Part shown: positions 1-64,000 of the stretch, in pieces
How the letters are laid out: every line of letters begins with the position of its first letter
How positions within the stretch are numbered: position 1 is the stretch's first letter
Source of the DNA: an uncultured virus (IMG/VR IMGVR_UViG_3300031133_000402)
Lineage: Duplodnaviria > Heunggongvirae > Uroviricota > Caudoviricetes
IMG/VR virus record: IMGVR_UViG_3300031133_000402
Strand: one strand, 5' to 3'
Length of the DNA stretch: 64,000 bases
Program-made: the position numbers and the translations under genes
Notes under the pieces: generated by a model
What the model saw: only the letters and a program-made list of their open reading frames with translations
Database searches by the model: none
What the model was told of the DNA's origin: nothing

Positions 1-111
1 TGCTCCTGGAGAGAGGATGTCTTTTCCCGCGAGGCGGGTCGTCACGGATTGCAACTCCGACACGGAAAACCGTGCCGGTCGTCGTCTACCGGGCGCTTGG
101 TCGGCGCCCGG

Positions 112-312
112 TCAGGCCTGCGTCAGGCGGTAGCGCACTCCGGAGCCGGGCAGGGCGCCGAGGCGCTCGACTTCGCCTGCGTGCACCATCTCGAGCAGCG
201 GCGATGCGAGGCCCTCGCCCGCGCGCAGCGCGATGTCGGGATAGGTCGCCTCGCCCATCTGGCCGAGCACCGTGCGGATCGCCGCCTTGTTGCGGTCGTT
301 CTGGCTCGACAT
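112..312 (-). CDS. small hypothetical protein, possible winged-helix
   Basis: 66-aa ORF in the minus-strand gene train; helix-helix then VRYRL wing-like ending. Confidence 0.5.
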   Translation of the reverse strand: MSSQNDRNKAAIRTVLGQMGEATYPDIALRAGEGLASPLLEMVHAGEVERLGALPGSGVRYRLTQA

Positions 313-316
313 CGGG

Positions 317-523
317 TCAGCCCTGCACGCGCATGGGCATGCCGCGTGCGTCCGAGGGGTGCATGGTCGAGAGCCTCACGTCGATGAACGGCGTGCCGCG
401 GGTCGCCATGGCGACGGTCTGGGTGCGGGTCGGCGTCAGACCGCGGCGGAGCGCCGCGCGGCCCAGGTTGCGCAGCCGGATGCCACGGCGGATGCCCTCG
501 GCGCGCTGACGGTTGGTGATCAT
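317..523 (-). CDS. small Arg-rich hypothetical protein
   Basis: ORF with GAGGGAG-type RBS upstream, packed against neighbour. Confidence 0.5.
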   Translation of the reverse strand: MITNRQRAEGIRRGIRLRNLGRAALRRGLTPTRTQTVAMATRGTPFIDVRLSTMHPSDARGMPMRVQG

Positions 524-642
524 GCTTTTTTCTCCCTCAGGATGGAATTACGAAAGCTTCCCAGGAAGAACATGAAAAATCCCGTCTCCGATGTAGATCG
601 GAGCGGGGTTGCGGCCATCGTCGCCGACGGCCGCATTGTCGA

Positions 643-1062
643 TCAGATTCGGTGCACCGTGATGGTCGCGCCTTCGACGCCCGAGACGACCATCGCCTTG
701 TTCGGGAGCGTATCCGCGTGCCATCTGATGTACGGTGCCAGATCGCGCTTGCCGCCGGTGACGGTGCCGTTGGGCTGTCCGCCGCTGATCGCCCATTCCC
801 CGATGGCCTCGTCGACGACGCCGTTCGCGCCCTTGACCTGCATGAACGTCGACCCGTCCCCGTCGAACGTCATCTCGAGGCGGTTTGCGCCGGCCTTGCC
901 CCGCCAGGTGCCGATCACGTCGCGCGCCCTGACGGTGGGTGTGGTCGCGTCGGCAGTCACCGCGGCGTCCACCTGCGCCAGAGGAGCGTCGACCGCATCG
1001 GGCTTGCTAGGTCCGCATGCCGCGGCCAGCAGGCACAGGGTCAGGATGATCGGCTTCGTCAT
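643..1062 (-). CDS. putative lipoprotein
   Basis: Start re-called at MTKPIILTLCLLAAAC (signal peptide plus lipobox-like Cys); AAGGA RBS. Confidence 0.65.
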   Translation of the reverse strand: MTKPIILTLCLLAAACGPSKPDAVDAPLAQVDAAVTADATTPTVRARDVIGTWRGKAGANRLEMTFDGDGSTFMQVKGANGVVDEAIGEWAISGGQPNGTVTGGKRDLAPYIRWHADTLPNKAMVVSGVEGATITVHRI

Positions 1063-1166
1063 GTCGGTCCTTCTGGTCGGCCCGTCGATGGCCAGGGTCA
1101 TTGTAGCGCGATGCGCCTGATCGGAGAAGCGTCGAGAGGACGTTTCCGGATGGAGGCGGACGTGAG

Positions 1167-1664
1167 TCAGCGTCGTCCGATCCATCGCCAGGCGGGCGGC
1201 AGGTCGATGAGCAGCAGCGGTTCGCCGCCGGGCATCGACGACGTGATGGTTCGCATGTAGACGATGCGGACGTCGGCCAGATCCTCGGGCGCGTCGCGTC
1301 CCATGACCTCGCCCAGCCTGCGCCCGGCAGCCGCCGCGGCGATCGTCTCGGTCACCCTGTGTCCGGGCACCGCGATGGAGGGAGCAGTATAGGATCCGCC
1401 CTGGATCCGTGCGCCCAGAAGCCGCAGACGATCACCGGGGGCATCCCACCGGCCCTGCATCAGCGTGGGGTCGTGTCCGACGATGGTGGCGACGAATACT
1501 GATTCGCCTGTCTGGTGCGCGTTGCCGGAGTTGGTCCACCACTTGTCGGTGCCAGACACCGCCTTCATCGTCGCCCGCAGCGTGGTCATGGACTGCCCCG
1601 TGCGACGCATGATGGCGCGCGTGACCTGGTCGACCCGCAGGCCGGGAGGAAGCGGTTCGGTCAT
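1167..1664 (-). CDS. hypothetical protein, divergent GRPL-domain family member
   Basis: Start MTEPLPP; C-terminal VTETIAAAAAGRRLGEVM matches the family motif. Confidence 0.6.
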   Translation of the reverse strand: MTEPLPPGLRVDQVTRAIMRRTGQSMTTLRATMKAVSGTDKWWTNSGNAHQTGESVFVATIVGHDPTLMQGRWDAPGDRLRLLGARIQGGSYTAPSIAVPGHRVTETIAAAAAGRRLGEVMGRDAPEDLADVRIVYMRTITSSMPGGEPLLLIDLPPAWRWIGRR

Positions 1665-2047
1665 GTCGATCCCTTCCTCGTCCGCACGCCTGCGCCATCG
1701 GGCTCGGCCGTGTCCATCCAGGCGTCGACCTCGTGGCGCCATCGGCCGTTCTCGAACACGTGGACGGTCGATGCCACCGCCATGCGGTGGCATTCGAGAT
1801 CCCAGGCGCCCGCGAGTTCGACCGGACCTTCTGGCGATGACTCCCGATCCGACGTCACGCAGTCCGCGATCGTCGGGCCGACGCTGGAGAGATCTCCGAG
1901 CGCGACCAGGTCGGCGGCGGCCGCGCGCGTGCCGTAGTGCGTGCCCAGCACCGCCTCCAGGGCGCGCCCATCGGCGACCGTGATCGCCAGGAGGCCGTCG
2001 GCGACCGTGACCGCCACCAGATGGGTCGATCGTCTCGTGTCGTCCAT
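1661..2047 (-). CDS. hypothetical protein (phage-like)
   Basis: 128-aa ORF with ATGA overlap to the next gene; L.THY...LVALGDLSSVG segment. Confidence 0.55.
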   Translation of the reverse strand: MDDTRRSTHLVAVTVADGLLAITVADGRALEAVLGTHYGTRAAAADLVALGDLSSVGPTIADCVTSDRESSPEGPVELAGAWDLECHRMAVASTVHVFENGRWRHEVDAWMDTAEPDGAGVRTRKGST

Positions 2048-2118
2048 GAGCGTTTTCCCCCTTCGTGATCCGTGCCACCTCCGGCACCACTCCTATCGGA
2101 GCGATGCCGGAGCGGGCT

Positions 2119-3639
2119 TCACATGCACTGCAGGTTGAACATGACCCGGCTGAAGTCGGCGGCGGCGAGATCGCGCGCCATGATCCAGACGTAGACTTCG
2201 CCGCAGTCGCCGAACTCGAACACCCCGCCCTCGCGCAGCGTCAGCAGGTGCACCCAGTCCTGAGGGGATTCGGATGCGTGCTCGCCGTGCAGTCGCTGCG
2301 ACTTCTCGTGCATGTCCTGACGCATCGGTCCCTGGATGCCGTCGACCTCGCCGCCGAGGCTGATGATCAGGTCGGACGCCATGTCCTCCTGGAAGGACCT
2401 GGCCATGTCGATGGCCCGCTCCATGGCGGCGTCGTCGCCTGCGTCGATGCCGGTGAGGTCCGGACCGTGCTCGCCCGCCTCCACGTCGCGCTTGAACGCC
2501 TCGGCCAGATCCATGGCCCGCTCCATGGCGGCGTCGTCGCCTGCGTCGATGTCGTTGAGGTCCGGAGCGCTCTCGTCATCGCCGGCCGGATTGTACGAAT
2601 GCTCGCCGTAATCGTCCTGGTACTCGGAGCGCGTCGACATCCGCCACGTCCGACGCCCGCACGCCTCGAGCGTATCGGCGATCTTGCCGCCCGCGTCCTC
2701 GGAGATCGTGGCGCTGCCGGCGAGCCAGGCCCGAATCGTGAGCAGGTCGGCGTCGATGTCGACGTGATCCTCGGCCGTCGGAGCGGTGACCACTCCCTTC
2801 ATGCTCAACGCTACCGGATCGAGAATCGCGGTGCCAGAGGCGTGATCCCGTTCGACCCCGCCCGAGACGGTGTGGATGATCGCGAGCGATCGCATCTCGC
2901 GGTCCTCGATGCCCCAGGGCTGCTCCTCGAGATCGTAGAACAGCGACAGCGTGCCCGTGGCGGGCAGCCCCGTTTCGGCGAGCGGCGCGATGGCGGCGAG
3001 ATCGATGGTCGCGACGAAGTCGAGCGCCTTGCCGTCCGCGTCCACCGGCCAGGCGGCATCCGTCGCGATCACGGGCCGTCCGCCCAGACGGCTGCCGCCG
3101 TCGACGGGTGCGTCGTACTCGAGCGAGAGGTCGACCGCGTTCTCCGGGCGGAACGTGCCGTCCGCGACGGCCGCCGCGTGCGCCGCCCGCTGCAGCGCGA
3201 GGCGTTCGTCGAGCGACGCGAACGCCGTCTCGAGATCTTCCGGTTGGTAGACGCGCTCCCCGATGACCAGCGTGAGCTTGTCGATCGTGACGCCGCGCCG
3301 CTGTTCGCCGTCGCGCGTCATCGTCTGCGCTTCGACGCCGATCGGCGCCAGCGAGCGGTACCCCAGGAACGACGGGCGACCGCGCGACAGATCGATGGAG
3401 ACGTGCCCGCCATCGATCATGTGGTGCAGCGCATGCACGTGGTAGCAGGAGACGCCGGCGCTCTCGTACAGCGAGACGACGATGACGGCCGGCTTCGTCT
3501 CGCCGTTCAGCGTCATCTCGCCCATCGTCATGATGAGGCCCAGGTCGTTCACGACCCGCGGCTCGCCGGGGATCCAGACGTTCGGCATGCCGAACGGTGC
3601 GTTCTCGATGCGGATCGCGTCGATCGTGTCGGTGCTCAT
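2119..3639 (-). CDS. DUF1963/YwqG-domain protein with N-terminal extension
   Basis: SRLGGRP...WP...LDFVATIDL...LPATGTLSLFYD and FGDCGEVYVWI...DLAAADFSRV are YwqG/DUF1963 signatures. Confidence 0.75.
   Translation of the reverse strand: MSTDTIDAIRIENAPFGMPNVWIPGEPRVVNDLGLIMTMGEMTLNGETKPAVIVVSLYESAGVSCYHVHALHHMIDGGHVSIDLSRGRPSFLGYRSLAPIGVEAQTMTRDGEQRRGVTIDKLTLVIGERVYQPEDLETAFASLDERLALQRAAHAAAVADGTFRPENAVDLSLEYDAPVDGGSRLGGRPVIATDAAWPVDADGKALDFVATIDLAAIAPLAETGLPATGTLSLFYDLEEQPWGIEDREMRSLAIIHTVSGGVERDHASGTAILDPVALSMKGVVTAPTAEDHVDIDADLLTIRAWLAGSATISEDAGGKIADTLEACGRRTWRMSTRSEYQDDYGEHSYNPAGDDESAPDLNDIDAGDDAAMERAMDLAEAFKRDVEAGEHGPDLTGIDAGDDAAMERAIDMARSFQEDMASDLIISLGGEVDGIQGPMRQDMHEKSQRLHGEHASESPQDWVHLLTLREGGVFEFGDCGEVYVWIMARDLAAADFSRVMFNLQCM
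2401..2565. repeat. 102-bp (34-aa) in-frame tandem duplication
   Basis: atggcccgctccatggcggcgtcgtcgcctgcgtcgatg at 2411 and 2513; PDL..IDAGDDAAMERA.D.A..F twice. Confidence 0.85.
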
Positions 3640-3765
3640 GCTTTTTTCCTCTGATGGCCGATGTCGCAAGGCATCCACCCGTCGGAATCCACGTCCTCCA
3701 TCCCGCCATCCATGCCCGCCAGCAAGGTGAAGGAAAGGGGGCGACCCGCAAGGGGGTCGCCCGTC

Positions 3766-4629
3766 TCAGGACACGATCGGCGCAAGCGCCATGCGTCGCG
3801 CGAGATCCGGCGTGGGTGCCGTGCCGTAGGGGATGAGCCTGGCCGCATTCACGGTGATGCGCATGCCGTTGGCGATGTCCTCCACGGACGCCACCTCGCA
3901 GGTGCGCGCGGCGTCGTCGACGTCGGCGTGCCCCGTGGTCGGCAGACCGAGCACCTCGCCGAGCGCACGTCCCTCGATGCATGTGCGCAGCGTCTCCGGC
4001 ATCCCGCCCGGCAGCGTGATGGTGTGTCCGCCCGTCGTGGCGTGGTCGTAATGCGGTATGGACGCGACCGTGACCGCGCCGAGGCCACCGGTGTGCAGCG
4101 GCATCAGCACGCCTGCCCGCAACGACTGCATGACGCCGTGAGAATACCACGCGTCGACGGCGGCGTTGCCGTGGCGCCCCGGATGGGCCGTCTGCCCCTC
4201 CTCGTCCGTCTCCCACCTGTCCATGGCCGAGCACGTCTCGCCGCGGAACGGCATGCGCGTGCGGTCCGGATCGTGCGACAGCAGCACCGCCAGGAGAAGG
4301 GGATGCACCAGCACCGCCCAGCTAGGCATCCGGTCGAGATGATGCGCCTGCGCCTGGCGTCGCAGTGACAGGTGGGCCAAGGCGTGCACCCTGGCCACCG
4401 TCTCAGGTCTCACGACGTGCGGAGACTTCGGGTCCCACGCGTTGGCCACGCCTTCGAGACCGTATCCCGGCGCCAGACCGTTGGTGCCGAGGTGGACGTG
4501 CATCTGTCCCGAACCCATCGGCGATGCCTGGAAGCATGAGGGCATCGGCAGCCCCTCGTCGGCGAGCAGAGCGGCGACGGCGGATTCCACCGCGGGCCTC
4601 TGGATGTCGATGGCGTCGTCGAGCGTCAT
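3766..4629 (-). CDS. GRPL-domain family protein (long N-terminal subtype)
   Basis: MPETLRTCIEGRALGEVLGLP motif. Confidence 0.7.
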   Translation of the reverse strand: MTLDDAIDIQRPAVESAVAALLADEGLPMPSCFQASPMGSGQMHVHLGTNGLAPGYGLEGVANAWDPKSPHVVRPETVARVHALAHLSLRRQAQAHHLDRMPSWAVLVHPLLLAVLLSHDPDRTRMPFRGETCSAMDRWETDEEGQTAHPGRHGNAAVDAWYSHGVMQSLRAGVLMPLHTGGLGAVTVASIPHYDHATTGGHTITLPGGMPETLRTCIEGRALGEVLGLPTTGHADVDDAARTCEVASVEDIANGMRITVNAARLIPYGTAPTPDLARRMALAPIVS

Positions 4630-4658
4630 GGAGCGTCCTTCCCCGGAGTGGTGCCTTG

Positions 4659-4904
4659 TCAGAGCATGCGCCAGACGTCGGTGTCGATGCTCACCGCGCG
4701 TTCCGCGTCGAGCGCCGCCTTGACGAGCTTCGCCGCGACAAGCGAGGCGAACTCCTCGGACGTGAACTCGCCGACGTCCAGACCCACGTCCTCGTTGGCG
4801 GAGCGCACGGCTTGCGTCACGTCGGCCGTCGAGAAGTCGCCGCGCATGGCGCCGCGACCCGCCTCGAGCGCCTGGGGCGGGACGACGATGCGTTTGACCC
4901 GCAT
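4659..4904 (-). CDS. hypothetical protein
   Basis: 81-aa ORF, TGATG-coupled to upstream gene. Confidence 0.55.
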   Translation of the reverse strand: MRVKRIVVPPQALEAGRGAMRGDFSTADVTQAVRSANEDVGLDVGEFTSEEFASLVAAKLVKAALDAERAVSIDTDVWRML

Positions 4905-5248
4905 CAGGCGGCCACCGCCAGGACGGGTGCCTCCACCGGCCCCCGCATGCGGTTCGCGTGCTTGCGCGCGATCTTCACCAGGTGGGCGGCGTACTTCCGC
5001 CGACCGATGTGGTGAGGCGTGCCGATGCCCTTGCGCCAGGCGTTGACGTTGTCGGTTCCGGCACCCAGCATGGTGCCGATGTCGACGGGGCGCACGCCTG
5101 CGACCACCAGCGCCTCGAGCGCGTCCGCGAAGGCGGCTTCGCCTTCGGGAGGGTTGGCTTCGATGCGCGACGCCAGGTCGTCGATGACGGCGATGCGTGC
5201 GGCCGTGGCGAAGGCCGTCAGCGATGTCTCTTCCATTTTCGTCTCCAT
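4904..5248 (-). CDS. XRE/Cro-like HTH protein
   Basis: VRPVDIGTMLGAGTDNVNAWRKGIGTP resembles an HTH_XRE core; start uncertain. Confidence 0.55.
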   Translation of the reverse strand: METKMEETSLTAFATAARIAVIDDLASRIEANPPEGEAAFADALEALVVAGVRPVDIGTMLGAGTDNVNAWRKGIGTPHHIGRRKYAAHLVKIARKHANRMRGPVEAPVLAVAA

Positions 5249-5285
5249 TCCCGAATTCGATGTCACGCTCACAGGTGACGATGTC

Positions 5286-5444
5286 TCAGATGACGCCCGC
5301 CGCGCGACAGACGATGCCGGCGACGCCGATGGCCATGCCGCCGTCGGCCGTGGCGAGCATGGGCGCCATGCGTCCTTCGCGCACCTCGAGCACCAGCGTG
5401 ACCAGCAGCGAGGACGCGGCGATGACCGCGACGACGCCGATCAT
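5286..5444 (-). CDS. small membrane protein
   Basis: MIGVVAVIAASSLLVTLVL hydrophobic, ATGA overlap. Confidence 0.45.
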   Translation of the reverse strand: MIGVVAVIAASSLLVTLVLEVREGRMAPMLATADGGMAIGVAGIVCRAAGVI

Positions 5445-6142
5445 CGCCGCGCCCGGTGCATGTCGAGCAGATCGGCGGCCGACATCATGCGGCGTTCGCG
5501 GTCCACGCGCAGCACGGTGTGCGGTTCGCCGTCGACCTCCTCGATGTCCGCCTGCACGATGGTCATGCCGAGACCGTCCAGCGCCGGATGCGACACGGCG
5601 TCGGACAACGGACGACCGACCAGGGCGCCGGCCACCACGTCGGGCAGCGGCTCGAGCGCCATGGCGCCGCGCACCAGCCACTTCACGCCGTCCGCGACAT
5701 CCACGATCGTCTCGCATTCGTCGGAGGACGGCTCGTCGAAGATGTCGACGTGGCCAAGGCGCTGATCGCCGTCGTACAGCGTGACGCCCTCGCCGGTGCG
5801 CGCCAGCCAGGCGACCGTCAACGGGATCATGCCCATGTGCGTCAGGAGGATCGCGGAGATCTCGTCGAGATCGCCCCTCGCGCCCTCGAGGCCGCGCGAG
5901 CCGTCATCCGACAGGTGGGCGTCGGCGAGCGAGGTGGCGATGCGCGCGGCCTCCTCGTCGTCGAGCGCCAGCAGGTTCATCCGCAGACGCAGCTGGAACT
6001 CGTGCGTGATGCCTTCCGTCGTTTCGAGACCCAAGGGATTGTCTCCGTCGGCCGCGACGGAGAGCACTCGGCGTTCGGTGCGTTCGAACATCGTCGGACG
6101 CAGTGCCTTGTATGGGGTCATGGTCGTCTCCTGAATGGTCAT
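5441..6142 (-). CDS. GRPL-domain family protein (subtype A)
   Basis: DNPLGL...LLTHMGMIPLTVAWLAR...LPDVVAGALVGRPLSDAVSHPALD. Confidence 0.75.
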   Translation of the reverse strand: MTIQETTMTPYKALRPTMFERTERRVLSVAADGDNPLGLETTEGITHEFQLRLRMNLLALDDEEAARIATSLADAHLSDDGSRGLEGARGDLDEISAILLTHMGMIPLTVAWLARTGEGVTLYDGDQRLGHVDIFDEPSSDECETIVDVADGVKWLVRGAMALEPLPDVVAGALVGRPLSDAVSHPALDGLGMTIVQADIEEVDGEPHTVLRVDRERRMMSAADLLDMHRARR

Positions 6143-6414
6143 GCCGCTTCCTCGAAGCGGGGAATGATGGCCAATGCGGCGTCGGGCACCTCGCGCAGCG
6201 CCAGGGCGAGCAGGTCGCGCCCGGCCTCGATGCGGTCGTGCACGTTGCCGCGCGCGGTCGCCGCGTCCATCCGCTCGGTGAGGTGGATGCCGTCGAGCAG
6301 GCTGACGCGCGGCCACTCGCCCGAGTAGAGCAGGGCACCCAGCGTGGTGCGGATGGTGTCTGAAAACGCGACGTCGGCCTCGGTCGGCGCCGCCACGTGG
6401 CGGTCGATGGTCAT
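6139..6414 (-). CDS. hypothetical protein
   Basis: Start MTIDRHVAAP, GAGGA RBS, ATGA overlap. Confidence 0.55.
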   Translation of the reverse strand: MTIDRHVAAPTEADVAFSDTIRTTLGALLYSGEWPRVSLLDGIHLTERMDAATARGNVHDRIEAGRDLLALALREVPDAALAIIPRFEEAA

Positions 6415-6470
6415 TGGGACATCCTCTGTTTTCCCCGCTCCTGCGGGTGAATGCCGATCCTGCCTTACGT

Positions 6471-7172
6471 TCAGCCCCTCCCGGCCCGCAGCGCGAGCAT
6501 CTCGCCCGGCGTGATCGCGCACAGCGTCTCGTCGTGGATGCCGACGTGGACGATGAACTCGCCTTCTGTTCCCGTCAGGATGAATCGCGTCTCCAGGGGA
6601 ATCGCGTCCAGCACCGGGTGCGACACCAGATCGCGGAAGCGCCCCGCCTCGAGCACGCCCATGATGGTGTCGGGCGCCCCCGCCAGCTGCGGAATCTCGA
6701 TGCTTCCGCCGGTCCGCCACTGGACGCCCTTGCCGAGCGAGACGCTGGTGCCGCGGATCGTCACCTTGACGTCGATCCGACGGTCGTCGCCGTGCAGCAC
6801 GAAGTCGCCCCTGTTGATCTCGGAGAGCCATGCCGCCATCAGCGGCTCGATGCCCATGTGCGCCATGACGAGACTGGCGATCCGATCGATCGCCGATGCC
6901 TGTCTGAGAGCCGTGTCGTCGTCGGCGTCGGGATCGTAGCCGTCGATCTGCATCTTGTCGGCGTAGCGCACGCGCAACGCTCGGCACACGGCCTTGGCCC
7001 TCTCGTCGTCGAGACCCTCGATCGCGGCGTCGACGACGGCGACGTGATCGCGGTCGTTCACGCCGGCGTCGCCGCCGATGCCGAGGGGATCCTCGCCGTC
7101 GCGCGCGGCGGCCGCCACCAGTTCGTAGTAGCGGAGCGACATCGCGTCCTTCATGTTTTTCCCCTTCTTCAT
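6471..7172 (-). CDS. GRPL-domain family protein (subtype A)
   Basis: EDPLGIG...VMAHMGIEPLMAAWL...APDTIMGVLEAGRFRDLVSHPVLD. Confidence 0.75.
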   Translation of the reverse strand: MKKGKNMKDAMSLRYYELVAAAARDGEDPLGIGGDAGVNDRDHVAVVDAAIEGLDDERAKAVCRALRVRYADKMQIDGYDPDADDDTALRQASAIDRIASLVMAHMGIEPLMAAWLSEINRGDFVLHGDDRRIDVKVTIRGTSVSLGKGVQWRTGGSIEIPQLAGAPDTIMGVLEAGRFRDLVSHPVLDAIPLETRFILTGTEGEFIVHVGIHDETLCAITPGEMLALRAGRG

Positions 7173-7876
7173 CTGCAGCCGAACGGCGCGATCTCCAGCA
7201 GATCACCCGGCGACAGCGCGCGCATGTCCGCGTTCACGTCGATCCACGTCCGGTCGTTCTCGTTGTCGATGCGTGCGATCACGAAGTCGTGCGCGTCGAA
7301 GACGGGATGCGTGAAGACCTCGCGCAGAGGCCGTCCGATGCAGGCCGTCGCCACGGTCTCGGGGATGATGCCGTCGTCAATGCCGATGACGCCCTCGCCA
7401 TGCCAGATGGCGGTGGGCGACAGATGTACGATGGTCGCGTTGTTGGCGCGCCCCGGTGCCGACGTTGTCGAGACGGTGATCCGAGTCTCCAGCGTGTCAC
7501 GATCCATCAGGTCGACGCCGCGGCAGATGTGGGCGAGCCAGGCGACCTTGAGGGGGTCGATGCCCATGTGCGCGATGAGTTCGGCGGTGATCCGGTCGAG
7601 CGCGCCGGCGTCGCGCAGCGCGTGATCGTCGACGGGTTCGACGGGGTGCGTCCAGAGCTTCTTCGCGTAGTGGTGCGAGAGTGAGGCGGCGACCCGCTCC
7701 GCCGTTTCGCGGTCCATGCCGTCGAGCGCCAGATTGACCGCGTCGACGATCTCGGCGTGGTCCGCGATTTCGCCCTCCGTCAGACCCAGCGGGTTCTCGC
7801 CGAGCTCGATGCAGGCGATGATGCGGCGGTAGGCCTCGGTGGGGAGGATGGGCTGCATGGAGGTTCTCCCGGTCAT
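7169..7876 (-). CDS. GRPL-domain family protein (subtype A)
   Basis: ENPLGL...LIAHMGIDPLKVAWL...IPETVATACIGRPLREVFTHPVFD. Confidence 0.75.
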   Translation of the reverse strand: MTGRTSMQPILPTEAYRRIIACIELGENPLGLTEGEIADHAEIVDAVNLALDGMDRETAERVAASLSHHYAKKLWTHPVEPVDDHALRDAGALDRITAELIAHMGIDPLKVAWLAHICRGVDLMDRDTLETRITVSTTSAPGRANNATIVHLSPTAIWHGEGVIGIDDGIIPETVATACIGRPLREVFTHPVFDAHDFVIARIDNENDRTWIDVNADMRALSPGDLLEIAPFGCR

Positions 7877-8517
7877 GGACGGATCGACGCGATCTCCTCC
7901 GGAGAGGCCGACTGCGCGAGGTGCGTGCTGAGTATCTCGAGGCGACCATCGTCCTGGTCCGCGTGTCGAACGTGCAGCGTCAGATCGTCGAGCAACGGGT
8001 GCGACACGATCCCGCGCAGCGGTCGTCCCGTGATCTGGTGTGCCAGCGTGTCCGGGATTGCGGGGACCGAGATCATGCCCCGCGCCTGCCACCAGGATTT
8101 CAAGCCGATGAGCAGCGCGGTCTCGCAGTCCCAGTCTGTCGGATGGTTGTGATGGTCGATGATCACGACGGGTCCCTGGTGGTCGTCGCTCAACACGTGG
8201 ATGCCGTCGCACAGCGCGCTGAGCCATGCGACCGTGATGGGTTCGAGACCCATGTGCGCCATCAGCCTGGCGCTCAACTCGTCGACATCGGTCTCGGGCA
8301 TGCGACGCACCGAGACGATCTGGCCTAGCGATCGCACCAGACGCCGGCGGCTTTCGTCGTCGATGGTGCACAGAGCGAGGTCGATCCGTGCCGCGACCTC
8401 GTCGTGACCGGTTGGTCCATGTTGCAACCCGAGCGGATCGACGCCGTGACGTATGGCCTGGACGACGCGCAGATGCGTCTCGACCGACACGTGCAGCCTG
8501 TCAGTACGCAGCCTCAT
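7873..8517 (-). CDS. GRPL-domain family protein (subtype A)
   Basis: VDPLGL...LMAHMGLEPITVAWL...IPDTLAHQITGRPLRGIVSHPLLD. Confidence 0.75.
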   Translation of the reverse strand: MRLRTDRLHVSVETHLRVVQAIRHGVDPLGLQHGPTGHDEVAARIDLALCTIDDESRRRLVRSLGQIVSVRRMPETDVDELSARLMAHMGLEPITVAWLSALCDGIHVLSDDHQGPVVIIDHHNHPTDWDCETALLIGLKSWWQARGMISVPAIPDTLAHQITGRPLRGIVSHPLLDDLTLHVRHADQDDGRLEILSTHLAQSASPEEIASIRP

Positions 8518-9167
8518 CCGCGCGCCATCGCGGAGACGAGATCCTCCACGGTGGCGGCCCGCATGCGCTGGGTCACATTGAGGGCGGTGTGGGAATCGTG
8601 CTCGCGGATCTTCTCGATCGGCAGATCCCATTGGTCCAGCACGGGATGCGAGACGACGTCCCGCAGGGGCCGGCCCTGGCAATGACCCTGAATCGTATGG
8701 GGAATCCGCGCCGTCGTCAGGAGCCGCCCGCGCTGCTGCCACACGTGCTCGCCCAACGTGACTTCGGTGAGGCTGGCGATGCTTGGAAGGCATGGCGTCG
8801 TGCCGTCGATGCTCGCCGCCTGCAGGCCGGTCGTCGTGTCGTCGAGCGCCAGCACGCCGATCTCGAGCGCCGTCCATGTCGCCACGAGGGGATCGATGCC
8901 CCGATGCGCCATCAGCGCCGCGATCAGCGTGTCGACGGGCATGCCGCCGCGCGGGTTGCCGATGGTGCGGGTGTTCGACAGACGCACCGCGATGGAGGTG
9001 GCGACGGCTGCGGCCGTTGCGGCGTCCACGCCCAGCAGCGCCTTCTCCAGCGTGTCGCGCGCCTCGGGAAGCCCGTCGTCCCCCTTCAGGCTGATCCCCA
9101 GGGGATTGTCGCCGCGCTCCGCCAGGCGGTTGATGCGCAGAACCACGGTGTGGGCTATGGTGATCAT
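8514..9167 (-). CDS. GRPL-domain family protein (subtype A)
   Basis: DNPLGI...LMAHRGIDPLVATW...IPHTIQGHCQGRPLRDVVSHPVLD. Confidence 0.75.
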   Translation of the reverse strand: MITIAHTVVLRINRLAERGDNPLGISLKGDDGLPEARDTLEKALLGVDAATAAAVATSIAVRLSNTRTIGNPRGGMPVDTLIAALMAHRGIDPLVATWTALEIGVLALDDTTTGLQAASIDGTTPCLPSIASLTEVTLGEHVWQQRGRLLTTARIPHTIQGHCQGRPLRDVVSHPVLDQWDLPIEKIREHDSHTALNVTQRMRAATVEDLVSAMARG

Positions 9168-9520
9168 GATGCCGGTCTCCCGTAGGGGTCGATGCCTTCG
9201 CGCTGCGCGTTCAGGTTGACGATGGTGAGCAGCGCGCCGACGGCCCGCCTGTGACCCAGCACGCGCACCGCGTCCGGCGCGTCGGGTTTGGTTGCGAGCG
9301 CCAGACGCTTAAGTCCGGCGCTGTCCGCATCGCGCTCGTTCTCGCACAGTCTGGCCATGACCCGGAGGTGGACGGCGAAGGCGTCGAGATAACCCGCCGG
9401 CTCGTCGGCCGGCAGGTGTCCTTCGCGCCGTGCGATCCTCGTGGACAGCGCGTGGAGGTCGATGGCCGTCCGTCGGCGGACCTTGCGGGTCTTGGCCGGA
9501 AGCCGCTGGTCCTGCGTCAT
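9164..9520 (-). CDS. hypothetical protein
   Basis: 118-aa ORF, AGGAGAGGAAG RBS, ATGA overlap. Confidence 0.6.
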   Translation of the reverse strand: MTQDQRLPAKTRKVRRRTAIDLHALSTRIARREGHLPADEPAGYLDAFAVHLRVMARLCENERDADSAGLKRLALATKPDAPDAVRVLGHRRAVGALLTIVNLNAQREGIDPYGRPAS

Positions 9521-9543
9521 GGCCTTCCTCTCCTATGATTGCG

Positions 9544-10194
9544 TCAGGCGGAGATCCCGCCCGACACGTCGATTGCCCGCGCGTACCAGTCGTCGCGACG
9601 TCCGACCGCGTTGGCCGGATGCACGTCGTCCGGCTGGATGGCGTTGAGGATCGCGTACGCCGTCTCCTCGAAGAGCGCAGGCTTCATCCAGCCGATGACG
9701 ACGTGGTCGAACGACAGCGCGTTGTCGACGTCGACGTGCAGGATGATGCCGGGCTTCGCGTCGTAAGGCGGCTCGTGGCCCGGGAGCACGACGTGCATCG
9801 TGGTGGCGCCCTCGCCGTGGATGGCGCTGGTGATGCGCACGCGCCCCTTGGCGTGCACCGCGTCGATGATCGGCGCGAGCCATGCGAGCGACTGCAGGCC
9901 GCGCTCGTCGACGTAGGTGTAGCGCGTCTCGCCGTGCATCGCGACCTGGTTGGCGGACGTCGTCGGCAGGTCCTCCTTCTTCGGCGCGGCCGCCTTCTTG
10001 GCCGCCTTGGCCGGGGCCTTGCGCGCCGGCTTCTTCGCCGCTGCCTCGGGTGCGGGCGCGTCGGCCGCCACGGCCTCGGGGGCGACGGCGTCGCCGGTCT
10101 GCAGACGCAGCAGCGAGTCCGCCTTGCTGGGCTTCACGTCGCTGAGCTTGCCCTTGGGCTTCTTGGCGGTGGTCTTGACGGGTTTCGTGGCCAT
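9544..10194 (-). CDS. hypothetical protein with Lys/Ala/Pro-rich histone-H1-like N-terminus
   Basis: AAAKKPARKAPAKAAKKAAAPKK low-complexity segment followed by a globular domain. Confidence 0.7.
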   Translation of the reverse strand: MATKPVKTTAKKPKGKLSDVKPSKADSLLRLQTGDAVAPEAVAADAPAPEAAAKKPARKAPAKAAKKAAAPKKEDLPTTSANQVAMHGETRYTYVDERGLQSLAWLAPIIDAVHAKGRVRITSAIHGEGATTMHVVLPGHEPPYDAKPGIILHVDVDNALSFDHVVIGWMKPALFEETAYAILNAIQPDDVHPANAVGRRDDWYARAIDVSGGISA

Positions 10195-10233
10195 GGTCCG
10201 TTTTTCCTGTCTCTGGGGGTGGTTGGTCGAAGT

Positions 10234-10932
10234 CTATGATGTCGGGTGCGATGCCTTCAAGTCGGCGCCGATCCCATGCGCGCGCCGCGCCGCGACCTGG
10301 CGGCTGAGCAACGTGAGCGCGTCCATCGTCGTGAAGGCGGGTACGTGGTCCGTGCGCAATCTCGTCCTGGCTCCCGGTCCCTTGTCCTCCACGGCGCGCT
10401 TCACGACCAGGCCGAGTTCGTCGAGCACGGGGTGCGAGACGATGTCGGCAAGCGGTCTGCCCACGCACGACGCCATCACCGTGGCCGGGAGGCGTGCGAC
10501 GACGACGCTGCCGTCGTCATGCCACGTGGCCCCCTCGGTGAACGCCACCGTGCTTCCATGATGGTCCGCGAGGTCGCTCCACGTGTCCAGCTGGATGGCG
10601 GCATCGCCGAGGGAGAACGTGCCCGCGCCGTTGCACCGCGCGATCCAGCAGACGACCAGCGGGTCTATGCCCATGTGCGCGACGAGGCGCGCGAACACCG
10701 TGTCGATGTCCGTGCCGGCGCGCGGCTCGCCCGTGCGCCGGTCCTTCATGATCGTCGGGAGGCAGGCCGATATCGCATCGGCGACCGCATCGTCGACGCC
10801 CCGCAGCAGATCGAGCAGGTGCGACTGGACGTCCGTCACCGTTCCGGTCGTGACGCCGAGGGGATCGAGACCGCCCTCCGCCTGCTTGATCAGCTTCGCG
10901 ATGGTCCAGTCGGACATTGCATCGGTCTTCAT
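10234..10932 (-). CDS. GRPL-domain family protein (subtype A)
   Basis: LDPLGV...LVAHMGIDPLVVCWIAR...LPATVMASCVGRPLADIVSHPVLD. Confidence 0.75.
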   Translation of the reverse strand: MKTDAMSDWTIAKLIKQAEGGLDPLGVTTGTVTDVQSHLLDLLRGVDDAVADAISACLPTIMKDRRTGEPRAGTDIDTVFARLVAHMGIDPLVVCWIARCNGAGTFSLGDAAIQLDTWSDLADHHGSTVAFTEGATWHDDGSVVVARLPATVMASCVGRPLADIVSHPVLDELGLVVKRAVEDKGPGARTRLRTDHVPAFTTMDALTLLSRQVAARRAHGIGADLKASHPTS

Positions 10933-10997
10933 GATGCACTCCCTTCGTGCCTGGCTGACGGCGTATTCACGCGTCCGACGTTCGGCGTCCAAGTCGC

Positions 10998-11939
10998 CTA
11001 GCCGGTAATCTGTCCGATCGTCATTTCGCCGATGTCTTCGATCCGGATCAGATCCGGCTTCAAGTCGACCTGGGTGATTTGCCCCTCCTGATGGACGCAT
11101 GTGATCACGCGGTTCGCCATGAGCTTCGCGAATCCCTTCCCCGCCGCTCCGGCCACATCCACCAAGGCTGAGAACCGCTGTCCGCGGGATGCGAGACGCA
11201 GCGTTTCTGGCATCGTGATGCCGCAGATGATTATGGACGACCCCCGCACCTGCATACCTTTCGTGTCGTCCATCCAATGCGTCAGCGTGATCTGTCGAAG
11301 GAGTTCGCCATCCATGCGTACCTCCCGGATCCTCATCCCGTTCTCGTCCGTGACATCCGGCATGCCCGTGTCGCATCCGTTCTTGATCACATCCTTCACG
11401 GCCTCTGCCGCCTTGCCGTTTACAGCCAGGCGCAGTCGATCTGCTCTGATTTTCTCTTCATATGGCCCGGGCGTCTCGTGCCGTCCTTCATATCGCGCCA
11501 TGGCCCATATCAGCATGCGATCCACTGCGAGATGGAGGCATGACGTGCCCATATCGGTCAGCGGCAACGGAAGCGGGGTGCCCATTGTCGCCATTGCCTC
11601 GGCTGAGCGCTCCCGTTGACGACCGATGCGCGTCCCGAATCTGGCGATCAGCGCCTCTCCGAGCCTTTCGGGGTCGGAATTGGAGATGTCGACCTTTTCC
11701 TTCCACTCCATGACGCTCGCATGCAGGGACGGCCCCCAGCCCCGGATGCCGAGTTTGACGGTCCTCCTGCCCGATCGGTCAGTCTTTGCGCCGGTGGTCA
11801 GCGTTCCCATCGAGCATCCGGGGATGCCGCCGATGTGCGTCGCCAGCGTCCCGAACCCGATGACCTGGTTCTGTGGCATGAGGGGCTTGTGGATGCGCCG
11901 CGTGACCTTGGCGTCCTTTGATCCCAGTACATCCGTCAT
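10998..11939 (-). CDS. GRPL-domain family protein (subtype B), lower GC
   Basis: IPGC...GWGPSLH...HLAVDR...MPETLRLASRGQRFSALVDV; paralogous to 13530-14396. Confidence 0.7.
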   Translation of the reverse strand: MTDVLGSKDAKVTRRIHKPLMPQNQVIGFGTLATHIGGIPGCSMGTLTTGAKTDRSGRRTVKLGIRGWGPSLHASVMEWKEKVDISNSDPERLGEALIARFGTRIGRQRERSAEAMATMGTPLPLPLTDMGTSCLHLAVDRMLIWAMARYEGRHETPGPYEEKIRADRLRLAVNGKAAEAVKDVIKNGCDTGMPDVTDENGMRIREVRMDGELLRQITLTHWMDDTKGMQVRGSSIIICGITMPETLRLASRGQRFSALVDVAGAAGKGFAKLMANRVITCVHQEGQITQVDLKPDLIRIEDIGEMTIGQITG

Positions 11940-12658
11940 CCGGGTCTCCTGCGTGTTGTCTTTACGCCGTCTGGATTTTCCGACATCCGCCGCTTGTGCA
12001 GTCGCGCGCTGAGGTCGATCAGATCTTCGAGCGAGGCGCTGTCGAAGCCGACATCCACGCTGATGTGCGTCCACGTCATGCGCGGCCCGCCACGGCTCGC
12101 GTTCGTCATCGTCAGATCCATCCCGTCCAGCGCCGGATGCGCGACGACGTTGCGCAGGGGTCGTCCGGCGCAGGTCGCCATGACCGTTTCGGGCAGCCGT
12201 GGCACGATCAGGCTGCCGTTGGGCCACCACGTGACGCCGTTCTCCAGCCTGATGCTCGTGCCGGTCATCGTGGTCGACAGGTCGTCCCACACCCGCACGG
12301 TGAACTCGCCCGCGCCGCGCCTTGCGTCGAGCGGAAACGAGGCGTCGCCGGCGCATCGCGCGATCCAGGACATCGTCAGCGGGTCCCCGCCTTCGTGGGC
12401 CAGCAGGCGCGCGGTCACGAAGTCGATGTCGCAGCTCCGGCCGTTGTGGCCCGTGTTCGGATCGTCTGTGAGTCTCGCGAGCTCGTCGGCGATGCGCGGC
12501 CGCTGCTCGTCGTTGGCGCCGCATGCCGCCGCCCGCACCGCCGGCAATGCGGCTGGCACTTCGACGCCGGTGCCCAGACGCAGGGGGTCGTTGCCCTCGT
12601 TCGCCCGGTGGACGACCTGCCGCACGATGAACGCGGGCACCACCGGCCGCTGCATCAT
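11936..12658 (-). CDS. GRPL-domain family protein (subtype A)
   Basis: NDPLRL...LLAHEGGDPLTMSWIAR...LPETVMATCAGRPLRNVVAHPALD. Confidence 0.75.
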   Translation of the reverse strand: MMQRPVVPAFIVRQVVHRANEGNDPLRLGTGVEVPAALPAVRAAACGANDEQRPRIADELARLTDDPNTGHNGRSCDIDFVTARLLAHEGGDPLTMSWIARCAGDASFPLDARRGAGEFTVRVWDDLSTTMTGTSIRLENGVTWWPNGSLIVPRLPETVMATCAGRPLRNVVAHPALDGMDLTMTNASRGGPRMTWTHISVDVGFDSASLEDLIDLSARLHKRRMSENPDGVKTTRRRPG

Positions 12659-12701
12659 GGTCCGGGTCTCCGGAGGGTCGCGCCGAGGTCGGGGATTTGC
12701 A

Positions 12702-13367
12702 TCAGCCCTTCGCTCCGACGATCCGGATCTCGTGCGCGTCGAGCCGGCGCTCCTGCTCCTCGCACCAGGCTTCGTATTCGGCTTCGGCCTTCAGCATGAG
12801 CTTGCCGAGCTGGGCGGTGGAGTGGCTGCCGAACGACACGTCGCAGGCGCCGTGGCAGCGCGGCGTGGCGAGCTTCGCGAAGAACATCCACGAGCGGTCG
12901 TCGTATCCGTGTCCGCAGTTGCCGATGTAGCCGAAGCTCAGGCCGAGGCGAGGATGCGCGACCTTCATGCGCTCCATGAGCGCGCGGCACCGATCGTGCG
13001 CCGTGCCGTCGAACGTCGCCGCGCGCGCTCGGCGGCAGTCGGTCAGGTGCTCGTCGATCGCACGGCACAGCCCCTCGGGCGTCCCGTCGGTGCCGACCGT
13101 GACGTCGTGGCGCAGCGACCAGGGGCTCCGCGTGCGCGAGACGGCGTGGTCATGGATCGATGGCAGGCCCGGCAGGCCGGATGTGGCCCAGGCGAGCATC
13201 GTCTCGGCCTTCATGCGCTCGAGCCGGTCGAGATTCGGCCACTCGTCGCGGATGGCGATCGCGGCGTCGAACAGCGTGTGGTAGCGGGTCGATGGACGGT
13301 CGCCGTGGAGCAGCTTGATGACGTCGCCGAACATGGTTTCCTCGGCGGCGATTGTATCTGTCGACAT
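12702..13367 (-). CDS. hypothetical protein
   Basis: Start MSTDTIAAEE; protein-like composition (LSFGYIGNCG...W.FF). Confidence 0.6.
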   Translation of the reverse strand: MSTDTIAAEETMFGDVIKLLHGDRPSTRYHTLFDAAIAIRDEWPNLDRLERMKAETMLAWATSGLPGLPSIHDHAVSRTRSPWSLRHDVTVGTDGTPEGLCRAIDEHLTDCRRARAATFDGTAHDRCRALMERMKVAHPRLGLSFGYIGNCGHGYDDRSWMFFAKLATPRCHGACDVSFGSHSTAQLGKLMLKAEAEYEAWCEEQERRLDAHEIRIVGAKG

Positions 13368-13529
13368 TTTTTCCGGTCTCCCTGGGGAATCTTTCCAATC
13401 CATGCAACCAGATGGGCCGATGGCGGTTGTGCATGTGAGCGCGCGGTCACCAGGTGCGCGTCGAAGGCGTCGCGAGCACGACGGGATCGACGATCGCACG
13501 GTGACCGCGCTCCTCCATCCCCGCCGACA

Positions 13530-14396
13530 TCACTTCATATCGCAGACCCTGACGTCGTCGGGCGTCAGCCAGACCACCAGATCGCCGTCGTCGTCGAAGA
13601 CGCGGTCGATGATCCGGTCGTTGAGCAGCGGATCGATCTCGATCAGGTCGCGCAAGTGCCGCTCGCGCAGGGCGGCCGCCGTGACGTCCGGGATGGTTGT
13701 TTCCGCGAAGGTCAGTTGCCGTCCCCTCATCGTGACCGCGCCGATGCCGGAAACCGTCCGCTTCGCCCTGCCGTTGGCCACGTCCACGGCTACGTCGGCG
13801 TAGGCGACGCCGCGATCCGTGAAGCGCAGGACGCGCACGTCCCCGTCGTCCATGTACATGAATCCGCCGTCCCGTGTGCTGGACGAGAAGCGCAGGATGT
13901 CCGCGACGCCCTGACTCAGGCGATCGACGATCAGTCCCTCGAGCGATCCCCCGTGCTCGATCGTCCTCTGGAGCATGAGGCCGATGGCCGACCGATCGAC
14001 GGTCAGATGTCGCACGACGGGGCGGTCGTGTGCGGCCAGGGGTGTCGAGCATCCCATGGCGATGGCGGCTTCCGCCCGGGCGGTCTGCCGCTCGAGATGG
14101 TTGCCGAAGGACACGCAGGCGCGCACGCCGCGCCACTTGTGCTTCGGACCCGCGGCCACGAGGGGCCAGTGCATCTCCGCCAGATGCAGGCTCGGCCCCC
14201 AGCCCTCCAGGTGGACGACCCAGCTGGTGGGAGTCTGCGTCTCCGCGAGCATCGGGTTCCGCCCGTGCCGCACCGCCGCCGCCATGCCGATGAGGCGGCA
14301 GCCGGGGATGGCGCCGATCGCCGAGTGGACGATGGCGCGCAAGGGTGCCGGAACGTCGCCGGCCTCGGCCAGCACGCCGGTGTTCGGGCCGCTCAC
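13530..14396 (-). CDS. GRPL-domain family protein (subtype B)
   Basis: GTG start in GTGA overlap; IPGC...GWGPSLH...HLTVDR...IPDVTAAALRERHLRDLIEIDPLL. Confidence 0.7.
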   Translation of the reverse strand: MSGPNTGVLAEAGDVPAPLRAIVHSAIGAIPGCRLIGMAAAVRHGRNPMLAETQTPTSWVVHLEGWGPSLHLAEMHWPLVAAGPKHKWRGVRACVSFGNHLERQTARAEAAIAMGCSTPLAAHDRPVVRHLTVDRSAIGLMLQRTIEHGGSLEGLIVDRLSQGVADILRFSSSTRDGGFMYMDDGDVRVLRFTDRGVAYADVAVDVANGRAKRTVSGIGAVTMRGRQLTFAETTIPDVTAAALRERHLRDLIEIDPLLNDRIIDRVFDDDGDLVVWLTPDDVRVCDMK

Positions 14397-15067
14397 GACG
14401 TCGCCGTTCCGGCCGTGCCGTCGATCACCTCGCGCAGCGACAGCTTGCGGAACGGGGGCGTGTCGAAGGATATGTACGGCGTCTCCTCGGGGCCGCTGCA
14501 CCCGGTGACGGGCATGTGCCACGCGTCCAGCACCGGATGCGACACGAGGTCCGAGAGCCGCGCCGCACCATGCTTCGAGATCGCGCCCTTCACGGCCTCG
14601 GGAACGTCGACGAAGATTGCCCGCCCCCGCGTCAGATCGACGTCGATCCCGCCGCAATGCGCAACGACGAGGCACAAGGTGTCGCAGGTTTCGTCCGGAG
14701 CCTCGATGGTCAGCAGGGGACGGCCGTCGCGCAGAACCGTCATGGGACCGTCCATTGGCGCGGCTATGCAGCACATGACGACGGGATCGAGCCCCGCGTG
14801 CATGATCAGCGCCAGACTCGGTTCGTCCAGCAGAGCCTGCCCGTCGAAGTGCAGATAGCGGTGGCGCAGCATATGGCGGGTGCTGCGTTCGCGCGCCTCG
14901 CTCTCGCCCCGCAGCACGGTCGTCATGTGCGGACCGAAGCCGCCGGCCTGGTGCAGACGATGCGCGTCGACGCCGTGACCGCGCGCGTGCTCGTGCACGC
15001 CGAACCGATCGCCTCGCGTCGTGGCGTTGATCAGACCGATCATCGAGCCCTCCTCGAGCGTCAGCAT
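14393..15067 (-). CDS. GRPL-domain family protein (subtype C)
   Basis: LIMHAGLDPVVMCCIAAPM...VPEAVKGAI...RLSDLVSHPVLD. Confidence 0.7.
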   Translation of the reverse strand: MLTLEEGSMIGLINATTRGDRFGVHEHARGHGVDAHRLHQAGGFGPHMTTVLRGESEARERSTRHMLRHRYLHFDGQALLDEPSLALIMHAGLDPVVMCCIAAPMDGPMTVLRDGRPLLTIEAPDETCDTLCLVVAHCGGIDVDLTRGRAIFVDVPEAVKGAISKHGAARLSDLVSHPVLDAWHMPVTGCSGPEETPYISFDTPPFRKLSLREVIDGTAGTATS

Positions 15068-15155
15068 GCCTGGTCTCCTTGCTGTGTCGGATGACGCGTC
15101 GGCCGAGGGCCGCCGCATTGATGGTGGTGCGGAAGCGCGAGGCGCTCCCGGGACG

Positions 15156-15359
15156 CTACATGGGCAACGGGTTCTGGTATCCGCCGTGGCGACGGATGTG
15201 CCCCTGCTCGTGCAGCTCCTGGTTGTGCGCGCGCGCTCGGGCGAGGCCGGCCTCCCGCGCATCCAGACGACGCCGCACGTGATCGCCGCCTTCGGCTTGC
15301 TGGATGGGATCGACGTCGGCCACGTTCGCGTCGGCCTTGCATGGGTGAGTCATCTGCAT
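15156..15359 (-). CDS. small hypothetical protein
   Basis: AAGGAG RBS directly upstream. Confidence 0.45.
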   Translation of the reverse strand: MQMTHPCKADANVADVDPIQQAEGGDHVRRRLDAREAGLARARAHNQELHEQGHIRRHGGYQNPLPM

Positions 15360-15390
15360 CTCCTTTTCGGGTTGGGTGCACCGTCACGCG

Positions 15391-16212
15391 TCAGCGCGGC
15401 GGCATGGGAATGGACAGGCAGTCGGGATCGACGTCGCGCGGCAGAGGTGCGGCGCAGATCCACTCCGCCGGCTTCAGCATGAGGATCGTCGTCTTCGGCT
15501 GGGAATTGACGTGCGTGATCTCGACGTCGCCGACGGCGGCGGCGATGCGGTCCGTCATGGGCGGCATTTCCACCACGTCGACCAGTCTGCGGCCCGGCAG
15601 TTCGGCGAGCACCGTCTCCGGCAGGACGACGCCGACGTTCACGGTCGACCAGATTCCGTCGGCCTGCCCCTGGTGGCGATGCGTGCTGAACGCGAACCTC
15701 GAAGGCATGTAGCCCTCGGAGGTGGCGCATTGCCCCGATGCCGACATCTCGTCGACCGAGAGCGTCGAATGCTTCAGTTCGAACGCCCGCACGTCGCGCG
15801 ATCCGACGATCCGCGGGGCGTGCATCCAGCCGCCGTCCGGGCCGTGCAGGTCGAGCAGCGCGAGCGCGTAGGGATGGCAGGCCACACCCCAGGCCGGCGT
15901 CCGCGGAATGCCCATCGTCTGACGACCGTTGCTCTTCAGCCAGCGTCCCGCCTCCCGCAGCACCATGTTGTCGCGCAACGCGATCTGGACGTCGTCGGAC
16001 AGCTTGCCGACCGCGATGTCGAGCAGCGGGTCCTCTCTGAGCGGCAGCTTCACGGAAGGGAACTCGGTGGATCCCACCCGCATGAAGTCGCTGGGCGAGT
16101 AGCGGTGACGTCCGATGGCGAGGCGCACCGCTACGGGTATGCCCCGCCTGTCGAGCTCGTCGCGGACGAGGCGCAGGGTCTCGTCCGGCGACAGGGTCTC
16201 AGTCGATGCCAT
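15391..16212 (-). CDS. GRPL-domain family protein (long N-terminal subtype)
   Basis: LPETVLAELPGRRLVDVVEMP; P.W.V..HP..L..L segment shared with 3766-4629. Confidence 0.7.
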   Translation of the reverse strand: MASTETLSPDETLRLVRDELDRRGIPVAVRLAIGRHRYSPSDFMRVGSTEFPSVKLPLREDPLLDIAVGKLSDDVQIALRDNMVLREAGRWLKSNGRQTMGIPRTPAWGVACHPYALALLDLHGPDGGWMHAPRIVGSRDVRAFELKHSTLSVDEMSASGQCATSEGYMPSRFAFSTHRHQGQADGIWSTVNVGVVLPETVLAELPGRRLVDVVEMPPMTDRIAAAVGDVEITHVNSQPKTTILMLKPAEWICAAPLPRDVDPDCLSIPMPPR

Positions 16213-16876
16213 GGGCGGTCTCCACTGGATGCGTGTGCACGGGTCGGATCGCCATGATCTGGGCGATGTCGAGTGGCGTGCGGTCGGCGTTCGTCGTCAG
16301 CACCTGGTGCAGCCCGGTGTCCTCGATGCCGGTGATCTCCAGGTCGTAGCGGTCGAGCACGGGATGGGTGACCACGTCGCGCAGCGGCCGACCGACCGCC
16401 GCTACGAGCGTGGTCGACGGAAGATGGCTCAGGACCAGGCTTCCCCCGGTCTCCCAGGAGACGCCCTCGGCCACCCACACCCGCCCGAGCGGATTGCGGC
16501 CGTCCGGGGGTTCGGAGCAGTCGACGTACACCGCCATCTCGTCGGTCGCGCCGTCCTGGATCGTCACGTCGTCCTCGATCCAGTATGCCATCGCGCATGC
16601 GGTCGCCGGGTCGCAGCAGCCGTGCGCCACGATCTCGGCCGTGATGCGGTCCATGGTCAGCGTGTGGCGAAGGCCCAGCATCTCCTCGATTCGGGACCGG
16701 AAGCGATCGTCCGAGCCCTCCAGCATCTCCGAGAGCATCTCGGATGCGTCCTCCAGGAACGAGGCGTCGCCGGGCTCGACGCCCATGTCGTCGGCGAGCA
16801 CCAGCAGGTCCAGCCGGTCGTCGTGGTGGCTGCGTTCGATGAGCGCCTCGAGCGCGGTGCGGTCGACCTTCAGCAT
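16199..16876 (-). CDS. GRPL-domain family protein (subtype A)
   Basis: DRITAEIVAHGCCDP...LPSTTLVAAVGRPLRDVVTHPVLD. Confidence 0.75.
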   Translation of the reverse strand: MLKVDRTALEALIERSHHDDRLDLLVLADDMGVEPGDASFLEDASEMLSEMLEGSDDRFRSRIEEMLGLRHTLTMDRITAEIVAHGCCDPATACAMAYWIEDDVTIQDGATDEMAVYVDCSEPPDGRNPLGRVWVAEGVSWETGGSLVLSHLPSTTLVAAVGRPLRDVVTHPVLDRYDLEITGIEDTGLHQVLTTNADRTPLDIAQIMAIRPVHTHPVETAHGID

Positions 16877-17005
16877 GTCTCTCTCCCCTGCCGTCCCGTC
16901 GGGACGATTTTTCCCCTGCCTCGCAGGATCACGCTCATGCCTTCCAGGAACGTGAAGAGAACGACGTGGGAGGGAGTGCCTTCCACGTCGTTGCATCGGC
17001 TTGGC

Positions 17006-17305
17006 TCAGTTCCGGCCGCGGCTCATGCGCGCGACGACTTCGTCGAACGCCTCGTAGATCGTCCGATGCCGCTCGCCGTCGCGCATGGCGCCGGTCTGGT
17101 CGGCGACGCTGCCGACGTACCAGCCGCCCTCGATGAAGCACACCATGGCCAACGGCCTTCCCGCTTCGGTCTCCCCGTCGCGGTGGATGGTGATGCGGTC
17201 GCCGCCGGTGTCCTCGGGCAGGTCGTGCCGAGCCTCGAGACCGAGCTCGTCGAGCGTCGGCAGGATCTCGGCCCAGCGGCGGAGGATGACGGGATCGTAT
17301 GCCAT
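17006..17305 (-). CDS. hypothetical protein
   Basis: 99-aa ORF with AAGGA RBS. Confidence 0.55.
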   Translation of the reverse strand: MAYDPVILRRWAEILPTLDELGLEARHDLPEDTGGDRITIHRDGETEAGRPLAMVCFIEGGWYVGSVADQTGAMRDGERHRTIYEAFDEVVARMSRGRN

Positions 17306-17340
17306 TTCGCAAATCCTTGTCTGGGTGGGGTGTCGTGGTG

Positions 17341-18135
17341 TCAGATGTCGTCGCGATCAGGTGTCATCCATGGCGGCTGCAGCATCTCCCTGGGTCTCGC
17401 GCGGTAGGGGAAGGCGCGCCATCTGGCGTAGGCGATGCCGGCGCATGCGCTGGACGCCAGCGGCAGTGCGAGCATCACCATGACCCCGAGCATGCCGAGC
17501 GTGTTCATCGTCTCGGGGCTCAGGCGCATGGTGAGGATGATGCCGATGATCCATGCCAGCAGGAAGGCGGAGGTGGCGAACAGCGCCGTCACCATGCTGA
17601 ATCCGAACGGCCCTCCGCACGGGAGATTCGAGCGCGCATCGCGACGGCGTGCGCCGTGCCGCAGCCGCAGCCAGACGAGAACGTCGGTGACCCGGTCGAC
17701 CGCGATTCGAGCCGTCGTCGTCATTCGCAGGCGTCGCGTGACGCCGGGAAGCGCCGCGATGCCGATCGTCCGCGCGTCCATCCTGATGACGGCATGTCCA
17801 TCGTCGTCGATCTCGGTCCCGTCGATCCGCCGACCGTGCGCGACCGGATGATCCACCACGTCGCCCGCGGGTCTTCCGATCATGGCGTCGAGCACCGTGT
17901 CGGGCAGACGCTGCCCGGTGTCTATGGAGCGACCGCACCACACCGCGTCTCCGGTCGTGAAGGGGGAGACGATCGCCAGTGGCGTGCTGAAGCAATCGCC
18001 CCCGGGCGTGTGGCTGGCTATAAGCAGGGCCCGTTGGCCGGTGTACGAGTGGATCGATCGTCTCAGCAGGCGGTATGCGCGGCCGGTGCCATTGGGGTCC
18101 AGCAGCATCGGCAGCGAAGGATCGACTTCGGTCAT
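17341..18135 (-). CDS. GRPL-domain family protein with C-terminal transmembrane helices
   Basis: LPDTVLDAMIGRPAGDVVDHPVA followed by two hydrophobic helices. Confidence 0.7.
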   Translation of the reverse strand: MTEVDPSLPMLLDPNGTGRAYRLLRRSIHSYTGQRALLIASHTPGGDCFSTPLAIVSPFTTGDAVWCGRSIDTGQRLPDTVLDAMIGRPAGDVVDHPVAHGRRIDGTEIDDDGHAVIRMDARTIGIAALPGVTRRLRMTTTARIAVDRVTDVLVWLRLRHGARRRDARSNLPCGGPFGFSMVTALFATSAFLLAWIIGIILTMRLSPETMNTLGMLGVMVMLALPLASSACAGIAYARWRAFPYRARPREMLQPPWMTPDRDDI

Positions 18136-18201
18136 GCCTTTTCCCCCGTCATCGCGGATTCCACCTCCGCACTACGCCTTCGGGCCGCAGCCGGGCACCC
18201 G

Positions 18202-19407
18202 TCAGTCCCGCGCGTGCTTCGTTTCGAGATAGCGTCGCCCGTTCGCCAACTCGTCGCGCAGCATGGCGCTGCGTAGCGCGATGGCGGTCTCGAGTCTCGC
18301 GGACAGGATGTCGCAGCTCTCCGAGAAGTCGCGGTCGATCTGCGCGACGTCGGCCGCGACCGCGTGCCGCCGCGCCATGCGCCAGCGCGATTCGATGTCG
18401 TCGACGTCGTGTCCGCAGGCGGCGTCCGCGTCCATGGCCATCGTCTCGTCGATCAGACGCGGACCGTTGATCCAGACGCGCCCGAGGCGCCGTACCTTCT
18501 GCGCAGGGGACCCCGCGTCGGCCTCGTCGCCGGATTCGACGATCGGCGTCAAGGCGTCGGCGTATGGGGTGGACTCGTCGACCGTCCCGGTGTCGGCCGC
18601 CTGCCAATGCGGAATGGCGTCCCCGTCAGGTGCGAAGCCCGCGGGGTCCAGGCCGAGATCCACCGCCATCGTCGCGATCGTCCGGATCACCGGGCACAGG
18701 AACACGACGAATTCGTGGTATTTCGCGCCGCCTCGGGCACGTAGACGATCGATTACCCGCGGAGCGTTGTGCTCGAGATCACGCGCACGTGCCTCCATGC
18801 TCTCCGCCGGGGCCAGTGCATCGTTCGGACCCACCATTCCGGACGGCCTGGTTCCCGTCATCGCCGTGATGACTGCGTCGGATTCGTCCAGCATGCGCTG
18901 CAGCGCTGGCCTGTTCTGGGGTTCGAGACCCGAGCGTGCGGCCTCGACGAGCGCGTCGATGAGCCTTTCGACCACGGTCGGATCCATGCCCGAAGGCAAC
19001 GCCAGGGTCCGACGATCGTATTTGCCGAGATCCATCGCGATGGTCAGGTTGATGCCGATCGAGCCGAAGAACATGGCGACGACGAATCCAAGCATGACGG
19101 ACGCCAGCGTCATGCCGATGCTCGCTCCCGCTTGCAAGGTGAGCAGGAAGCCGATCATCGGGCAGATCCAGAAGGGCCAGAACGTCATCGCGCGGGCGAT
19201 CCGCGTGCCCCTGTGCGACCGGCGGATCGCCTTCGCGTTGTTGGGATCGTGGGCGACCGCCGCGTCGATCTGCTCGAACGGATACATCGGTTCCCTGGGC
19301 CGCTTCTTGCGGACGCGCTTCTTCGGAGGCTTCGGCGTTGCTCCGACGGCGGCCACCGTCAGGGAGTTCGCGTAAGTGGTCGCAGTTTCGGGTGCATGTT
19401 TTGCCAC
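18202..19407 (-). CDS. membrane protein with XpaC-like helical C-terminus (family D)
   Basis: Two TM helices, ends DELANGRRYLETKH; start uncertain (GTG 19407 or ATG 19287). Confidence 0.6.
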   Translation of the reverse strand: MAKHAPETATTYANSLTVAAVGATPKPPKKRVRKKRPREPMYPFEQIDAAVAHDPNNAKAIRRSHRGTRIARAMTFWPFWICPMIGFLLTLQAGASIGMTLASVMLGFVVAMFFGSIGINLTIAMDLGKYDRRTLALPSGMDPTVVERLIDALVEAARSGLEPQNRPALQRMLDESDAVITAMTGTRPSGMVGPNDALAPAESMEARARDLEHNAPRVIDRLRARGGAKYHEFVVFLCPVIRTIATMAVDLGLDPAGFAPDGDAIPHWQAADTGTVDESTPYADALTPIVESGDEADAGSPAQKVRRLGRVWINGPRLIDETMAMDADAACGHDVDDIESRWRMARRHAVAADVAQIDRDFSESCDILSARLETAIALRSAMLRDELANGRRYLETKHARD

Positions 19408-19432
19408 GGAGGTGGTCCTTGCATTTGACGTA

Positions 19433-20086
19433 TTATTCGGTGACGGTCCCAGGCGCGGGAGGGAACGTGAACGGATCGTCGATCCTGTTCTCGCACCACA
19501 GCTCGTATCCCTCGGGAAGGTAGGCCCACATCGCTCCCGGCGCGTCGCGCCATGCCTCCTCGATGCCGTCGTGATCGAGCACCTCCGTTCCGGTCCAGTA
19601 GCCGATTGTCGCGCCGCTGCCGTCCTCGAACAGCGTGACGACGCGTCGACCCTCTTCGGGCCGTGCGGCGTCCGACCAGTGCCATGGCGACGGCGCGCGC
19701 CGGTCCTGCAGTGCCGCGATGGCCGCGCGCAACGTTTCGGCGTGACCGCCCAGCGCGTGGACGAAGCCGTTCCTGTCGATGCCGTCCGCGAAGTCGCCGA
19801 GATCGGCGACGATGTCGTCCACGGGAACCGCCGCTTCCGCAGCGCTGGCATCGACTGCGGCGGTCTCCTGCGCGGAGTCATCGCCCTTGCTCGTGATGCC
19901 GAGCAGCGTGCAGATCAGATCCGCGACCGAATCGATGACGCCGTCCACGGGCACCTGGTGGTCCACGTTTCCGTACCGGTCCTTGTCCCAGTCGCGCGGC
20001 CATCCGACGAAGCGGTCCGTCAGTTGGCGGTCCACCATCGCGATGACCTCGTCGCGCGTGGTGGGCCTGGTGGCTGCTTCGGTCAT
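19433..20086 (-). CDS. hypothetical protein (phage-like)
   Basis: Start MTEAATRP, ATGA overlap; W...RPEEGRRV...WAYLP motif. Confidence 0.6.
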   Translation of the reverse strand: MTEAATRPTTRDEVIAMVDRQLTDRFVGWPRDWDKDRYGNVDHQVPVDGVIDSVADLICTLLGITSKGDDSAQETAAVDASAAEAAVPVDDIVADLGDFADGIDRNGFVHALGGHAETLRAAIAALQDRRAPSPWHWSDAARPEEGRRVVTLFEDGSGATIGYWTGTEVLDHDGIEEAWRDAPGAMWAYLPEGYELWCENRIDDPFTFPPAPGTVTE

Positions 20087-20739
20087 GGTCGTGCTCCCTG
20101 TCGGTGGCGTGCGTCGGCGCTGCGGTCTCGTGCGGGCAGCAATGCCGTGAGGTCGTATCTCGTCAGGACGGTCTGCCCCCGTGGGCGTATCAGTGTGAAG
20201 AACTCGGCCTGGACGGCGTCGTGGATGACGAGGTCCATCGCGTCCAGTGCCGGGTGCGAGATCACGTCGCGCAACGGCCGCCCGGCGAGTCCCTGAACGA
20301 CGCTGTCGGGGAGATGCCCCAGCGAGATCACGCCGTCCGCGTTTTCGCCCGCCAGATCGTCGCTTCGATGCATGTTGCCGCCGTACCGGGAGTCCGAATG
20401 CCACTGCACGCCCTGCGCACGATCGACGCAGACCGATGCCCATCCCTGGTACCCCATCGACACCAGACCGACATCGTCGTCCGTGCGTATCGTCAGAGGC
20501 GACGCCATGGGCGCCGCGTAGCACATGACGGCGGGATTGATGCCATTGTGGAGCAGGAGACCCGCCGTCAGCGTGTCGGTGGCCATCTTGCACCACATCA
20601 ACTGCAGGTCGTAGCGTATCTTGGCGTCGAGATCCGCCGGAACGTCTCCGGCGAGATGGTCTATGAAGCGATCCGCGTCCGGATAGCCCTTGTCGTGCAG
20701 CCCATCCAGGGTTGCTTGGAACATTTTCAAGTCCCGCAT
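20083..20739 (-). CDS. GRPL-domain family protein (subtype C)
   Basis: LLLHNGINPAVMCYAAPM...LPDSVVQGLAGRPLRDVISHPALD. Confidence 0.75.
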   Translation of the reverse strand: MRDLKMFQATLDGLHDKGYPDADRFIDHLAGDVPADLDAKIRYDLQLMWCKMATDTLTAGLLLHNGINPAVMCYAAPMASPLTIRTDDDVGLVSMGYQGWASVCVDRAQGVQWHSDSRYGGNMHRSDDLAGENADGVISLGHLPDSVVQGLAGRPLRDVISHPALDAMDLVIHDAVQAEFFTLIRPRGQTVLTRYDLTALLPARDRSADARHRQGARP

Positions 20740-20779
20740 CCTCTTCCCGTCATGGCCAGCCTCCCCGAGCCGGCCGCCG

Positions 20780-21085
20780 TCATCCGACCGGTGGATGCGG
20801 ATCGGTGGCGTCGGGTTCGGGGTTTTCTCCGCTCTTCAGCGATTCCAGCTCCTCCCTCAGCGATCGGTTCTCTCGCAGCAGTCGCATGGCGCTTCTCAGC
20901 AGCCGGTCGTCCGGGTGCACGCCACGCATGCGCTGCCGGCTCTCCACGATCTGCCAGTTCTCCCGCAGCGCGAGGCGCTGCCGATGGATGCGCAGATCCA
21001 GCTTCAGGCGCATGTCGGTCGGCATGTCCCGTCGGTCCGGCGCGAAGGCCGGACCGACGTCGAGTGGCTCGGGATCGTTCCTCAT
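20780..21085 (-). CDS. hypothetical coiled-coil protein
   Basis: Start MRNDPEP, ATGA overlap, LLRENRSLREELESLK. Confidence 0.5.
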   Translation of the reverse strand: MRNDPEPLDVGPAFAPDRRDMPTDMRLKLDLRIHRQRLALRENWQIVESRQRMRGVHPDDRLLRSAMRLLRENRSLREELESLKSGENPEPDATDPHPPVG

Positions 21086-22227
21086 GCCGCCGCCTGGGCG
21101 TCTGCTGCCATCGCCGCGAGGAGCGCGGGCAGCGCCGCCAGCACGTCGCGTTCCGTACCCGCCGCCACCTGGTTGAGGAACGATTTCGCGGACGCGTCCG
21201 TGGCCATCGACGCGATCTTGCGCTTCTCGGCGGCCGCCTCGACCATGTTGGCGAGACGCGCGCCCTCCGCACGCAGATCGTACACCTCGGGCGTCTCGGG
21301 CTCGACGGCTGCCGTCTCGTAGCCGTTCTCCGTGCGCCAGGCGAGGCGGCGGCGGGCCTCCTCGGCCTTCCACTGGTCGTCGTGCCAGCCGGGATTTGCG
21401 GCGACGTACAGCCGCCAGCCGTCCCACCACTTCGCATCGTAGGGCAAGGGCTCGCCGCCTTCGGCGATCGCCCAGGCGCGGTAGGCCTCGTACTTCTGAC
21501 CCGCCTGCACGCCCGAGACGCCGTCGTAGTGGTTCGCCAGCAGTCCGTGCTCCGTCCGCAAGGCGTCCAGATCCCAGATGCCCGCGTCGCGGATGCGCTT
21601 GGCGACGGGGCCTTGCGGCATCTGCCCGCGCCTGATCATCGACCAGACGGCGCAGCCCCAGCGCGGGTCCTTGACCCAGTGGCGGTACACGTCCTCGATG
21701 TCCTCGTACGTGGCGTCCTCGGAATCCGAGCAGCCCCAGGCGAACACGTCCGAGCAGTCGACGCCGAGGTGGAGCGTCTTGCGGGCGTCCTTGGGCCACG
21801 CGGCCATCCAGTGGTGGGAGTTGAGGTGCACGACCTCGTTGATGAGCAGCAGCGCCAGGCCCTTGGCCTCCTCGAAGACCTCCTCGCGCTCGGGCTTGTC
21901 GGGATACTTGCGCGTGCCGTCCTCGTTGCGCTGGCTCCAGTCCATGATCCAGATCGCCTGATCGGGCGTGACCACGTGGGTGTTGGGATCGATCTGGTGC
22001 GCGACCGCGAACAGGGCCGGCAACGCGTCGCCCTTGACGACCTTTCGCGCGGTCGCCGCCAGCTTCTCCAGCGCGTCGGTGTCGTGGTCCGCGAGACGCA
22101 CGCCCGACTGCAGAAGTCCGGCCACGAGGGCCTGGTCGTCCGCGTTCGCGATCGCGTCGCAAAGCGCCGCGTCCAGAACGTCGGCGGGATCGGTGAGCTT
22201 CACGCTCGTGGTGATGATGTCGTTCAT
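21082..22227 (-). CDS. hypothetical protein, Trp-rich
   Basis: 381-aa ORF with strong GC3 bias and GGAG RBS. Confidence 0.7.
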   Translation of the reverse strand: MNDIITTSVKLTDPADVLDAALCDAIANADDQALVAGLLQSGVRLADHDTDALEKLAATARKVVKGDALPALFAVAHQIDPNTHVVTPDQAIWIMDWSQRNEDGTRKYPDKPEREEVFEEAKGLALLLINEVVHLNSHHWMAAWPKDARKTLHLGVDCSDVFAWGCSDSEDATYEDIEDVYRHWVKDPRWGCAVWSMIRRGQMPQGPVAKRIRDAGIWDLDALRTEHGLLANHYDGVSGVQAGQKYEAYRAWAIAEGGEPLPYDAKWWDGWRLYVAANPGWHDDQWKAEEARRRLAWRTENGYETAAVEPETPEVYDLRAEGARLANMVEAAAEKRKIASMATDASAKSFLNQVAAGTERDVLAALPALLAAMAADAQAAA

Positions 22228-22257
22228 GGTGTGATTGCTCCGCGACGGAAGGGATCG

Positions 22258-22291
22258 GCCACCGGATGCGTCCGTCGTCGCATCCGGTGGC
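22258..22291. terminator. intergenic 13-bp perfect hairpin
   Basis: gccaccggatgcg-N8-cgcatccggtggc between two minus-strand genes. Confidence 0.5.
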
Positions 22292-22299
22292 TCGTTCCG

Positions 22300-22614
22300 T
22301 CAGACCGCGAGCGGCTTGGCCTCGTCGCGCGCGGCGATCAGCGCGGCCTTGCGCTCCTTGGCCTCGCCCAGCTCCTCCATGAGCGCGTTGGCGTCCCGCC
22401 GCATCACCCACAGTCCGCACTGCAGGCCGTCGGCTGCGTGGCGGTGGTGATCTGCGGACAGGCCGAACTCGCGCCGCTTGCGGCGATGCTCGGCGATCTC
22501 CAGCCGTCGCGCGCGGATCTCCTGCGAGATCTCCTTGTAGCGCATGCGCCAGTCGGCGCGGTAGGAGAGCCAGGAGACGCGGTCGTTGATGTCGGTGATC
22601 ATGTTCAGGTCCAT
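22300..22614 (-). CDS. hypothetical protein
   Basis: 104-aa helical ORF. Confidence 0.6.
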   Translation of the reverse strand: MDLNMITDINDRVSWLSYRADWRMRYKEISQEIRARRLEIAEHRRKRREFGLSADHHRHAADGLQCGLWVMRRDANALMEELGEAKERKAALIAARDEAKPLAV

Positions 22615-22699
22615 TTCGAAGAGAGGTCTCGCGCGGGGTCCGATTGTGCCGGCGACGGGACGCGTCCGCGCGAACTCGCGCGTGCCGTCCCGGCTGCGA

Positions 22700-23056
22700 T
22701 CAGGCCGCCATGGGCAGACCCTCCCGACCGGCGATCGCCTTGACGATCGCGCGGCCTCTCTTCTCGATGTTCTTGTACTTGATCTTGAACGACGTCGACT
22801 CGATGCCGCCGAACATGCTCGCGTTGGCGGTCACCTCGGCGAGACCCGTCAGCAGCAGCGCCTCCGCCTCCGGACGCATGGCGAACGCCTCGACGCCCTC
22901 GCCCTTCAGCAGGTGGACGTCCATGTCCGATGCGATCAGGTGCGCGACCTCTTCGCAGCCACCCGCCTCCCGCCACACGCGCGCGGAGACCGCCGCGTGG
23001 TCCGGAAAGTGCTGGCGGCCGTCCTCGTCCACGGTTCTGCATGCCGGCTGGCCGCA
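22700..23056 (-). pseudogene. C-terminal half of split HD-domain gene
   Basis: CGQPACRTVDEDGRQHFPDHA...NASMFGGIESTSFKIK aligns with the C-half of 23157-23807; homology stops at 23056. Confidence 0.85.
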
Positions 23057-23110
23057 GTTTATCTGCACACCTACCCGCCCATTCAGCGTAATGCCGAGGG
23101 GAAACGGGTA

Positions 23111-23132
23111 GTGGACACATTTATGTGTCCAC
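23111..23132. repeat. perfect 10-bp inverted repeat near island end
   Basis: GTGGACACAT-TT-ATGTGTCCAC. Confidence 0.7.
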
Positions 23133-23156
23133 GGGGTGCCGCTGGGGTGTCCGGGG

Positions 23157-23807
23157 TCACGCTGCTTCACGAGCGTCCTCCCAGTTCATCGCGGCGACGA
23201 CCTGGCGGCCTCGCTTGTCGAGGTGCTTGGCCTTGATCTTGAAGCCGTCGCTTTCGACGCCGCCGAACATGGCGGCGTTCGAGTGGACCTCGGCGAGGGC
23301 GGTAAGGAGAAGGGTGGTCGCTTCGGGACGGGAAGCGAACTCGGCAATGCCCTCTGCCTTCAGGAGGTGGGCGTCCATGTCCATGCCCATGAGGCGCGCG
23401 GCCACCGGGTTGCCGCCTACGGCCAGCCATACCTGTTCGGATGCCTTGGCGTGTCCTGGGAAGTGGCGACGGCCGTCCTCGTACACCTGCAGCACGATCG
23501 GCTTGGAGCAGTCGTGGTTCAGGATGTACTCCTCGACGACATCGAGGGGCATGAGGAGGTCGATCAGTCCTGGGGTGTATGCCCACTGCGGGACGCGCCA
23601 CCAGCTGGGCAACGAGGTGCCGCTGGTGAAGTGGTCATGCAGTAGCCGGAAGTGATCCCAGACGGAGACGCCGTGTTCGAGGACGGTCTGAGTGGGGGTC
23701 TGGAGACAGGTCGTCATGGCCGCGCGCACGCGTTCCATGGTCCAGTCCAGATAGGGGTTCGACGGCTTGGTGTCGAAGGTATCGATGCATTCGTATTCTT
23801 CTGCCAT
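23157..23807 (-). CDS. intact HD-domain protein carried by the island (may begin at mini-ORF ATG 23850 via +1 recoding)
   Basis: TVLEHG...YILNHDCSKP...RHFPGHA HD-type motifs; frame open back to the CAT-TGA-C leader. Confidence 0.8.
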   Translation of the reverse strand: MAEEYECIDTFDTKPSNPYLDWTMERVRAAMTTCLQTPTQTVLEHGVSVWDHFRLLHDHFTSGTSLPSWWRVPQWAYTPGLIDLLMPLDVVEEYILNHDCSKPIVLQVYEDGRRHFPGHAKASEQVWLAVGGNPVAARLMGMDMDAHLLKAEGIAEFASRPEATTLLLTALAEVHSNAAMFGGVESDGFKIKAKHLDKRGRQVVAAMNWEDAREAA

Positions 23808-23860
23808 AGGCAGTGCGGGCTTACCGTTTAGGTCAATGGCTCATGGTCATGATACTTCCT
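23796..23860 (-). promoter_or_regulatory. conserved leader A: SD + mini-ORF MTMSH* ending CAT-TGA-C
   Basis: 45/55 nt identical to the leader before PTH2 (28493-28547). Confidence 0.75.
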
Positions 23861-23887
23861 ATTTTTTAATAAAAATGACTGCACCTG

Positions 23888-23915
23888 AGAATACCGGAAT
23901 CTACTCGTTATTCAA
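23888..23915 (-). promoter_or_regulatory. putative sigma70-like promoter TTGAAT-N16-TATTCT
   Basis: Same architecture (TTGAA.-N16 ending CGG-TA) as 28598-28625. Confidence 0.45.
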
Positions 23916-23978
23916 GTTGTTTTATCATGAAAGCCCAGTTCGTGCACTTATCGGCTCGTTGCCTCGGTTCTGGGGCTG

Positions 23979-24191
23979 CTATGCACTTTTCATATCGTGC
24001 ATGCGAGCAGGCGCAGTGGAGACTGACGACTGCTCCGGTGTGTACGAAAGGGACAGCGAGACCGCCAACAGCCCTAGGATCGCGACAAACGCACCTGTCA
24101 GTCGCCCAGTCTCGCTAGCCATCACCATCGTTGCGACGCCGATGACCGCCATGATGGCCCCAATGATCAATGATGCGACTGGCATGCTCAT
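23979..24191 (-). CDS. small two-TM membrane protein (island)
   Basis: Two hydrophobic segments. Confidence 0.55.
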   Translation of the reverse strand: MSMPVASLIIGAIMAVIGVATMVMASETGRLTGAFVAILGLLAVSLSLSYTPEQSSVSTAPARMHDMKSA

Positions 24192-24361
24192 GTCTTGTTA
24201 CCTTTTTGAATTGTCACGTCTTATCGATTCGTTGGTGTCGAATCGCAATTCATATCGTCGCCAGAATGGGTGGATATGTCGTACTTGTCTGCGCCAGGGA
24301 TTCCCGACGTTTTTCATCTGATACGCCGTCAGTAATGCGAGTTTTCCCATGTCACCTCGTT

Positions 24362-24712
24362 CTATGTTGCGCTTATCGTGGGTTTTATGGCCACTTTTTC
24401 GAGCAACATGCCGATCAGGGTCAGGGCAGAGACCGAGTCGACGACCTGAGCGTCGGAATCGCTCTGGTCGTTGGCATGGCATACGCTCAGGGTCAGACAA
24501 TGTGAGCCACCATCCTGTCCTGTGAAATCGCAATCAAAGCATTCGTATCCGGCGAAATGTCTTCCTGCGATGTCAAAGGTCGTCGATTCGGTCGGGCCGA
24601 GACGACGTATGTCGTCGACATGATTCGTAAGCCATGCTTCGATCTCCATCTTCAGGGTCGCCAGTCGTCCTTCAAGATTCTCAGGGGGGAGAAGGATCGT
24701 AGTATAGGACAA
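24362..24712 (-). CDS. hypothetical protein (island)
   Basis: 116-aa ORF; start uncertain. Confidence 0.5.
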   Translation of the reverse strand: MSYTTILLPPENLEGRLATLKMEIEAWLTNHVDDIRRLGPTESTTFDIAGRHFAGYECFDCDFTGQDGGSHCLTLSVCHANDQSDSDAQVVDSVSALTLIGMLLEKVAIKPTISAT

Positions 24713-24763
24713 TAGTCATATTATGTTCGGCACCTTCTCAAACCCTCTGTATATTTGAGAGCA

Positions 24764-24940
24764 TTATTTGCGGAAAATGTCCACTATTGCCGCGATTGCA
24801 CAGATTGCCGCTATGGGAATCGCGATCCACAGAGGCATGTTGAAGCCATCGATCACAGTTACGTAACTGTCACCTTTCGATATGGCCTCCCATACGAAAA
24901 AGCACAGGACAATTGCGATAACGACATTGATAAGCTTCAT
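24764..24940 (-). CDS. small two-TM membrane protein (island, 58 aa, below ORF-track cutoff)
   Basis: Hand-translated MKLINVVIAIVLCFFVWEAISKG...PLWIAIPIAAICAIAAIVDIFRK; AAGGA RBS. Confidence 0.55.
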   Translation of the reverse strand: MKLINVVIAIVLCFFVWEAISKGDSYVTVIDGFNMPLWIAIPIAAICAIAAIVDIFRK

Positions 24941-25083
24941 CTATAATTCCTTAACTCACAATCTAGTCATACTATCTGGTGGCGAGATGTTAATTACCAC
25001 ACGATAATGTATGAAGCATTTAATCTATAAGATCACAGCCAAACGGAAACTTAAGACTTTTGGCATTCTATGCATTTTGGGGT

Positions 25084-25440
25084 TTATGATTCGGAGTCAT
25101 CCTGGCGCGCCAGCTTCATGGAGACAGATCCGTTTTCGATCATTCCGATCTCCTCGAACACGAGTTCCCTGAGCACGTCGAAGCGCACGCTCCAGTCAAC
25201 CTCTTGCTGGAAGATGGCCGACAAGGCCTCGATGACCTCGTGCCATTCACGCAGGTACGTGGCGCTGCATGAGCTTCGGAGGGCACGACCGGTCCAGCCT
25301 CGAGCGGCGCGGTACCATTCATGCGCCGACGGTCCTTCAGCAGATTCCTGTGCCGACTGCAGGAGGTCCATGCACTGGTCGGCCGTCAGGGCGCCCGCTT
25401 CCATCTTCTCCATCTCGATTTCGAGAGTCATGTTTTCCAT
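25084..25440 (-). CDS. hypothetical protein (island)
   Basis: 118-aa acidic helical ORF. Confidence 0.55.
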   Translation of the reverse strand: MENMTLEIEMEKMEAGALTADQCMDLLQSAQESAEGPSAHEWYRAARGWTGRALRSSCSATYLREWHEVIEALSAIFQQEVDWSVRFDVLRELVFEEIGMIENGSVSMKLARQDDSES

Positions 25441-25604
25441 CCATAAAGTGAATACACCAATTGGGACTCATCATAGATCTGGACTCATTAGCTTTCGAAG
25501 GATCGCTCTCTGGAACATTCTGAAGGTCAATCGGGATTGAATTTCACCGCCATATTTTTAAGGAAGTTCGTGTGGACGACGGCTAATATATCAAATATAT
25601 ATTA

Positions 25605-26267
25605 TCAACCGTTATTAATCATCCTATTTACCCTGTAATTCACTGCCCATTTGAAGGATTTCATGTTAAATTCGTATTCATCAATGTCCTGTCCGTACAG
25701 GGACAGCATCGATTTTGATTCCTTTACCAAGTCGGTGTTGAATGATTCGAATCCGCCATCCTCGCCGGCCACTTCAGCAGTAAGAGGCAGCATAATCTCG
25801 ATCATCTTTGCCAACTCGATCAAGGCAGCGTCCTCGTAAATGCCTTCGGATGCATTCATCCCGTCATGGATCAATTGCACGCGGCGCTGGTGATCGCTGG
25901 TGTTCTCATCACTGCATTTTGGTACTATCACCACTGGAGTACGGTCCGCATCGCCATCTCGAAATATTTCACCTGCGTCGTCGTTTATGACGGAGGCATA
26001 GATCTTCGCCGGTTGGCCTACGCCGTCCGGGTTCCTCAAGACCGCCTTCAGAAGTGCATCAAAGAGTTTCGGCCCATTCTTGTCGACCAACCTTGCCGCG
26101 TTCATGCCGTTGCCGACCAAATTCACGATCTCACTGTGATCTTCCGCGGTCTGACCATCACGGCGCGGGACAATCACCAAGGCCTTTGCGTTCTTATCCT
26201 TATTTCGATAGATTTTCGCGCTATGCGTTTTGCATCCGTAGGCGGTATGCTCATTGACATAGTACAT
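25605..26267 (-). CDS. hypothetical protein with internal duplication (island)
   Basis: AKIYRNKDK..ALVIVPRRDGQTAEDH...GMNAA vs GEIFRDGDA..PVVIVPKCSDENTSDH...GMNAS. Confidence 0.65.
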   Translation of the reverse strand: MYYVNEHTAYGCKTHSAKIYRNKDKNAKALVIVPRRDGQTAEDHSEIVNLVGNGMNAARLVDKNGPKLFDALLKAVLRNPDGVGQPAKIYASVINDDAGEIFRDGDADRTPVVIVPKCSDENTSDHQRRVQLIHDGMNASEGIYEDAALIELAKMIEIMLPLTAEVAGEDGGFESFNTDLVKESKSMLSLYGQDIDEYEFNMKSFKWAVNYRVNRMINNG

Positions 26268-26517
26268 AGGTTGTATACCCCTATCTTAATTGAATACTGA
26301 GAACACACATGTCCTGGTGATTAGCGCCCTAATGGCACCATTTTAGGTAAACTTCTCGTAGTCGCGGGTGCATCGAACTCGAAGATTTACCCGAGTGTAT
26401 TGCAATACCGTTGTAGAGTTTGTTTAACCTGGTGAATAGGTAAACTTGGTCTTTAGAAGAGCCACCCCCATTGTCGTGATCAATTTTGTCACCTTCATTT
26501 TAATCGCCTGTTTACTT

Positions 26518-26928
26518 CTATGCGTCATCCCTGTCGACGACGGTAATCAGGCAGTGATCAACGCCGTCGACGTCATGGCGCGAGACACGCACATCATTGC
26601 CGAACAGGCAGCAGATATCACCGTTGTCTGCGAGCAGCTTCAGCGGGATATCCATGCCGATCTCATCGGCCAACTGCATGGCGGTGATTGGCCGGTCAGA
26701 TTTTGAGATGCTCGAGTCGATTTCCACCCGGAATACGTCGATGCAACCGTAGGACGTTTCCGTTCCGGGCTTTCCATCGAACGACGTCTGAGCGACATCG
26801 AGGTGAAAGTCCTTATGGAAATCGTTGTCCATCACACGGATGACAACCGGGATCCCGCCATAGGGCATAAGAATGTTCTTCATGTGTTCGGCTGTGACGA
26901 ACTTATCGGTATATGGCGGAATACTCAT
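26518..26928 (-). CDS. hypothetical protein (island)
   Basis: 136-aa ORF with AAGGA RBS. Confidence 0.6.
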   Translation of the reverse strand: MSIPPYTDKFVTAEHMKNILMPYGGIPVVIRVMDNDFHKDFHLDVAQTSFDGKPGTETSYGCIDVFRVEIDSSISKSDRPITAMQLADEIGMDIPLKLLADNGDICCLFGNDVRVSRHDVDGVDHCLITVVDRDDA

Positions 26929-27372
26929 TGTTTCGTCCTTTGTATTGCGTGATAATATTATGTCAGAAGCAGTGCTCTTATATTTTTCCTGTTGCAGTAT
27001 TTAGACGTCGCTTGTAATGCCAATCGGGCCTGCTCCACCTTTTCACGCCTCATTTCTTCAGCGATATTCGAGTTCGAGACTTACCTCGTATTTGTCATGC
27101 TGTGATCATATTGAATTTTCTGTTTAGAAAAACGATCAACAGCGATATCACGATGAATCCGATGCACATTGTGATTATGGTAACGCTGCGAATGAGTGCA
27201 GGATCATGCGCCCCCCATTTCTGTTGCGCCATGACCATGTTCCACGGGCAACGGCGACGGACGCTGCTACGAACACCGTCGTCGAGATATCGCTAGCGGC
27301 ATAGATGGCCGTCAGTGCGTTCATAGACGGCATGATTGTCATTGCAGTTATACCGACGTCCAGTTTCTTCGG

Positions 27373-27618
27373 TCAGCCGGTCATGGTGACATTCAAGGCC
27401 GGATGATCCGGTGTGGTTGTGCCTTCGTGTTTTGTGATGATGCGAATGGTGGTCGCGACGCAGCCGGCGATCACCATCCACGCAGCCGTCATAAACAGTA
27501 AGGCAGTCGTTTCCTGAGCCCCGGGGATGGTCCACGCGATCACCAAAATGATCACCATCATGATTAATGCCGATATGTTCATTATCACTGCGCATGCAGC
27601 AAGTAATCTCTGAATCAT
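27373..27618 (-). CDS. small membrane protein (island)
   Basis: MIQRLLAACAVIMNISALIMMVIILVIAW; two TM helices. Confidence 0.55.
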   Translation of the reverse strand: MIQRLLAACAVIMNISALIMMVIILVIAWTIPGAQETTALLFMTAAWMVIAGCVATTIRIITKHEGTTTPDHPALNVTMTG

Positions 27619-27830
27619 GTCTGTCCCACGGTTTCGTTGATGACTCTCTTTAGCATTCATAGGATCGCTTTTTGCACCTAGAATGATCGGGATCGGTGCT
27701 AACCATTTCGGTCGAAGTCCGGCGAGACGTCTTTGTCACCGTTCGTGATTGCCGTCGTCGTCCTGACCCTCAGGTGCGACCAGCCTTGAGAATGCCGTGT
27801 GGATGCATCCCGAGGTGTGTTGGTAACCAC

Positions 27831-28085
27831 ATCGTGGAACAAGTGATATTTCGTCATCACGGCGTCGTCCGGCAGGAATCGCAGCACGAGGGTATCGCCC
27901 ACTCATTCCGGCAGCCGCCACTCCAGGGCGAGTGGACGTCCGTCCCTGAGGTGCCCGATCAGATCGGCGTAGTGATCCCGGACCATCTCGCCGTGCGCCA
28001 GCACGGTGAGGCCCGAGGTCTGCTCGCAGTCCTGCATTGCGGTGATGAGGCCATCCCGGGCCTCCGCGGTCATGAAGCCGCCCAT
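27831..28085 (-). pseudogene. N-terminal half of split HD-domain gene, with in-frame TGA at 27903-27905
   Basis: AMQDCEQTSGLTVLAHG...EWRLPE*VGD...YHLFHD aligns with AMTTCLQTPTQTVLEHG...WRVPQW...YILNHD; TGATG-coupled to PTH2. Confidence 0.85.
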
Positions 28086-28547
28086 CACTGCACCGCCTGG
28101 TAGCGTTTGGTGATGTGTCGGCACTGCGCCTTCGTGCACGGACCGATGCCGAGCGCGGTGATCACCGGTTCCCCGGTGAAGTGGGGCAGCAGGATGTGGT
28201 CGCGATCGGTGACGACGGCATGCGGGATGCCGGCTTCAGCGCACTCTCGCGCCGCGCGCTCGAGTTGACCGAGGTTTTTCGCCTTGATGGTGACCTTGGA
28301 ACCGCCGATCGCATTGTTGTTGCGATACGAGAGGGCGGTCTTCGGATCCTTGTCGAGACAGTCGAACAAGGCGTCCGTATATGCGTGGCCGCTCTGAGCC
28401 GAGAGCTTGCCCGCAGGCATCTCTAGGTCGGCGCGGATCAGCGCATAGATGTACAGCTTCTCGCTGTGGTCGTTGGTAACTGGGGTATTCTGTTCTTCTG
28501 CCTGAGGCAGTGCGGTCTCACCGTATTGGTCAATGGTTCAGGTACAT
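28085..28547 (-). CDS. pth2: peptidyl-tRNA hydrolase, PTH2 family; 5' end requires +1 recoding or a non-canonical start
   Basis: YIYALIRADLEMPAGKLSAQSGHA...SKVTIK...VVTD...TALGIGP are PTH2 motifs; the first strand lies upstream of the first in-frame ATG (28420), with no ATG/GTG/TTG before the in-frame TGA at 28538-28540. Confidence 0.85.
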
Positions 28548-28560
28548 GTCGTATTCCTTG
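28493..28560 (-). promoter_or_regulatory. conserved leader B: SD (AAGGA) + mini-ORF MYLNH* ending CAT-TGA-C
   Basis: 45/55 nt identical to leader A. Confidence 0.75.
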
Positions 28561-28597
28561 CTTGAGTGGTGACGTCGCGGACGATCCGCTTCGTCGG

Positions 28598-28625
28598 ATG
28601 TTACCGCTTTTCGGGCGGATTTCAA
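28598..28625 (-). promoter_or_regulatory. putative sigma70-like promoter TTGAAA-N16-TAACAT for pth2-HD
   Basis: Consensus-like hexamers about 50 nt upstream of the mini-ORF. Confidence 0.45.
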
Positions 28626-28637
28626 TAAACTCTTTTC

Positions 28638-28816
28638 GGTTCTCCGGATTATCGGGTTGAAGCCTGAAGTCTTCTAACCGATCCGGTTCTCCGGGGCCCT
28701 GCCGAAGGAGGGCTTGCCGGCGTTTCCGAAGCGAGCCGGGCCAACGCCCAGGCTTTCCTGTGACGGACCTTGCGGTCCGCACGCTCCTCTCGGGTCGAAC
28801 CCCGAGACGGCGGCCG
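28638..28816 (-). ncRNA. putative omegaRNA/reRNA scaffold of tnpB copy 1
   Basis: Several hairpins (UUCG, GCAA loops) 3' of tnpB, with compensatory changes versus copy 2. Confidence 0.7.
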
Positions 28817-30214
28817 TCAGGCCGCCAGAAGTCCGCGCTGCAACACAATGCAAGCGGCGTTGTGGTCCGCATCGAGATCGGCGCCGCAGGAGCAGACGTA
28901 TCTGCTTCCGCGTCTGGCGCCAGGCTCCCGTTCGCCGCAGAGCGAACAGTCGTTGGATGAGTTCATGGGATCCACGGACATGACTCTGCCACCGGCGCTT
29001 GCAGCCTTGTAGCGCATCATTCCGTAGAGGATGGATATTCCAGCATCGTTCATGGCGCGGTTGAGACCACGCTTCTGGGCGACGTTGACGCCGGGCTCGG
29101 TCACCGTGCCGGTGGCCGATCGTGTCATGTTCTTGAGCTTGAGAGCTTCGACGACATTCGTCTCGGCGGCGGTGACCACGTCCTTCGAGACCTTGTGGTG
29201 ATGCGTGCGCCGCCTGTTGGCGGTGGCGTTCCTGGCGCGTGAAAGCGCACGCTTGGCCTTGTTACGACCATGGCTTGCCCGCTTGCAGCGGGCAAGCGCA
29301 CGCGCCAAGCGACGCGTTTCCGGTGCGTCTGCTTTCAGGAACTTCGGATTCTCTACGAAGGTCCCGTCGTCGAACGTCAAGAGACGACGGACGCCAGCGT
29401 CCATACCGCGCACTGTACCAGGTTTGGCATGTGTAGTGGCTACATCGTTGCACTCGCATACGATGCTCGCCCACCAGAACCGTCCATCGTAGGTAAGACG
29501 TACCGTCTTTGCCATTCCCGGCAGATCCCGGTGCATGCGCATGCTCATAGCCCCGTGCCAGAGCAGGGGTGCTTTGAGTTTATCACCGTCAATACTTATG
29601 CCACTTCCAATAGGGCAACCGATCGACCGAACGCGGTCATAAGACTTAAAACGCGGAAAGCCGGGGGTCTTTCCAGCTTTCACGCGCTCGAAGAACGCAT
29701 CCATCGCATTGTGCACGATGTCGACGTGATCTCGAAGCACTTCCAGGGGAATCCGACCGATCCCATCGGGATCGTTCTGTCGGATCAGCGCAAGGCGACG
29801 GTAGTGATCGGCCTTCGATACTGGTCGACCGAAGGATTCGGCAGTCCTGGGTCGCCAGGGGATCGGGTTCAAACCCATCGGATCGGCCTTGGGATCGCCT
29901 GCGGCGATCCTCGGACGGAGCTTGGCGATGCGACGGGCCTCCGACTGCGCGTGACGCCGGCGCAGATCCGATTCCTGACGCACCTGCCAAGCCAGGAATT
30001 CGACGATCTCCTCCTGGCGAACCAAAATCCAGTCTGCCGCAATAGGTTTGTCTCGACCTTGCCGCGCCGCTACGCGGCGCGCTGCTGCATACGAATCCCT
30101 GAGTTCCTGAAGACACGCATTGCGCAATTGCATCAAATGCCAACGCACACCTCTCAAGCTCGCATACATCGCGGTGCTAAGCTTGAGTTTGTGACGTGCG
30201 GTGCGAACCTGCAT
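28817..30214 (-). CDS. tnpB: TnpB RNA-guided endonuclease (465 aa)
   Basis: GFPRFK; RuvC-I GMDAG; RuvC-II VVEALK; CSLC/CSC zinc finger; RuvC-III DADHNAA. Confidence 0.92.
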   Translation of the reverse strand: MQVRTARHKLKLSTAMYASLRGVRWHLMQLRNACLQELRDSYAAARRVAARQGRDKPIAADWILVRQEEIVEFLAWQVRQESDLRRRHAQSEARRIAKLRPRIAAGDPKADPMGLNPIPWRPRTAESFGRPVSKADHYRRLALIRQNDPDGIGRIPLEVLRDHVDIVHNAMDAFFERVKAGKTPGFPRFKSYDRVRSIGCPIGSGISIDGDKLKAPLLWHGAMSMRMHRDLPGMAKTVRLTYDGRFWWASIVCECNDVATTHAKPGTVRGMDAGVRRLLTFDDGTFVENPKFLKADAPETRRLARALARCKRASHGRNKAKRALSRARNATANRRRTHHHKVSKDVVTAAETNVVEALKLKNMTRSATGTVTEPGVNVAQKRGLNRAMNDAGISILYGMMRYKAASAGGRVMSVDPMNSSNDCSLCGEREPGARRGSRYVCSCGADLDADHNAACIVLQRGLLAA

Positions 30215-30221
30215 GGTTATA

Positions 30222-30250
30222 ATCATAGTATCGTGGTTTTGAAGCGTCAA
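30222..30250 (-). promoter_or_regulatory. sigma70 promoter TTGACG-N17-TATGAT, leaderless tnpB start
   Basis: -35 overlaps the left TIR; ATG is 7 nt after the -10; conserved in copy 2. Confidence 0.7.
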
Positions 30251-30275
30251 CCTGATAATCCGCAGAACCCTCTTT

Positions 30276-30491
30276 TCACGACCAGCCGTTGATCACGGCC
30301 ATCCACATTCCGAGCCCCACGGACGTCGCCATGCTCGTCAGGAACAGCACCGTGCTGATGGCTTCCGCCACCCTAGGATGCGTCTTTCCGTAGCGTGCCT
30401 TGGCGTGGCCCGCGAGCGTCACCAGACCCATCGCGACGGCCGCCATGCAGGCGAGTGCCGCCACGCTGATGGCGAAGGTGGCTATTGTCAT
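30276..30491 (-). CDS. small two-TM membrane protein
   Basis: Hydrophobic ORF; its stop codon overlaps the TSD. Confidence 0.6.
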   Translation of the reverse strand: MTIATFAISVAALACMAAVAMGLVTLAGHAKARYGKTHPRVAEAISTVLFLTSMATSVGLGMWMAVINGWS

Positions 30492-30545
30492 CCTGTGCTC
30501 TCCTGGTGTGCGGCATGCGGCCTGCTCGTGGTCGAACCTCCCGCT

Positions 30546-30728
30546 CTAGAGCAGGACCGAGTGTGGAAACGCCGACCTGACGATGTCGAAGTCCGCGCGG
30601 TCCTCGTCCGCGACGACGCATCCCTGGGGGCTGACGATCTTGCCGTTGCGGAACGAGGTGAAGCCTCTCGCCGACAGGCGCTCATGCGCCTCGTCCGCGG
30701 CTCTTTGTCCGAGGGTGCGTTCCTTCAT
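30546..30728 (-). CDS. small hypothetical protein
   Basis: AAGGA RBS, packed gene train. Confidence 0.45.
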   Translation of the reverse strand: MKERTLGQRAADEAHERLSARGFTSFRNGKIVSPQGCVVADEDRADFDIVRSAFPHSVLL

Positions 30729-30731
30729 GGC

Positions 30732-30941
30732 CTAGGTCCTTCCGGGTAGAGCGTCGTTGTGCTGCCGCACGATGCTCTCGGCGACCGCCTGTGCCGCCTC
30801 CGGCGACAACCAGCCGCCCGTGACCCGCACGGTCGCGTCGTGGATCGTGTCGAGGTTGCCCTCCGCTCCGACGCACCACACGCCGTCCAGTTTGCGAGCC
30901 GACCAGGGTTCCACGAGATCTTCGATATGCTTTCCGGCCAT
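30732..30941 (-). CDS. small hypothetical protein
   Basis: 69-aa ORF, GGAG RBS. Confidence 0.5.
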   Translation of the reverse strand: MAGKHIEDLVEPWSARKLDGVWCVGAEGNLDTIHDATVRVTGGWLSPEAAQAVAESIVRQHNDALPGRT

Positions 30942-30954
30942 CAGTCCGCTCCCG

Positions 30955-31281
30955 TCACTTCGCCTGCCGCGCCCGCATCGCCGCGCGCGCGGACACCATG
31001 CCCTGGATGAATTCGGACTTGGTGAGCGTCCCGTTTCCGTTCGCGTCCATGTCCCGCCATCCCTGCGGCTTCACCAGCACGCCGAGATTGCGGCTGGCGC
31101 CGTAGGCGCTGAGCTCGGTCTTCGTCATCCTGCCGTTCCGGTCCGCGTCGACCCGGTCGAAGATGATGGAGAGCTCCTTGACGTCGAGCTCGGTCGGCAC
31201 CGGCACTGGCGCTGGCGCTGTCTGCCCCGATGCCACGGTGCCGGTCGTGAGCGCGATGGCGGCGATCAGGAAGTGTCGCAT
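30955..31281 (-). CDS. secreted EF-hand protein
   Basis: Signal peptide MRHFLIAAIALTTGTVASG; DADRNGRMTKTE and DANGNGTLTKSE EF-hand loops. Confidence 0.8.
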   Translation of the reverse strand: MRHFLIAAIALTTGTVASGQTAPAPVPVPTELDVKELSIIFDRVDADRNGRMTKTELSAYGASRNLGVLVKPQGWRDMDANGNGTLTKSEFIQGMVSARAAMRARQAK

Positions 31282-31384
31282 GGTTTTCAATACCCCTCGG
31301 TGGTCTGGATGGTGACGGTTTCGATCGCCGATGTCCACTCCGGCGCGACGCCCGAGCAGCCTGCCTGGTGGATCTCGGCGAACA

Positions 31385-31729
31385 TCACTGTCCGAATTCC
31401 CTCTTCAGCGTCTCGTACTGGCGCCGTCGCGCGGCGGTCGCCTCGTCCTCTTCGTCTTCCTCTTCGTCCTTTTCGTCGCTCATGAGCGCGAAGACGTCCT
31501 CCTGGCTCATCACGGTGGCGACCGTGACGATCAGGACGTGCTTGATGCCGCCGTCGGCGTCGGGATAGCCGTAGTCCTCCTGGAGCAGCTTGGCGACTTC
31601 CTTGGCGGCGTCCTCGGGCGTGGTCGCCGCGAGTGGAATCGTCTTCTCGGCGCAGCCGATGGTGTAGTCGCAACCCTCCGCCGCCTCCTTGACCACGGCC
31701 GCGTACTGTCCTGGCTTGAATGTCTTCAC
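31385..31729 (-). CDS. hypothetical protein (phage-like, acidic tail)
   Basis: EGCDYTIGC motif, ends RRRQYETLKREFG. Confidence 0.6.
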   Translation of the reverse strand: MKTFKPGQYAAVVKEAAEGCDYTIGCAEKTIPLAATTPEDAAKEVAKLLQEDYGYPDADGGIKHVLIVTVATVMSQEDVFALMSDEKDEEEDEEDEATAARRRQYETLKREFGQ

Positions 31730-31792
31730 GTCTCGGCTTCCTCGATGATTCGTACTTGCGTTGTGGATCCCGTCATTCGCGCGGCGGGAGTG

Positions 31793-31954
31793 CTAGACCC
31801 TCTCGGGTCGCCGACCCTTCATGTAGCGCTTGTACGGCTCGTAGCCGGAGACGAAGTGCGCACCGGCGCCGAGATGCTTCAGAAGTCGGGAGCCGAGGAT
31901 GCGACCGTTGCGCTTGGCGCGGCGGCATCCGCTGCAGGTGCATGGTTTGAACAT
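31793..31954 (-). CDS. small Cys/Arg-rich protein
   Basis: MFKPCTCSGCRR with GGAGG RBS. Confidence 0.45.
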   Translation of the reverse strand: MFKPCTCSGCRRAKRNGRILGSRLLKHLGAGAHFVSGYEPYKRYMKGRRPERV

Positions 31955-32005
31955 CTCTTTTCCCTCCTGTTGCGGTCTCGTCCGCCATTCCGTCACCCGG
32001 AACGA

Positions 32006-32341
32006 TCACGCGTAGCGACAGGTCCCGAGTCCACCGGGCAGCGCCCTCTGCTGCGCCACCAGCGTCTTGACGACCTCGTTCTCCTCGTCCGTCACGCGTC
32101 CGTCTGCGATGTACTCGTCGAGGCGGCCGGCGATCGCGGGACATCCCTTCTTGTACGAATTCACGTCGTTCACACGGACCCTGGTCTCGAAGTGGTTCTC
32201 GAATTCCACCAGTTGCCGCTCGTTCCATGCGATCATCTGCCACATCGCGATGGGGATGAGCACGATCGCCATGATCATGGCGAGCAACTGCGTCCCGTTT
32301 AGATGGACGCGTCCATCATGGTCGTTCGTCACCGTCTTCAT
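32006..32341 (-). CDS. membrane protein, family E (TM + DG.VT..E motif)
   Basis: CPAIAGRLDEYIADGRVTDEE...LPGGLGTC; paralogous to 45604-46023. Confidence 0.65.
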   Translation of the reverse strand: MKTVTNDHDGRVHLNGTQLLAMIMAIVLIPIAMWQMIAWNERQLVEFENHFETRVRVNDVNSYKKGCPAIAGRLDEYIADGRVTDEENEVVKTLVAQQRALPGGLGTCRYA

Positions 32342-32673
32342 GAGTTTCCCTCCATTGCCGGAATGATTTCGCGGTATTCGTCGGGGCCCGCGTGGGTGCA
32401 GATCCGTTTCATGCGGTCGTAGACATCCTGCGGCACGCGTTCGATCTTGTCCCTGGACAGCACGCGGCGGTAGTGGTCGGCGGCGCCGGTGCCGAGCACC
32501 GCGACCCACTTCATACCCTCGTCGAGATTGCGTTGCGGATCGCCGCGAAACCCACGGGTGTGATCGCGCGCCATGTGCTCGCGCCAGTCGGGCCGGTCGA
32601 GACGCGACACCATCCGGTGCCGGTTCGAAGTGCATCGGTAGCCGGAATCGATGAGGCGGGTCGCTTCGTCCAT
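32338..32673 (-). CDS. hypothetical protein
   Basis: Start MDEATRL with AAGGA RBS. Confidence 0.55.
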   Translation of the reverse strand: MDEATRLIDSGYRCTSNRHRMVSRLDRPDWREHMARDHTRGFRGDPQRNLDEGMKWVAVLGTGAADHYRRVLSRDKIERVPQDVYDRMKRICTHAGPDEYREIIPAMEGNS

Positions 32674-32708
32674 CGTGGTCGTCCTTTTCGTTGCGGACTC
32701 GTCCGCGA

Positions 32709-33905
32709 TCAGAGGCATTGCCCTTTCGGCCGTTCGAACATCCTGCAGTTCCAGCGGAACCGCTCGAAGTCGTGCTCGCGGTCGCGCAGGTAGCTGAACG
32801 CCATCGCGTCGAACTGCTCGGGTGTGATCTGGGTCGAGGCGTCCTTCGGCACGCTTTTGGGATCTGTCCAGACGATGAACTTGCAGCTGGTACGCTTGCC
32901 GCACGAACGCTGCGCCTGATCCTGGAAGCTCGCCAAGTCCTTCGCCTTCAGGACGACGAGGAATACGTCCTTGTCGTCCGCCATGGGCTGGTGCACCGTC
33001 GCGTTAGTCTTGTCGCCGGCGGCGTCCGCGAGAGGTGGCGTCGTGGCGGCGGTTTCGACGCCCGGGATGTCGATCGGGTTCGCCGGATCGACGATCGCGT
33101 CCGGCATCCGATGCGCGGTGAAGCGATCGGCCAGTTTGGCGACGTACGGCTCCTTGCCCGCGTACTGGTATCGGAACGCCGTCGGCGTGCCCCACCATCC
33201 GGTCCAACGGAAGAACAGGTGGGTATGCACGGCCGTGATCTTGTCCAGGCTCGAGCTCCAGTAGGGCACGACCCAGTCGGTATGGTAGTGTGTCGCGTAC
33301 CCGACGGGTTTGTACACCTTGCCCGAGAGCGCGGCGTCGGCGTTCACCCTGGCGTCCCGCCACGAGGTCTCGGGATAGGTGCGCGCGAGGGCGCCGTCGC
33401 ATGCGAAGGTGAACTGGCAGCCGGTGTGGCGTTCCGACCCTTGGAACACGACGCCGCAGACGGTCTTGGGGAACGCCGGATGACGCACCCGGTTGAGAAC
33501 GACCTGCGCCACGGCACGCTGCCCGACGGGGTCGTTGCCGGCCTCGTAGAGCACGACCGCCGCCAGGCAGTCGAGTGCTCGCTGCCGATCCTCGCCCTTG
33601 GCCGGCGCCCTGAACGGACGCGCCGCCGGATTGGGGGCGGCGCTGAAGGGGATGGTCGCATTGAACGACCTGGCGTCCACTGGCGCCAGATCGCGGTACT
33701 TCACGGGTTCCACCGCTGGCACCACGGTCGGAGGCACGACCTTCGCCCCCGTGGACCGTGCCGTCCGTTCTTGTCCAAGGACGTCATCCGTGGTTCTTCC
33801 GGTGGCGACCGCCGTCATGATGCCGATGATCGTCAGGACCATGATGCCTGCAAGGATGATGGTCGTGCGCCACGACGGCCTGATGGTTCTCGGGGTCGCC
33901 GTCAT
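32709..33905 (-). CDS. cell wall hydrolase, SleB/Hydrolase_2 family
   Basis: CLAAVVLYEAG...AVAQVVLNRVRHPAFPKTVCGVVFQG...CQFTF...ATHYHTDWVVPYW; N-terminal TM. Confidence 0.92.
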   Translation of the reverse strand: MTATPRTIRPSWRTTIILAGIMVLTIIGIMTAVATGRTTDDVLGQERTARSTGAKVVPPTVVPAVEPVKYRDLAPVDARSFNATIPFSAAPNPAARPFRAPAKGEDRQRALDCLAAVVLYEAGNDPVGQRAVAQVVLNRVRHPAFPKTVCGVVFQGSERHTGCQFTFACDGALARTYPETSWRDARVNADAALSGKVYKPVGYATHYHTDWVVPYWSSSLDKITAVHTHLFFRWTGWWGTPTAFRYQYAGKEPYVAKLADRFTAHRMPDAIVDPANPIDIPGVETAATTPPLADAAGDKTNATVHQPMADDKDVFLVVLKAKDLASFQDQAQRSCGKRTSCKFIVWTDPKSVPKDASTQITPEQFDAMAFSYLRDREHDFERFRWNCRMFERPKGQCL

Positions 33906-34219
33906 CTCTCGGGCTCCGCGTCGATCACGCACAGCCATCCCTCGATGTCGATGTCCTCGTGCACGTCGCCCGTCGAGACGCGCATGACGGTTCCGTCCTG
34001 CGGTACGATCACGTCGCCGATCCAGCGGTGGTGTCCTTGCGGACGGTTGCAGTCGAGCGCGACCTTCGACCGTGTCGAAACTGCTCCGGTCGTCTCGGGA
34101 CGCGCGGGAACCTCGGCCTTGGCCGATGTCGCGTCAGTCGCCATGTTGTAGCCGACGACGCCCGCGAAGGGGGCGAGAAGCAGGGCGAGTGCGATCTGCG
34201 AGCCGTGGCGTCTGGTCAT
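33902..34219 (-). CDS. secreted/membrane-anchored hypothetical protein
   Basis: N-terminal hydrophobic segment; ATGA overlap with the hydrolase. Confidence 0.55.
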   Translation of the reverse strand: MTRRHGSQIALALLLAPFAGVVGYNMATDATSAKAEVPARPETTGAVSTRSKVALDCNRPQGHHRWIGDVIVPQDGTVMRVSTGDVHEDIDIEGWLCVIDAEPER

Positions 34220-34413
34220 GCGGAGTCTCCGGTGCTTCGATGCGACCGAGCGCCCTCATGTGTGGGCATTGCGGCGTGATCGTTGTGATTGTGGCAATGA
34301 GAGGCAATCGTCGGATGCGGGTCTTCGTCCCGCCTCGCGATGACGTTTTCCTCTTCGTCCATGTCTTCGCGAATCTCTATTCACCTGTCGGGCCGCGACG
34401 CGGTCAGATGCCG

Positions 34414-34444
34414 AAAGGCCCGCCTCCGTCAGGGGCGGGCCTTT
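34414..34444. terminator. intrinsic terminator-like hairpin
   Basis: AAAGGCCCGCC...GGCGGGCCTTT just 3' of the 34475-35755 gene. Confidence 0.65.
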
Positions 34445-34474
34445 GCATCGTCCATCATGCGGAGGCTCATCGAA

Positions 34475-35755
34475 TCACGGCGCGCAGAGATACTCGTTGA
34501 GCGCAGGACCGTCGGTGAGCTTGCATCCCGATTCCTCGGGTGTCGAATCGATGTAGTAGTTCGCGGGCAGACCGGAGGTGGCGCTCGTGCCTTTGATTCC
34601 GCGTACCAGCGTGAAGTTCTGCAGCCCCTCGCTTGCGTTCGGTACGAGCGTCATCGTCGCGGACGTTCCTCCCCCCGCGGCGGTGGCCAGGGCCTGCCCG
34701 GCGAACGGGAAGGTCGACGTCGCCGACAGCACGATCTCGAACGTGATCTTGCCCGTCGCCTTCACCTTGTACTGCTTGGAGACTTCGCACCTGGACGGGA
34801 AGTTCATGTTCGTCGTCCAGGTGGCGAGTACCGGGTTGGCGTCGTAGTAGCCGGCTATCCTCGACACGCAGTAGTCGTACGCCCTGTCGGAGATCTCCCC
34901 TTGCGTCAGCGGCGCGTCGACGACGAAGGTCTCCCGCGATATGATGCTGGCGTTTGTCTGCGTCTTCGAATCCGTGCTCGTTGCGGACCAGTCGGTGATT
35001 CCCCGCTTCTTCCAATTCGTCATGTCCAGCGTCGGGGTCACCTTGAGATCCGGCGTGGTTCCGGCGTTTGGCTTGGCCCCGAGGATTCTCGCGTCGCACT
35101 GGCTGTCGCTGCTGGCCGTGTCGCTGTTCTTGTAGCTGCAGATGTAGGAGTAGGCGTTCCTGATCGTCCATGGTCCGTTGACGCTGGCTCCCTTGATCCC
35201 GAACGGGTTCATGTTCCAGGTCTTCTTCCACTGGTAGTCGCACGCCGTCGTGACGCCCGTCGTCTCGCTCGTGTCGGGCTTCGTTGTCTTGCAGTACTGG
35301 CTTTCGTTCACGTCAACGATGTAGCCGTCGAAGTCGCGCTTGCACTGCACGGACCGCGTGTGCGACGCGGATGCCGAACAAGTGCTCGACCAGGCGCCGT
35401 ACTCGCCCGTGATCCAGCTGTACGTGCATGTCGCGTAGCTCGTCGTCGGATTGCTCTGCGGCGGCTTCGCGCCGATGGCGGCGATGCACTGCCCGTCGTC
35501 CACGACCGCGTTCGCGGCGTTCCGGCACGTCGCGATGCTCGTCTGCACCGTGGTGCCGCATCCCGGTGTCACCACCCACGGGGTGGTGTCCCAGTGCAGA
35601 CCGGTTTTGCCGGTCCCGGGTTCCGGCGTCACTGGTGGCGGAAGCCGCGGGTTGGGCGATGCGATGGTGCGTCTCATGACGACGACGTCTTGCGCGTGCA
35701 CGGTTGCGCCCAGGCCGACGAATGCGCTGGTCGCGAGCAGGATGAAGTGTTTCAT
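34475..35755 (-). CDS. secreted Cys-rich protein with thrombospondin type-1-like repeats
   Basis: Signal peptide; WITGEYGAWSSTCSASASHTRSVQC and WDTTPW...CGTTVQTSIATC...VDDGQC. Confidence 0.7.
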   Translation of the reverse strand: MKHFILLATSAFVGLGATVHAQDVVVMRRTIASPNPRLPPPVTPEPGTGKTGLHWDTTPWVVTPGCGTTVQTSIATCRNAANAVVDDGQCIAAIGAKPPQSNPTTSYATCTYSWITGEYGAWSSTCSASASHTRSVQCKRDFDGYIVDVNESQYCKTTKPDTSETTGVTTACDYQWKKTWNMNPFGIKGASVNGPWTIRNAYSYICSYKNSDTASSDSQCDARILGAKPNAGTTPDLKVTPTLDMTNWKKRGITDWSATSTDSKTQTNASIISRETFVVDAPLTQGEISDRAYDYCVSRIAGYYDANPVLATWTTNMNFPSRCEVSKQYKVKATGKITFEIVLSATSTFPFAGQALATAAGGGTSATMTLVPNASEGLQNFTLVRGIKGTSATSGLPANYYIDSTPEESGCKLTDGPALNEYLCAP

Positions 35756-36106
35756 GCCGTCAGGCTACCACGCCCTGCTCTTGGCGGTCCATCCTGAAAA
35801 TCCCATGACGGTCGTCTTCGGAATCCCAGTTTACCGCCCCATGACGTTTTCCGCATCGCCCCTGATGATCATTTGCGATCCGCTCCAGATCGGCCAGGTT
35901 TCCTTCAGGACGATCGTCACCCGCTTGTCGGCGACATCGCCGCCTTGTGATCTCGTCGTGTCGGGCTGTCCGTACGCCGGCTGGCCGTGCGCGTCGGATT
36001 TGGTCTGGTTGTCCGTGGTTGCCCGTTTCGACGTCACGTCATCATCTCCGATTGGTCCCATGGACCGATAGGCCAGATAGCGACGGACTTCGCAAGCGTC
36101 ATCGGG

Positions 36107-36676
36107 TCAGTCGGCCATCTCCAGTCGGCCTTTCGGCGGCCCATCCAATTCGAGGAGGTCCTCTTCGAGGAACATGGCCATGAAGTCCGCGACCTCGTCG
36201 AGCGGCTGTTCGTCGGGCATTTCGCCTTCGACGTAGAAGAGCAGCATCGCCTCGGCCACGCCGTCCGGTATGGTCGTCCAGTGCGGATCGTACGGATCGA
36301 TGTCGTAGAAGTCGCCGGCCCGGAGCGGCAGCCCCTCGGGAACGCCGGCGTCGTCGAGCCTCTGCGAATGCAGGCGGTGACCATCCGACCGGATCACGAG
36401 GCCGTAGACGTGCATGCCGGGCTCCGCGCCCTCCAGGTCCTGATGCCTCTCGACTGCGCGTTGGCAGACGTACAGACCATGGAGATCAGTCTTCGCGGTA
36501 TCCACTTCGGGTTTGGTGTGCCGTGCCAGACCTTCCTCTCCCAGACGCTGGGCTATCCGCAACGTCTCGGGGCTCGGCCTCCATGCCGACGACAACACGC
36601 GGGGAAGGAAGCCTTGGCCGTCTGTCGTTGCGCTTCCGGGCTGGTTGTCTTTGGAATCCATGCGCTCATTGCTCAT
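36107..36676 (-). CDS. hypothetical protein, possible cupin/double-stranded beta-helix
   Basis: VERHQD...LRAGDFYDIDPYDPHW pattern. Confidence 0.5.
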   Translation of the reverse strand: MSNERMDSKDNQPGSATTDGQGFLPRVLSSAWRPSPETLRIAQRLGEEGLARHTKPEVDTAKTDLHGLYVCQRAVERHQDLEGAEPGMHVYGLVIRSDGHRLHSQRLDDAGVPEGLPLRAGDFYDIDPYDPHWTTIPDGVAEAMLLFYVEGEMPDEQPLDEVADFMAMFLEEDLLELDGPPKGRLEMAD

Positions 36677-36996
36677 GATCGTCGCACCGTCACTTCGATG
36701 GTCACGACGTCGGCTCTTGCGGCCCTGCGGGCTGCGCGTAGCCGAGCAGCCTCCATGTTGCGCCTCATGCCGGGATCCCGGCCCATCAGCACGAATCCCA
36801 CGAGCATGACGACTGCCACGCCGCCCGCTCCCCACAGCTCCGTGGACGTGGGCCACCCGGCAAGATCCCTGGTCATCATGTACATGCCGTACGCGATGGT
36901 CGCCAGACCGACCGGCATGTACATGAACACCATGTATGCGTCCGCCAGACCCATGCGACCTTCCCGATCGCACGCCCTCTCTTCCTTGCGTGTCAT
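36673..36996 (-). CDS. membrane protein
   Basis: Two TM helices. Confidence 0.6.
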   Translation of the reverse strand: MTRKEERACDREGRMGLADAYMVFMYMPVGLATIAYGMYMMTRDLAGWPTSTELWGAGGVAVVMLVGFVLMGRDPGMRRNMEAARLRAARRAARADVVTIEVTVRRS

Positions 36997-37017
36997 GTCG
37001 TGCTCTCCTCGTTGGCG

Positions 37018-39048
37018 TTATGCGATCAGGCCGTACCGCTTGAGCAGCGCCGAGGGATCGGGATCCCGGCCCATGAACGCGCGGAAGCTCTCGATCGCGG
37101 GGCGGCTCGCCCCCTTGGACAGCACCTCGCGTCGGAAGTCGTCGCCGGTTGCGCGGTCGACCAGACCCGCTTCGACGAACTTGCCGAAGGCGTCCGCCGC
37201 CAGCAGCTCGGCCCACAGGTAGCTGTAGTAGCCGGCCGAGTAGCCTCCCGAGAAGATGTGACCGAAGGCGTGCGGCGTGCGGTGCCATTCCGGCGGACGC
37301 ATGACGGAGATCTCGTTGCGCACCGCGTTCAGCACCGTCATCGGATCGTCGCCCATCGTGCCTGCGTGCAGGATGATGTCGAACATCGCCAGTTCGACCT
37401 GACGCACGAGGAACAACCCGGATTGGAACCGACGCGCTCCGAGCAGTCGGTCGAACATGTCGGCGGGCAGCGTCTCGCCGGTGACGTGGTGTCCGGACAT
37501 GCCGGTGAGCACGTCGCGATCCCAGGCGAAGTCCTCCATCAGCTGGCTCGGCAGTTCCACGGCATCCCATTCGTAGCCGTTGATGCCGCCGATGATCGGA
37601 CGTTCCACGGTGCCGAACAGGTGGTGGATCGCATGGCCCGTCTCGTGGAGCAGGGTCGTCACGTCGTCGTGGCTGAGCAGCGACGGCGTGGTCTCGCCTC
37701 GGGGTGCGAAGTTGCAGGTGACGTATGCGACCGGCAGCGTCGTGACGCCGTCGACCTCCATCAGCGAACGCGACTGCGCGACCCATGCGCCGCCGCGCTT
37801 GCCGGTGCGGGCGTGCAGATCGAGGTACATGCCGGCGAACACGGTCCCCGCCTCGTCCGCCACGTCGTAGTAGACGGCGTCCCTGTGCCAGACCGCGACG
37901 TCGGCACGAGGCCGCAGCGTGATGCCGAACAGGTCGCGCAGCAGTCGCGTCCATCCTTCGACCACGCGCTCGACCGGGAAGTACGCGCGGACCTCCTGCT
38001 CGTCGACGGCGTGACGCGCGATGCGCAGTCGGTTGGAGACGAAGCCGACGTCCCAGGGCCGCAGATCGTCGATGCCGAGATCGCTCGACGCGAAGGCGCG
38101 CACCTCGTCGATCTCGCTCTGCGCGAAGGGCCGGGCGCGCTGGGCCAGATCCCGCAGGAACGCGAGGACCTGATCGCCGCTGTCGGCCATCTTGGTGTAC
38201 AGCGAGCGTTCGACGTGGCTGTCGAACCCGAGCAGCTGCGCGTTCTCGCGGCGAAGCGCCAGGAGGCGTGCGATGCGATCCGCATTGTCGAACCGGCCGG
38301 CGTCCGGGCCCCGATCCGAAGCGCGCGTGCCGTTGGCCTCGTACACGCGGGCGCGCAGGTCGCGATTCTCGGCGAAGGTAAGGATCGCGTCGACCGAGGG
38401 ATGCTGGAGCGTCACCAGCCATCCGTCGAGACCCTTGGCCGCGGCTGCGGCGGCGAACATCTCCATGTCCGCATCCGATACGCCCGTCAGCAGCGCGGCG
38501 TCGGTCACGTGCTCGCTCCATGCCTCGGTCGCGTCGAGCACCGCGCTCCTGAAGCCGTTGCCGAGACTGCCGAGGGTCACCGCGTTCTCGCCGAAGCGCG
38601 CGGCCTTCTCCGCATCCAGCGCGACGCCCGACAGCGTGAAGCCGCGGATCGAGCGGTGGACCGCGGCCTGGTCGGCGGGCGACAGGGTGGCGAACTCGGG
38701 CGATGCGACGAGACCGCGGTACAGGTCGAACAGATCGCGGTTCTGACCGACGCGCATGCCGTGTTCGGTGAGGCGCGCCTGGCCCGCCGCATGCGCCCGG
38801 CGCATGTCGGGATTGTCGGCCACGCTGTGCAGGTGCGAGATCGTCGACCACATCTCGCTCATCTGCGCGTCGATGCGCTCGAGCGGCAGCCATGCGCCGG
38901 CGAAGTCGGTCGGCTTCGTCGCGACCAGATCCGCGACGACGTCGTCGTGCCGCGCGATCAGCACGTCGAGTGCGGGGGCGATGTGGGCGTCGTCGATGTG
39001 ATCGAAGCGGGGAAGGACGTTCGTGTCGAGCAGGGGATTGACGTGCAT
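37018..39048 (-). CDS. prlC: oligopeptidase A, M3 family metallopeptidase
   Basis: 676 aa; NPLL start, YLDLHARTGKRGGAW, LLHETGHAIHH (HExxH), WDAVELPSQLME, HIFSGGYSAGYYSYLWAE. Confidence 0.93.
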   Translation of the reverse strand: MHVNPLLDTNVLPRFDHIDDAHIAPALDVLIARHDDVVADLVATKPTDFAGAWLPLERIDAQMSEMWSTISHLHSVADNPDMRRAHAAGQARLTEHGMRVGQNRDLFDLYRGLVASPEFATLSPADQAAVHRSIRGFTLSGVALDAEKAARFGENAVTLGSLGNGFRSAVLDATEAWSEHVTDAALLTGVSDADMEMFAAAAAAKGLDGWLVTLQHPSVDAILTFAENRDLRARVYEANGTRASDRGPDAGRFDNADRIARLLALRRENAQLLGFDSHVERSLYTKMADSGDQVLAFLRDLAQRARPFAQSEIDEVRAFASSDLGIDDLRPWDVGFVSNRLRIARHAVDEQEVRAYFPVERVVEGWTRLLRDLFGITLRPRADVAVWHRDAVYYDVADEAGTVFAGMYLDLHARTGKRGGAWVAQSRSLMEVDGVTTLPVAYVTCNFAPRGETTPSLLSHDDVTTLLHETGHAIHHLFGTVERPIIGGINGYEWDAVELPSQLMEDFAWDRDVLTGMSGHHVTGETLPADMFDRLLGARRFQSGLFLVRQVELAMFDIILHAGTMGDDPMTVLNAVRNEISVMRPPEWHRTPHAFGHIFSGGYSAGYYSYLWAELLAADAFGKFVEAGLVDRATGDDFRREVLSKGASRPAIESFRAFMGRDPDPSALLKRYGLIA

Positions 39049-39103
39049 GTTCGTTCCTTCGGCGTACTGGTCTGAATGCGTATCGGGCGCGGATGCTCGG
39101 CGT

Positions 39104-39562
39104 CTAGCCGATTTTCCCCTCCGTGTCCGTGGACACCGGCACTTCCTCGCTGCAACCCGCCTCCCGATCGCGCCGTCCGGCGATCTCCTGGGCGATCACC
39201 CGTCGTTTGATCATGTTTCCCGAGCCTGCCGCATCTTCCGCCGCTAGGTCGTCCGCCATGTGCACTATGCGCTGGTGTTCGTATCGGCTCAGCATGCCGT
39301 CGGACAGGCTCTTCGCGACTTCGCCGGCGAGACGCGGGTCGTGGTCGCGGAGCCTCACGACCTCTTCGTATCCGCTCGCACTCGTGTCGGTGTACGCCGG
39401 GTAGACCGCGATGGCGACCCCGGCGACCACTCCGCCGACCAGGCCTGTGGCCGCCACCGCATGGCTGCCCAGCCGCACCATCATTCCCAGGACGCCGCCG
39501 CACAGGCCGCACATCGCGACGATCATGCACAGCTGCATGTGGTAGTTCGTGAGTGATGTCAT
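39104..39562 (-). CDS. membrane protein, family E
   Basis: Two TM + DPRLAGEVAKSLSDGMLSRYE. Confidence 0.6.
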   Translation of the reverse strand: MTSLTNYHMQLCMIVAMCGLCGGVLGMMVRLGSHAVAATGLVGGVVAGVAIAVYPAYTDTSASGYEEVVRLRDHDPRLAGEVAKSLSDGMLSRYEHQRIVHMADDLAAEDAAGSGNMIKRRVIAQEIAGRRDREAGCSEEVPVSTDTEGKIG

Positions 39563-39581
39563 CGTCCGCTCTCCATCTCGA

Positions 39582-40679
39582 TTAGTTTGGTGAGGATGCC
39601 GCGGTCGTCCAAGGATCGACCGTCGCCTTCTCGAGGAACCGGCGCTCGGTCTGCAGAGCGTCCCTCGCAGCCTGCGCATGGCGATCCATGGCGTCTTCGA
39701 GCGCGGAGGTCAGCATGTCCAGCGACGCGACCGCCACGCCGCGCACCTCGTCCCGCTGCCCACCGGTCGAGGTGTCGTGAGCGGTGACGAACCGCGACGC
39801 GAGCCTGGGCAGATGACGCTCGAGCATGTTCGCGGTCTCGACCCTGTCCATGTCGGTGAAGAAGGCGGGATCCGCGCTCTCGTGGCGTTGACGCTGCACC
39901 CTCAGGCGGTCGATCACCGCGTCGTCGTCGAGCCGGGTCGCGACGACGTCCAGCACGTCCGTCGATCCGATCGTCGTCGGCGCCACGCCGCCGCGCAGAG
40001 GCACGTCGTCCTCGTGCACGATCTCGGGTATGAACAGCCCCATGTCCTCGGCGCAGCGACGCCACAGCTGCACGATGTTGCACGTCTTGACGAGGAACTC
40101 CTGTCTGGTGACCGGCGCATCGGGATTGCCCTCGACGCCGACCGCGATTTCCTCGAACGCCTTCGCGAGTTCGCGTGCCCTCTTGGCCGGCGTTGCTCCC
40201 GGCATCACGGCCACTCTGTGAAGCCGCGTGGCGAAATCCACGTCCGTCACCTCCGACAGCCGCCGCGCCGTCGTGCCGCTCAGGCATACGAACTGGGCGA
40301 TCTCGTCGTCGGTCCGCGCCCTGAGCAGGTGCCCCAGACGACGCAGGTCGGATGCGAGCACGTCCGCGTTGGTGCACAGGATGTCGGGGTTCAGCAGATC
40401 GTCGGTGTCGTGGCTGATCCGCCGGAACGACCTCGCGTACATCCATGGACCCGTCAGACATGTCACAGCCGTCAATACTGGCAGTATCAGGGCGATGGAC
40501 AGTGCGGCGCTCGACGCGAATGCCCAGCCGCACAGACATGTCACCAGGATCGCCGCGATCATCACGCCGCTTATCATGGCGCCCTCTCTGCGCTGATGCA
40601 GACGGGCTTCGCGACGCTTTGCCAGCACGGTCTGGCGCAGTGCTGCATATCCGGGACCGGTCGTGGTGACTTCGTTCAT
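39582..40679 (-). CDS. membrane protein with XpaC-like C-terminus (family D)
   Basis: Two TM; LERHLPRLASRF...DALQTERRFLEK. Confidence 0.65.
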   Translation of the reverse strand: MNEVTTTGPGYAALRQTVLAKRREARLHQRREGAMISGVMIAAILVTCLCGWAFASSAALSIALILPVLTAVTCLTGPWMYARSFRRISHDTDDLLNPDILCTNADVLASDLRRLGHLLRARTDDEIAQFVCLSGTTARRLSEVTDVDFATRLHRVAVMPGATPAKRARELAKAFEEIAVGVEGNPDAPVTRQEFLVKTCNIVQLWRRCAEDMGLFIPEIVHEDDVPLRGGVAPTTIGSTDVLDVVATRLDDDAVIDRLRVQRQRHESADPAFFTDMDRVETANMLERHLPRLASRFVTAHDTSTGGQRDEVRGVAVASLDMLTSALEDAMDRHAQAARDALQTERRFLEKATVDPWTTAASSPN

Positions 40680-40703
40680 GTGATGGCCTTTCCGACCGGG
40701 TGG

Positions 40704-41264
40704 TCAGTAGCTGTCGGCGATGACCTCGTATTCGAAGCCGGTTTCGGTCGCGAAAACCCGGATGCGCGGACTGTAGCCCGAGCGGTCGACATGCATCTCG
40801 TAGGCGCCTCGCCCTTCGTGTTCGACGTAGACGGGCTCCATGACGCCGTGCAGGTTGTCGTAGAGGCGCTCACCCTTGTGGTCGCCGTAGTCGACGTGCT
40901 CGTAGAACCTGTCGGGTGTCGGGCCGGCGCAGACGACGAGCGAGCTCGCGAACACCGCTCCGGCGTTCTCGAATCGGTAGTCGTCCATCATGTCGCGCCA
41001 GCTGTCGTAGCCCTCCTTGTCCATGAGCGGCTTGCGGAACGCATCGGCGATCGCCTTGTCGAGATCGCCGCGCAGGTTCGGCACGGCGCGCGCGGTGACC
41101 GTCCCGTCGGCTGCCTCCACCGTCTCGATCAGGCGTCCGTCCTCGTGCTCGAAGGCCCGCACCATGCCCTGCGCCGTCCTGGTGCGCGATCTGCGCTTCC
41201 AGTCCGATGGCTTGGTGTCGGGATGCAGTCGCGTGAGTTCGGTCTTGATGGCGTCGCTGCTCAT
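40704..41264 (-). CDS. hypothetical protein
   Basis: 186-aa ORF with good codon bias. Confidence 0.65.
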   Translation of the reverse strand: MSSDAIKTELTRLHPDTKPSDWKRRSRTRTAQGMVRAFEHEDGRLIETVEAADGTVTARAVPNLRGDLDKAIADAFRKPLMDKEGYDSWRDMMDDYRFENAGAVFASSLVVCAGPTPDRFYEHVDYGDHKGERLYDNLHGVMEPVYVEHEGRGAYEMHVDRSGYSPRIRVFATETGFEYEVIADSY

Positions 41265-41336
41265 GGTCGATTCCCTGTCAGGTGATTGCGTTGGTCATGA
41301 CCTCCGCGATGCGTCGGCGATCACGGGAGACGCCGA

Positions 41337-42365
41337 TCAGGCGGCGTCTTGTTCGCCGGTTTCGGCCTCGCATGTCGGGACGACGTGGGGATGTCGCCTT
41401 CTGAGGAATTTCAGATGCGCGATCAACGCGTCGCTCTTCTCGCTGCGCTCCAGCGTCAGACCCTCCTCGATCGTGGCGGCGATGATGTCGAGACCCTCGT
41501 CGAAGTGCCGCACGACCTCGGCGCGTCCGGCGTCCGTCGTCGCTTCCCCCAGAGCGTCGTCGCGCTTGGCGATAAGCTCAGGCAGGTGCCGTTCCACCAG
41601 CGGCGTCAGCGGCGTCCCGTCGGCATCGACCAGGTCCGGCACCAGCGCCACGGCGGCATGTCCCACGCGCAGAACCTCCGACTCCCTGGAGTCGCCCTCG
41701 ACCGAGACGGGTTGCACCATGTTGGCGCTGAGATTGCTCATTCGCACCAGCGCACGCGCCTTGAGATCGCCCAGAGCCTTCTGCATGTCGTGGTAGAAGA
41801 GACCCACGGTGCCATGCGAATCCGTGCGCGCCCAGGCTTGATGCGGCATCTGCCAAGTCGACCTGTCGAACTTCGCGGCCACTTCCACGCCATTGCCTAT
41901 GTCCAGCCATTCGCCGTCCGGGTGCACAGTCATCGCGCCGATCTTCTGTTCGATGCGACGCATCAACGCTCGTCTGACGACGTTCTGCGTGTCGCGCCTT
42001 GGCTTTCGTCGCAGCAACTTGTCGATGCGGGTGAGCGGCACGAACGCGAAGAACTCGGGATTCTCGATCGGGCAGTCTCCGCCTAGCTTCTTCAGGATGG
42101 CATGGGCCTGCACGGCTTCGTAGGCTCGGTGCATCGTCTTCTTTCCCGCGACGGAGATGACGTCGTCTCCCCGCAGAATGCGCGTCCGCATGTTGCATTC
42201 ATAGTCGTTGAACGATGCCGTTATCTCGATCGTGATCCCGTTGGACAGGTTGAGCGTCGTGAGGGAAAATTCCTCTTGGAAGACGGGTGCGAGCGTGTCG
42301 CGCGCGGCCCAGATCGAGAGCCCCACGTCCCGCAGGAACGCGTCGGTCGCATCGGCGCTGGTCAT
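41337..42365 (-). CDS. protein with XpaC-like C-terminus (family D, no TM)
   Basis: DLVDADGTPLTPLVERHLPELI...DALIAHLKFLRRRH. Confidence 0.65.
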   Translation of the reverse strand: MTSADATDAFLRDVGLSIWAARDTLAPVFQEEFSLTTLNLSNGITIEITASFNDYECNMRTRILRGDDVISVAGKKTMHRAYEAVQAHAILKKLGGDCPIENPEFFAFVPLTRIDKLLRRKPRRDTQNVVRRALMRRIEQKIGAMTVHPDGEWLDIGNGVEVAAKFDRSTWQMPHQAWARTDSHGTVGLFYHDMQKALGDLKARALVRMSNLSANMVQPVSVEGDSRESEVLRVGHAAVALVPDLVDADGTPLTPLVERHLPELIAKRDDALGEATTDAGRAEVVRHFDEGLDIIAATIEEGLTLERSEKSDALIAHLKFLRRRHPHVVPTCEAETGEQDAA

Positions 42366-42386
42366 GGTCGTCTGCCTTTCCGGTGG

Positions 42387-42917
42387 TTAGTTGTGGGCGT
42401 ACGGCACGGGGTCAATGTCCAACGCTGTGTAGCCGTTCTCCCGCAGCCAGCGCTCGCGTGCGTCGTGGTCCGTCGTCGCCTCCAGCGCCGCCTTCACGTC
42501 CGGCGGCCCGACGAGCACGTCGTAGTCCTCGCCGAAGCGTTCGCGTTCGTGCAGCAGCAGATCGGTCTCGTCGAAGATCGTCGGGAAGACGCGCACCGCC
42601 TCCCCGATGATCGACGCCACGTCGTTGAAGCGGTTGGTCTCGTCGCCCGGCTTGATCCGGAAGGACGGCGTGACGTAGCCGTCGCCGTCCTTCTTGTTCA
42701 GGTACAGCGCCTCCTTGGCGTCGACGCGGCGCTTGATCTGATGACCGTCGAGCGGATGCCTCGGCACGCCGCCGCCCATGCGCAGGATCTGCGCGACGCT
42801 GCCGTCGGGCCGCACGACGGGCGTGGTCTTCGTCTTCACCTCGAAGGCGCCGTAGTAGTGCTCGCCTCCGATCGACGCCCGCAGGGACGTGATGGTTAGC
42901 ATGACGATGTCGCGCAT
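42387..42917 (-). CDS. hypothetical protein
   Basis: 176-aa ORF, GAGGAG RBS. Confidence 0.65.
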   Translation of the reverse strand: MRDIVMLTITSLRASIGGEHYYGAFEVKTKTTPVVRPDGSVAQILRMGGGVPRHPLDGHQIKRRVDAKEALYLNKKDGDGYVTPSFRIKPGDETNRFNDVASIIGEAVRVFPTIFDETDLLLHERERFGEDYDVLVGPPDVKAALEATTDHDARERWLRENGYTALDIDPVPYAHN

Positions 42918-42975
42918 TCCGGTTCTCCTCGTCCGCGTCGAATGCGCGGGTCGCGTCTTTTCCCCTTTCGGGTCC

Positions 42976-43281
42976 TCAGACGCCTCCGTTCCGCCCCATC
43001 ACGCCCTTCATGATCTCGTCCAGGCTGGGGCGCCTGATGTCTGTCGTCGTGACGAAGGCCGTCTCGACGTCGACGACGACGTAGCCGAGCGCCCGCAAGG
43101 CGGCCGGCACGGCATCCATGCGCTCGTCGGCCGTGTCTCCTTCGATCACGTGCGGCTCGTCGAAGATCGGCTCGTCGAATGCGAGCGTGTCGGACTGCAC
43201 GAGAAGGTATCGCGAATAGTAGACGTTGCCGTCCTCGCGTGAATGTCCGTCGCTGGTCACGACGACGATGCGCTGGTTCAT
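42976..43281 (-). CDS. hypothetical protein
   Basis: Start MNQRIVV, GGAG RBS, ATGA overlap. Confidence 0.55.
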   Translation of the reverse strand: MNQRIVVVTSDGHSREDGNVYYSRYLLVQSDTLAFDEPIFDEPHVIEGDTADERMDAVPAALRALGYVVVDVETAFVTTTDIRRPSLDEIMKGVMGRNGGV

Positions 43282-43904
43282 GACGGGGTTCTCCGTTCGC
43301 GTGTGTCTTCGTCGTCGAGCGTGCTGAACGCGAGGTCCGTCACCGCATCCGCGGCCCAGCGGCGCAGGTCCGGGTCCAGCCGGGCCGCCAAGGGCACGTA
43401 GTGTCCCGTCAGCATGGGATCGTACGTGAGGGCCTCCCCGCGCACGCCGAAAGCGGGGTCGCGCGGGACGAACTTGCGGCGCCGATCGCTCGGCTGGTTC
43501 ACCGCGCACGTCTGCGACGCGATTCCGGCCTCGGATTCGACCGTGACGATGAGCGTCATTCTCGCCTTCGGATGCCTGCCCGGATCCTTGCCGGAGGCCA
43601 GCCAGGCTTCCACGTCTGCCGCGTCGCTATCGTCGGTTGTGTCGAACTCCAGACGCTCGTAGGCGATCGCCGTGCGCGTCGCTCTCGCCTTCATGCACGC
43701 CAGACGCAGCGCGTCCATGACGTCCTCCTCGCCTTCACCTTCGCCGCGTCCCTTCGGCGCGATCATGGTGCGCGTGCCGTCGGCATCCATGTAGGCGCCG
43801 AAGGGCTGGCGACGACGTCTGCGCGAATAGAGGCCCCTGGCGATCCCGACGATCTCCGCCAGGAACGCGAGGTCTCCTGCGCCTGCTTCGTGCATCGTCT
43901 TCAT
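43278..43904 (-). CDS. hypothetical protein
   Basis: Start MKTMHEAG, ATGA overlap. Confidence 0.6.
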   Translation of the reverse strand: MKTMHEAGAGDLAFLAEIVGIARGLYSRRRRRQPFGAYMDADGTRTMIAPKGRGEGEGEEDVMDALRLACMKARATRTAIAYERLEFDTTDDSDAADVEAWLASGKDPGRHPKARMTLIVTVESEAGIASQTCAVNQPSDRRRKFVPRDPAFGVRGEALTYDPMLTGHYVPLAARLDPDLRRWAADAVTDLAFSTLDDEDTRERRTPS

Positions 43905-44419
43905 CCTCGAATGGTGTTGCTCGTGATCGTCGTTTCTTGCGTCGCGAGGTGGCCCGAGAGCTGGTCGTCGAAGAAGGGCATCAGCAGGAAGTGGTCCGCA
44001 CCTTCGGGACACGTGGCGTCGTGATGCCGTCCGTCCAGCACCAGCCAGTTGTGCGTCATCGCTCCGAGGAGGCCGGCCAGCGCGTCGTCGTCGATGCCGG
44101 ATGGCAACGGCGCCCCCTCCCGTCTGAGACGGGGAATGTCCATGTGGAAGGGGTCGGCCTCCTCGTCGCCGTCATCGTCGACGACCATGGTCCACCAGTC
44201 CTCGGTGACCACGTCCACCAGTCGGGCATGACTGTCTTCGGGCGCGTAGCCCGCACCGTGTCCGGCCACGCCCAGCCGGCGCATGACGGCCTGCGCGAAG
44301 TCGTAGCAGTGGCCGTCGCCGATCGCGCGTGCGTCGGCGACGGTGCCCGCCATGATCCACGCCTCGCGTTCTGCGACGATGGCGGCCGACAGCTCTGCCG
44401 TCGTCGGCTTGTCGGTCAT
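43901..44419 (-). CDS. hypothetical protein with Cys-His-Asp motifs (possible papain/transglutaminase-like fold)
   Basis: GHCYDFA...THNWLVLDGRHHDATCPEG. Confidence 0.55.
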   Translation of the reverse strand: MTDKPTTAELSAAIVAEREAWIMAGTVADARAIGDGHCYDFAQAVMRRLGVAGHGAGYAPEDSHARLVDVVTEDWWTMVVDDDGDEEADPFHMDIPRLRREGAPLPSGIDDDALAGLLGAMTHNWLVLDGRHHDATCPEGADHFLLMPFFDDQLSGHLATQETTITSNTIRG

Positions 44420-44451
44420 GCGCCACCTCGTCGTGGATGGAGATCCCGGTG

Positions 44452-45051
44452 TCAGACCAGCTTGCGCGCCTGCGCCATCACGGTCTCGTCGGCGCCGTTC
44501 ACGAGCGTGCCCTTGATCTTGCCCGCGGCGATCGCCTTGCTCACGGACGCCAGCGCTTCGGGCGTCGGCTTGCCCTTGTACGTGAAGAGCGCGTCCTCGC
44601 CATTTTCCTTGTCCATGACCAGGATCTTGGTGTTGAGCAGGCGCGCGAGGCGCTTGCGCTGCAGCTCGTCCTCGACGAGGTCGCCGACGACCATCTCGAG
44701 CGAGTTGTCGAGCATCATGCCGTGGCAGTCGATCTGCGGCGTGGTCGCCTTCAGCCAGGCGTCGATCTCGCGCTCGTCCGGACCGTCGTACGCCTTGATG
44801 CGGTGGTACATGTCGGCGCCGCCGGTTCCGTGGTTCGACGCGTCGAACGCGGGCACGCCGTCGATCAGCACGACCGCGGTGTAGGCGTTGGTCTCCTCCG
44901 ACAGCGAGGGCGAGTGCTTCAGCTTCGAGATGCCGATGGCCATCGAGCGAGGCTTCGCCTTGGTGCCGCCGGCGATCCATGCGTCGATCTCGGGGTGGAT
45001 GCGGATCACGGCTTGCACGCCGTCTTCGGTCTGCACTGCGAGTAGGGTCAA
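44452..45051 (-). CDS. hypothetical protein (phage-like)
   Basis: SEETNAYTA...ASNHGTGG motif; TTG start with AAGGAG RBS. Confidence 0.65.
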   Translation of the reverse strand: MTLLAVQTEDGVQAVIRIHPEIDAWIAGGTKAKPRSMAIGISKLKHSPSLSEETNAYTAVVLIDGVPAFDASNHGTGGADMYHRIKAYDGPDEREIDAWLKATTPQIDCHGMMLDNSLEMVVGDLVEDELQRKRLARLLNTKILVMDKENGEDALFTYKGKPTPEALASVSKAIAAGKIKGTLVNGADETVMAQARKLV

Positions 45052-45093
45052 TTCACGTCTCCTTGGTCTTCGGGTGATGGATCGTCGTTCGGA

Positions 45094-45537
45094 TCAGAAG
45101 CAGCGCCAGATCGTCGTCGCGACCGGGTTGAGCCACCAGAAAGGCTTGCGCGCCTCGACCATCTGCTGGACTACGTTGTGCGTGCCGCCCTTGTTGCCGT
45201 CCCACACGACGATGCCGGCCTGCGCACGCTCGACCATGTGGCGGTTGCGGACGTGGCTCACCTTGGCCGCGCGCCCGATCAGCCGGTCGCGGAGCAGGCG
45301 TTCGTCTTCGGCCATTTCGAGACGCTGGTCCTCGAAGGGTATGCACGCCTCGTACGGTATGCCGAGATCGACGCAGGCCTGGCAGAACCACAGATCCACG
45401 CCGCTCGCCATGCCCGCGTAGGCGTAGGACGTCGGCTTGTCGGGATCGACCAGCGTTTCGGCGATCGCCAGCCTTATCCAGTCCGTGTCGTAGTTCTGCA
45501 GCTTGAACAACCGGTGACCGGTCACGAGCGTCTTCAT
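45094..45537 (-). CDS. YspA-like SLOG family protein
   Basis: VTGHR...GMASGVDLW...IPF...RNRHMVE...VWDGNKGGT. Confidence 0.8.
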   Translation of the reverse strand: MKTLVTGHRLFKLQNYDTDWIRLAIAETLVDPDKPTSYAYAGMASGVDLWFCQACVDLGIPYEACIPFEDQRLEMAEDERLLRDRLIGRAAKVSHVRNRHMVERAQAGIVVWDGNKGGTHNVVQQMVEARKPFWWLNPVATTIWRCF

Positions 45538-45603
45538 GATCGGTCTCCCGCATCCGTGTCGTTTCAGGTGTCGTCGTCACCCTTCGTCCTGGTCGCAGCT
45601 TGC

Positions 45604-46023
45604 TCAGATTCCAGGGATCGTGAGGCTGGAGCCGCGATCGAGATGCATCGGCGCGACGGTGCAGGCGGCGAGACCTCCGGGCAGCGCGCGCACCCGCTCG
45701 ACGTGCGTGTCGAGGACGCCGATCTCCGCCTCGTCGACGGACCCGTCGCTCATCGCCCGGCGGGCCGGCTCCACGGCGGACGGACACTCGGTCTCGATGG
45801 CCTTGGCGTAGCGCATGCCGGCATCGTCGATCATGCGGTTGGTCGTGGCCGCCATGCTGAAGGGGATCTGCGGTGCCGCGACCAGCGCCGCGCACGCGGC
45901 CAGCATGCAGAACCCCAGCAAGTGCATCACGATGTCGGCCTTCCAGGTGGACGTCGTGGCCTGCTTCGCGTCGTAGGCGCTGCCATCGTGCCGGCGCCGC
46001 GACGTGTCGTCGATCTCGTCCAT
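45604..46023 (-). CDS. membrane protein, family E
   Basis: CPSAVEPARRAMSDGSVDEAE...LPGGLAAC. Confidence 0.6.
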   Translation of the reverse strand: MDEIDDTSRRRHDGSAYDAKQATTSTWKADIVMHLLGFCMLAACAALVAAPQIPFSMAATTNRMIDDAGMRYAKAIETECPSAVEPARRAMSDGSVDEAEIGVLDTHVERVRALPGGLAACTVAPMHLDRGSSLTIPGI

Positions 46024-46281
46024 CGTCGAAAGTCCCCCTTGTCGTAAGTGCGTGAGTGGCGTCAGTAGCCGTCCGCGTCGATGTCGTCGGCCGACACTTC
46101 GTAGCCGAGGTCGATCGCGGTCTTCTCGGCGTCTTGGCGGCTGCCGAGATACGTCGCGAGAATGCGCGGATCGTCCTGATCCTCGAGCGGAGAGAAGTCC
46201 CGCAGGGGATCCACGGCGTCGAGCGCTGCGGCCAGATCGGCTGTGACGACGTGCCAGAAGTCGGTTCTGCGGATTATCGGG

Positions 46282-46310
46282 TTGATGCTTCAAAACCAAG
46301 TGGTTATGAT
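46282..46310 (+). promoter_or_regulatory. sigma70 promoter TTGATG-N17-TATGAT, leaderless tnpB start
   Basis: Same position as in copy 1; ATG at 46318. Confidence 0.7.
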
Positions 46311-46317
46311 TATAACC

Positions 46318-47715
46318 ATGCAGGTTCGCACCGCACGTCACAAGCTGAAGCCTAGCACAGCAACGTATACGAGTTTGAGAGGTGTGCGGTGGCATTTGAT
46401 GCATCTGCGCAATGCGTGTCTTCAAGAGCTTCGTGATTCGTACGTGGCAGCGCGCCGCGTAGCGGCGCGACACGGTCGAGACAAACCCATCGCCGCGGAC
46501 TGGATCTTGGTTCGCCAGGAGGAGATCGTTGAATTCCTGTCCTGGCAGGTGCGACAAGAATCGGATCTGCGCCGGCGTCACGCGCAGTTAGAGACCCGTC
46601 GCATTGCCAAACTCCATCTCAGGATCGCAGCGGGAGATCCCAAGGTCGATCCAACCGATTTGAACCCGGCTCCTTGGAGGTCCAGAACGGCCGAATCCTT
46701 CGGTCGACCAATATCAAAGGCTGATCACTACCGCCGCCTTGCGCTGATTCGCCAGAACGATCCCGAGGGGATTGGGCGGATTCCCGTTGCAGTACTTCGA
46801 GATCAAGTTGACATCGTGCACAAGGCGATGGACGCATTCTTTGAACGCGTGAAGGCGGGGAAAACTCCCGGCTTTCCGCGCTTCAAGTCCTACGACCGCA
46901 TTCGATCATTGGGCTCCCCGATCGGTGGAGGAATCAGTCTCGAAGGAGACCTTCTAAAAGCACCCATGCTCTGGCATGGTGCCATACGCATGCGTATGCA
47001 CAGGGATCTGCCAGGTGTAGGAAAGACGGTACGTCTCACCTACGATGGTAGGTTCTGGTGGGCCAGCATCGTCTGCGAATGTGGCGATGCAGCCACTACG
47101 CACGCCAGACCAGGCACAGTGCGAGGCATTGACGCCGGCGTCCGTCGTCTTTTGACGTTTGATGACGGGTCCTTTGTAGATAATCCGAAGTTCCTGAAGG
47201 AAGACGCACCGGAAACGCGTCGATTGGCGCGTGCGCTTGCCCGCTGCAAGCGAGCAAGCCATGGTCGCAACAAAGCCAAGCGTACGCTGGCGCGCGCCAA
47301 GAACGCCACCGCCAACAGGCGGCGCACGCATCACCACAAGGTCTCGAAGGACGTGGTCGCCGCCGCCGAGACGAATGTCGTCGAGGCTTTGAAGCTCAAG
47401 AACATGATGCGCTCGGCTGCCGGGACGGTGGCAGTACCCGGCGTCAATGTCGCCCAGAAGCGCGGTCTCAACCGCGGCATGAATGACGCGGCAATATCCA
47501 TCCTCTACGGAATGATCCGCTACAAGGCTGCAAGCGCCGGTGGCAGGGTTATCGCCGTGGTTCCCATGAACTCGTCCAACGACTGTTCGCTTTGCGGCGA
47601 ACGGGAGCCCGGCGCCAGACGGGGAAGCAGATATGTCTGCTCCTGCGGTGCCGATCTCGATGCGGACCACAACGGCGCTCGCATCGTGCTGCAGCGCGGA
47701 CTTTTGGCGGCCTGA
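46318..47715 (+). CDS. tnpB: TnpB RNA-guided endonuclease (465 aa)
   Basis: GIDAG, VVEALK, CSLC/CSC, DADHNGA; close paralogue of copy 1. Confidence 0.92.
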   Translation: MQVRTARHKLKPSTATYTSLRGVRWHLMHLRNACLQELRDSYVAARRVAARHGRDKPIAADWILVRQEEIVEFLSWQVRQESDLRRRHAQLETRRIAKLHLRIAAGDPKVDPTDLNPAPWRSRTAESFGRPISKADHYRRLALIRQNDPEGIGRIPVAVLRDQVDIVHKAMDAFFERVKAGKTPGFPRFKSYDRIRSLGSPIGGGISLEGDLLKAPMLWHGAIRMRMHRDLPGVGKTVRLTYDGRFWWASIVCECGDAATTHARPGTVRGIDAGVRRLLTFDDGSFVDNPKFLKEDAPETRRLARALARCKRASHGRNKAKRTLARAKNATANRRRTHHHKVSKDVVAAAETNVVEALKLKNMMRSAAGTVAVPGVNVAQKRGLNRGMNDAAISILYGMIRYKAASAGGRVIAVVPMNSSNDCSLCGEREPGARRGSRYVCSCGADLDADHNGARIVLQRGLLAA

Positions 47716-47894
47716 CGGCCGCCGTCTCGGGGTTCGACCCGAGAGGAGCGTGCGAATCGCAAGATTCGTCACAGGAAAGCCTAGGCGTTGGCTTGGCTCG
47801 CTCCGGAAACGCCGGCAAGCCCTCCTTCGGCAGGGCCCCGGAGAACCGGATCGGGTTGAAGCCTTCAGGCTTCAACCCGAGAATCCGGAGAACC
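47716..47894 (+). ncRNA. putative omegaRNA/reRNA scaffold of tnpB copy 2
   Basis: GAATC-GCAA-GATTC vs GGACC-GCAA-GGTCC in copy 1; 13-bp hairpin tcgggttgaagcc-ttca-ggcttcaacccga. Confidence 0.7.
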
Positions 47895-48003
47895 CAGAAG
47901 TCGTCGGGATCGCGTCCACCGCTCACGACGTTGATCAGCACCGCCTGTTTTTTCGCCGTGCATCCTGGCGCCATGTAGACGGACTGCTTGGCTGCTTCCG
48001 TCT

Positions 48004-48330
48004 TCATGCGAGCCTCGCCCGTCGGTCGACCAACCATTCGCGCAACTCCGCGACCCGCCCGACGGTCTCCGCGATGGAGCACAGCAGACAGAGTGCTCCG
48101 CCGCTCATGGCCATGCCGGCCATCATGTAGTCCATGCCTCCGTGCGAACGGCGCAGGCCGTAGACGCCGAGGCAGACGAGGCCGGCGGCGATCACCCACA
48201 TGCTCAGCGCCCTCAGCGCGTACCAGTGCCAGCGGCGCGAGAACAAGGTGCCGTACATCGCCGGCGTGAACAGCACCACGCCCACGGGCAGCCCCAGCAT
48301 CGCCACGACTTCCAGGATTCCAGGTGTCAT
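48004..48330 (-). CDS. membrane protein
   Basis: Three hydrophobic segments. Confidence 0.6.
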   Translation of the reverse strand: MTPGILEVVAMLGLPVGVVLFTPAMYGTLFSRRWHWYALRALSMWVIAAGLVCLGVYGLRRSHGGMDYMMAGMAMSGGALCLLCSIAETVGRVAELREWLVDRRARLA

Positions 48331-48426
48331 GCAGCAGTCCCCTTTTGATTTCGATGTCGTCGGTATGAATTTCTGACGGTGGCCTCGCCATCCCGGCCGT
48401 GGATCCGCGCGCGAACGATGTTCGTC

Positions 48427-48804
48427 CTACTGAACCCTGACGGTTTCCGCGCGTGGCGGCCCTTCGGAACGCGTCGAGCTGGACCTGCCCCGCATGGCCT
48501 CTTCCCGCGCCTGACGCTCGAAGATGGGCCCAAGGAACATGACCATCATGAGAAGCCCCGCGATGACGAGCAGGATGATCGTGACGATGTCCATGCGCTT
48601 CACGAACCGCATCGTCTTCCGGGCGTCGCGGTCCATCCAGTCGTCCAGATAGGCGTCCCGTTCGGCCTTGCCGAGCGCCTTGGTGCCCTCGTCCAGCTCC
48701 TTGCGGGTCCGCACGTTCTTCCTCCTGATCATGTAGCTGGGACCGAAGCAGACGACGATGAAGACCGCCACGAGGGCGGCCGTCGTCAAGAGGGGTGAGT
48801 TCAT
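48427..48804 (-). CDS. membrane protein
   Basis: Two TM helices. Confidence 0.6.
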   Translation of the reverse strand: MNSPLLTTAALVAVFIVVCFGPSYMIRRKNVRTRKELDEGTKALGKAERDAYLDDWMDRDARKTMRFVKRMDIVTIILLVIAGLLMMVMFLGPIFERQAREEAMRGRSSSTRSEGPPRAETVRVQ

Positions 48805-48879
48805 GGCTTCGCCTTCATGAGTAGGTTGGTGGTTTGACGCCCGACGGCCTTGGAAGAGCGCCAGGCCGCAGGGTCGGCA

Positions 48880-49464
48880 TCAGTTGGAGAGCACGAGGGC
48901 GCGATCGCGCTCTGCGCGCATCTTGGCCTCTTCCGATCTCGCATCGACCAGGACGGGTCCCTCGATGATGTCGTGCGCCTCGCCTTTGGTCACGCGGCCA
49001 TCGGCCGCTGCGCGCCTGATCTCGGCGGCGACGGTCGGATACTGGCGCACCAGCGCCAGTTCCTTGAATTGGTCGGGAGTCGCCTGCTGCACTCGGACGT
49101 ACGGATTGCTCGCGCCGTCGTGATCCTTCGTCTCGATGCAGACCCCCATCACGTAGACCAGGGCGTACCATCCCACCAGCATCGCGAGGATCCATGAGAA
49201 GATGTTCTTCTCCCCGGGGTGGTACGATATGCCCACGCCCATGTAGCCGATGAGCGCGAGCGTCGACACCATCGTCATGGCGCCGGCGCCGTCCCGGGTG
49301 CTTGCCCACTTGTAGGCGATGTCGGGCGTCAGTCGGCCCGACATTGACCACATCAGGACGAGGGGTGCCAGGACGACTGCGATGGCCATCGCTATCATCA
49401 CGGCCTTCGTCAGATCGGACGGTCCCCTGGTCGTGTTTTCCGGTGCAGATGCTGCTTCGGTCAT
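48880..49464 (-). CDS. membrane protein, family E
   Basis: Three TM + YPTVAAEIRRAAADGRVTKGE. Confidence 0.65.
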   Translation of the reverse strand: MTEAASAPENTTRGPSDLTKAVMIAMAIAVVLAPLVLMWSMSGRLTPDIAYKWASTRDGAGAMTMVSTLALIGYMGVGISYHPGEKNIFSWILAMLVGWYALVYVMGVCIETKDHDGASNPYVRVQQATPDQFKELALVRQYPTVAAEIRRAAADGRVTKGEAHDIIEGPVLVDARSEEAKMRAERDRALVLSN

Positions 49465-49494
49465 TGATTCGTTCCTTTGTCGTTCACCGGGCCG

Positions 49495-50535
49495 TCAGGC
49501 GTGCGAAGAGGTCGGCATGGGCGTGATCACCAGATTCCGTCCCGTCCTGACATGCGGTAGCGCCCCTGATTTCGTGAGACGCCCGATCGCGTACCAGGCC
49601 TGCCCGACGGTGATGCCGGCGTTGTCGTGGATGAGGTGGACGAGTTCGGACTGTGAGATGCCGCCGGTCTCCTTCGTGATCCTGACGGCGCTCGCGAAGG
49701 CCTTCTGGTCGTTCGTGCCCTCGTAACGCTCGCGAGGGAAGCGGCTGGTCTTCGTCGCCGGCGTCTGTTCGGGGTTGCGGGTCTTCGGCGGAGTCGTCCT
49801 GCCGCCGCGCGATCTCGGAGCGTTGAGTGCCGTGTCGCGGTACCGCGTCGAGCGCTGCGCCGGCGTCACCACCGGATGCCGCTCGACGGGGGTCTTGAGG
49901 ACGCCGATGGTCCAGGGCGCTCTTGCATCGGGATCGTCCGGATGGAAGCGCTTGCGTGGCTTGACCACCTCCTGGAGATGCCATGTCAGGACGCCTGCGT
50001 CATGCAGCTTCTGAGACTTCGACACCACCTCGTCCCAGCTGGGTACGGCCATCATCTTCATGATGCCGAACATCGCGCGGTCGCTCCACCGGTCGATCGG
50101 CCGTTCGGCATGGATCATCTTGTGGTAGGTCGACCAGGGGATCCTCAGGTCCTCGATGATGTGCCGGTATAGGTAGGTGCGGCGGTGCGCCTCGTATCGG
50201 ATGGCGGCGGCCAGTATCACCGACTGGCGATCTCCCCCGCGCACCTTGCGAAGGTGTACGGTCGAGGAATCGGCCCAGGCCTGTGCCTGTTCCGCGTTCA
50301 TCGATGACAGCATCAGGCTGGCCGGTCTGGTCCGGAGGACCTTCGCGATGATCCTGAGTTCGCTTTCACGCGCGATCGACGTCCCCCGCTCCAGCTTGTA
50401 GAGACGTGCATAGGGTATCTCGGGGAGCGCACGGCTCAGAGCCTTGAGGGATTCGTATCCCCTCAGCACCCGTATCTCCGCTATCGCGTTCGGGTTCAGC
50501 ACGTCCCATGCGACGGGGAGGATCGTCCTCTTCAT
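49495..50535 (-). CDS. XRE-family HTH protein (multi-domain)
   Basis: IAEIRVLRGYESLKALSRALPEIPYARLYKLERG...LRIIAKVL; second HTH-like segment. Confidence 0.65.
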   Translation of the reverse strand: MKRTILPVAWDVLNPNAIAEIRVLRGYESLKALSRALPEIPYARLYKLERGTSIARESELRIIAKVLRTRPASLMLSSMNAEQAQAWADSSTVHLRKVRGGDRQSVILAAAIRYEAHRRTYLYRHIIEDLRIPWSTYHKMIHAERPIDRWSDRAMFGIMKMMAVPSWDEVVSKSQKLHDAGVLTWHLQEVVKPRKRFHPDDPDARAPWTIGVLKTPVERHPVVTPAQRSTRYRDTALNAPRSRGGRTTPPKTRNPEQTPATKTSRFPRERYEGTNDQKAFASAVRITKETGGISQSELVHLIHDNAGITVGQAWYAIGRLTKSGALPHVRTGRNLVITPMPTSSHA

Positions 50536-50679
50536 GCGGCAGCCCCTTGTTGGTCATGATGTTCGGTGCACTCGACGGTGAGCGTCGGGCATGACTCGAG
50601 GACCGTGGAAGCGCGGTCCACGGTGTTCACGTTTCGGTGCGACGCCATGCCGGGTGTCGCGCATGTCGGCGTCTTCGTT

Positions 50680-51537
50680 CTAGATCGCGCCTCGGACGAT
50701 GTCGTCGGTGGCCATGTACGGCGTCCGCCCCTCGTCCTTGAACTCGTTGATGACGCGCTCCTCGCTCAGGAAGCAGCGCACGTCGTGGCGCACCGTCTGG
50801 TCGCCGGTCTCGACGATCGACAGGGGCACGAGCCCCGCCCGCGCCATGATCAGCTCGTCGAGCTCGAGCATGTGGAAGGCCTGGATCTCGAAGCGTCCGC
50901 AGTCGCAGTCGATGTCCTGGCTCTTGTCGATGGCGATCTGCGGCACGTCGAGATGACGGCACAGGTCGATCACCTCGGTCTTGTACAGGTGGATGATCGG
51001 GAACATGCTCACCGCCTTGGTGATGAGCGTGTACGCGCCGACCGCGTGCTCGGTCGCGTTGCGGGTGCCGACCGGGAAGTAGTAGGTGCCCGTCAGCATG
51101 TCGCCGCGCCCGTTCACCTCCTCCTTGGCCTTGTCGTGGAGCGAGCCCCAGCGCATGCCGTCCTTGCTGTGGCGGATCGACGTGTCCACCTCGAGGCCGG
51201 CCTCGGGCCAGCGCGCGCGGATCCACGGGAAGATCTCGCGTTCGACCCACTTGGTGTCGTCGCTCGCCGTGCAGACGAACGGCACGTTCATCTCGACGAA
51301 CTTGTCCTGCGTCTCGTGCTGGAAGTTCACGCCGCGCACGTTGGCGAGAGGCTTGCCCAGTCGCTCGAACGCCATGAGGCACAGCACGTAGGACAGCAGT
51401 GAGTCCGTGCCGCTGAGGCCGACGATGACGCCCGGCGCCTCCTCGCGGCGGATCGTCTCGCAGATCCAATCCACGCTGCGGTCGATCACCGCCTCGATGT
51501 CGAGCTTGCGGATGCGTGTGGCTGGCTTGTGGATCAT
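50680..51537 (-). CDS. NAD+ synthetase-like (NadE-like, N-type ATP pyrophosphatase) protein
   Basis: GVIVGLSGTDS, VGTRNATEHAVGAYT, PIIHLYKTEVIDLCRHLDVP resemble NadE motifs, with a divergent PP-loop. Confidence 0.7.
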   Translation of the reverse strand: MIHKPATRIRKLDIEAVIDRSVDWICETIRREEAPGVIVGLSGTDSLLSYVLCLMAFERLGKPLANVRGVNFQHETQDKFVEMNVPFVCTASDDTKWVEREIFPWIRARWPEAGLEVDTSIRHSKDGMRWGSLHDKAKEEVNGRGDMLTGTYYFPVGTRNATEHAVGAYTLITKAVSMFPIIHLYKTEVIDLCRHLDVPQIAIDKSQDIDCDCGRFEIQAFHMLELDELIMARAGLVPLSIVETGDQTVRHDVRCFLSEERVINEFKDEGRTPYMATDDIVRGAI

Positions 51538-51719
51538 GGTCGATCTCCTCTGTCGGGAACTGAAGCCTTTTCCCCCTGGATCAGGCATCTGATCTCCGAT
51601 CCCTACGTGATCAGCCGCACGGCCAGCCAGGCGGCACCTGTGACCGAAACGAGTGGCGGACGAGACGGCGCACGCCGATGTCGAGTGCGTCGTCGGTCAT
51701 TCATGGCTCCCGTGGATCA

Positions 51720-52100
51720 TCAAAGAAAGAGGAAGGGCATGTCGTAGTCGCGCACCGGGGCAGGGGGCGGCTTCTCGCCCCGCTCGGCCGCCTTGTGCTC
51801 GATGCTGTACTGCGCCGCCATGTCGCCCAACATCATCACGGCGAACAGCAGCGCGGCCAAGGCGAGAAGCGTGAGCGTCAGGTAGTGCACGAAGGCGTCC
51901 ATCCGGTACCTCTTCCTGTCCGCCTTCTCCTCCGCGGCGATTCTGCGGAGTTCCAAAGCGATCTGCCGGTCCTGCGCTTCCACGTTCGCCGGCTTGTCCG
52001 CCACCGCCTTCGCCACACCGAGCAAGAGCATTCCCAGCGCCAGCATGGCCAACTCTCCTCGCCTGGAGAACCGGGGCTGCGCGTCGTTCGGACCGGTCAT
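51720..52100 (-). CDS. membrane protein
   Basis: Start MTGPND, two hydrophobic helices, ATGA overlap. Confidence 0.55.
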   Translation of the reverse strand: MTGPNDAQPRFSRRGELAMLALGMLLLGVAKAVADKPANVEAQDRQIALELRRIAAEEKADRKRYRMDAFVHYLTLTLLALAALLFAVMMLGDMAAQYSIEHKAAERGEKPPPAPVRDYDMPFLFL

Positions 52101-52837
52101 GCGGCGATACGCGCGTTGACGATGGCGATGACGGCTGGTGCCGACGCCTTGCCGCCCGTCGCCTTCATGGCCTGGCCGACGAACCACTGCACAAGCTTCG
52201 GGTTCTCGCGCGCCTTGTCGAACTGCCCGGGATTGTCGGCGATGATGCGGTCGACGATCGGCTCCAGATCGTCTGCGGACACCGCCTTGAACTCGGGACG
52301 CGCGATGAGATTGTTGAAGTCGAAGCCCGCCTGGGTGTCGCTGAGCGGACGATGCGGGATCTTCAGCAGCTCGGCGAACACGGCCTTGGCCATCGTGCGG
52401 TCGATCGTGCCCTCGCGGATCGCATAGGCGAACCACGACAGGTAGTGCGCAGGCAGAATGCGCGGGATGTCGCCGAACCGCAAGCCTCGCACCTTGACCT
52501 CGGCGGCGAGCGCGGACATGATCCACTTCAGCGGCTCGTCGGTCGGCTCGCCCATGAAGCCGTGGTCCTTCGACGCCAGCGCCAGATAGTACCACATGTC
52601 GGGATCGTTGTCGCTGGCGCCGGCGAACTCGGCCGCCCGCTCGACGCTCGTCTCGAACCCCATGTCCTCCGCCATGATGACGTGCGGCGCCTTCTGGAAC
52701 CAGAACCGGCGCGTGTTGAGCACGTAGTCGCCGTGCAGCGAACGGGTCCAGGGAGCCGTCGCGTCCGCCCGCTGTTCGCGGTGGCCGTGTTCGAAGTCGT
52801 CGTCGACGCGATCGACCACGTTGCGGGTTTCCATCAT
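52097..52837 (-). CDS. GatB/YqeY C-terminal domain protein
   Basis: GTIDRTMAKAVF...VDRIIADNP...KLVQWFVGQAMKATGGKA. Confidence 0.8.
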   Translation of the reverse strand: MMETRNVVDRVDDDFEHGHREQRADATAPWTRSLHGDYVLNTRRFWFQKAPHVIMAEDMGFETSVERAAEFAGASDNDPDMWYYLALASKDHGFMGEPTDEPLKWIMSALAAEVKVRGLRFGDIPRILPAHYLSWFAYAIREGTIDRTMAKAVFAELLKIPHRPLSDTQAGFDFNNLIARPEFKAVSADDLEPIVDRIIADNPGQFDKARENPKLVQWFVGQAMKATGGKASAPAVIAIVNARIAA

Positions 52838-53136
52838 TCTTCTCCTGGGTGTTTTGGCGTTGCCAATGGTTCGAGCCGGGCGATCTCCACTCCCTTCCGG
52901 CGCTGAACTACCGCGATGTCGTACGCCCCCTGCATGCGCAGGAGTTCGACCGGATCGATGCCCAGCACCCGCTCGAAGCGCAGCGCCATCGGCGGCGTGA
53001 CGCCGCGGTGCTCGTTGAGGATGACGTTGAGCGTGTGCCGGCTTACGTCCATGGCCTGCGCGATCTCGTCCTGCGTCTGGCTCATGCCCGCGACGATCGA
53101 ACGCAGATGCTCTCCCGGATGGGGCACGCGCGTCAT
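52834..53136 (-). CDS. higA: HigA-family antitoxin (orphan)
   Basis: PHPGEHL...IAQAMDVSRHTLNVILNEHRGVTPPMALRF...LLRMQGAYD. Confidence 0.85.
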   Translation of the reverse strand: MTRVPHPGEHLRSIVAGMSQTQDEIAQAMDVSRHTLNVILNEHRGVTPPMALRFERVLGIDPVELLRMQGAYDIAVVQRRKGVEIARLEPLATPKHPGEE

Positions 53137-53876
53137 GCCTCGCCCCCGGGCGTCGTGATGGCGGCGATGCGTTCGGGCAGGGTCAGCCAGCGGTCGCCGT
53201 CCATGCAGGGCGCGTCCGCCCGGTCGAGCGCGGTCTCGACGTCCTCGAACGTGCTGTCGTCCATCCGCCCGTCGGGAAGACCGCGCGTCATGGTGGCGAC
53301 GAGATCGCCGCGCGCGACGGCGCGCCCCCGCTGCGTCACCGTGATGGTGCAGAGCGGATCACGGCCGATGTCCACGTACCCGCGCCGCCGCGCCTCCTCG
53401 ATCGTCCCGGCGTCCTGGTAGGCCTTCTCCCACGTCCTGAGACGCGGCCGGTTCTCCTCGCCGTTGGCGATGAAGTCGGCGACGTACGCCTCTGGCGTCA
53501 GTTCCGCACCCGACCGTATGGGCGTCGCGCTCGTACCGTCGATCCGCGCCGCGGCCGTTGCCGCCACCGTCTTCAGCACGGCCTGGCAGCGACCGACGAT
53601 CTCCGCCTCCACCTCCCGGACGACAGTCGCGAGCGGCCGCATCTCCGCGGGCACGACGTCGAACGTCTCGTCGCGCGACCAGCCCTCCTTCGAGCGGAGC
53701 AGACGCTCCTCGCCGAACGGCGTGCGCAGCGTGGCCTCGACGACGTGGCCGTCGCGTCTGATCACCTCCCAGAAGGCCGATGGCGTTCCCGAATTTCCCA
53801 CGGCCCCGGGCATGTCGTCCGTGACCGGCTCGTCGATGGTCGGGAAGGCGAGTCCGATGGCGATCGTGTCGGTCAT
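53133..53876 (-). CDS. hypothetical protein
   Basis: 247-aa ORF, ATGA overlap. Confidence 0.6.
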   Translation of the reverse strand: MTDTIAIGLAFPTIDEPVTDDMPGAVGNSGTPSAFWEVIRRDGHVVEATLRTPFGEERLLRSKEGWSRDETFDVVPAEMRPLATVVREVEAEIVGRCQAVLKTVAATAAARIDGTSATPIRSGAELTPEAYVADFIANGEENRPRLRTWEKAYQDAGTIEEARRRGYVDIGRDPLCTITVTQRGRAVARGDLVATMTRGLPDGRMDDSTFEDVETALDRADAPCMDGDRWLTLPERIAAITTPGGEA

Positions 53877-53929
53877 GCGGCGTGTCCTATTCGGTGTGGG
53901 GCGTCGTTGTCATCGGCGCATGCGCGACG

Positions 53930-54205
53930 TCATTCGGGATCGCCGAACACCTTCTCCACGACGTGGTCGATCAGGCCCTGCGCCTCGCCGTCGTCGGCGC
54001 CGAGGTCGCCGAGACGCTCCTGCACGGGACGCATGGCGGCATGGACGCTCTGCGCGGTCGCGCCCGGTGCGTTGACCGCGTCCTGCAGCGCCTTGTTGAG
54101 GTCGGCGGCGGCCTGGTCGCGGCCCTTCACGTCGAACAGCTCCCACTGATCGGCGGAGAAGGACACCTCGATGGTGGCCGAGCGCTGGATGTTGAGATTC
54201 TTCAT
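53930..54205 (-). CDS. hypothetical protein
   Basis: Start MKNLNIQ, GAGGA RBS. Confidence 0.6.
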   Translation of the reverse strand: MKNLNIQRSATIEVSFSADQWELFDVKGRDQAAADLNKALQDAVNAPGATAQSVHAAMRPVQERLGDLGADDGEAQGLIDHVVEKVFGDPE

Positions 54206-54248
54206 GGTTCGTTCCTCATCGTCGTGGTCGAGTGTTTGCGGCAATGTC

Positions 54249-55166
54249 TCAGCCGGCTTCGGCGCTCGTTCGTGCGGCGTTGCGCACGGCCTCCTGCCAT
54301 CGGGTGTTCTGTTCGCGGGTCCAGACGCTTCGTTTGTCCGAGGTGAGCACGCCGCCGAGCAGGTAGGTCATCAGACCCGTCAGCGCGAAGCCGATGACGA
54401 AGGTGATGGCCACCACGATCTTCTCCCCCATGCCCGGCTTCACGGCGAGCACGTACATGCTGAGGATCGATGTCATCACCATGAGCGTCATCGTGAACAC
54501 CATGGCCATGACGAACTGGTTCTCGCCGCACCCGGCGTCGACCGTCCTGTCGCGCATGCGGATCATACGTGTCAGTGTTCCCCAGGCCGCGCCGAACGGA
54601 TCTGATCGTCTCGAGATCTTCCGCATATCCGCGGCGACGGTCACGATCAGCGTGTCGCCGTCGAGGACGGCCGACAGGATCCTGCGTTCGGCGGGTAGCG
54701 CCGGATGATCCATAACGGCACCCAGGGGACGCCCCTCCATGGCGTCGAGCAGCGTGTCCGGCACCTGCATGGCCTCCACCCGCAGTTCGCGTCCCGTCCA
54801 CGTCGCGCCCGGGCTTATCTGCGCCTTGAAGGCGTATGCACCGTCGACGATGCGTCCCCGTTCGACGTTGGGCAGCGTCTCGTCGATGATCAGTCTTCCA
54901 TTGCCACGTTCAGCGATGTCGGCTATGGCCCGGGTCGCGCGTCCGGCGCTCATTCCCCTATGCATGAGCAGCGGGTGCAGCGACGCGTCGACCCTCACGT
55001 TTCCCATGACGGGTTCGATGTCGACCATGTCGCTCACCTTCCCGGGTTCCGTCGACGCATTGACCGTCCCGTTGCCTCCGACCACTATGACCGTTGCACC
55101 GCTGACGGCCTGTCCCGCCTGGAAGGGCTGCCCGTTTACCGTGATCTGCATGGTGGAGTCTCGCAT
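54249..55166 (-). CDS. GRPL-domain family protein with C-terminal TM helices
   Basis: VPDTLLDAMEGRPLGAVMDHPALP then two TM. Confidence 0.7.
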   Translation of the reverse strand: MRDSTMQITVNGQPFQAGQAVSGATVIVVGGNGTVNASTEPGKVSDMVDIEPVMGNVRVDASLHPLLMHRGMSAGRATRAIADIAERGNGRLIIDETLPNVERGRIVDGAYAFKAQISPGATWTGRELRVEAMQVPDTLLDAMEGRPLGAVMDHPALPAERRILSAVLDGDTLIVTVAADMRKISRRSDPFGAAWGTLTRMIRMRDRTVDAGCGENQFVMAMVFTMTLMVMTSILSMYVLAVKPGMGEKIVVAITFVIGFALTGLMTYLLGGVLTSDKRSVWTREQNTRWQEAVRNAARTSAEAG

Positions 55167-55197
55167 GTCGTGCGGTGTTGGAGATGCCGGACGGCCG

Positions 55198-55491
55198 TCA
55201 CGGTTTGCTGTCGGTCGCTAGTGGTTTCATGGTGAGGTTGCGGAAGTGCCCGTGGCCGCGCCAATCACCCTGCTTCACGCCGAACGTCACCACGTCGCCG
55301 GGCTTGGCCAGCGCGATGTCGGGGTTGACGCGGCGGTTCTTGGCGGCTCCAACCCCCGAGTCGATCTCGTAGAAGCGTCCGTCGCGCAGCACCACGGTAT
55401 ATCCCTGGGTCACGTCGCTGAAGTGCGTGATGCCGATGCGATCGACGATGCCTTCGACGGTCTCGACCGGCTTCTTGCTGAACAGTCCCAT
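55198..55491 (-). CDS. hypothetical protein (beta-rich)
   Basis: 97-aa ORF, GAGGGAG RBS. Confidence 0.6.
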   Translation of the reverse strand: MGLFSKKPVETVEGIVDRIGITHFSDVTQGYTVVLRDGRFYEIDSGVGAAKNRRVNPDIALAKPGDVVTFGVKQGDWRGHGHFRNLTMKPLATDSKP

Positions 55492-56031
55492 TCACGATCT
55501 CCCTCGATCTTGCTTTCCTTTTCCCGTTCCCATGTCGGGTTCGTCCGGCATCCTCACCACCATGCTGATCCACGACAGTCCGAAGACGTCGCTGTCGATC
55601 TGGGTCGCGGTCTCGATTACCAGGCCCGCATCCCCGCCGACGTCGAGCACGTCGCGCAGACGTCGGCCCACCAGCGCGTCGACCACCGTCTCGGGAAGCA
55701 TGTGCCGACGCTTGTCGAACAGGCATATCCTATGTCGCCCGGGGCCGGCCTGGTCGCGGTGGTACTGCCAGTAATGGGTCGACCCCGCGTCCAAGGTCAC
55801 GTTGGGGTGGTTCGAGGCGGTGTCGATGGCGATGTACGACCTGCCGTCTTCGCCTTTCGTGATGATCGACGTCGATGTCCGCAACAATGGCCACATGGCG
55901 TCCAGATCGACATCACCATCGCGCAGGGCGGCCGCCACCACGGCATCGGCCAGCCAGTCGTCGATCGGACGCCATGACCGCGTCGCTCGTCGCAGCATGC
56001 GGCGCAGGACCCCACGCAGGCGATGCGTCAA
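55492..56031 (-). CDS. GRPL-domain family protein
   Basis: LPETVVDALVGRRLRDVLDV. Confidence 0.65.
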   Translation of the reverse strand: MTHRLRGVLRRMLRRATRSWRPIDDWLADAVVAAALRDGDVDLDAMWPLLRTSTSIITKGEDGRSYIAIDTASNHPNVTLDAGSTHYWQYHRDQAGPGRHRICLFDKRRHMLPETVVDALVGRRLRDVLDVGGDAGLVIETATQIDSDVFGLSWISMVVRMPDEPDMGTGKGKQDRGRS

Positions 56032-57071
56032 TTGACCGGAACTTCGGCCGTGTCGGGGGTGGCGGCGTCGAACGTATCCGCCTCGCGCCGACGCAGCGCC
56101 AGGAACGTGATCTCCCTGTCCAGCGCCCCGCGGGCGTCGTCGTGCAGATTGGCGAGCGCCTTCTGGATCGAGACGCGGATGCTCTCGACGCCTTCGTCGA
56201 GCGCGTCGTCGACGGCGTTGACCTCGGCGCCGGTCGCCGTCTGCTTGGCGACGGCGTGTCGCCGCAGCAGCCGCGGCACGTGGTTGCGCACCAGATCGGC
56301 CACGCTCGCGCCCGTGTCGTCGACCAGGTCGGGATCGATGGCCAGCGCCTTCTCGGCCGTGGCGACGAGATGCGCGATGCGTGCCGACGGTGCGGTGCTG
56401 GCGATCGCCGCGCCGCCGTCGGCGACGCCCTCGATGGTGGCTTCGCAGGAGCTGCGCAGACGCGCCAGCGTGTCGACGCCGATCGCGTCCCTCTCGAGCT
56501 TCTCGCGGTGCTGCGCCAGGATGCGCGACATGGCGTTGGAGGCCACCTCGGTCGCCTCGTCGATGGCCGGTTTGCGCGGGCCGATCTCCTTCAGCGCCTT
56601 GTCCAGATCGATCAGGATCGAATCCAGCCGCAGCAGCAGCGGCCGGCTCGCCGAACTCTCGATCACCAGTTCGTCCGTCATGGTGAGGGCCAGAGTCACC
56701 TGCTCGTCGCTCTTGTCTCCCGGGAACTTGTTTCTGACGAACGTCTGCACGCGTTCCCGAATTTCGCGGACGCGGTCCTTGTCGATGTCGTTCGTCAGTT
56801 CAGCGCCGACGAACGGGAATGCCGTCGCGCAGCAGATACCCGCAATCCACAGGAACGCCGTCGGGAAGGCCGTTTCCCACCCGACGATCCATTCCAGCCC
56901 CATGAACACGCACGTGAGCATCAGGCCGAGTATCACCCCGAGTATGAAGGATATGGCCACGGTTCCCATGACGGTGCCTGGAGCCGACATGAAGTCCTTC
57001 GACAGGATGCTGGACTTCCATGGTTCGAGATGCCGCTTGGGATCGTACGGCACGATGTTCAGGTCGCTCAT
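56028..57071 (-). CDS. membrane protein with XpaC-like C-terminus (family D)
   Basis: Two TM; DLVDDTGASVADLVRNHVPRLL...GALDREITFLALRR. Confidence 0.65.
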   Translation of the reverse strand: MSDLNIVPYDPKRHLEPWKSSILSKDFMSAPGTVMGTVAISFILGVILGLMLTCVFMGLEWIVGWETAFPTAFLWIAGICCATAFPFVGAELTNDIDKDRVREIRERVQTFVRNKFPGDKSDEQVTLALTMTDELVIESSASRPLLLRLDSILIDLDKALKEIGPRKPAIDEATEVASNAMSRILAQHREKLERDAIGVDTLARLRSSCEATIEGVADGGAAIASTAPSARIAHLVATAEKALAIDPDLVDDTGASVADLVRNHVPRLLRRHAVAKQTATGAEVNAVDDALDEGVESIRVSIQKALANLHDDARGALDREITFLALRRREADTFDAATPDTAEVPVN

Positions 57072-57082
57072 GGCGTGGATCC

Positions 57083-58120
57083 TCAGCTGTGGCCCTGGTT
57101 GGCGTAGACCTTGCCCCGCTTGACCGTCAGCGTCTCGATCGCCGCGACGATGCGGCGTTCGGCCTCCTTGGGGAGGTTGACGCAGTCGAGCGCCGCGTCC
57201 AGCAGGGCGAGCGTCTCGCGCGTCTCCGCATCCTCGTTCACCTTGCGGTCCTCGTATTCCGACGCCTCCACCAGAGGCAGGCGGTTGCCGTAGCGGCCGA
57301 GCGCGTGCTGTTCGCGTGCGGTCTTCTTGGAATACGGCAGACCGGTCTTGCGCTCCGGGATCCCGAACGGCGGCATGTCGGGCCAGCCCGACCATGCCGG
57401 ATTGCGTCCGTCGATCTCCGGCATGTGCCGCGCGAGTTCGACCAGCGCCGTGTTCAGGCGCCGGGCGGTCGGATGGTCGTAGCGGCGCTCCATCTCGGTG
57501 GCGCTCAGACCGCGATGCCCAAGCAGGAAGCCGTCCACGACGTCGCGCATCGTCACGGACGTGCGGTCGATCTGCACGCCGGCCAGGCCGTCCATCGAGA
57601 TCGACACGGCGAAGGGGTTCTGCTGGAAGCGCGCCTCGACTTCGGCGAGCGGCATGATGTCCGGCATGTTGTGGCGGTCGCCCGAACCCCAGTTGCACTG
57701 GTGGATGGCGTGCACGGCGGCGCGGCCCTGCCGGACGCTGCCGACGACGGTGCCGACCATGAGGCCCGTGCTGCTCGCACCGATCTCCTTCAGGCGTACG
57801 CCCATGACGAACATCGAATCGTCGCCGAACGTGTGCCTGAACTCCGCCACTTCGGGAACCGCCTCGACGTCCAGCACCAGCGCGTTGGGGTGAACGCGTT
57901 CGGTGAACAGGCGCATGCAGTCCGCGGTCGTGAGCAGGTCGATCCTCTCGGCCGCCGCCGCACGCTCGGTCGCCCAGGGGTCGGGGGCCGCCGGCACCGC
58001 GGCGACCGGTTCCTCGACCGGCGAGGCGCTCATGCTCGGCGAGATCGCAGTTCGCGTGCGCGTGCGGGTCCGCGTCTTGGCGGGTGTGGTCGTGGTCTTG
58101 TCGGTCGATGTCTTCGTCAT
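57083..58120 (-). CDS. hypothetical protein
   Basis: About 345-aa ORF with Thr/Arg-rich N-terminus, good codon bias. Confidence 0.65.
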   Translation of the reverse strand: MTKTSTDKTTTTPAKTRTRTRTRTAISPSMSASPVEEPVAAVPAAPDPWATERAAAAERIDLLTTADCMRLFTERVHPNALVLDVEAVPEVAEFRHTFGDDSMFVMGVRLKEIGASSTGLMVGTVVGSVRQGRAAVHAIHQCNWGSGDRHNMPDIMPLAEVEARFQQNPFAVSISMDGLAGVQIDRTSVTMRDVVDGFLLGHRGLSATEMERRYDHPTARRLNTALVELARHMPEIDGRNPAWSGWPDMPPFGIPERKTGLPYSKKTAREQHALGRYGNRLPLVEASEYEDRKVNEDAETRETLALLDAALDCVNLPKEAERRIVAAIETLTVKRGKVYANQGHS

Positions 58121-58142
58121 GGTCTCGGGTTCCCCGTATGGA

Positions 58143-58376
58143 TTAGGCGTCGATGGTCCTGGTGTCGTTCCGCTCGGCATCGTGGGAAGCGTAGGTCACG
58201 GGTCTGCGCGGTATCGCCCATAGCAGCAGCGCCGTGACCACCGACTGCGCGGCGATCCACACCACAAGCCCCGGCGTGCCCGGCGGCACCAGCCCTGCCC
58301 CGCCGATCAGACCCGTCAGGAGGCCGGCCGCGACGAAGGTCGCGAGCGCCATCGCCATGCTTTCGATGAGCTTCAT
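58143..58376 (-). CDS. small membrane protein
   Basis: MKLIESMAMALATFVAAG; two TM. Confidence 0.55.
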   Translation of the reverse strand: MKLIESMAMALATFVAAGLLTGLIGGAGLVPPGTPGLVVWIAAQSVVTALLLWAIPRRPVTYASHDAERNDTRTIDA

Positions 58377-59077
58377 GTGGCTGCCTTCTCGAGCACGTCG
58401 TTGCGATCGCGCACGCTGTGGTTGCTGATCTGCTCGATGACGCTCCGGCGCCAGTCGGCAGGAGGCCAGAGCACCGCCGTCGCGAACGTGGCGATGCAGA
58501 GCCCGATGGTCGAATCGGGGTGGTTCGGCCAGACGGGGTAGCTGAACAGCGCCATGAGCATGCCCGCCGGGGCCGTCACGATCAGCGCCACTCTGAGCAG
58601 GGACACGTCGTTGTTCTTCATGAACGCGCCTGACGGGATGTACGCGCGCAGCACCGCGATTCCGACGGCGAGGAACGCGAGCATGCGCACGGCGAATCCG
58701 GGACGCGGCACCTCGATGGGATCCTCGCGGCATCTGAGCACGAAGCCCGTGTCCGTGAAGGTTGCGTCGACGATCTCCATGTGACCACCGTGCGCCACCT
58801 CCACGACTTGGCCGACCGTGCGACCGATGGTCGCGCCGAGAAGCGTGTCGGGCAGGTGCCTGTCGACGTGCAGATCGGCTCCGTGCCACGACGCGTCGCC
58901 GTGGCGCGTGTGCAGGCGCAGCATCATCCGGCCCTCCGACAGGAAGACGTAGTCGCGGGCCTCGATCATGGCCGCGGCGATCGTGTCGCCGTGCGCCGCG
59001 CGGTGCAGCAGTCCGTCGACCGAGCGTCCCATCCGGTGGTGGATCTCGTCCAGTGCGAATTCGTGCATCTTCATCAT
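58373..59077 (-). CDS. GRPL-domain family protein with C-terminal TM helices
   Basis: LPDTLLGATIGRTVGQVVEV then three TM. Confidence 0.65.
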   Translation of the reverse strand: MMKMHEFALDEIHHRMGRSVDGLLHRAAHGDTIAAAMIEARDYVFLSEGRMMLRLHTRHGDASWHGADLHVDRHLPDTLLGATIGRTVGQVVEVAHGGHMEIVDATFTDTGFVLRCREDPIEVPRPGFAVRMLAFLAVGIAVLRAYIPSGAFMKNNDVSLLRVALIVTAPAGMLMALFSYPVWPNHPDSTIGLCIATFATAVLWPPADWRRSVIEQISNHSVRDRNDVLEKAAT

Positions 59078-59102
59078 GGCCGCGTCTCCCGACTGCATGG
59101 GC

Positions 59103-59678
59103 TCAAGGCTTGAACGGGTCCTTGGCTAGATCGGAGAAGCGTGCCTTCTCGCGATCGGCCTTGGCACGCTCGGCGGCGGCTTCGCGCTCCAGCGCCGCAC
59201 GGTCCGCTCGCAGCGCCGCGACGCACCGGCGCGTCATCGCGATCGCCGCACCGGTGCCCGAGAGGTTGAGGTGGTCCATCTTGGCCTCGCCCTTGTACAG
59301 ACTGATGCTGCGCGCCGCCGCGATGTCGTCGACCATCGTCGGGGACAGCTTGACCAGGAACCCCTTCTTGCCGTTGACCTCGACGCCGATCGCGTCCGTG
59401 CCGCCGTACTCGGTGTCGCCCATGACCGCGGTGATGTCCTTGTAGACGGCTCCGTCCTGCGACGACCATGCTGAATTCACGTCCGCCATGAGCACGAGCC
59501 CGTCCGCGTTGATCGTGAGGTACAGCTCGCTGTCACCGGGGCCTTCGAACTCGCTGGTCATGATGCAGAAGTCGCCGCCCTCGGCGATCGTCCATCCACC
59601 CGCGTCCGGCCAGGTCCGCGCGGTCGCGGCGGTGGGCACGGCGAGTGCCAGGAGAGCCGTCAGGATGGCGATGCGCAT
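59103..59678 (-). CDS. secreted hypothetical protein
   Basis: Signal peptide MRIAILTALLALAVPTAATA; GGWTI...C...C. Confidence 0.7.
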   Translation of the reverse strand: MRIAILTALLALAVPTAATARTWPDAGGWTIAEGGDFCIMTSEFEGPGDSELYLTINADGLVLMADVNSAWSSQDGAVYKDITAVMGDTEYGGTDAIGVEVNGKKGFLVKLSPTMVDDIAAARSISLYKGEAKMDHLNLSGTGAAIAMTRRCVAALRADRAALEREAAAERAKADREKARFSDLAKDPFKP

Positions 59679-59811
59679 GGGTGGAACGTCCTCGTCTTCG
59701 TGCACGCCTCCGCCAAGCCCGCTGTCGCGGGTCGCACGGATGGTCGTGGATTGGTGGTTTTTGGGTGGCATGCCGCGACGCCGGTCGGCGGGAATGCGGC
59801 CTGGAATGTGA

Positions 59812-59887
59812 TGGCGGGCCGGACGGGAGTCGAACCCGCGATGCCGAGGTCATTACTCTCGGTGCCTGACCGTTAGGCGGCCAGCCC
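59812..59887 (-). tRNA. atypical tRNA with 9-nt anticodon loop (AGU-AAUG-AC), encoded CCA, identity undetermined
   Basis: GGGCTGG/CCGGCCC acceptor, GCCT/AGGC D-stem, CCGAG/CTCGG anticodon stem, GCGGG-TTCGACT-CCCGT T-arm, G73-CCA; C instead of U8. Confidence 0.85.
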
Positions 59888-59973
59888 TTGTTTTCCCCTC
59901 GTCGGGGATCTCTCGATGCAGTTGATGCCGTGGACTCCACCGCCTGCTTGCCCTGTGACGAGTATGGGTGTGT

Positions 59974-60010
59974 CGTACGCGCCCGTGGATCGTGCGTCTG
60001 GGCGCGTACG
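59974..60010. terminator. 11-bp hairpin between 60016 gene and the tRNA
   Basis: cgtacgcgccc-N15-gggcgcgtacg. Confidence 0.45.
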
Positions 60011-60015
60011 GTTGG

Positions 60016-60270
60016 TTAGGCGAGCGTCCAGAATCCCTTTCGGAACCCGTCCTGCAGCTCGATGTTCGGAGCCGACGCGGCCGTCCCGGCCGACAAGTCG
60101 TGCAGGCGTGTCGTCGAGCGGTGCTGGTCCGGAAACGGCACGTCGTCGAAGTCCTGGACCTCGTACAGGTCCCCCGCCCGCAGATCCGCCGTGAAGCGGT
60201 GCGCCTTCAGGCGGTCGCCGACGCGCAGCGTGACGTGATGGTGGGGATCACCCGTGGCGTCGTGATGCAT
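60016..60270 (-). CDS. hypothetical protein
   Basis: 84-aa ORF with GAGG RBS. Confidence 0.5.
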   Translation of the reverse strand: MHHDATGDPHHHVTLRVGDRLKAHRFTADLRAGDLYEVQDFDDVPFPDQHRSTTRLHDLSAGTAASAPNIELQDGFRKGFWTLA

Positions 60271-60277
60271 GTCCGCC

Positions 60278-60595
60278 TCAGTTCCGCGTGACGCTGCGTT
60301 CCGGGATGCCGAGCGACACCGCGAACGCCTTGGCCTCGTCGGCCGACGCGAAGCCGTCGAACTCCATCGTGACGTCCTCGGTCGACGCTTCGCCTGACTC
60401 CTCGTCCTCGGTCTCCAGCGCGAGGTACAGCGTGCCCCCGAAGCCGAACTTTTCGTCGCCCTCGGCGAAGACGTCGGCCGCGTGGATGTCGACGCGGTCC
60501 GGCATGTGCCGGTCCATCATCGCCTCGTCGATCTCGCCCCGTTCGGTGCCGGGCTGCGCGATCTTGTCGCCGAACATGTTGCTGCGGAATGGCAT
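60278..60595 (-). CDS. acidic hypothetical protein
   Basis: 105-aa ORF, GGAG RBS. Confidence 0.6.
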   Translation of the reverse strand: MPFRSNMFGDKIAQPGTERGEIDEAMMDRHMPDRVDIHAADVFAEGDEKFGFGGTLYLALETEDEESGEASTEDVTMEFDGFASADEAKAFAVSLGIPERSVTRN

Positions 60596-60646
60596 TGTCG
60601 TCTCCGTGTGGTGATGTGTCGTATGGATGTGGCCTAAGCGGCCGGG

Positions 60647-61231
60647 TCAGCCGCGCAGGCCTTCGTCGCGCAGCGCCTGCACGCATTCGTCCGACCGGTC
60701 GTTCTCGGGCATGCGCAGGCATTCGCGGATGAAGTCGTCGTAGCCGTCGAAGGTGTAGGGTTCGTCCATGGTGCTCATCCACCAGATGGGCATCAGCGCC
60801 GGAGCCGTCCATGCCCAGCGCGAACCGCGATAGGCGTAGCTGCGACGCTGCGGCTTGCCCGCGGGACGCGTGCGGGTCGCCGCCGCACCGACGACGCGAC
60901 GCTGCGTGGCGGTCGTCCCGGTGGTGGCGCGAGGGGGCATCGTGCGCACGACCGTCGCCTTGGCGCGTGGCGCGACCGTCGCCCTGGTGCGCTGCGTGGC
61001 CGTCGCCGCGCGTGCCACGGGCGCGGTACGCGCGGCGGGAGCCGTGGCTGGACGGCTGGGTGCAGGAGTCGAAGGCCGTACGGCGACCGGCGCCGGGCGC
61101 GGGGCCGAGACCGTTGGCGCGCGGTACGTCTGCACGGCGGGTCGCATGGGCGAAGGCGTGCGCGTGATCGGACCCGCCAGCGCCGGCGTGGCGAGCGTCA
61201 GGGCGGCGAGCAGGTGGAGCATTGGTCGCAT
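60647..61231 (-). CDS. secreted protein with Ala/Pro/Thr/Arg-rich linker
   Basis: Signal peptide MRPMLHLLAALTLATPALA; low-complexity middle; small Cys-containing C-domain. Confidence 0.6.
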   Translation of the reverse strand: MRPMLHLLAALTLATPALAGPITRTPSPMRPAVQTYRAPTVSAPRPAPVAVRPSTPAPSRPATAPAARTAPVARAATATQRTRATVAPRAKATVVRTMPPRATTGTTATQRRVVGAAATRTRPAGKPQRRSYAYRGSRWAWTAPALMPIWWMSTMDEPYTFDGYDDFIRECLRMPENDRSDECVQALRDEGLRG

Positions 61232-61275
61232 GTATGTTCCTTCGTGATGGTTGCATCGGTGGAGGCGGACGTCGA

Positions 61276-61884
61276 TCAGTCCTTGTCCGCCATGCGGGAT
61301 TCGATGAGATCGTGGATCGCCTGCGCGGCCTCCAGACGCTCGTTCGAGTCTCCGACGTTCGCCTCGAACAGCATGCTCGAGATGAGCTCGTAGAGCTCGA
61401 GCACGTCGACGGGGCTGCGGCTGCCGTTGGGCACGCAGACGATGCGCATGTTGCCCCTGCCCAACTTCACGGACACCGGCCGGTCGGCCTGCGACGCGTC
61501 GATGGGGTCGCCGAAGCCGTCCGCGGGTCGGCCCTGCAGCATGTCCGCGTTGGACAGCATCAGCAGGCGGCCGGCCTTGCTCGTCGGGTTTTCGCGCACC
61601 GAAGACGATTCCGTTCCCCGACCGTCGACGAAGTCGCCGTCCGAGTAGCATGCGATGGAGCCTCCCCCGGCGTCGCCCAGGAGCAGCAGCGCCTTGCCGA
61701 TGTCGGCGACGCCGCCGCCTCTCCATGCGATCTCGACGCTCTGTCCGGGCCGTTCGAGAACGCCGAAGTCGTGCACCTCGTCGTCGAACGCGACGACCCG
61801 ATCGCCCGTCTTGAAGCCGGCCGCGATGGCCTTGAGCACGGCCGGCTGGATGACGCCGCTGATGTCGATGAGATGCGTGATCAT
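61276..61884 (-). CDS. vWA-like domain protein (degenerate MIDAS)
   Basis: LIDISGVI...VVAFDDEV...RGGG...IACYSDG. Confidence 0.55.
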   Translation of the reverse strand: MITHLIDISGVIQPAVLKAIAAGFKTGDRVVAFDDEVHDFGVLERPGQSVEIAWRGGGVADIGKALLLLGDAGGGSIACYSDGDFVDGRGTESSSVRENPTSKAGRLLMLSNADMLQGRPADGFGDPIDASQADRPVSVKLGRGNMRIVCVPNGSRSPVDVLELYELISSMLFEANVGDSNERLEAAQAIHDLIESRMADKD

Positions 61885-61912
61885 GCGTCTTCCTTTTCCC
61901 GTGTCTCGCGGA

Positions 61913-62227
61913 CTACGCGATGGCGCCCAGGAACGCCTTGGCATGGCTCATGCCCTCGTCCGTCGGCGCGAACCGCGCCACGACGTAGCCGTCCTCCGTG
62001 AAGTGCGGATCGATGACGGCCATCGCGTGCGGATCGCGGTTCAGCACCAGCAGCTTCATGCCTTCGTGGCTGGTGCAGTCCGGATACCGGATGCGCGCCA
62101 GGTGGAACGCGCCGATTCGTTTGCTCGAGACGATCCGGAAGCGGTGCGGATTGGGATTGCCGGCACCGCGCGTTACGGCGGCGGGCTGATCCTCGGTGCT
62201 GCGGCTGACGCCGATGCTGATGCCCAT
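61913..62227 (-). CDS. conserved phage-type hypothetical protein
   Basis: NPNP...YPDCTSHEG.KLLV...DPHF...VARFAPT motif set. Confidence 0.6.
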   Translation of the reverse strand: MGISIGVSRSTEDQPAAVTRGAGNPNPHRFRIVSSKRIGAFHLARIRYPDCTSHEGMKLLVLNRDPHAMAVIDPHFTEDGYVVARFAPTDEGMSHAKAFLGAIA

Positions 62228-62297
62228 GCTAACACGTCCTTTCGTTCTTGTGGTGCGGAATGCGGGCCGCGCCTTCCAGGCGATGCGGACTCCGACT

Positions 62298-62705
62298 TCA
62301 GCGCCGATCGCCTCCGCGCGGCACGTCGTGCGCGTTGACCACCAGGATGTCGTCACGCGAAGCCGGTGTCGTGACCGCAACGGGCCGGACGACTTTCGGC
62401 GGTCTCGCGCCCATGGGCCAGGCGTCGACGGGCAACCGCGTCTTGTGTAGATTCCAGCGATGCACGATTCGGTCCATGCCGATGGTGGAGGGGCTTATCA
62501 TCTGTGGTCGGCCGTCGTGCCGCAGGATTCGCTTCGCCTCGCCCGCCTCGATGAATCCGTCTTCGATCGCCTCGACCAGCACTCTTCGCGTTTCGGCTGC
62601 GTCCCACAGCGGTTTGCTCACCCGCGTCATGACGACGTCGAAGATGTGGAGCGCGATTTCGGCGGGGATGCCGGATACGCGCTGTCTGCTCTCGAACAGC
62701 CTCAC
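62298..62705 (-). CDS. hypothetical protein
   Basis: 135-aa ORF, GTGA overlap. Confidence 0.5.
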   Translation of the reverse strand: MRLFESRQRVSGIPAEIALHIFDVVMTRVSKPLWDAAETRRVLVEAIEDGFIEAGEAKRILRHDGRPQMISPSTIGMDRIVHRWNLHKTRLPVDAWPMGARPPKVVRPVAVTTPASRDDILVVNAHDVPRGGDRR

Positions 62706-63211
62706 GGCGTGGCGCGTGCGATCTCGCGATCGACCGAATCGCGTTCGATGAGGTGCATGTACGTGGCGAATCCACGCTGATCTATCCGATGCTCGCGGAT
62801 CAGCTGCGCAAGCAGGGCCCGGCGGCGCGCCCGCAAGTCGGCGGTCGGGGCGTCGTCCAGTGTGGCGGACACCTCCGCGTACTGGTCCGGAAGGATCTGC
62901 GTCTGCGGAGCGATCATGGGAACCATGCGTCCCAGCAGGTAGGCCGCGATGATCGTGACGAACGCCGTGATGACGACCAGACCGGCAAACGGCAGTGGAT
63001 TCAGCTTCTCCCCCTGAGGCGGCGGACCCACCATTTCGAGGGCGAGCGCGATCGACAATGCGATCGGCAGCGCTCCCGCGGCGACGGTCATCGTGCTGCC
63101 GTAGGTGATTGCGGCGCCGATGCAGATGGCGAGCATCGAAGCGAGGCGGATCACGATGCGCGACGCCTTCGGCGCGGTTGTCTTGGCATGGAGTAGTTGA
63201 TCGGTCGTCAT
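62702..63211 (-). CDS. membrane protein
   Basis: Three TM helices. Confidence 0.6.
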   Translation of the reverse strand: MTTDQLLHAKTTAPKASRIVIRLASMLAICIGAAITYGSTMTVAAGALPIALSIALALEMVGPPPQGEKLNPLPFAGLVVITAFVTIIAAYLLGRMVPMIAPQTQILPDQYAEVSATLDDAPTADLRARRRALLAQLIREHRIDQRGFATYMHLIERDSVDREIARATP

Positions 63212-63242
63212 GTCGCGCGTCTCCCGTGTTGGCCGGCCGCCA

Positions 63243-63608
63243 TCACGTGCGTGCCGGAGCTTGGTAGAATTCGTAGTGCACGCCTTCGCGGGCGTCCTTG
63301 ACCAGCTCGTAGCCCGACCCCGCGCGCTCGAAGGGGACGATGTTCACGAACCCGTCGACGTGCAGCTTAGCGTATGCCGGATCGCCTGGCCGAAGCGGCG
63401 ACGGCTGCCGCTTGGCGGGCGTTCCGGCGCGCGTGTACACGGTCGGCAGGGTCGCCCCGACCAGCAGCGTGACGGGCACGGCCCGCAGCACCTCGAGCTT
63501 GACGCTCGTCGGATGGCGCTGCGGCGTGATCGGCGTGCCCGCGAAGTCCTTGTCGACCAGACCGAGCGACTTCAGGTTGGCGAGCACGGTGTCGAAGGCG
63601 TCGGGCAT
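63243..63608 (-). CDS. hypothetical protein
   Basis: 121-aa ORF. Confidence 0.55.
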   Translation of the reverse strand: MPDAFDTVLANLKSLGLVDKDFAGTPITPQRHPTSVKLEVLRAVPVTLLVGATLPTVYTRAGTPAKRQPSPLRPGDPAYAKLHVDGFVNIVPFERAGSGYELVKDAREGVHYEFYQAPART

Positions 63609-63609
63609 C

Positions 63610-64000
63610 TCAGCCGAGATCCTTCAGCACGAACGCGAGCTGGTCCTCGTCGCACAGATAGGCCGCGGCGCCCGTCATCAGCTTGGTGCGCAAGGTCTCG
63701 GGCGCGTCCTCGTAGCGCACGCCGTCGTACGCGGCGCCGCTCAGGCCTTCGGTCTTCTTCCATTCCTGGAACAGGCGACGCGCGGTCTCCTCCTGCTTGG
63801 TGACCTTGCGGGCCTCGGGCGTCGGCGCGAGATGCGCGTTGACGCCTTCCTCGGCGGTCAGCGGGAAGCCGATCTCGACCAGCCGCGCGTGCATCGTGGC
63901 GGGATCGTCGAACGGCAGCCGCTCCAGCACGAGCGGCGACGTATCGATCTCGAAGGTCCGGCTGACGATGATCGGACCCCGCTCGCTGTCCAGCCGGTCC
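63610..64000 (-). CDS. hypothetical protein, probably truncated by the window edge
   Basis: Frame appears open to the end of the window. Confidence 0.55.
   Translation of the reverse strand, partial: DRLDSERGPIIVSRTFEIDTSPLVLERLPFDDPATMHARLVEIGFPLTAEEGVNAHLAPTPEARKVTKQEETARRLFQEWKKTEGLSGAAYDGVRYEDAPETLRTKLMTGAAAYLCDEDQLAFVLKDLG

Follow-up and report, generated by a model that had tools for sequence, protein, structure and literature searches.

To our knowledge, elements of the SE, GInt and Tn554 types are poorly understood, and documented movements of them are few. Where e14 or phage 21 enters icd, or other elements integrate in tRNA genes, element sequence maintains the disrupted function: only the displaced 3′ end is duplicated, and the resident gene stays whole. 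SEs, as described in 2023 (PMC10214605), are organised as intA-tfp-intB-srap; their attL holds the target’s 6 bp, and their attR a 6-bp footprint of the previous site. GInts, according to Bardaji et al. 2017 (PMC5385486), consist of a ginABCD recombinase operon, cargo and a short 3′ end.

Here we describe an insert of 4,774 bp in a PTH2-linked HD gene, found in a stretch of 64,000 nucleotides recorded as an uncultured virus (the window). With a probability of roughly 0.7, we read it as a recombinase-less member of a site-specific integrative family, SE/GInt/Tn554-like in gene layout and junction behaviour. Such a family would insert into PTH2-linked HD genes at a single 6-bp position overlapping the codon for the Asp of the HD motif (CACG, then the six positions NNNNNN). 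Integration would be carried out by tyrosine recombinases recognising 14-bp imperfect inverted repeats at the element ends, the target’s own 6 bp remaining at the left junction and a footprint at the right. Because 6 bp would be exchanged at the junctions, no target duplication would arise and the gene halves would still be in frame. Finally, each element would carry at its right end a rescue module replacing the function lost by insertion.

An insert directly after the His-Asp codons

The insert interrupts the resident gene immediately 3′ of its His-Asp codons. The following resident features surround it:

28085..28563, minus strand: PTH2 gene, with a leader (mini-ORF 28547-28530) like that of the HD paralogue carried by the insert
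27827..28085, minus strand: HD gene N-part, with the HD codons at 27836-27831 and an in-frame TGA at 27905-27903
22700..23052, minus strand: HD gene C-part, with a CAG codon at 23050-23048

As originally predicted, the gene is split into an N-part ending in ...YHLFHD at 27831 and a C-part starting at 23056, and the halves rejoin in frame with 0 residues lost and 0 gained against the homologue P0100: by blastp, N-part residues 1-85 correspond to homologue residues 2-86 and C-part residues 1-118 to P0100 residues 87-204. The PTH2 gene upstream of the insertion is intact. An assembly artefact is ruled out by an independent Logan contig from run X1, 4,990 bases long, which spans 22899-27888 and both junctions with 0 differences to the window, and by the JGI contig L012, identical to the window (100%) over 14,354 bases.

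An uninterrupted allele, such as the original prediction envisaged, was found in run X5, from an organism different from the window’s. Its contig links 23041 to 27827 with 11 letters between, exactly the length of the intact gene, and the flanks differ from the window at 57 letters in 2,328 bases and at 15 in 623.

The TGA noticed in the resident N-half at a Trp position (27905-27903) falls in a column that is invariably W across 54 homologues (W52 to TGA). In the C-part, the CAG at 23050-23048 stands where 54/54 aligned homologues have Lys (K79 to Q).

In-frame rejoining, insertion at a catalytic motif and a T at the 3′ end of the upstream exon would all suit a self-splicing intron or another spliced intervening sequence. 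We find this reading scarcely credible, given at least 8 ORFs and a complete paralogue inside the insert, a stop codon in the resident gene and a cmscan of 22000-31000 whose sole Rfam match at E≤1 is a chance one to a snoRNA, with neither group I nor group II introns matched.

Recurrent use of one site, element ends and footprints

A different insert occupies the same nucleotide in a related contig, L013, in an allele whose backbone is 97.2% identical to that of the window (989/1,017). The cargo is entirely different; common to both right ends are the terminus GTGTGCnGATAA-AC, a hairpin, the leader and the HD paralogue, the last with 77% identity. L013 was compared at its right junction, and its recombinase module and paralogue putatively form one element. 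Two database proteins, P0047 and P0050, join the C-half of a paralogue-type HD gene to the L013-type terminus, with one and the same read-through of 32 residues from the L013-type right end ahead of the HD part; these two are the exceptions among 120 listed homologues, the HD motif being intact in the other 118. Among 67 fetched loci, 59 are uninterrupted, three are intact with an in-frame TAG, three could not be judged and two are interrupted, these being the window’s own sequence and L013.

The proposal of a site-specific element, with other insertions at the same codon, thus agrees with four distinct insertions after the HD codons (window, L013, P0047 and P0050 contigs), which span two target-gene clades and two diverged element types. 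The position directly after the HD codons in all four also upholds the claim that the most conserved codons are targeted; the boundaries are identical to the nucleotide, neither variable nor those of a tandem duplication. A one-off illegitimate insertion, through end-joining capture at a break or tandem duplication, would account for an insert without recombinase and for the foreign composition of its cargo, but the same position and terminus in L013, P0047 and P0050, together with the terminal inverted repeat, render it highly improbable. As to duplication, the empty X5 allele is also without the paralogue, so the insert did not arise by duplicating the resident gene; the paralogue is only ~50-56% identical to the resident HD gene.

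The ends of the window’s element are built as follows:

27813..27826, minus strand: left terminal inverted repeat TTACCAACACACCT, matching the right end at 11/14 positions
27661..27812, minus strand: left non-coding stretch, GC 0.55
23111..23132, minus strand: hairpin at the element 3′ end, with a 9-bp stem and a tetraloop, conserved also in L013
23059..23072, minus strand: right terminal inverted repeat AGGTGTGCAGATAA, with the terminus GTGTGCnGATAA common to L013
23053..23058, minus strand: 6-bp footprint ACTGCG, differing from the target’s own ATGTGG

GTGG stands next to the HD codons, on their 3′ side, in insert and empty allele alike, which leaves 4 nt of play in placing the boundaries; a 4,768-bp element (27826-23059) with a 6-bp footprint (23058-23053) is the better reading. 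The CACACCT on which the imperfect inverted ends were originally recognised is the core of the 14-bp repeat, whose 11/14 match is equalled by 63 of 20,000 random region pairs (chance ~0.003). The right repeat lies 6 nt inside the junction, the left one directly after the target’s 6 bp. The left non-coding stretch shows no similarity to any of the fetched loci.

At the target, the empty allele reads CACG-ATGTGG-GCAAACC. The window retains ATGTGG at its left junction (attL, 27832-27827) and has ACTGCG at its right (attR); against this allele, the predicted absence of a target duplication is borne out. ACTGCG is found in the same register in the type-2 alleles L015-L019 and L020-L021 and in the paralogue of L013, while the attR of L013 is ACGTGG, followed by unaltered flank. 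From this equality or near equality of the right 6 bp of window and L013 with the same register of other HD alleles, we infer that the footprints derive from earlier insertion sites. Within the 11 nt beyond the window footprint there are 4 more mismatches to X5 and to the L013 allele, which a 6-bp exchange would leave unexplained.

Both inserts sit in type-1 alleles on backbones 97.2% identical, and their 3/6 footprint difference could arise by mutation at the divergence level of the paralogues. One could therefore picture a single old insertion ancestral to window and L013, its content changed by later recombination between elements with no repeated targeting. We consider this unlikely. The resident C-halves are separated by a dS of 0.20 with a dN/dS of 0.04 and retain 29/32 invariant residues, so that the gene was under selection until recently, whereas the paralogues have reached a dS of 0.84; moreover, an empty site exists in X5 on an equally close backbone, and the same terminus recurs in another target clade (P0047, P0050). 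Because of these substitution rates, the insertions are better seen as recent and independent. The type-1 resident allele may have been impaired before insertion, given the Thr at invariant His H152 in both window and L013.

Cargo of the window copy and the recombinase module of its relative

Between the left non-coding stretch and the paralogue module lies the cargo:

23867..27660, minus strand: low-GC cargo (0.49) with eight small co-oriented ORFs, namely
27660-27373, minus strand: 95 aa, membrane
27238-27095, minus strand: 47 aa
26928-26518, minus strand: 136 aa
26267-25605, minus strand: 220 aa
25440-25084, minus strand: 118 aa
24940-24764, minus strand: 58 aa, membrane
24712-24362, minus strand: 116 aa
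24191-23979, minus strand: 70 aa, membrane

The lower GC ascribed to the insert holds for the cargo, at 0.49 against 0.65-0.68 in the flanks, and does not extend to the paralogue module (0.62). The cargo ORFs are ORFan, with no match at or above any family’s curated cut-off. No integrase had been recognised in the insert, and indeed Pfam and PADLOC give 0 recombinase matches among its 17 ORFs; a recombinase elsewhere was not encountered either, tblastn with the four module proteins of L013 yielding 0 matches in the 64-kb window. Since it lacks a recombinase, the window copy is probably a non-autonomous or decayed member of the family; no second copy of the window-type element is known at any other site. 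In the run contigs, a form of data that drops rare forms, neither a circle nor an excision product was seen.

Homing-type spread, in which an unrecognised cargo nuclease cuts uninterrupted HD genes at the conserved codons, repair copies the island in and the diverged paralogue is immune, would explain why the most conserved codons are hit and why the centre of the HD gene is not the same in strains otherwise nearly identical (X4 departs at 22928 and 27894); the 4 extra mismatches in 11 nt by the right junction would resemble a co-conversion tract. We nevertheless deem it very unlikely: there are 0 nuclease families among the 17 ORFs, L013 occupies the same site with wholly different cargo, and homing does not feature inverted repeats at the ends, a footprint of 6 bp or the recombinase module seen in the relative.

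The satellite-like character proposed for the insert finds its counterpart in L013, which has the four-gene tyrosine-recombinase module that the window copy lacks. In order, the module encodes a tyrosine recombinase (incomplete at the locus edge), a recombinase-like protein of 695 aa (nearest in the Atlas to clusters of ‘integrase family’ proteins of ~600 aa, TM 0.66-0.72), a large tyrosine recombinase of 676 aa in which R327, K370, R469, H493 and Y503 are invariant across 8 aligned sequences, and a small protein of 165 aa. The Pfam matches of the recombinases remain under the gathering score (23.6 and 19.4 bits vs 27.1), and phmmer finds no match for them in the PDB. The same four-gene order is annotated on the Bradyrhizobium plasmid pBBta01, and full-length relatives of the large recombinase, with 24-28% identity, occur in 50 plasmid records, mostly alphaproteobacterial. 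A module of this type would catalyse integration, in which case the window copy was presumably either mobilised in trans or lost the module in situ.

At its putative left end, the L013 element has the SE layout: an ordinary recombinase, a recombinase-fold protein without catalytic motif, a large recombinase and a small protein. Imperfect terminal inverted repeats (13-19 bp in SEs, 14 bp with 11/14 matched here), target specificity, the lack of target duplication and the 6-bp attL/attR rule are shared as well (PMC10214605). In that paper SE core synteny was found only in Gammaproteobacteria, whereas relatives of the L013 module are mostly on alphaproteobacterial plasmids; the window copy lacks all four core genes, and no SE described in the available text of the paper carries a paralogue of its own target.

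With GInts, PMC5385486 points to a common tripartite build (three integrase-like genes and a small gene, cargo, short 3′ end). Shared as well are site-specific entry into a gene, flanking repeats that match imperfectly (10-17 nt in GInts), att variants from a 6-nt staggered exchange, and distant elements with a common target. In GInts, however, the catalytic genes are ginA and ginB, and the degenerate one is ginC, whereas in L013 it is the middle gene that has no Pfam match. The 3′ end differs too: here it contains a gene and is not AT-rich. Two tyrosine recombinases with a small protein, high target specificity, no duplication and 6 bp brought from the previous site are likewise features of Tn554 as described in PMC10214605. 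Unlike our elements, Tn554 (tnpABC) belongs to Firmicutes, has nothing equivalent to the middle protein and is not known to replace the gene it targets.

If this reading holds, the locus offers a natural series on near-identical backbones, in which the site is empty in one case and taken at the same nucleotide by two diverged elements in others, and footprints record earlier sites. It would extend the four-gene recombinase layout to alphaproteobacterial replicons and supply a first candidate for a member that has no recombinase and is mobilised in trans.

The carried paralogue and its target gene

At its right end, the window’s element holds a complete HD gene:

23833..23866, minus strand: paralogue leader, with AGGAAG (Shine-Dalgarno-like) ahead of a mini-ORF of five codons
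23157..23837, minus strand: intact HD paralogue, with a conserved frame from ATT 23837 and ATG codons at 23807 and 23738

The mini-ORF reads ATG ACC ATG AGC CAT TGA (23850-23833), and its TGA is overlapped by the paralogue’s ATT 23837. The ‘CAT-TGA-C leader’ said to be shared with the resident is homologous to that of the resident PTH2-HD operon (28563-28530); the rescue module can be described, from this arrangement, as the operon leader joined directly to the HD domain, with the PTH2 domain apparently deleted. The promoter attributed to the paralogue finds no support in a consensus scan, which gives 4 promoter-like sites vs 4.7 expected, and 0 upstream of the paralogue.

The original prediction also held that the insert compensates for the knockout. 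All 32 of the 32 invariant family residues are kept in the paralogue, which has a dN/dS of 0.18 and is thus under purifying selection, and the resident gene has a stop and has lost an invariant Lys; the paralogue would then compensate functionally. In contrast to e14 and phage 21, the element here leaves the resident gene broken and brings a full paralogue, ~50% diverged and with a leader of its own. To cut a catalytic codon and bring a complete diverged paralogue would be a persistence strategy unlike restoring the end of the cut gene, and would make loss of the element costly.

More tentatively, the whole family may knock out and replace its target, destroying the catalytic codon and supplying its own allele, a PTH2-HD gene that has lost PTH2 and retains the unusual leader of the operon; after decay of the resident, as seen here, the megaplasmid would depend on the element. 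The HD target would here be a conserved gene, probably for tRNA-end processing. Were this true, the family would be a natural recombinase-based counterpart of cleave-and-rescue gene drives. Rescue copies would then themselves be targets: the genes split in P0047 and P0050 are of the paralogue type, which the window footprint also matches. One element could therefore insert into another and displace it, and copies without recombinase, like the window’s, could ride on autonomous ones.

The target belongs to an unstudied gene pair, PTH2 and an HD domain, present in jumbo phages and ~1-Mb megaplasmids. That mobile elements must replace the HD gene suggests that the pair matters to its host replicons. 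Pfam HD models have no match to the target gene or the paralogue; by fold and motif, not by profile, both are assigned to the HD-domain metal-dependent phosphohydrolase superfamily, in line with the invariant HD-type residues H22, H75-D76, D120, H124 and H152 of the family. The HD domain of the paralogue (193 aa from 23738) is predicted to fold with a pLDDT of 96.9. In fold, the HD domain of the pair is nearest to those of tRNA enzymes: the paralogue model matches 3wfo_A residues 252-447 best (Z 14.5, rmsd 2.9, 155 aligned), and next come the GlyRS beta HD domain (Z 11.0), PhnZ, PgpH, PPX/GppA and many other HD proteins.

The split HD gene and its uninterrupted allele

The window has a GC content of 0.65-0.70, and its minus strand holds nearly all genes. 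Downstream of a peptidyl-tRNA hydrolase gene (PTH2), a gene of PHROG family 14850, without a Pfam match, is split by an insert.

Features of the split locus
28420-28085 as called, minus strand: PTH2 peptidyl-tRNA hydrolase gene (Pfam PF01981, E 1e-13)
28085-27831, minus strand: resident HD gene, first part, ending ...YHLFHD
23056-22700, minus strand: resident HD gene, second part, opening CGQPACRT...
Insert, left stretch: 166 bp, GC 0.55
Insert, cargo: ~3.8 kb, GC 0.49, eight small ORFs in one orientation, three membrane-like
Insert, module with an intact homologue of the split gene: 0.8 kb, GC 0.62

In blastp, residues 1-85 of the first part correspond to residues 2-86 of full-length homologues, and residues 1-118 of the second part to residues 87-204 of the homologue P0100. 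The halves are spaced 4,774 bp apart, with zero residues absent or repeated relative to the homologues.

We compared contigs of four public sequencing runs with window positions 18000-33000. Run X1, possibly the origin of the window's DNA, contains a 4,990-base contig equal to 22899-27888 with 0 differences, so an assembly independent of the window spans both junctions. The JGI contig holding the window's own sequence (L012) is identical to it across 14,354 bases. Run X5, whose organism label is different, has a 2,962-base contig that aligns to 20714-23041 and to 27827-28449, the four bases 27827-30 fitting by identity, and 11 letters separate the two stretches. The gene on this contig is therefore uninterrupted, has precisely the length expected and reads HD-VGKPA. 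Against the window, the contig's flanks show 57 differences in 2,328 positions and 15 in 623. The insertion in the window is real and polymorphic. The original prediction of a split resident gene accompanied by an intact paralogue is borne out in almost every detail.

No X1 contig has a joint that would mark an empty site or a circle, and the island is partly uncovered in contigs of X3, X4 and X5; in both cases contigs cannot show absence. In X1, the island contig has a word depth of 292 against 378-382 for flanking contigs (contig depth is not copy number), and contigs break within the resident gene halves. Depth and breaks hint at a minority of the population with another allele there.

No recombinase, nuclease or defence family was matched among the 17 insert ORFs, and PADLOC matched 0 of 18 proteins. 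The 220-aa and 118-aa cargo ORFs gave self-matches only in 5.8 billion proteins, the former also having no usable Atlas match. The 136-aa ORF has one 97% relative (P0123), six unannotated relatives at 31-34% and one weak repeat match within a 662-aa protein. The cargo and the element's left end gave nothing at E<=0.001 in tblastx against every fetched locus; IMG/VR scans using the paralogue and two cargo proteins returned zero relatives, and 22000-29000 matched no phage record in megablast. A promoter and terminator scan found sites in numbers not above those of shuffled sequences. An intron was considered and rejected, as Rfam at E<=1 gave neither an intron nor any other family. Run X3 carries a ~96-97% variant of the window-type cargo (window 25448-27015), in pieces 25448-25848 and 26234-27015.

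A recombinase-bearing relative and a recurrent 6-bp site

A metagenome-contig scan with the C-part gave 56 loci which, with 8 viral and 3 genome loci, make 67. The HD|xGK junction is uninterrupted in 59 of these; three begin too near the locus edge for judgement, and in three more (L011, L054 and L055) the junction is intact, with an in-frame TAG 17 codons upstream. The latter are contigs of 25% GC, where this is the one in-frame TAG in the HD gene and TAA ends the neighbouring frames; it may reflect recoding in a low-GC phage-like contig. The two interrupted loci are the window's own sequence and L013, whose backbone is 97.2% identical to the window (989/1,017).

The C-part of L013 opens VGKPA, like X5, and immediately upstream stands a different insert. 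Its final ~0.8 kb aligns with the window element: leader, HD paralogue (77% aa), a 9-bp hairpin and the terminus GTGTGCnGATAA-AC. Beyond that, it is unrelated to the window cargo.

Genes of the L013 insert beyond the shared module
Shorter genes: two small genes and a 165-aa gene
676-aa gene: weak PF00589 match; R327, K370, R469, H493 and Y503 invariant in an 8-sequence alignment
695-aa gene: no Pfam match; nearest Atlas clusters are ~600-aa 'integrase family' (feature score 0.99, TM 0.66-0.72)
Ordinary tyrosine recombinase, running off the locus: PF00589, E 5e-5; R...HxxR...H...Y in translation

The five invariant residues of the 676-aa protein are the tyrosine-recombinase catalytic set. For the 695-aa protein, the Atlas match offers a lead only towards a recombinase-like function. 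On the Bradyrhizobium plasmid pBBta01, four genes are annotated in L013's order (385, 603, 624 and 170 aa). The large recombinase of L013 has full-length relatives on 50 plasmid records, mainly alphaproteobacterial, and no meaningful phmmer match in the PDB. Among 401 Sphingomonadaceae genomes, only 8 hold a distant relative (22-32%), and no further element was recovered. The four-gene layout is that of SEs, intA-tfp-intB-srap (PMC10214605), and resembles those of GInts (ginABCD; PMC5385486) and of Tn554 (PMC10214605). Judged by its genes, L013 is an autonomous-looking relative of the window element, which itself appears SE/GInt/Tn554-like in kind.

Junction sequences in gene-strand orientation
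Empty allele, X5: CACG-ATGTGG-GCAAACC
Window, left: CACG-ATGTGG-TTACCAACACACCT...
Window, right: ...AGGTGTGCAGATAA-ACTGCG-GCCAGCC
L013, right: ...CTGTGTGCCGATAA-ACGTGG-GCAAACC

The window element ends in two 14-mers that form an inverted repeat, matching at 11 of 14 positions (chance 0.003); CACACCT, which had been noticed at the imperfect inverted ends, is the core of both. In SEs the target's central 6 bp come to adjoin the left repeat, and likewise in Tn554, according to PMC10214605. The window and L013 junctions fit this rule. The left 6 bp of the window equal those of the empty allele, and the L013 flank is unchanged directly after its 6 bp. The window's right-hand ACTGCG recurs as CACG-ACTGCG- in the type-2 alleles (L015-L019), in the loci L020-L021 and in L013's own paralogue. 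Such footprints probably record earlier sites.

An alternative reading places the insert at 27830 to 23057, between HD and TGC, as the original prediction had it. It demands a coincidence: the first bases of the insert would have to be GTGG, as are the bases after HD in the closest alleles. In the 11 nt beyond the window footprint there are 4 more mismatches against X5 and L013. Between 22928 and 27894, run X4 departs from the window and its translation resembles the type-2 allele, which suggests that the middle of the HD gene is exchanged among strains by recombination. Some strains (run X4, L015-L019) match the window at 98% in their flanks and have a very different, type-2 HD middle (22928-23056 and 27831-27894, ~73% aa), and L013 and L015 are contigs with a common metagenome prefix. 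The HD locus looks like a recombination hot spot.

The paralogue drew 225 homologue matches, and the motif is intact in 118 of the 120 listed. The other two, P0047 and P0050, start with a 32-residue read-through of an L013-type right end, ending ...CV(P/A)IN, and continue as CAKP(I/L)VLQ..., the C-half of a paralogue-type HD gene. In these two fusions, known as protein sequences, terminus and codon meet as they do in L013, and the target gene belongs to a second clade. As read from these junctions, one 6-bp site is used recurrently, in two target clades.

The proposal of a site-specific, satellite-like element therefore gains support on both counts: the same site is occupied in the window, L013, P0047 and P0050, and the window insert lacks the recombinase that L013 carries in its four-gene module. 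New beyond that proposal are the kind of element, its autonomous-looking relative, the recurrent 6-bp site, the footprints and the origin of the rescue gene.

Selection on, and likely origin of, the putative rescue gene

Comparison of the window with L013 gives dS 0.84 and dN 0.155 (ratio 0.18) for the paralogues, and dS 0.20 and dN 0.008 (ratio 0.04) for the resident C-halves, whose differences comprise 15 synonymous and 2 non-synonymous ones. The C-half ratio implies that the resident gene was under selection during most of the time since the backbones split, and the two dS values imply that divergence between the elements greatly exceeds that between their hosts. The simplest account of window and L013 is two separate insertions. 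The paralogue ratio also favours, at the level of sequence, the suggestion that the element compensates for its own knockout. In the open-access literature on GInts, Tn554 and target-paralogue integrative elements, we found no element described as bringing along a complete paralogue of its target gene.

Across an alignment of 54 homologues (A4), 32 columns are invariant, including H22, H75-D76, K79, D120, H124 and H152. Read through by reference, the window's resident gene keeps 29 of these 32 residues, having lost W52 (TGA), K79 (Gln) and H152 (Thr). The same Thr stands at H152 in the resident copy of L013 (7001-7354; window 22700-23052), where 54 of 54 aligned homologues have His, so the type-1 allele of both may have been catalytically altered before any insertion.

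The 'CAT-TGA-C leader' described earlier is real: it precedes each close PTH2-HD operon as well as both paralogues carried by the elements (window 28563-28530 and 23866-23833, minus strand; L009; L013-L019). A Shine-Dalgarno-like AAGGAA/AGGAAG is followed 6-7 nt on by ATG, three variable codons and the invariant CAT TGA C, giving a mini-ORF of five codons, M-x-x-x-H-stop. The +1 frame encodes a conserved protein, IDLNGxTALP..., running into the first strand of PTH2; it opens at an ATT overlapping the TGA, with no ATG, GTG or TTG upstream in frame. In the paralogues, the same leader and IDLNG..ALP peptide lead directly into the HD domain, so the rescue gene looks like a PTH2-HD gene minus PTH2. 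The CAT-TGA-C site is a candidate for programmed +1 frameshifting or ATT re-initiation before a peptidyl-tRNA hydrolase operon. Apart from a single base in the P-site codon, it matches the release-factor-2 frameshift site. Gene callers place the PTH2 start too late (P0053, P0059, P0063).

The HD family, its replicon and neighbouring elements

The AlphaFold model of the HD protein has a pLDDT of 96.9. VIA-align over 48,161 chains puts a tRNA-processing nucleotidyltransferase first, matched in its C-terminal region (3wfo_A 252-447; Z 14.5, rmsd 2.9, 155 aligned) and also Foldseek's top entry; the HD domain of bacterial GlyRS beta comes second (Z 11.0), followed by many HD phosphohydrolases. By fold ranking and motif the label 'HD gene' is correct, though by no Pfam profile. 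In many relatives (L004, L005, L009, L010, L014-L019, P0053, P0059, P0063, P0093), PTH2 is fused to the HD gene or lies beside it, and we infer a role at tRNA 3' ends. The open-access literature on PTH with HD in jumbo phages gave no description of the PTH2-HD pair.

Members of the family occur in 29 phage records (180-635 kb) and in 7 from plasmids (0.69-1.32 Mb), two of the latter being Pseudomonas megaplasmids going by accession and organism. Among the 401 Sphingomonadaceae genomes, one holds the HD gene: the Sphingomonas genome that is the source of L009, the closest named relative of the locus. Records assign the window's own proteins to a 1.27-Mb contig. The replicon is probably megaplasmid-like and hosted by a bacterium of leaf surfaces.

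At 5400-20300 and 54700-58900, the window holds at least 7 paralogous genes with common conserved blocks (repeat families D1-D4), with 0 Pfam and 0 PHROG matches. Two inverted copies of a 1.63-kb element, 87% alike over 1,643 nt, lie at 28630-30269 and 46258-47900; their only coding content is a gene for a TnpB-like protein (PF01385, PF07282). The copies end in inverted repeats of ~23 bp and are flanked by direct repeats of 8 bp (GAAAAGAG at one copy, CAGAAGTC at the other), features unusual for IS200/IS605-type TnpB elements. The copy at 28630-30269, ~70 nt upstream of the PTH2 leader, is missing from contigs of X3, X4 and X5, which join 28629 to 30270 with 8 letters fitting both sides.

Follow-up and report, generated by a model that had tools for sequence, protein, structure and literature searches.

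The window, that is the whole stretch of 64,000 nucleotides analysed, contains two elements of equal length in opposite orientation that are 87% identical in alignment. Their similarity is bounded exactly by GGTTCT at the start and AGAACC at the stop, with 26-bp terminal inverted repeats (TIRs) in which 23 of 26 positions agree between the two ends of a copy. The initial annotation had described two 1632-bp elements, each with TIRs of about 26 bp and its own perfect 8-bp target site duplication (TSD), and both the alignment and inspection of the ends confirm this. The end motif occurs four times in the window, always at one of the four element ends, and not once in 100 shuffles. Copy 1 is inserted directly after the stop codon of a 71-aa open reading frame (ORF). 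The features of copy 1 are:

28638..30269, minus strand, element copy 1, tnpB-only with ISL3-type ends, 1632 bp
28630..28637, TSD CTCTTTTC on the right-end side
30270..30277, TSD CTCTTTTC on the other side, overlapping the stop codon of the 71-aa ORF
30279-30491, minus strand, the adjoining 71-aa ORF
28638..28663, minus strand, right-end TIR, GGTTCTCCGGATTATCGGGTTGAAGC read inward, with 22 of 26 bases as in an autonomous ISL3 element end
30244..30269, minus strand, left-end TIR
30222..30250, minus strand, promoter-like site (TTGACG, 17 nt, TATGAT), the -35 hexamer within the left TIR
28820..30214, minus strand, tnpB (P0002), 465 aa, stop codon 28817-28819
28638..28816, minus strand, non-coding tail of 179 nt, candidate omega-RNA scaffold, with the right-end hairpin at its end

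Those of copy 2 are:

46263..47894, plus strand, element copy 2, 1632 bp
46255..46262, TSD CAGAAGTC on the left-end side
47895..47902, TSD CAGAAGTC on the right-end side, putatively the first bases of the guide
46263..46288, plus strand, left-end TIR
46282..46310, plus strand, promoter-like site (TTGATG, 17 nt, TATGAT), the -35 hexamer within the left TIR
46318..47712, plus strand, tnpB (P0001), 465 aa, stop codon 47713-47715
47716..47894, plus strand, non-coding tail of 179 nt, candidate omega-RNA scaffold with a series of hairpins
47837..47894, plus strand, right-end hairpin, stem 47851-47863 with 47868-47880, formed by the TIR core and an inner complement
approx. 46062..48010, minus strand, predicted hypothetical ORF (~100 aa) split by copy 2, with ~36 codons above the insertion and 66 below

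Each copy has a single ORF of 465 amino acids, which matches the Pfam families OrfB_IS605 (PF01385, 2e-19) and Cas12f1-like_TNB (PF07282, 4e-14) and scores 165.7 bits against the NCBIfam model guided_TnpB (NF040570, cut-off 100). These profiles, a RuvC-like D/E/D triad and a zinc-finger/TNB domain identify the protein as a member of the TnpB family, the compact genome-editing nucleases from which Cas12 descends. All 21 members compared in its clade keep D272, E356 and D450 as well as the cysteines C423, C426 and C443, and together with the profile matches these residues uphold the earlier statement that each element encodes only a TnpB with an intact RuvC triad and zinc finger. The gene is unbroken, and purifying selection acts on it (dN/dS 0.12, dS 0.53). 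The clade has an N-terminal region of about 85 amino acids that is common to only 4 of 150 listed representatives, and against the TnpB models of the IS200/IS605 and IS607 types the window protein scores below their cut-offs.

The candidate scaffold that follows the stop codon is 93% identical between the copies, against 86% for the ORF, and its folding gives z-scores of -5.9 and -3.1 in the two copies. Between copy 1 and copy 2 the 66 predicted pairs show three compensatory and three one-sided changes with none broken; no Rfam family matches the tail. A single RNA library yielded contigs only, and RNA ends were not seen. The terminal hairpin is confined to the right end, the left having none, and was seen in all eight elements folded. 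Covariation is seen at two of its 13 pairs, and pairing holds in 74.7% of cells, compared with 23–45% when the partners are slid. In copy 1 the inner arm of this hairpin has partly decayed, which counts against the explanation favoured below. No terminator-like site was found between the tnpB stop codon and the right end in either copy.

The flanks of copy 2 are joined in contigs from three other phyllosphere studies (one each from runs X3, X4 and X7), the filled site being in run X1. The joint passes from 46253 to 47894, skips exactly 1640 bp (1632 + 8) and keeps a single TSD copy, which makes copy 2 a genuine insertion polymorphism. Flanks in the strains that lack it are 95–99% identical, which implies either recent insertion or recent precise loss. 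The initial annotation had proposed a search for empty alleles, and for copy 2 these contigs supply them. It had also stated that copy 2 cleanly interrupts a gene: the clean insertion stands, while the gene is a predicted hypothetical ORF that matched no protein family, with an in-frame GC3 of 0.76–0.84 across the rebuilt junction.

Judged by their sequence, the ends of the window elements are ISL3-family ends, in a comparison that covered ISL3 only. They have 19–22 of 26 bases in common with the end of an autonomous ISL3 element (L102); against the ends of sister TnpB elements the figure is only 15–18 of 26. L102 is a complete ISL3 element of 2300 bp with an 8-bp TSD, AAAATCTA, and its transposase and the ISPpu12 transposase are 42.6% identical. 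When the 116,580-bp pWW0 was searched with a degenerate end motif, the two matches exactly bounded a 3372-bp segment annotated as ISPpu12 that carries a PF01610 transposase; a reversed-pattern control gave none. The exact motif found two viral-contig loci, and both are ends of one ISL3 element. The motif shared with the ISL3 insertion sequences (ISPpu12 in pWW0 and the 2300-bp element of L102 and L100) is GGnTnTnCGGATT....GGTTGA, and GGTTCTSCGGATTMTCRGGTTGA represents the window-element ends for matching to those of an ISL3 partner. The 8-bp target duplication is a further likeness to the family, and the original reading of GG-starting TIRs with 8-bp TSDs as ISL3-like was thus well founded. 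As with transposase-less ISL3 derivatives (MITEs and cassettes), the window elements would rely on a transposase in trans. They differ from ISL3 insertion sequences and their derivatives in carrying an RNA-guided nuclease and a predicted RNA scaffold, rather than a DDE transposase or nothing, and in the inner complement added at the right end, by which the repeat becomes a hairpin.

A family search of 55 + 68 window ORFs found no transposase family besides TnpB, and tblastn with an ISL3 transposase gave no match in the 64-kb window or any fetched flank, in agreement with the earlier observation that the window has no transposase. In two Bosea plasmids (692 and 709 kb) no ISL3 transposase was found, and among Methylobacterium and Methylorubrum plasmids the PF01610 matches were weak or unrelated and none had matching ends. 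In none of the elements seen does tnpB stand in cis with an ISL3 transposase gene. IS607 elements have a serine recombinase partner and neither TIRs nor a TSD; membership of that family is ruled out by the TIRs and TSDs, by flanks in which no recombinase was found and by a score of 95.5 bits against the cut-off of 350 for the IS607-type model NF038280.

Further copies and a TnpB phylogeny, both suggested as checks on the original proposal, are consistent with it. The TIR-bounded architecture recurs in nine complete tnpB-only elements with related ends, none with a transposase in cis; these are the two of the window, L003, L012, L005, L004, Bosea L083 and L084 and M. aquaticum L105, from metagenomes and Bosea/Methylobacterium plasmids. 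Perfect 8-bp TSDs, all different, flank eight of the nine, the exception being L004, in which the flank bases match at only 5 of 8 positions. Upstream of the TSD no conserved TAM-like motif was found in seven elements, a G at -2 in six of them being a weak signal. In the tree, all TIR elements fall within one 38-row clade (SH-aLRT 98). A Y1 transposase adjoins tnpB in 9 of 47 more distant loci and in none of the TIR loci; the Y1-linked ones lie outside this clade. In the window, the neighbouring M3 peptidase has its best named matches in Sphingomonas (70%), followed by other Sphingomonadales.

The ISL3 ends, the 8-bp duplication, the lack of an encoded transposase and the empty allele together make a non-autonomous, DDE-mobilised tnpB carrier the best reading, and on the same four grounds they support the initial proposal of a TnpB captured by a DDE-mobilised MITE-like element, the partner being presumed. 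It is likely that the elements are non-autonomous ISL3 derivatives with tnpB and a guide-RNA scaffold as cargo, mobilised in trans by an ISL3 DDE transposase; from the tnpB-only content, the ISL3-type ends and the 8-base duplications, a transposase encoded elsewhere probably moves both copies. Each copy would be an ISL3 derivative with 26-bp TIRs and this sole cargo. An ISL3-family transposase from elsewhere would bind both ends and insert the element, with its staggered cut giving rise to the 8-bp duplication. Transcription of tnpB would start from the promoter-like site, its -35 box being part of the left repeat, and the 179-nt tail after the stop codon would fold into the scaffold, the right repeat and its inner complement forming the last stem. 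With no terminator the transcript would continue into the flank, so that the guide would start with the duplicated 8 bases. The nuclease may then cut element-free alleles, or sites left by precise loss, and favour copying back of the element. The TnpB lineage would derive from IS200/IS605-type TnpBs, having switched carrier once or a few times.

The copies may instead be stranded fossils, whose partner has been lost from the lineage and whose tnpB is kept for defence or regulation or is slowly decaying. Such a history, which appears unlikely, is consistent with a 64-kb window devoid of transposase, with only two junction types in the source run and with the 13% difference between the copies, too large for one to have been freshly copied from the other. 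Moreover, 89% of TnpB clusters look immobile according to the available text of Altae-Tran et al. (2023, PNAS; PMC10691335). Copy 2, however, is missing from strains with nearly the same flanks, and the ends, TSDs, ORF and tail are intact in both copies. Because no partner was seen, the family is drawn from the ends and the TSD length alone, and 8-bp TSDs are made by several IS families. Mobilisation by another DDE family with 8-bp duplications (e.g. IS1595, IS6, IS256 or hAT-like), with the ISL3-like ends being convergent, is nevertheless quite improbable, as the bases in common are with an autonomous ISL3 element that itself has an 8-bp TSD and the degenerate motif matched only the ISL3 element's ends in pWW0, in a comparison confined to ISL3 ends.

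That the element is autonomous, with the TnpB clade performing both the cut and the staggered insertion by means of its enlarged N-terminal region, is very improbable, and we know of no TnpB that transposes DNA. Whilst tnpB stands alone in all nine complete elements, a partner appeared in no record searched and the N-terminal region is rare, ends of this type belong to ISL3 elements with a DDE transposase gene of their own, and tnpB is dispensable for IS608 transposition (PMC13565253). An ordinary IS200/IS605 element of the IS1341 group, moved by a Y1 HUH transposase and with two subterminal hairpins mistaken for TIRs, is scarcely credible: the protein does score against the IS200/IS605 and IS607 models, though below cut-off, the right end has a hairpin and the more distant relatives are Y1-linked, but such elements have no TSD or TIRs (PMC13565253), whereas here the perfect TSDs are unrelated, the empty site keeps one TSD copy and the left end has neither a hairpin nor a conserved target motif in its flank.

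The same features define the relation to known systems. IS200/IS605 elements have subterminal hairpins at both ends and insert 3' of a fixed tetra- or pentanucleotide (PMC13565253). The window-type elements resemble the IS1341 group in their single tnpB, in a structured 3' tail that reaches the right end and in their wider, Y1-linked relatives. Membership of the group, which has no TIRs or TSD and inserts beside a fixed short motif, is contradicted by the TIRs, the 8-bp TSDs, the right-only hairpin and the lack of a fixed left-flank motif. The initial annotation had set the classic TnpB hosts (IS200/IS605 and IS607), with neither TIRs nor TSDs, apart from the DDE families, a premise that is out of date. 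The available text of PMC10691335 describes six DDE-linked TnpB branches (DDE-1 to DDE-6) with inverted terminal repeats, in which the 3' end of TnpB lies no more than 250 bp from the transposon end, together with solo TnpBs that have the same ends and are presumed to be moved in trans. The window TnpB is likewise enclosed by TIRs (26 bp), with 179 nt from stop codon to end; a difference from the branches in that text is that none of the window-type members found has a transposase in cis. The DDE families named are IS630 in the same text and ISL2, IS630 and IS1031 in a review (PMC13565253), and ISL3 is not among them in the accessible portions of these sources.

Fanzor1/Fanzor2* (Bao & Jurka 2013, PMC3627910; Yoon et al. 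2023, PMC10711439) are also TnpB-family nucleases captured by TIR/TSD transposons, often non-autonomous, although their carriers are eukaryotic cut-and-paste transposons. In Fanzor elements the TIR and TSD belong to the RNA scaffold (PMC10711439). Here too, the TIR would lie inside the predicted scaffold and the RNA would extend past the TSD, but the 8-bp TSD is variable in sequence, which rules it out as a constant scaffold segment. Unlike with Fanzors, the host is a bacterium, as judged from the M3 peptidase neighbour, and NCBIfam places the protein among the canonical TnpBs. Membership of the Fanzors is rejected on the Sphingomonas-like neighbour and a search that found no viral-contig relative. 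The prokaryotic parallel to Fanzor that had been drawn is valid, but is not new as a concept, DDE-linked TnpBs having been published in 2023 (available text of PMC10691335). The evidence thus supports the mechanism first proposed, whereas its novelty was overstated.

A copy-out-paste-in route through circles is the presumed mode of ISL3 transposition (bioRxiv 10.1101/2023.06.07.543989). This keeps the donor copy in place, which weakens the usual rationale that TnpB restores the element after excision. A bolder and rather doubtful extension of the ISL3-derivative reading is that the elements are obligate hitch-hikers, in which the right repeat would act both as the ISL3 transposase site in DNA and as the co-varying last stem of the guide-RNA scaffold. 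Each insertion would automatically supply a guide beginning with its own 8-bp duplication, the nuclease of such a copy-out-paste-in transposon would push it into alleles that lack it, and the repeats would track the resident ISL3 subfamily. If true, bacteria would have an equivalent of the Fanzor1 RNA architecture, and TnpB a role other than repair after excision.

Only for IS200/IS605 and IS607 is it understood how TnpB helps its carrier transposon. As the general phenomenon was published in 2023, the gain is one of detail and not of concept. The window elements are a clean case with well-defined bounds on an ISL3 chassis, and with a natural empty allele, intact copies and cultured relatives (Bosea, Methylobacterium and Novosphingobium) they offer a tractable system for three questions: how a guide is specified when the flank opens with a variable 8-bp duplication, what use TnpB is to a transposon presumed not to excise, and what course the carrier switch that also gave rise to the Fanzors has taken in bacteria.

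The two tnpB-only elements of the window, each 1632 bp and in opposite orientation to one another
28638-30269, copy 1, directly 3' of the stop codon of a 71-aa ORF
46263-47894, copy 2, interrupting a minus-strand hypothetical ORF, predicted at ~100 aa

These two elements are 87% complementary from end to end by repeat search and alignment, and their likeness is bounded exactly by GGTTCT at the start and AGAACC at the finish, with unrelated DNA aligned on either flank. Perfect 8-bp direct repeats enclose the elements, one sequence per element (CTCTTTTC and CAGAAGTC), and each element has terminal inverted repeats (TIRs) in which 23 of the 26 positions match. Across the 64 kb the end motif has four occurrences, exclusively at the four element ends, and none in 100 shuffles. 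The single long ORF of each element encodes a protein of 465 aa, which carries the Pfam domains OrfB_IS605 and Cas12f1-like_TNB and passes the NCBIfam guided_TnpB cut-off; the RuvC residues D272, E356 and D450, together with the zinc-finger cysteines, are invariant in a 21-member clade alignment. The initial annotation had described two tnpB-only elements with TIRs as well as duplications of the target site (TSDs), and the exact boundaries, the repeats, the perfect 8-bp TSDs and the intact TnpB all bear this description out. The copies differ by 13%, with a dN/dS of 0.12 and a dS of 0.53; the family arrived here twice, independently, and selection maintains both copies intact.

The proposal that empty alleles be sought was followed by mapping Logan contigs from four public phyllosphere sequencing runs onto copy 2 and its flanks. 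Run X1 has the filled site, whilst X3, X4 and X7, which come from three different studies and have flanks 95-99% alike to the window, each provide one contig in which position 46253 is joined to 47894. The skipped 1640 bp equal the 1632 bp of the element and a single 8-bp repeat copy, so that this junction is the expected empty allele of copy 2 and the mobility of the element is documented. The frame of the interrupted ORF has a GC3 of 0.76-0.84 over the rebuilt junction. Of the earlier statement that copy 2 cleanly interrupts a gene, the clean insertion stands, the gene being only a predicted hypothetical ORF. No third insertion junction was found in X1, where loose ends at the element boundaries belong to the copy 1 flanks only. 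X4, an RNA library seen here as contigs, contains the empty site as well as a short piece resembling copy 1, its contigs being uninformative on transcript ends.

Some ISL3-family elements have ends of the form seen here, and it was this that prompted tests of the chassis. A degenerate motif, GGNTMTNCGGMWTNNNNGGTTGA, was built from the ends of the TnpB elements and searched with one mismatch allowed, with the reversed pattern as control. It has exactly two matches in the 116,580-bp plasmid pWW0 (control, none), and these flank a 3372-bp segment in which a PF01610 (DDE_Tnp_ISL3) ORF bears the annotation ISPpu12 transposase. When viral contigs were scanned for exact matches to a tighter motif, two loci came up, each an end of one and the same ISL3 element. 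In locus L102 that element is complete at 2300 bp and encodes a transposase sharing 42.6% identity with the ISPpu12 one; it is bordered on either side by the 8-bp duplication AAAATCTA and is also present on an E. coli plasmid. The four window ends have 19-22 of 26 bases in common with the L102 end, the corresponding figure for the sister TnpB elements' ends being only 15-18 of 26, and it may be that the repeats track different resident ISL3 subfamilies. ISKpn25 and ISRso21 were left out of the end comparison, as a simple repeat finder gave no clear ends for them. Because of the pWW0 matches, the L102 element and the shared end bases, the chassis of the tnpB elements is, to judge from sequence, of ISL3 type. 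The ISL3-like label given initially is therefore upheld by three end tests and not by resemblance alone. The ISL3 ends, the TSDs and the empty allele likewise support the mechanism first suggested, a non-autonomous tnpB carrier mobilised by a DDE transposase, although the transposase partner is one that we infer.

The ends of a partner element would be expected to match GGTTCTSCGGATTMTCRGGTTGA or the clade-specific variant of it. No partner transposase was found within the 64-kb window or in the fetched flanks of related loci. Searches of the Bosea plasmids with PF01610 and the end motif gave no partner with matching ends, and in the M. extorquens and M. aquaticum (Methylorubrum/Methylobacterium) plasmids the PF01610 matches were only weak or unrelated and were without matching ends. 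A solo TnpB-element end lies directly 3' of an AbiEii-family toxin gene on the Bosea sp. RAC05 plasmid NZ_CP016463.1 (record 526997-527019), with a tyrosine recombinase close by and neither tnpB nor transposase nearby.

The protein has few close relatives, 33 among the proteins listed (P0003-P0035; 42-71% identity), including one from Novosphingobium terrae (P0021) that is 63% identical. The enlarged N-terminal region of the clade is covered by only 4 of the 150 cluster representatives listed. In the plasmid collection every TnpB match fell below 60% identity, leaving no close relative, and the 60-nt right end gave no meaningful match there. A scan of genome contigs with the TnpB protein found a sole match, a Ktedonobacteraceae relative at 26% identity, and in a metagenome scan with the clade alignment, the patterns of which were over-general, the close clade was represented among the 80 loci kept by the window itself only. 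More distant relatives (~40% identity) have the same build as the window elements, and seven of these are complete elements that carry tnpB alone between inverted ends related to those of the window.

Complete tnpB-only elements with related ends outside the window
L003, L012, L005 and L004, metagenomes
L083 and L084, two Bosea plasmids
L105, a Methylobacterium aquaticum plasmid

Further copies, for which a search had been suggested, thus exist: there are nine complete elements, the two window copies included, and eight of the nine have perfect 8-bp TSDs, all different in sequence, the exception being L004 with 5 of 8 flank bases. Incomplete copies occur at three loci (L029, L031 and L032), besides two solo ends, and no transposase was found in cis at any complete, incomplete or solo-end locus. 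Among 47 loci that are more distant, 9 have a transposase of the IS200-type HUH class (Y1) adjoining tnpB. A 64-row maximum-likelihood tree, built quickly and with a root that depends on a single long branch, puts all inverted-end elements in one 38-row clade (SH-aLRT 98) and every Y1-linked locus outside it. The window clade comprises 16 rows (support 100), and its sister is the clade that contains the remaining TIR elements (support 83); two loci inside the 38-row clade, L017 and L007, showed no such ends. The architecture is a trait of the lineage and no isolated case, and the simplest history would be that an ISL3-type carrier captured a tnpB of IS605 type once or a few times.

Two of the distant loci have neighbours of separate interest. 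A chimallin-family gene (phage nucleus shell, PF25677, 2e-52) at L034:5282-7213 adjoins tnpB, which places a TnpB element inside a nucleus-forming jumbo phage. At L067:240-5138 an element made up of a Y1 transposase and tnpB has, directly upstream, a ribonucleotide reductase that contains an intein and a LAGLIDADG domain.

From the stop codon to the right end there is a 179-nt tail, in which the copies share 93% identity (86% in the ORF), and which folds far better than shuffled sequence (z -5.9 and -3.1). Over 66 predicted pairs, copies 1 and 2, two sequences only, show three compensatory and three one-sided pair-preserving changes, with none broken. The last stem of the predicted fold is formed by the right inverted repeat and an inner complement, and this right-end hairpin is found in each of the eight elements folded, whose left ends all lack it. 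Within six sister elements it has compensatory changes at 2 of 13 pairs, with 74.7% of cells paired against 23-45% in slid controls, and its three central pairs are mostly open; in copy 1 its inner arm is decayed in part. On pWW0, part of the ISPpu12 left-end repeat likewise has its inner complement (TTGATGGGG...CCCCATCAA; L092, record 84397-84441), so that hairpins near the ends may be a feature of ISL3 which the TnpB elements took over and did not invent.

Both copies contain a sigma-70-like site with the -35 hexamer inside the left repeat. Neither has a terminator-like site between the stop codon and the right end, and no Rfam family matched in the window. The tail is consistent with an omega-RNA scaffold that would read through the repeat into the flank. 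Such a course, drawn here from a predicted fold, resembles the RNA layout of Fanzor elements, in which, according to PMC10711439, the RNA takes in the TIR and the TSD and reaches ~15 nt past the latter. No convincing TAM-like motif was seen upstream of the duplication in seven elements; position -2 on the left side is G in 6/7 (TGC, CGT, CGG, CGA, TGG, CGA, CTC), a pattern too small, at n=7 and in GC-rich sequence, for a TAM to be called. Circle formation is a feature of ISL3 elements, whose presumed mode of movement is copy-out-paste-in (bioRxiv 10.1101/2023.06.07.543989), so that the usual rationale for TnpB, re-cutting of the donor after scarless excision, is not simply transferable. The cutting of empty alleles by TnpB would be a more natural role than donor-site re-cutting.

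The window is possibly part of a large extrachromosomal replicon of unknown type. The host is taken to be a bacterium because the best named matches of the neighbouring M3 peptidase are in Sphingomonas (70%), followed by other Sphingomonadales. Known families are sparse, with Pfam matches (E<=1e-4) in 8 of 68 GC3-supported ORFs and PHROG matches in 6/38. The former count raised the idea of a giant-virus or eukaryotic (Fanzor) origin, which was rejected because the M3 peptidase is Sphingomonadales-like and no viral-contig relatives were found. Genes are almost all on the minus strand, and the proteins of the window were located on a 1.27-Mb contig; a 329-kb contig carries the window as well. 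The two ~700-kb Bosea 'plasmids' with sister elements resemble the window, having numerous hypothetical genes alongside ndk, tmk, an adenylate-kinase-like gene and an aminoacyl-tRNA hydrolase. A hypothetical neighbour protein had no match in plasmids.

Other features of the window
5400-20300, paralogous gene family of at least 5-7 repeats, its ORFs without Pfam match, with direct-repeat families D1-D4 (45-93-nt blocks, 60-80% identity) that have further copies around 54.7-58.9 kb
22703-23807, minus strand, two adjacent ORFs matching phrog_14850 (5e-38 and 1e-44; function unknown), which represent a phage-type gene duplicated in tandem
28088-28420, minus strand, PTH2-type peptidyl-tRNA hydrolase (PF01981, 1e-13) adjoining copy 1

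Hydrolases of the PTH2 type typically belong to archaea and eukaryotes and are uncommon among bacteria.

Elements of the IS200/IS605 and IS607 groups have neither TIRs nor TSDs, according to a review (PMC13565253), and the presence of both here sets the element outside these groups; its protein descends from the TnpBs of the IS200/IS605 and IS607 families. The finding had been presented as novel, a claim that has to be lowered, since the accessible text of Altae-Tran et al. 2023 (PMC10691335) already describes the general phenomenon: six TnpB branches associated with DDE transposases, all with inverted terminal repeats and with the TnpB 3' end <250 bp from the transposon end. The DDE family named in that text is IS630, and the 2026 review (PMC13565253) gives ISL2, IS630 and IS1031. 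A full-text literature search returned no link between TnpB and ISL3, and ISL3 is unnamed in the text of PMC10691335 that was examined; it may be among the six branches. What is new here is a well-resolved further case, in which the chassis family is set by test and a natural empty allele is at hand. Two features make it worthy of experiment, namely a repeat that would double as an RNA stem and a guide that would be obliged to begin with the variable 8-bp duplication.

Follow-up and report, generated by a model that had tools for sequence, protein, structure and literature searches.

We conclude, with moderate confidence, that a 179-nt region flagged downstream of a tnpB gene is the omegaRNA (reRNA) scaffold of a TnpB RNA-guided nuclease carried on an ISL3-type non-autonomous element. 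Gene and region lie in the window, by which we mean the whole 64,000-nucleotide stretch of DNA analyzed, itself part of a metagenome contig. The helices of the region are conserved and covary, and it is recovered by a model trained on other clades only, which supports an earlier note that had read the region as an omegaRNA-like scaffold absorbing the right inverted repeat. We infer that such an RNA exists and is bound by TnpB.

Two copies of one element

The window contains two opposite-orientation copies of a single 1632-bp element that are 87% alike (Table 1). Four occurrences of the inverted-repeat pattern were counted in the window (0.00 expected), copy-to-copy identity stops at 47894, and the G+C content of the element is 0.60 versus 0.65 for the window. 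All items described in the earlier note lay where it had placed them, and the flanks it had quoted for both empty sites were correct. Excision of copy 2 in silico yields a 370-codon minus-strand open frame (stop to stop); the two parts into which copy 2 splits this ORF (46065-46262 and 47903-48391) match no Pfam family. The site restored by excising copy 1 is intergenic and lies 217 bp upstream of a gene for a PTH2-family peptidyl-tRNA hydrolase (28088-28420, minus strand; Pfam, 1.1e-13). This gene is on the same strand, 217 bp past the right end of copy 1, and read-through out of copy 1 would run into it.

A strain 98.9% identical to the window (L003) carries copy 1 at the same site. One contig from sequencing run X8 has the copy-1 version of the right end, including all 12 copy-1 variants of 47750-47894, and leaves the window sequence exactly after 47894; its flank is unlike both window sites and therefore represents a third insertion site. 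Contig pieces from four sequencing runs were of low depth and scattered across the element, with neither joints nor RNA ends among them.

Table 1. Features of the element in the window and the basis for each
Feature	Coordinates	Strand	Basis or remark
Copy 2 of the element	46263-47894	+	Terminal inverted repeats, 8-bp duplications, one gene
Copy 2, left 8-bp target-site duplication	46255-46262	.	Identical to 47895-47902
Copy 2, left terminal inverted repeat	46263-46288	+	23/26 bases equal the reverse complement of the right end
Promoter-like site	46282-46310	+	First hexamer within left inverted repeat; ATG 7 nt past second hexamer
tnpB, 465 aa, sole gene of the element	46318-47715	+	Pfam, NCBIfam, catalytic residues
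Helix H1, stop codon in hairpin loop	47706-47723	+	MFE; aligned to helix 1 of model R1
Helix H2 (47731-47735, predicted pseudoknot 5' strand)	47725-47744	+	5/5 complementary to 47890-47894
Helix H3, outer stem around hairpins 47750-47772 and 47778-47798	47745-47804	+	Covariation between copies; outer stem aligned to R1
Helix H4	47812-47841	+	MFE; outer stem aligned to R1
Helix H5, 3' arm is the inner right inverted repeat	47846-47888	+	Hairpin at same place in other clades
Copy 2, right terminal inverted repeat	47869-47894	-	Last five bases (47890-47894) are the predicted pseudoknot 3' strand
Putative guide: right 8-bp duplication (47895-47902) and flank	47895-47914	+	Length assumed; inferred from TnpB model and pseudoknot
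Copy 1 of the element	28638-30269	-	tnpB 28817-30214; 3' structured region 28638-28816
Copy 1, 8-bp duplications	28630-28637 = 30270-30277		Exact direct repeat

The tnpB gene

The predicted protein matches the Pfam families OrfB_IS605 (PF01385; 2.2e-19, 70.3 bits against a cut-off of 30.5) and Cas12f1-like_TNB (PF07282; 3.7e-14, 53.1 bits, cut-off 26.3) and the NCBIfam model guided_TnpB (NF040570; 165.7 bits, cut-off 100); the IS200-specific and IS607-specific TnpB models both scored below their cut-offs (107 versus 425 and 96 versus 350, respectively). The RuvC residues D272, E356, and D450 are invariant in 19/19 aligned sequences, both window copies included, as are C423, C426, and C443, the zinc-finger cysteines located between RuvC-II and RuvC-III. 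The nearest solved chains are TnpBs (E 2.9e-19, residues 132-465 covered), namely 8bf8, 8exa, and 8h1j, which we take to be ISDra2 TnpB; unlike these chains, the window protein has ∼130 additional N-terminal residues outside the match. The tnpB ORFs of the two copies are 86.1% identical, and their differences fall 32/25/138 by codon position, indicating that both genes are under purifying selection. Judged by its sequence, TnpB is intact and belongs to the RNA-guided endonuclease family, and cleavage activity is predicted.

The promoter-like site upstream of tnpB is a consensus match only (9/12 positions, spacer 17) and the sole sigma-70-like site in 46200-48000. Its second hexamer is just 7 nt from the ATG, which suggests a leaderless or near-leaderless mRNA. 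Clade C elements have similar hexamers at the equivalent place, as compared by eye.

A covarying structure downstream of tnpB

Between the stop codon and the right end (47716-47894), the two copies are 93.3% identical, bearing out the conservation of the 179-nt region reported earlier; this divergence of 6.7% compares with ∼30% at third codon positions (∼70% identity). The 12 differences within these 179 nt include six that form three compensatory pairs, comprising the two swaps already noted (47755/47766 and 47757/47764) and a third that the earlier note lacked (47783/47794). Two others are G-C/G-U switches (47793 and 47803), one is unpaired, and three disrupt pairing of the H5 5' arm in copy 1. 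Pairing is therefore preserved by 8 of the 12 differences, with the three compensatory pairs and the two wobble changes all located in H3. The fold of copy 2 is more stable than that of shuffled sequences (z = -6.07; 0/200 shuffles equally stable), as is the fold of copy 1 (z = -3.42; 1/200).

The long hairpin that had been described as built from the right inverted repeat (H5) was confirmed and has 18 bp in copy 2. Uncompensated changes at 47855, 47857, and 47862 weaken its 5' arm in copy 1. Elements of the copy-1 type are found at a second site despite this degraded H5, and the long form of the hairpin is accordingly not essential. The X8 contig shows that the copy-1 type, with its weakened last hairpin, has inserted elsewhere too.

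Conservation of the structure across clades

Protein searches returned ∼25 relatives at 58 to 71% identity, Novosphingobium terrae among them, and further clades at 37 to 47%; the cross-clade DNA comparison drew on the latter. A scan of 82 entries for 8-bp direct repeats abutting inverted repeats recovered eight elements with one repeat type and exact 8-bp duplications (both window copies, L004, L007, L020, L027, L082, and L083), spanning at least four clades; L082 and L083 are Bosea plasmids carrying the tnpB element. L028 has the element ends with a decayed duplication, and L005 has the right end only. Seven further loci (L008, L010, L025, L051, L063, L070, and L071) had an 8-bp repeat and a match at 15 to 19 of 26 positions, but of unrelated sequence, and were dropped as chance matches or another kind of element.

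Among the matches listed, a metagenome scan returned the window, one near-identical strain, and more distant clades, and a scan of genome contigs with patterns from a single protein returned one distant locus only. A viral_contigs scan for TnpB relatives gave only matches of ≤32% identity, plus a 58% fragment covering residues 400-462 (L162). In L082 (Bosea sp. ANAM02), a nucleoside monophosphate kinase gene appears to be split by the element (2090-2299 and downstream of 3656), and a short annotated CDS stops at the left junction of the element. TnpB-like matches numbered 26 in the genome from which L001 derives (G001, Ktedonobacteraceae), which also has several full ISL3 transposases.

We built a covariance model (R1) from the 3' regions of six clade C and D elements, with the window excluded, and applied it to 47 sources (251 kb). 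Four strong matches resulted, among them full-length matches to both window copies (copy 2, 47703-47886, E 5.3e-7; copy 1, 28638-28829, E 3.5e-5); the others were L005 (2.4e-9) and a minus-strand remnant in L004 (5.5e-8). The next-best match in the window was at 0.047. When applied to 29 loci with the repeat motif and without tnpB, ISL3 elements included, R1 gave 0 matches, indicating that the structure belongs to tnpB rather than to the element ends.

In a 10-sequence alignment (A4), which was fitted to the model and thus favors structure, 92.8% of cells pair versus 37 to 48% with partners slid, 39/49 modelled pairs change on both sides, and 0/500 shuffles reach the observed values. A structure-blind MAFFT alignment of 6 sequences gave 90.9% of cells paired and 9/49 pairs changing on both sides; 0 to 1 of 500 shuffles reached most measures, and 76/500 reached that for further pair types. 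The G-U pairs fit an RNA of the tnpB strand, with one U-G invariant across the 8 sequences that are ungapped at that pair. Five helices make up the layout common to the clades, which differ in where the ORF ends: in the H1 loop in the window clade, in the H4 loop in clade C (the ORF running through H1 to H3), and at the last hairpin in clade B. In all clades this last hairpin takes its 3' arm from the inner part of the right inverted repeat, and its 5' arm varies in length and sequence.

The clade B element of L004 (2909-4607) interrupts an omegaRNA-like remnant encoded on the other strand (L004:2789-2950 and 4486-4657, both minus). The two parts of the remnant match R1 (E 5.5e-8 and 0.0016), and the element is inserted in the conserved middle helix. 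The remnant has no tnpB ORF with it and may be either a decayed copy or a guide-RNA module that stands alone.

Helices at this position could instead form a structured 3' untranslated region with no guide role, stabilizing, terminating, or shielding the tnpB mRNA, with TnpB inactive or using another RNA. The insertion sites show no TAM-like motif, as this explanation would have it, and the region has no Rfam family: 46000-48200 gave 0 matches at E up to 1, and four related loci gave just one unrelated sub-threshold match. We nevertheless consider it unlikely. No terminator-like site was found on the plus strand from the stop codon to the flank, and there is no U-tract terminator. The five-helix layout is kept across clades at 37 to 47% protein identity, even inside the ORF, and pairing of a loop with the element's last bases (see below) would have no role in a simple stabilizer. 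Moreover, the region has the position and size of known TnpB reRNAs (PMC10691335, PMC10711439).

ISL3-type ends of the carrier

A viral_contigs scan for the repeat core identified 30 loci. Three elements of 2.0 to 2.9 kb among them have the repeat motif inverted at both ends and encode ISL3-family transposases (three Pfam domains; NF033550, 253 bits, cut-off 180). Exact 8-bp duplications flank 3/3 of these ISL3-transposase elements and 8/8 TnpB elements. Compared by hand, repeat identity is 24/26 for L020 versus L095 and 23/26 for L083 versus L101 (clades C and D), and 18/26 for the window left end versus L097. Because ISL3 transposase genes are bounded by these same inverted repeats and by 8-bp duplications, the TnpB elements probably belong to the ISL3 type as non-autonomous members that are mobilized in trans. 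IS6 was also considered as the partner family, on the basis of its repeat starts and of the 8-bp duplication, and was discarded when ISL3 elements proved to carry the same repeats.

The 64-kb window has no ISL3 transposase, its best tblastn match being at E 0.46, and none passed the cut-off on either of the 2 Bosea plasmids carrying the element; none of the TnpB elements was seen with a partner transposase. The window-type repeat had 0 matches in viral_contigs, and the plasmid collection contained no close relatives of the ISL3 transposase. A Bosea sp. RAC05 plasmid has a solitary inverted repeat adjoining an AbiEii/AbiGii toxin-family gene (L089:3498-3520), with no partner repeat, tnpB, or transposase within 4 kb.

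These results bear on whether the mover could be a DDE transposase outside the ISL3 family, with the shared repeat core convergent. Repeats of the window clade match ISL3 elements less well than those of clades C and D, at just 18/26, and no ISL3 transposase was detected next to the TnpB elements. We find this reading distinctly unlikely, given that clades C and D share 23 to 24 of 26 positions with ISL3 elements, that the same core and the same duplication length of 8 bp occur in all clades, and that the TnpB proteins and the RNA are homologous across all of them. As the transposase is absent from the element, and the ends and duplications are of ISL3 type, an ISL3 transposase encoded elsewhere is the most likely mover.

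The hairpins might also act at the DNA level, as single-strand transposase signals like those at IS200/IS605 ends or as extra transposase-binding sites. Parts of the inverted repeat recur in H5 and in the H2 loop, and the left end of L004 also forms a 22-bp hairpin, as such a role might predict. We regard it as very improbable, since the G-U pairs become A-C mismatches on the opposite strand, H1 to H4 are located 50 to 190 nt from the end, elements with ISL3 transposases and the same repeats do without the structure (the 29 loci with 0 R1 matches), and 8-bp duplications point to a double-strand DDE mechanism rather than single-strand transposition.

Comparison with known systems

The window element resembles IS200/IS605 TnpB systems in the protein family and catalytic triad, in a structured RNA region that overlaps the tnpB 3' end and reaches the right end of the element, and in a guide expected from the flank. 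IS200/IS605 elements are described as without terminal inverted repeats or target duplications (PMC13565253), unlike the carrier here, which has both and, also unlike them, shows no fixed motif at the left flank. The same three features rule out membership in the IS200/IS605 (IS1341, TnpB-only) group.

TnpB on DDE transposons is already published. Altae-Tran et al. (2023) described six DDE-associated TnpB branches with inverted terminal repeats (DDE-1 to DDE-6), in which no more than 250 bp separate the tnpB 3' end from the terminus of the element, and noted that solo TnpBs share ends with transposase-bearing elements and so are probably mobilized in trans (PMC10691335). The element described here is similar, with its inverted repeats and a tnpB 3' end 179 nt from the terminus. 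In DDE-5, a TA motif is located 8 bp upstream of the end (PMC10691335 supplement); that motif was not seen here. As partner families, the main text of PMC10691335 names IS630 only, for DDE-6, and a 2026 review lists ISL2, IS630, and IS1031 (PMC13565253); ISL3 is not named as a TnpB partner in the consulted text of either. Literature on ISL3 and RNA-guided TnpB, judged by titles and the starts of abstracts, yielded none bearing on the case. The window family may already be among the DDE branches (Additional Files 10 and 11 of PMC10691335), the comparison here being with their text description only.

A further parallel is with Fanzor1 and Fanzor2*, whose reRNAs come from eukaryotic cut-and-paste transposons and whose RNA scaffold is predicted to include the terminal inverted repeat (Yoon et al. 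2023, PMC10711439). As in that proposal, an end sequence imposed by the transposase appears to be recoded into RNA structure here. Unlike the Fanzors, the carrier is prokaryotic and has ISL3-type ends, its end bases are predicted to pair with an upstream loop, and its 8-bp duplication varies and so cannot belong to a fixed scaffold. The carrier is like ISL3 insertion sequences in its inverted-repeat core and 8-bp duplications, including duplicated bases that look A+T-richer than the 65% G+C window, and unlike them in missing a transposase gene, its cargo being tnpB and the structured RNA region.

Scaffold end, guide, and TAM

We predict a pseudoknot between the H2 loop and the last five bases of the element. 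All five pairs form in 7 of 10 elements and four of five in the other 3; across clades the pairing occurs in four versions, and cross-clade combinations of loop and end give 3 to 4 of 5 pairs. The support comes from four or five independent clades, and two of the five pairs never vary. In 4 elements whose two ends differ in their first five bases, the loop holds an exact copy of these bases from one end, and it follows the right end rather than the left. The loop of the window copy also holds an exact end copy, but both of its ends share these five bases, so this case does not discriminate; the loops of L004 and L027 hold no such exact copy. MAFFT alignment A5, in which clade C is one column out of register and the L004 hairpin is broken, was set aside for the pseudoknot tally. 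In another TnpB reRNA, a -130/-3 pairing was broken and then rescued by mutation (PMC10711439).

Because the predicted pseudoknot uses the last five bases, the RNA probably reaches the last base of the element, and the guide would start with the duplicated target bases. This agrees with the earlier suggestion that a guide, if there is one, begins at the element end. The earlier note had also considered a fixed internal guide, in which the scaffold would end at 47847 and the next bases, similar to the inverted repeat, would be a constant guide targeting the element's own ends; the ten-base word on which it drew does occur twice (47838-47847 and terminally at 47885-47894), and the bases after the first occurrence are complementary to the right inverted repeat, but we dismiss this as extremely improbable because the stretch is the 5' arm of H5, which consists of two 4-bp segments in clade C and a 13-bp arm of different sequence in clade D, because it carries the three uncompensated copy-1 changes, because the repeated word is not found in other clades, and because the predicted pseudoknot puts the scaffold end at the element's last base.

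Positions -1 to -5 before the duplications were compared by hand at 8 insertion sites, a small number in which clades may differ, and none was fixed; the commonest base was G at -2 (5/8 sites). With no conserved base before the 8 duplications, a classical TAM-dependent cut at the empty site would not be explained. A guide that starts with a random 8-bp duplication, with no fixed base preceding it, may mean a very relaxed TAM, one of the options raised in the earlier note, or none. The duplication itself starts with G/C followed by A/T in 8/8 TnpB elements (46255-46256 and 28636-28637 in the window) and at the X8 site. In a small sample of ISL3 elements, this start was seen in 0/3 in the orientation read and in 1/3 in the opposite one. 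It may reflect chance or a constraint imposed by the nuclease or guide.

Proposed mechanism and implications

In the mechanism that we propose, transcription would start at the promoter-like site in the left repeat, traverse tnpB and the 179-nt region with its right inverted repeat, and continue into the flank. The RNA would fold into H1 to H5, with H5 using the inner right inverted repeat as its 3' arm. The five terminal bases of the element would form the pseudoknot with the H2 loop, leaving the 8-bp target duplication and then the flank as the guide. Movement of the transposase-less element would most likely depend on an ISL3 transposase encoded elsewhere. With a guide that begins with the target duplication and flank, each insertion would write a guide against its own unoccupied site. 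Cutting of that empty site on a sister chromosome or plasmid would then copy the element in by repair.

ISL3 elements are reported to form circles and presumably move by copy-out-paste-in (10.1101/2023.06.07.543989), in which case restorative homing would not be needed. Homing into empty alleles has been reported for IS605 on plasmids (PMC13565253), and by analogy this is more likely to be the benefit here than restorative homing. A broader scenario is that a bacterial TnpB lineage moved onto ISL3-type, presumably copy-out-paste-in, transposons, had the transposon end written into its guide RNA, with the inner repeat as one hairpin arm and the last five bases as a pseudoknot strand coevolving with a loop upstream, came to work with a relaxed TAM or none, and serves as a homing drive rather than as an aid to repair after excision; we offer this tentatively and think it, taken as a whole, rather doubtful.

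If it is true that no fixed TAM is needed, a nuclease of 465 residues would be of interest for genome editing. ISL3 is a likely partner family beyond those listed in the consulted text of PMC10691335 and PMC13565253. The element would be a case of an RNA-guided nuclease adapting to a changed carrier, in which the end required by the transposase is kept and reused as RNA structure, a reuse that resembles what has been proposed for the eukaryotic Fanzors. The family also poses the question of what use a homing nuclease would be to a transposon that is not excised.
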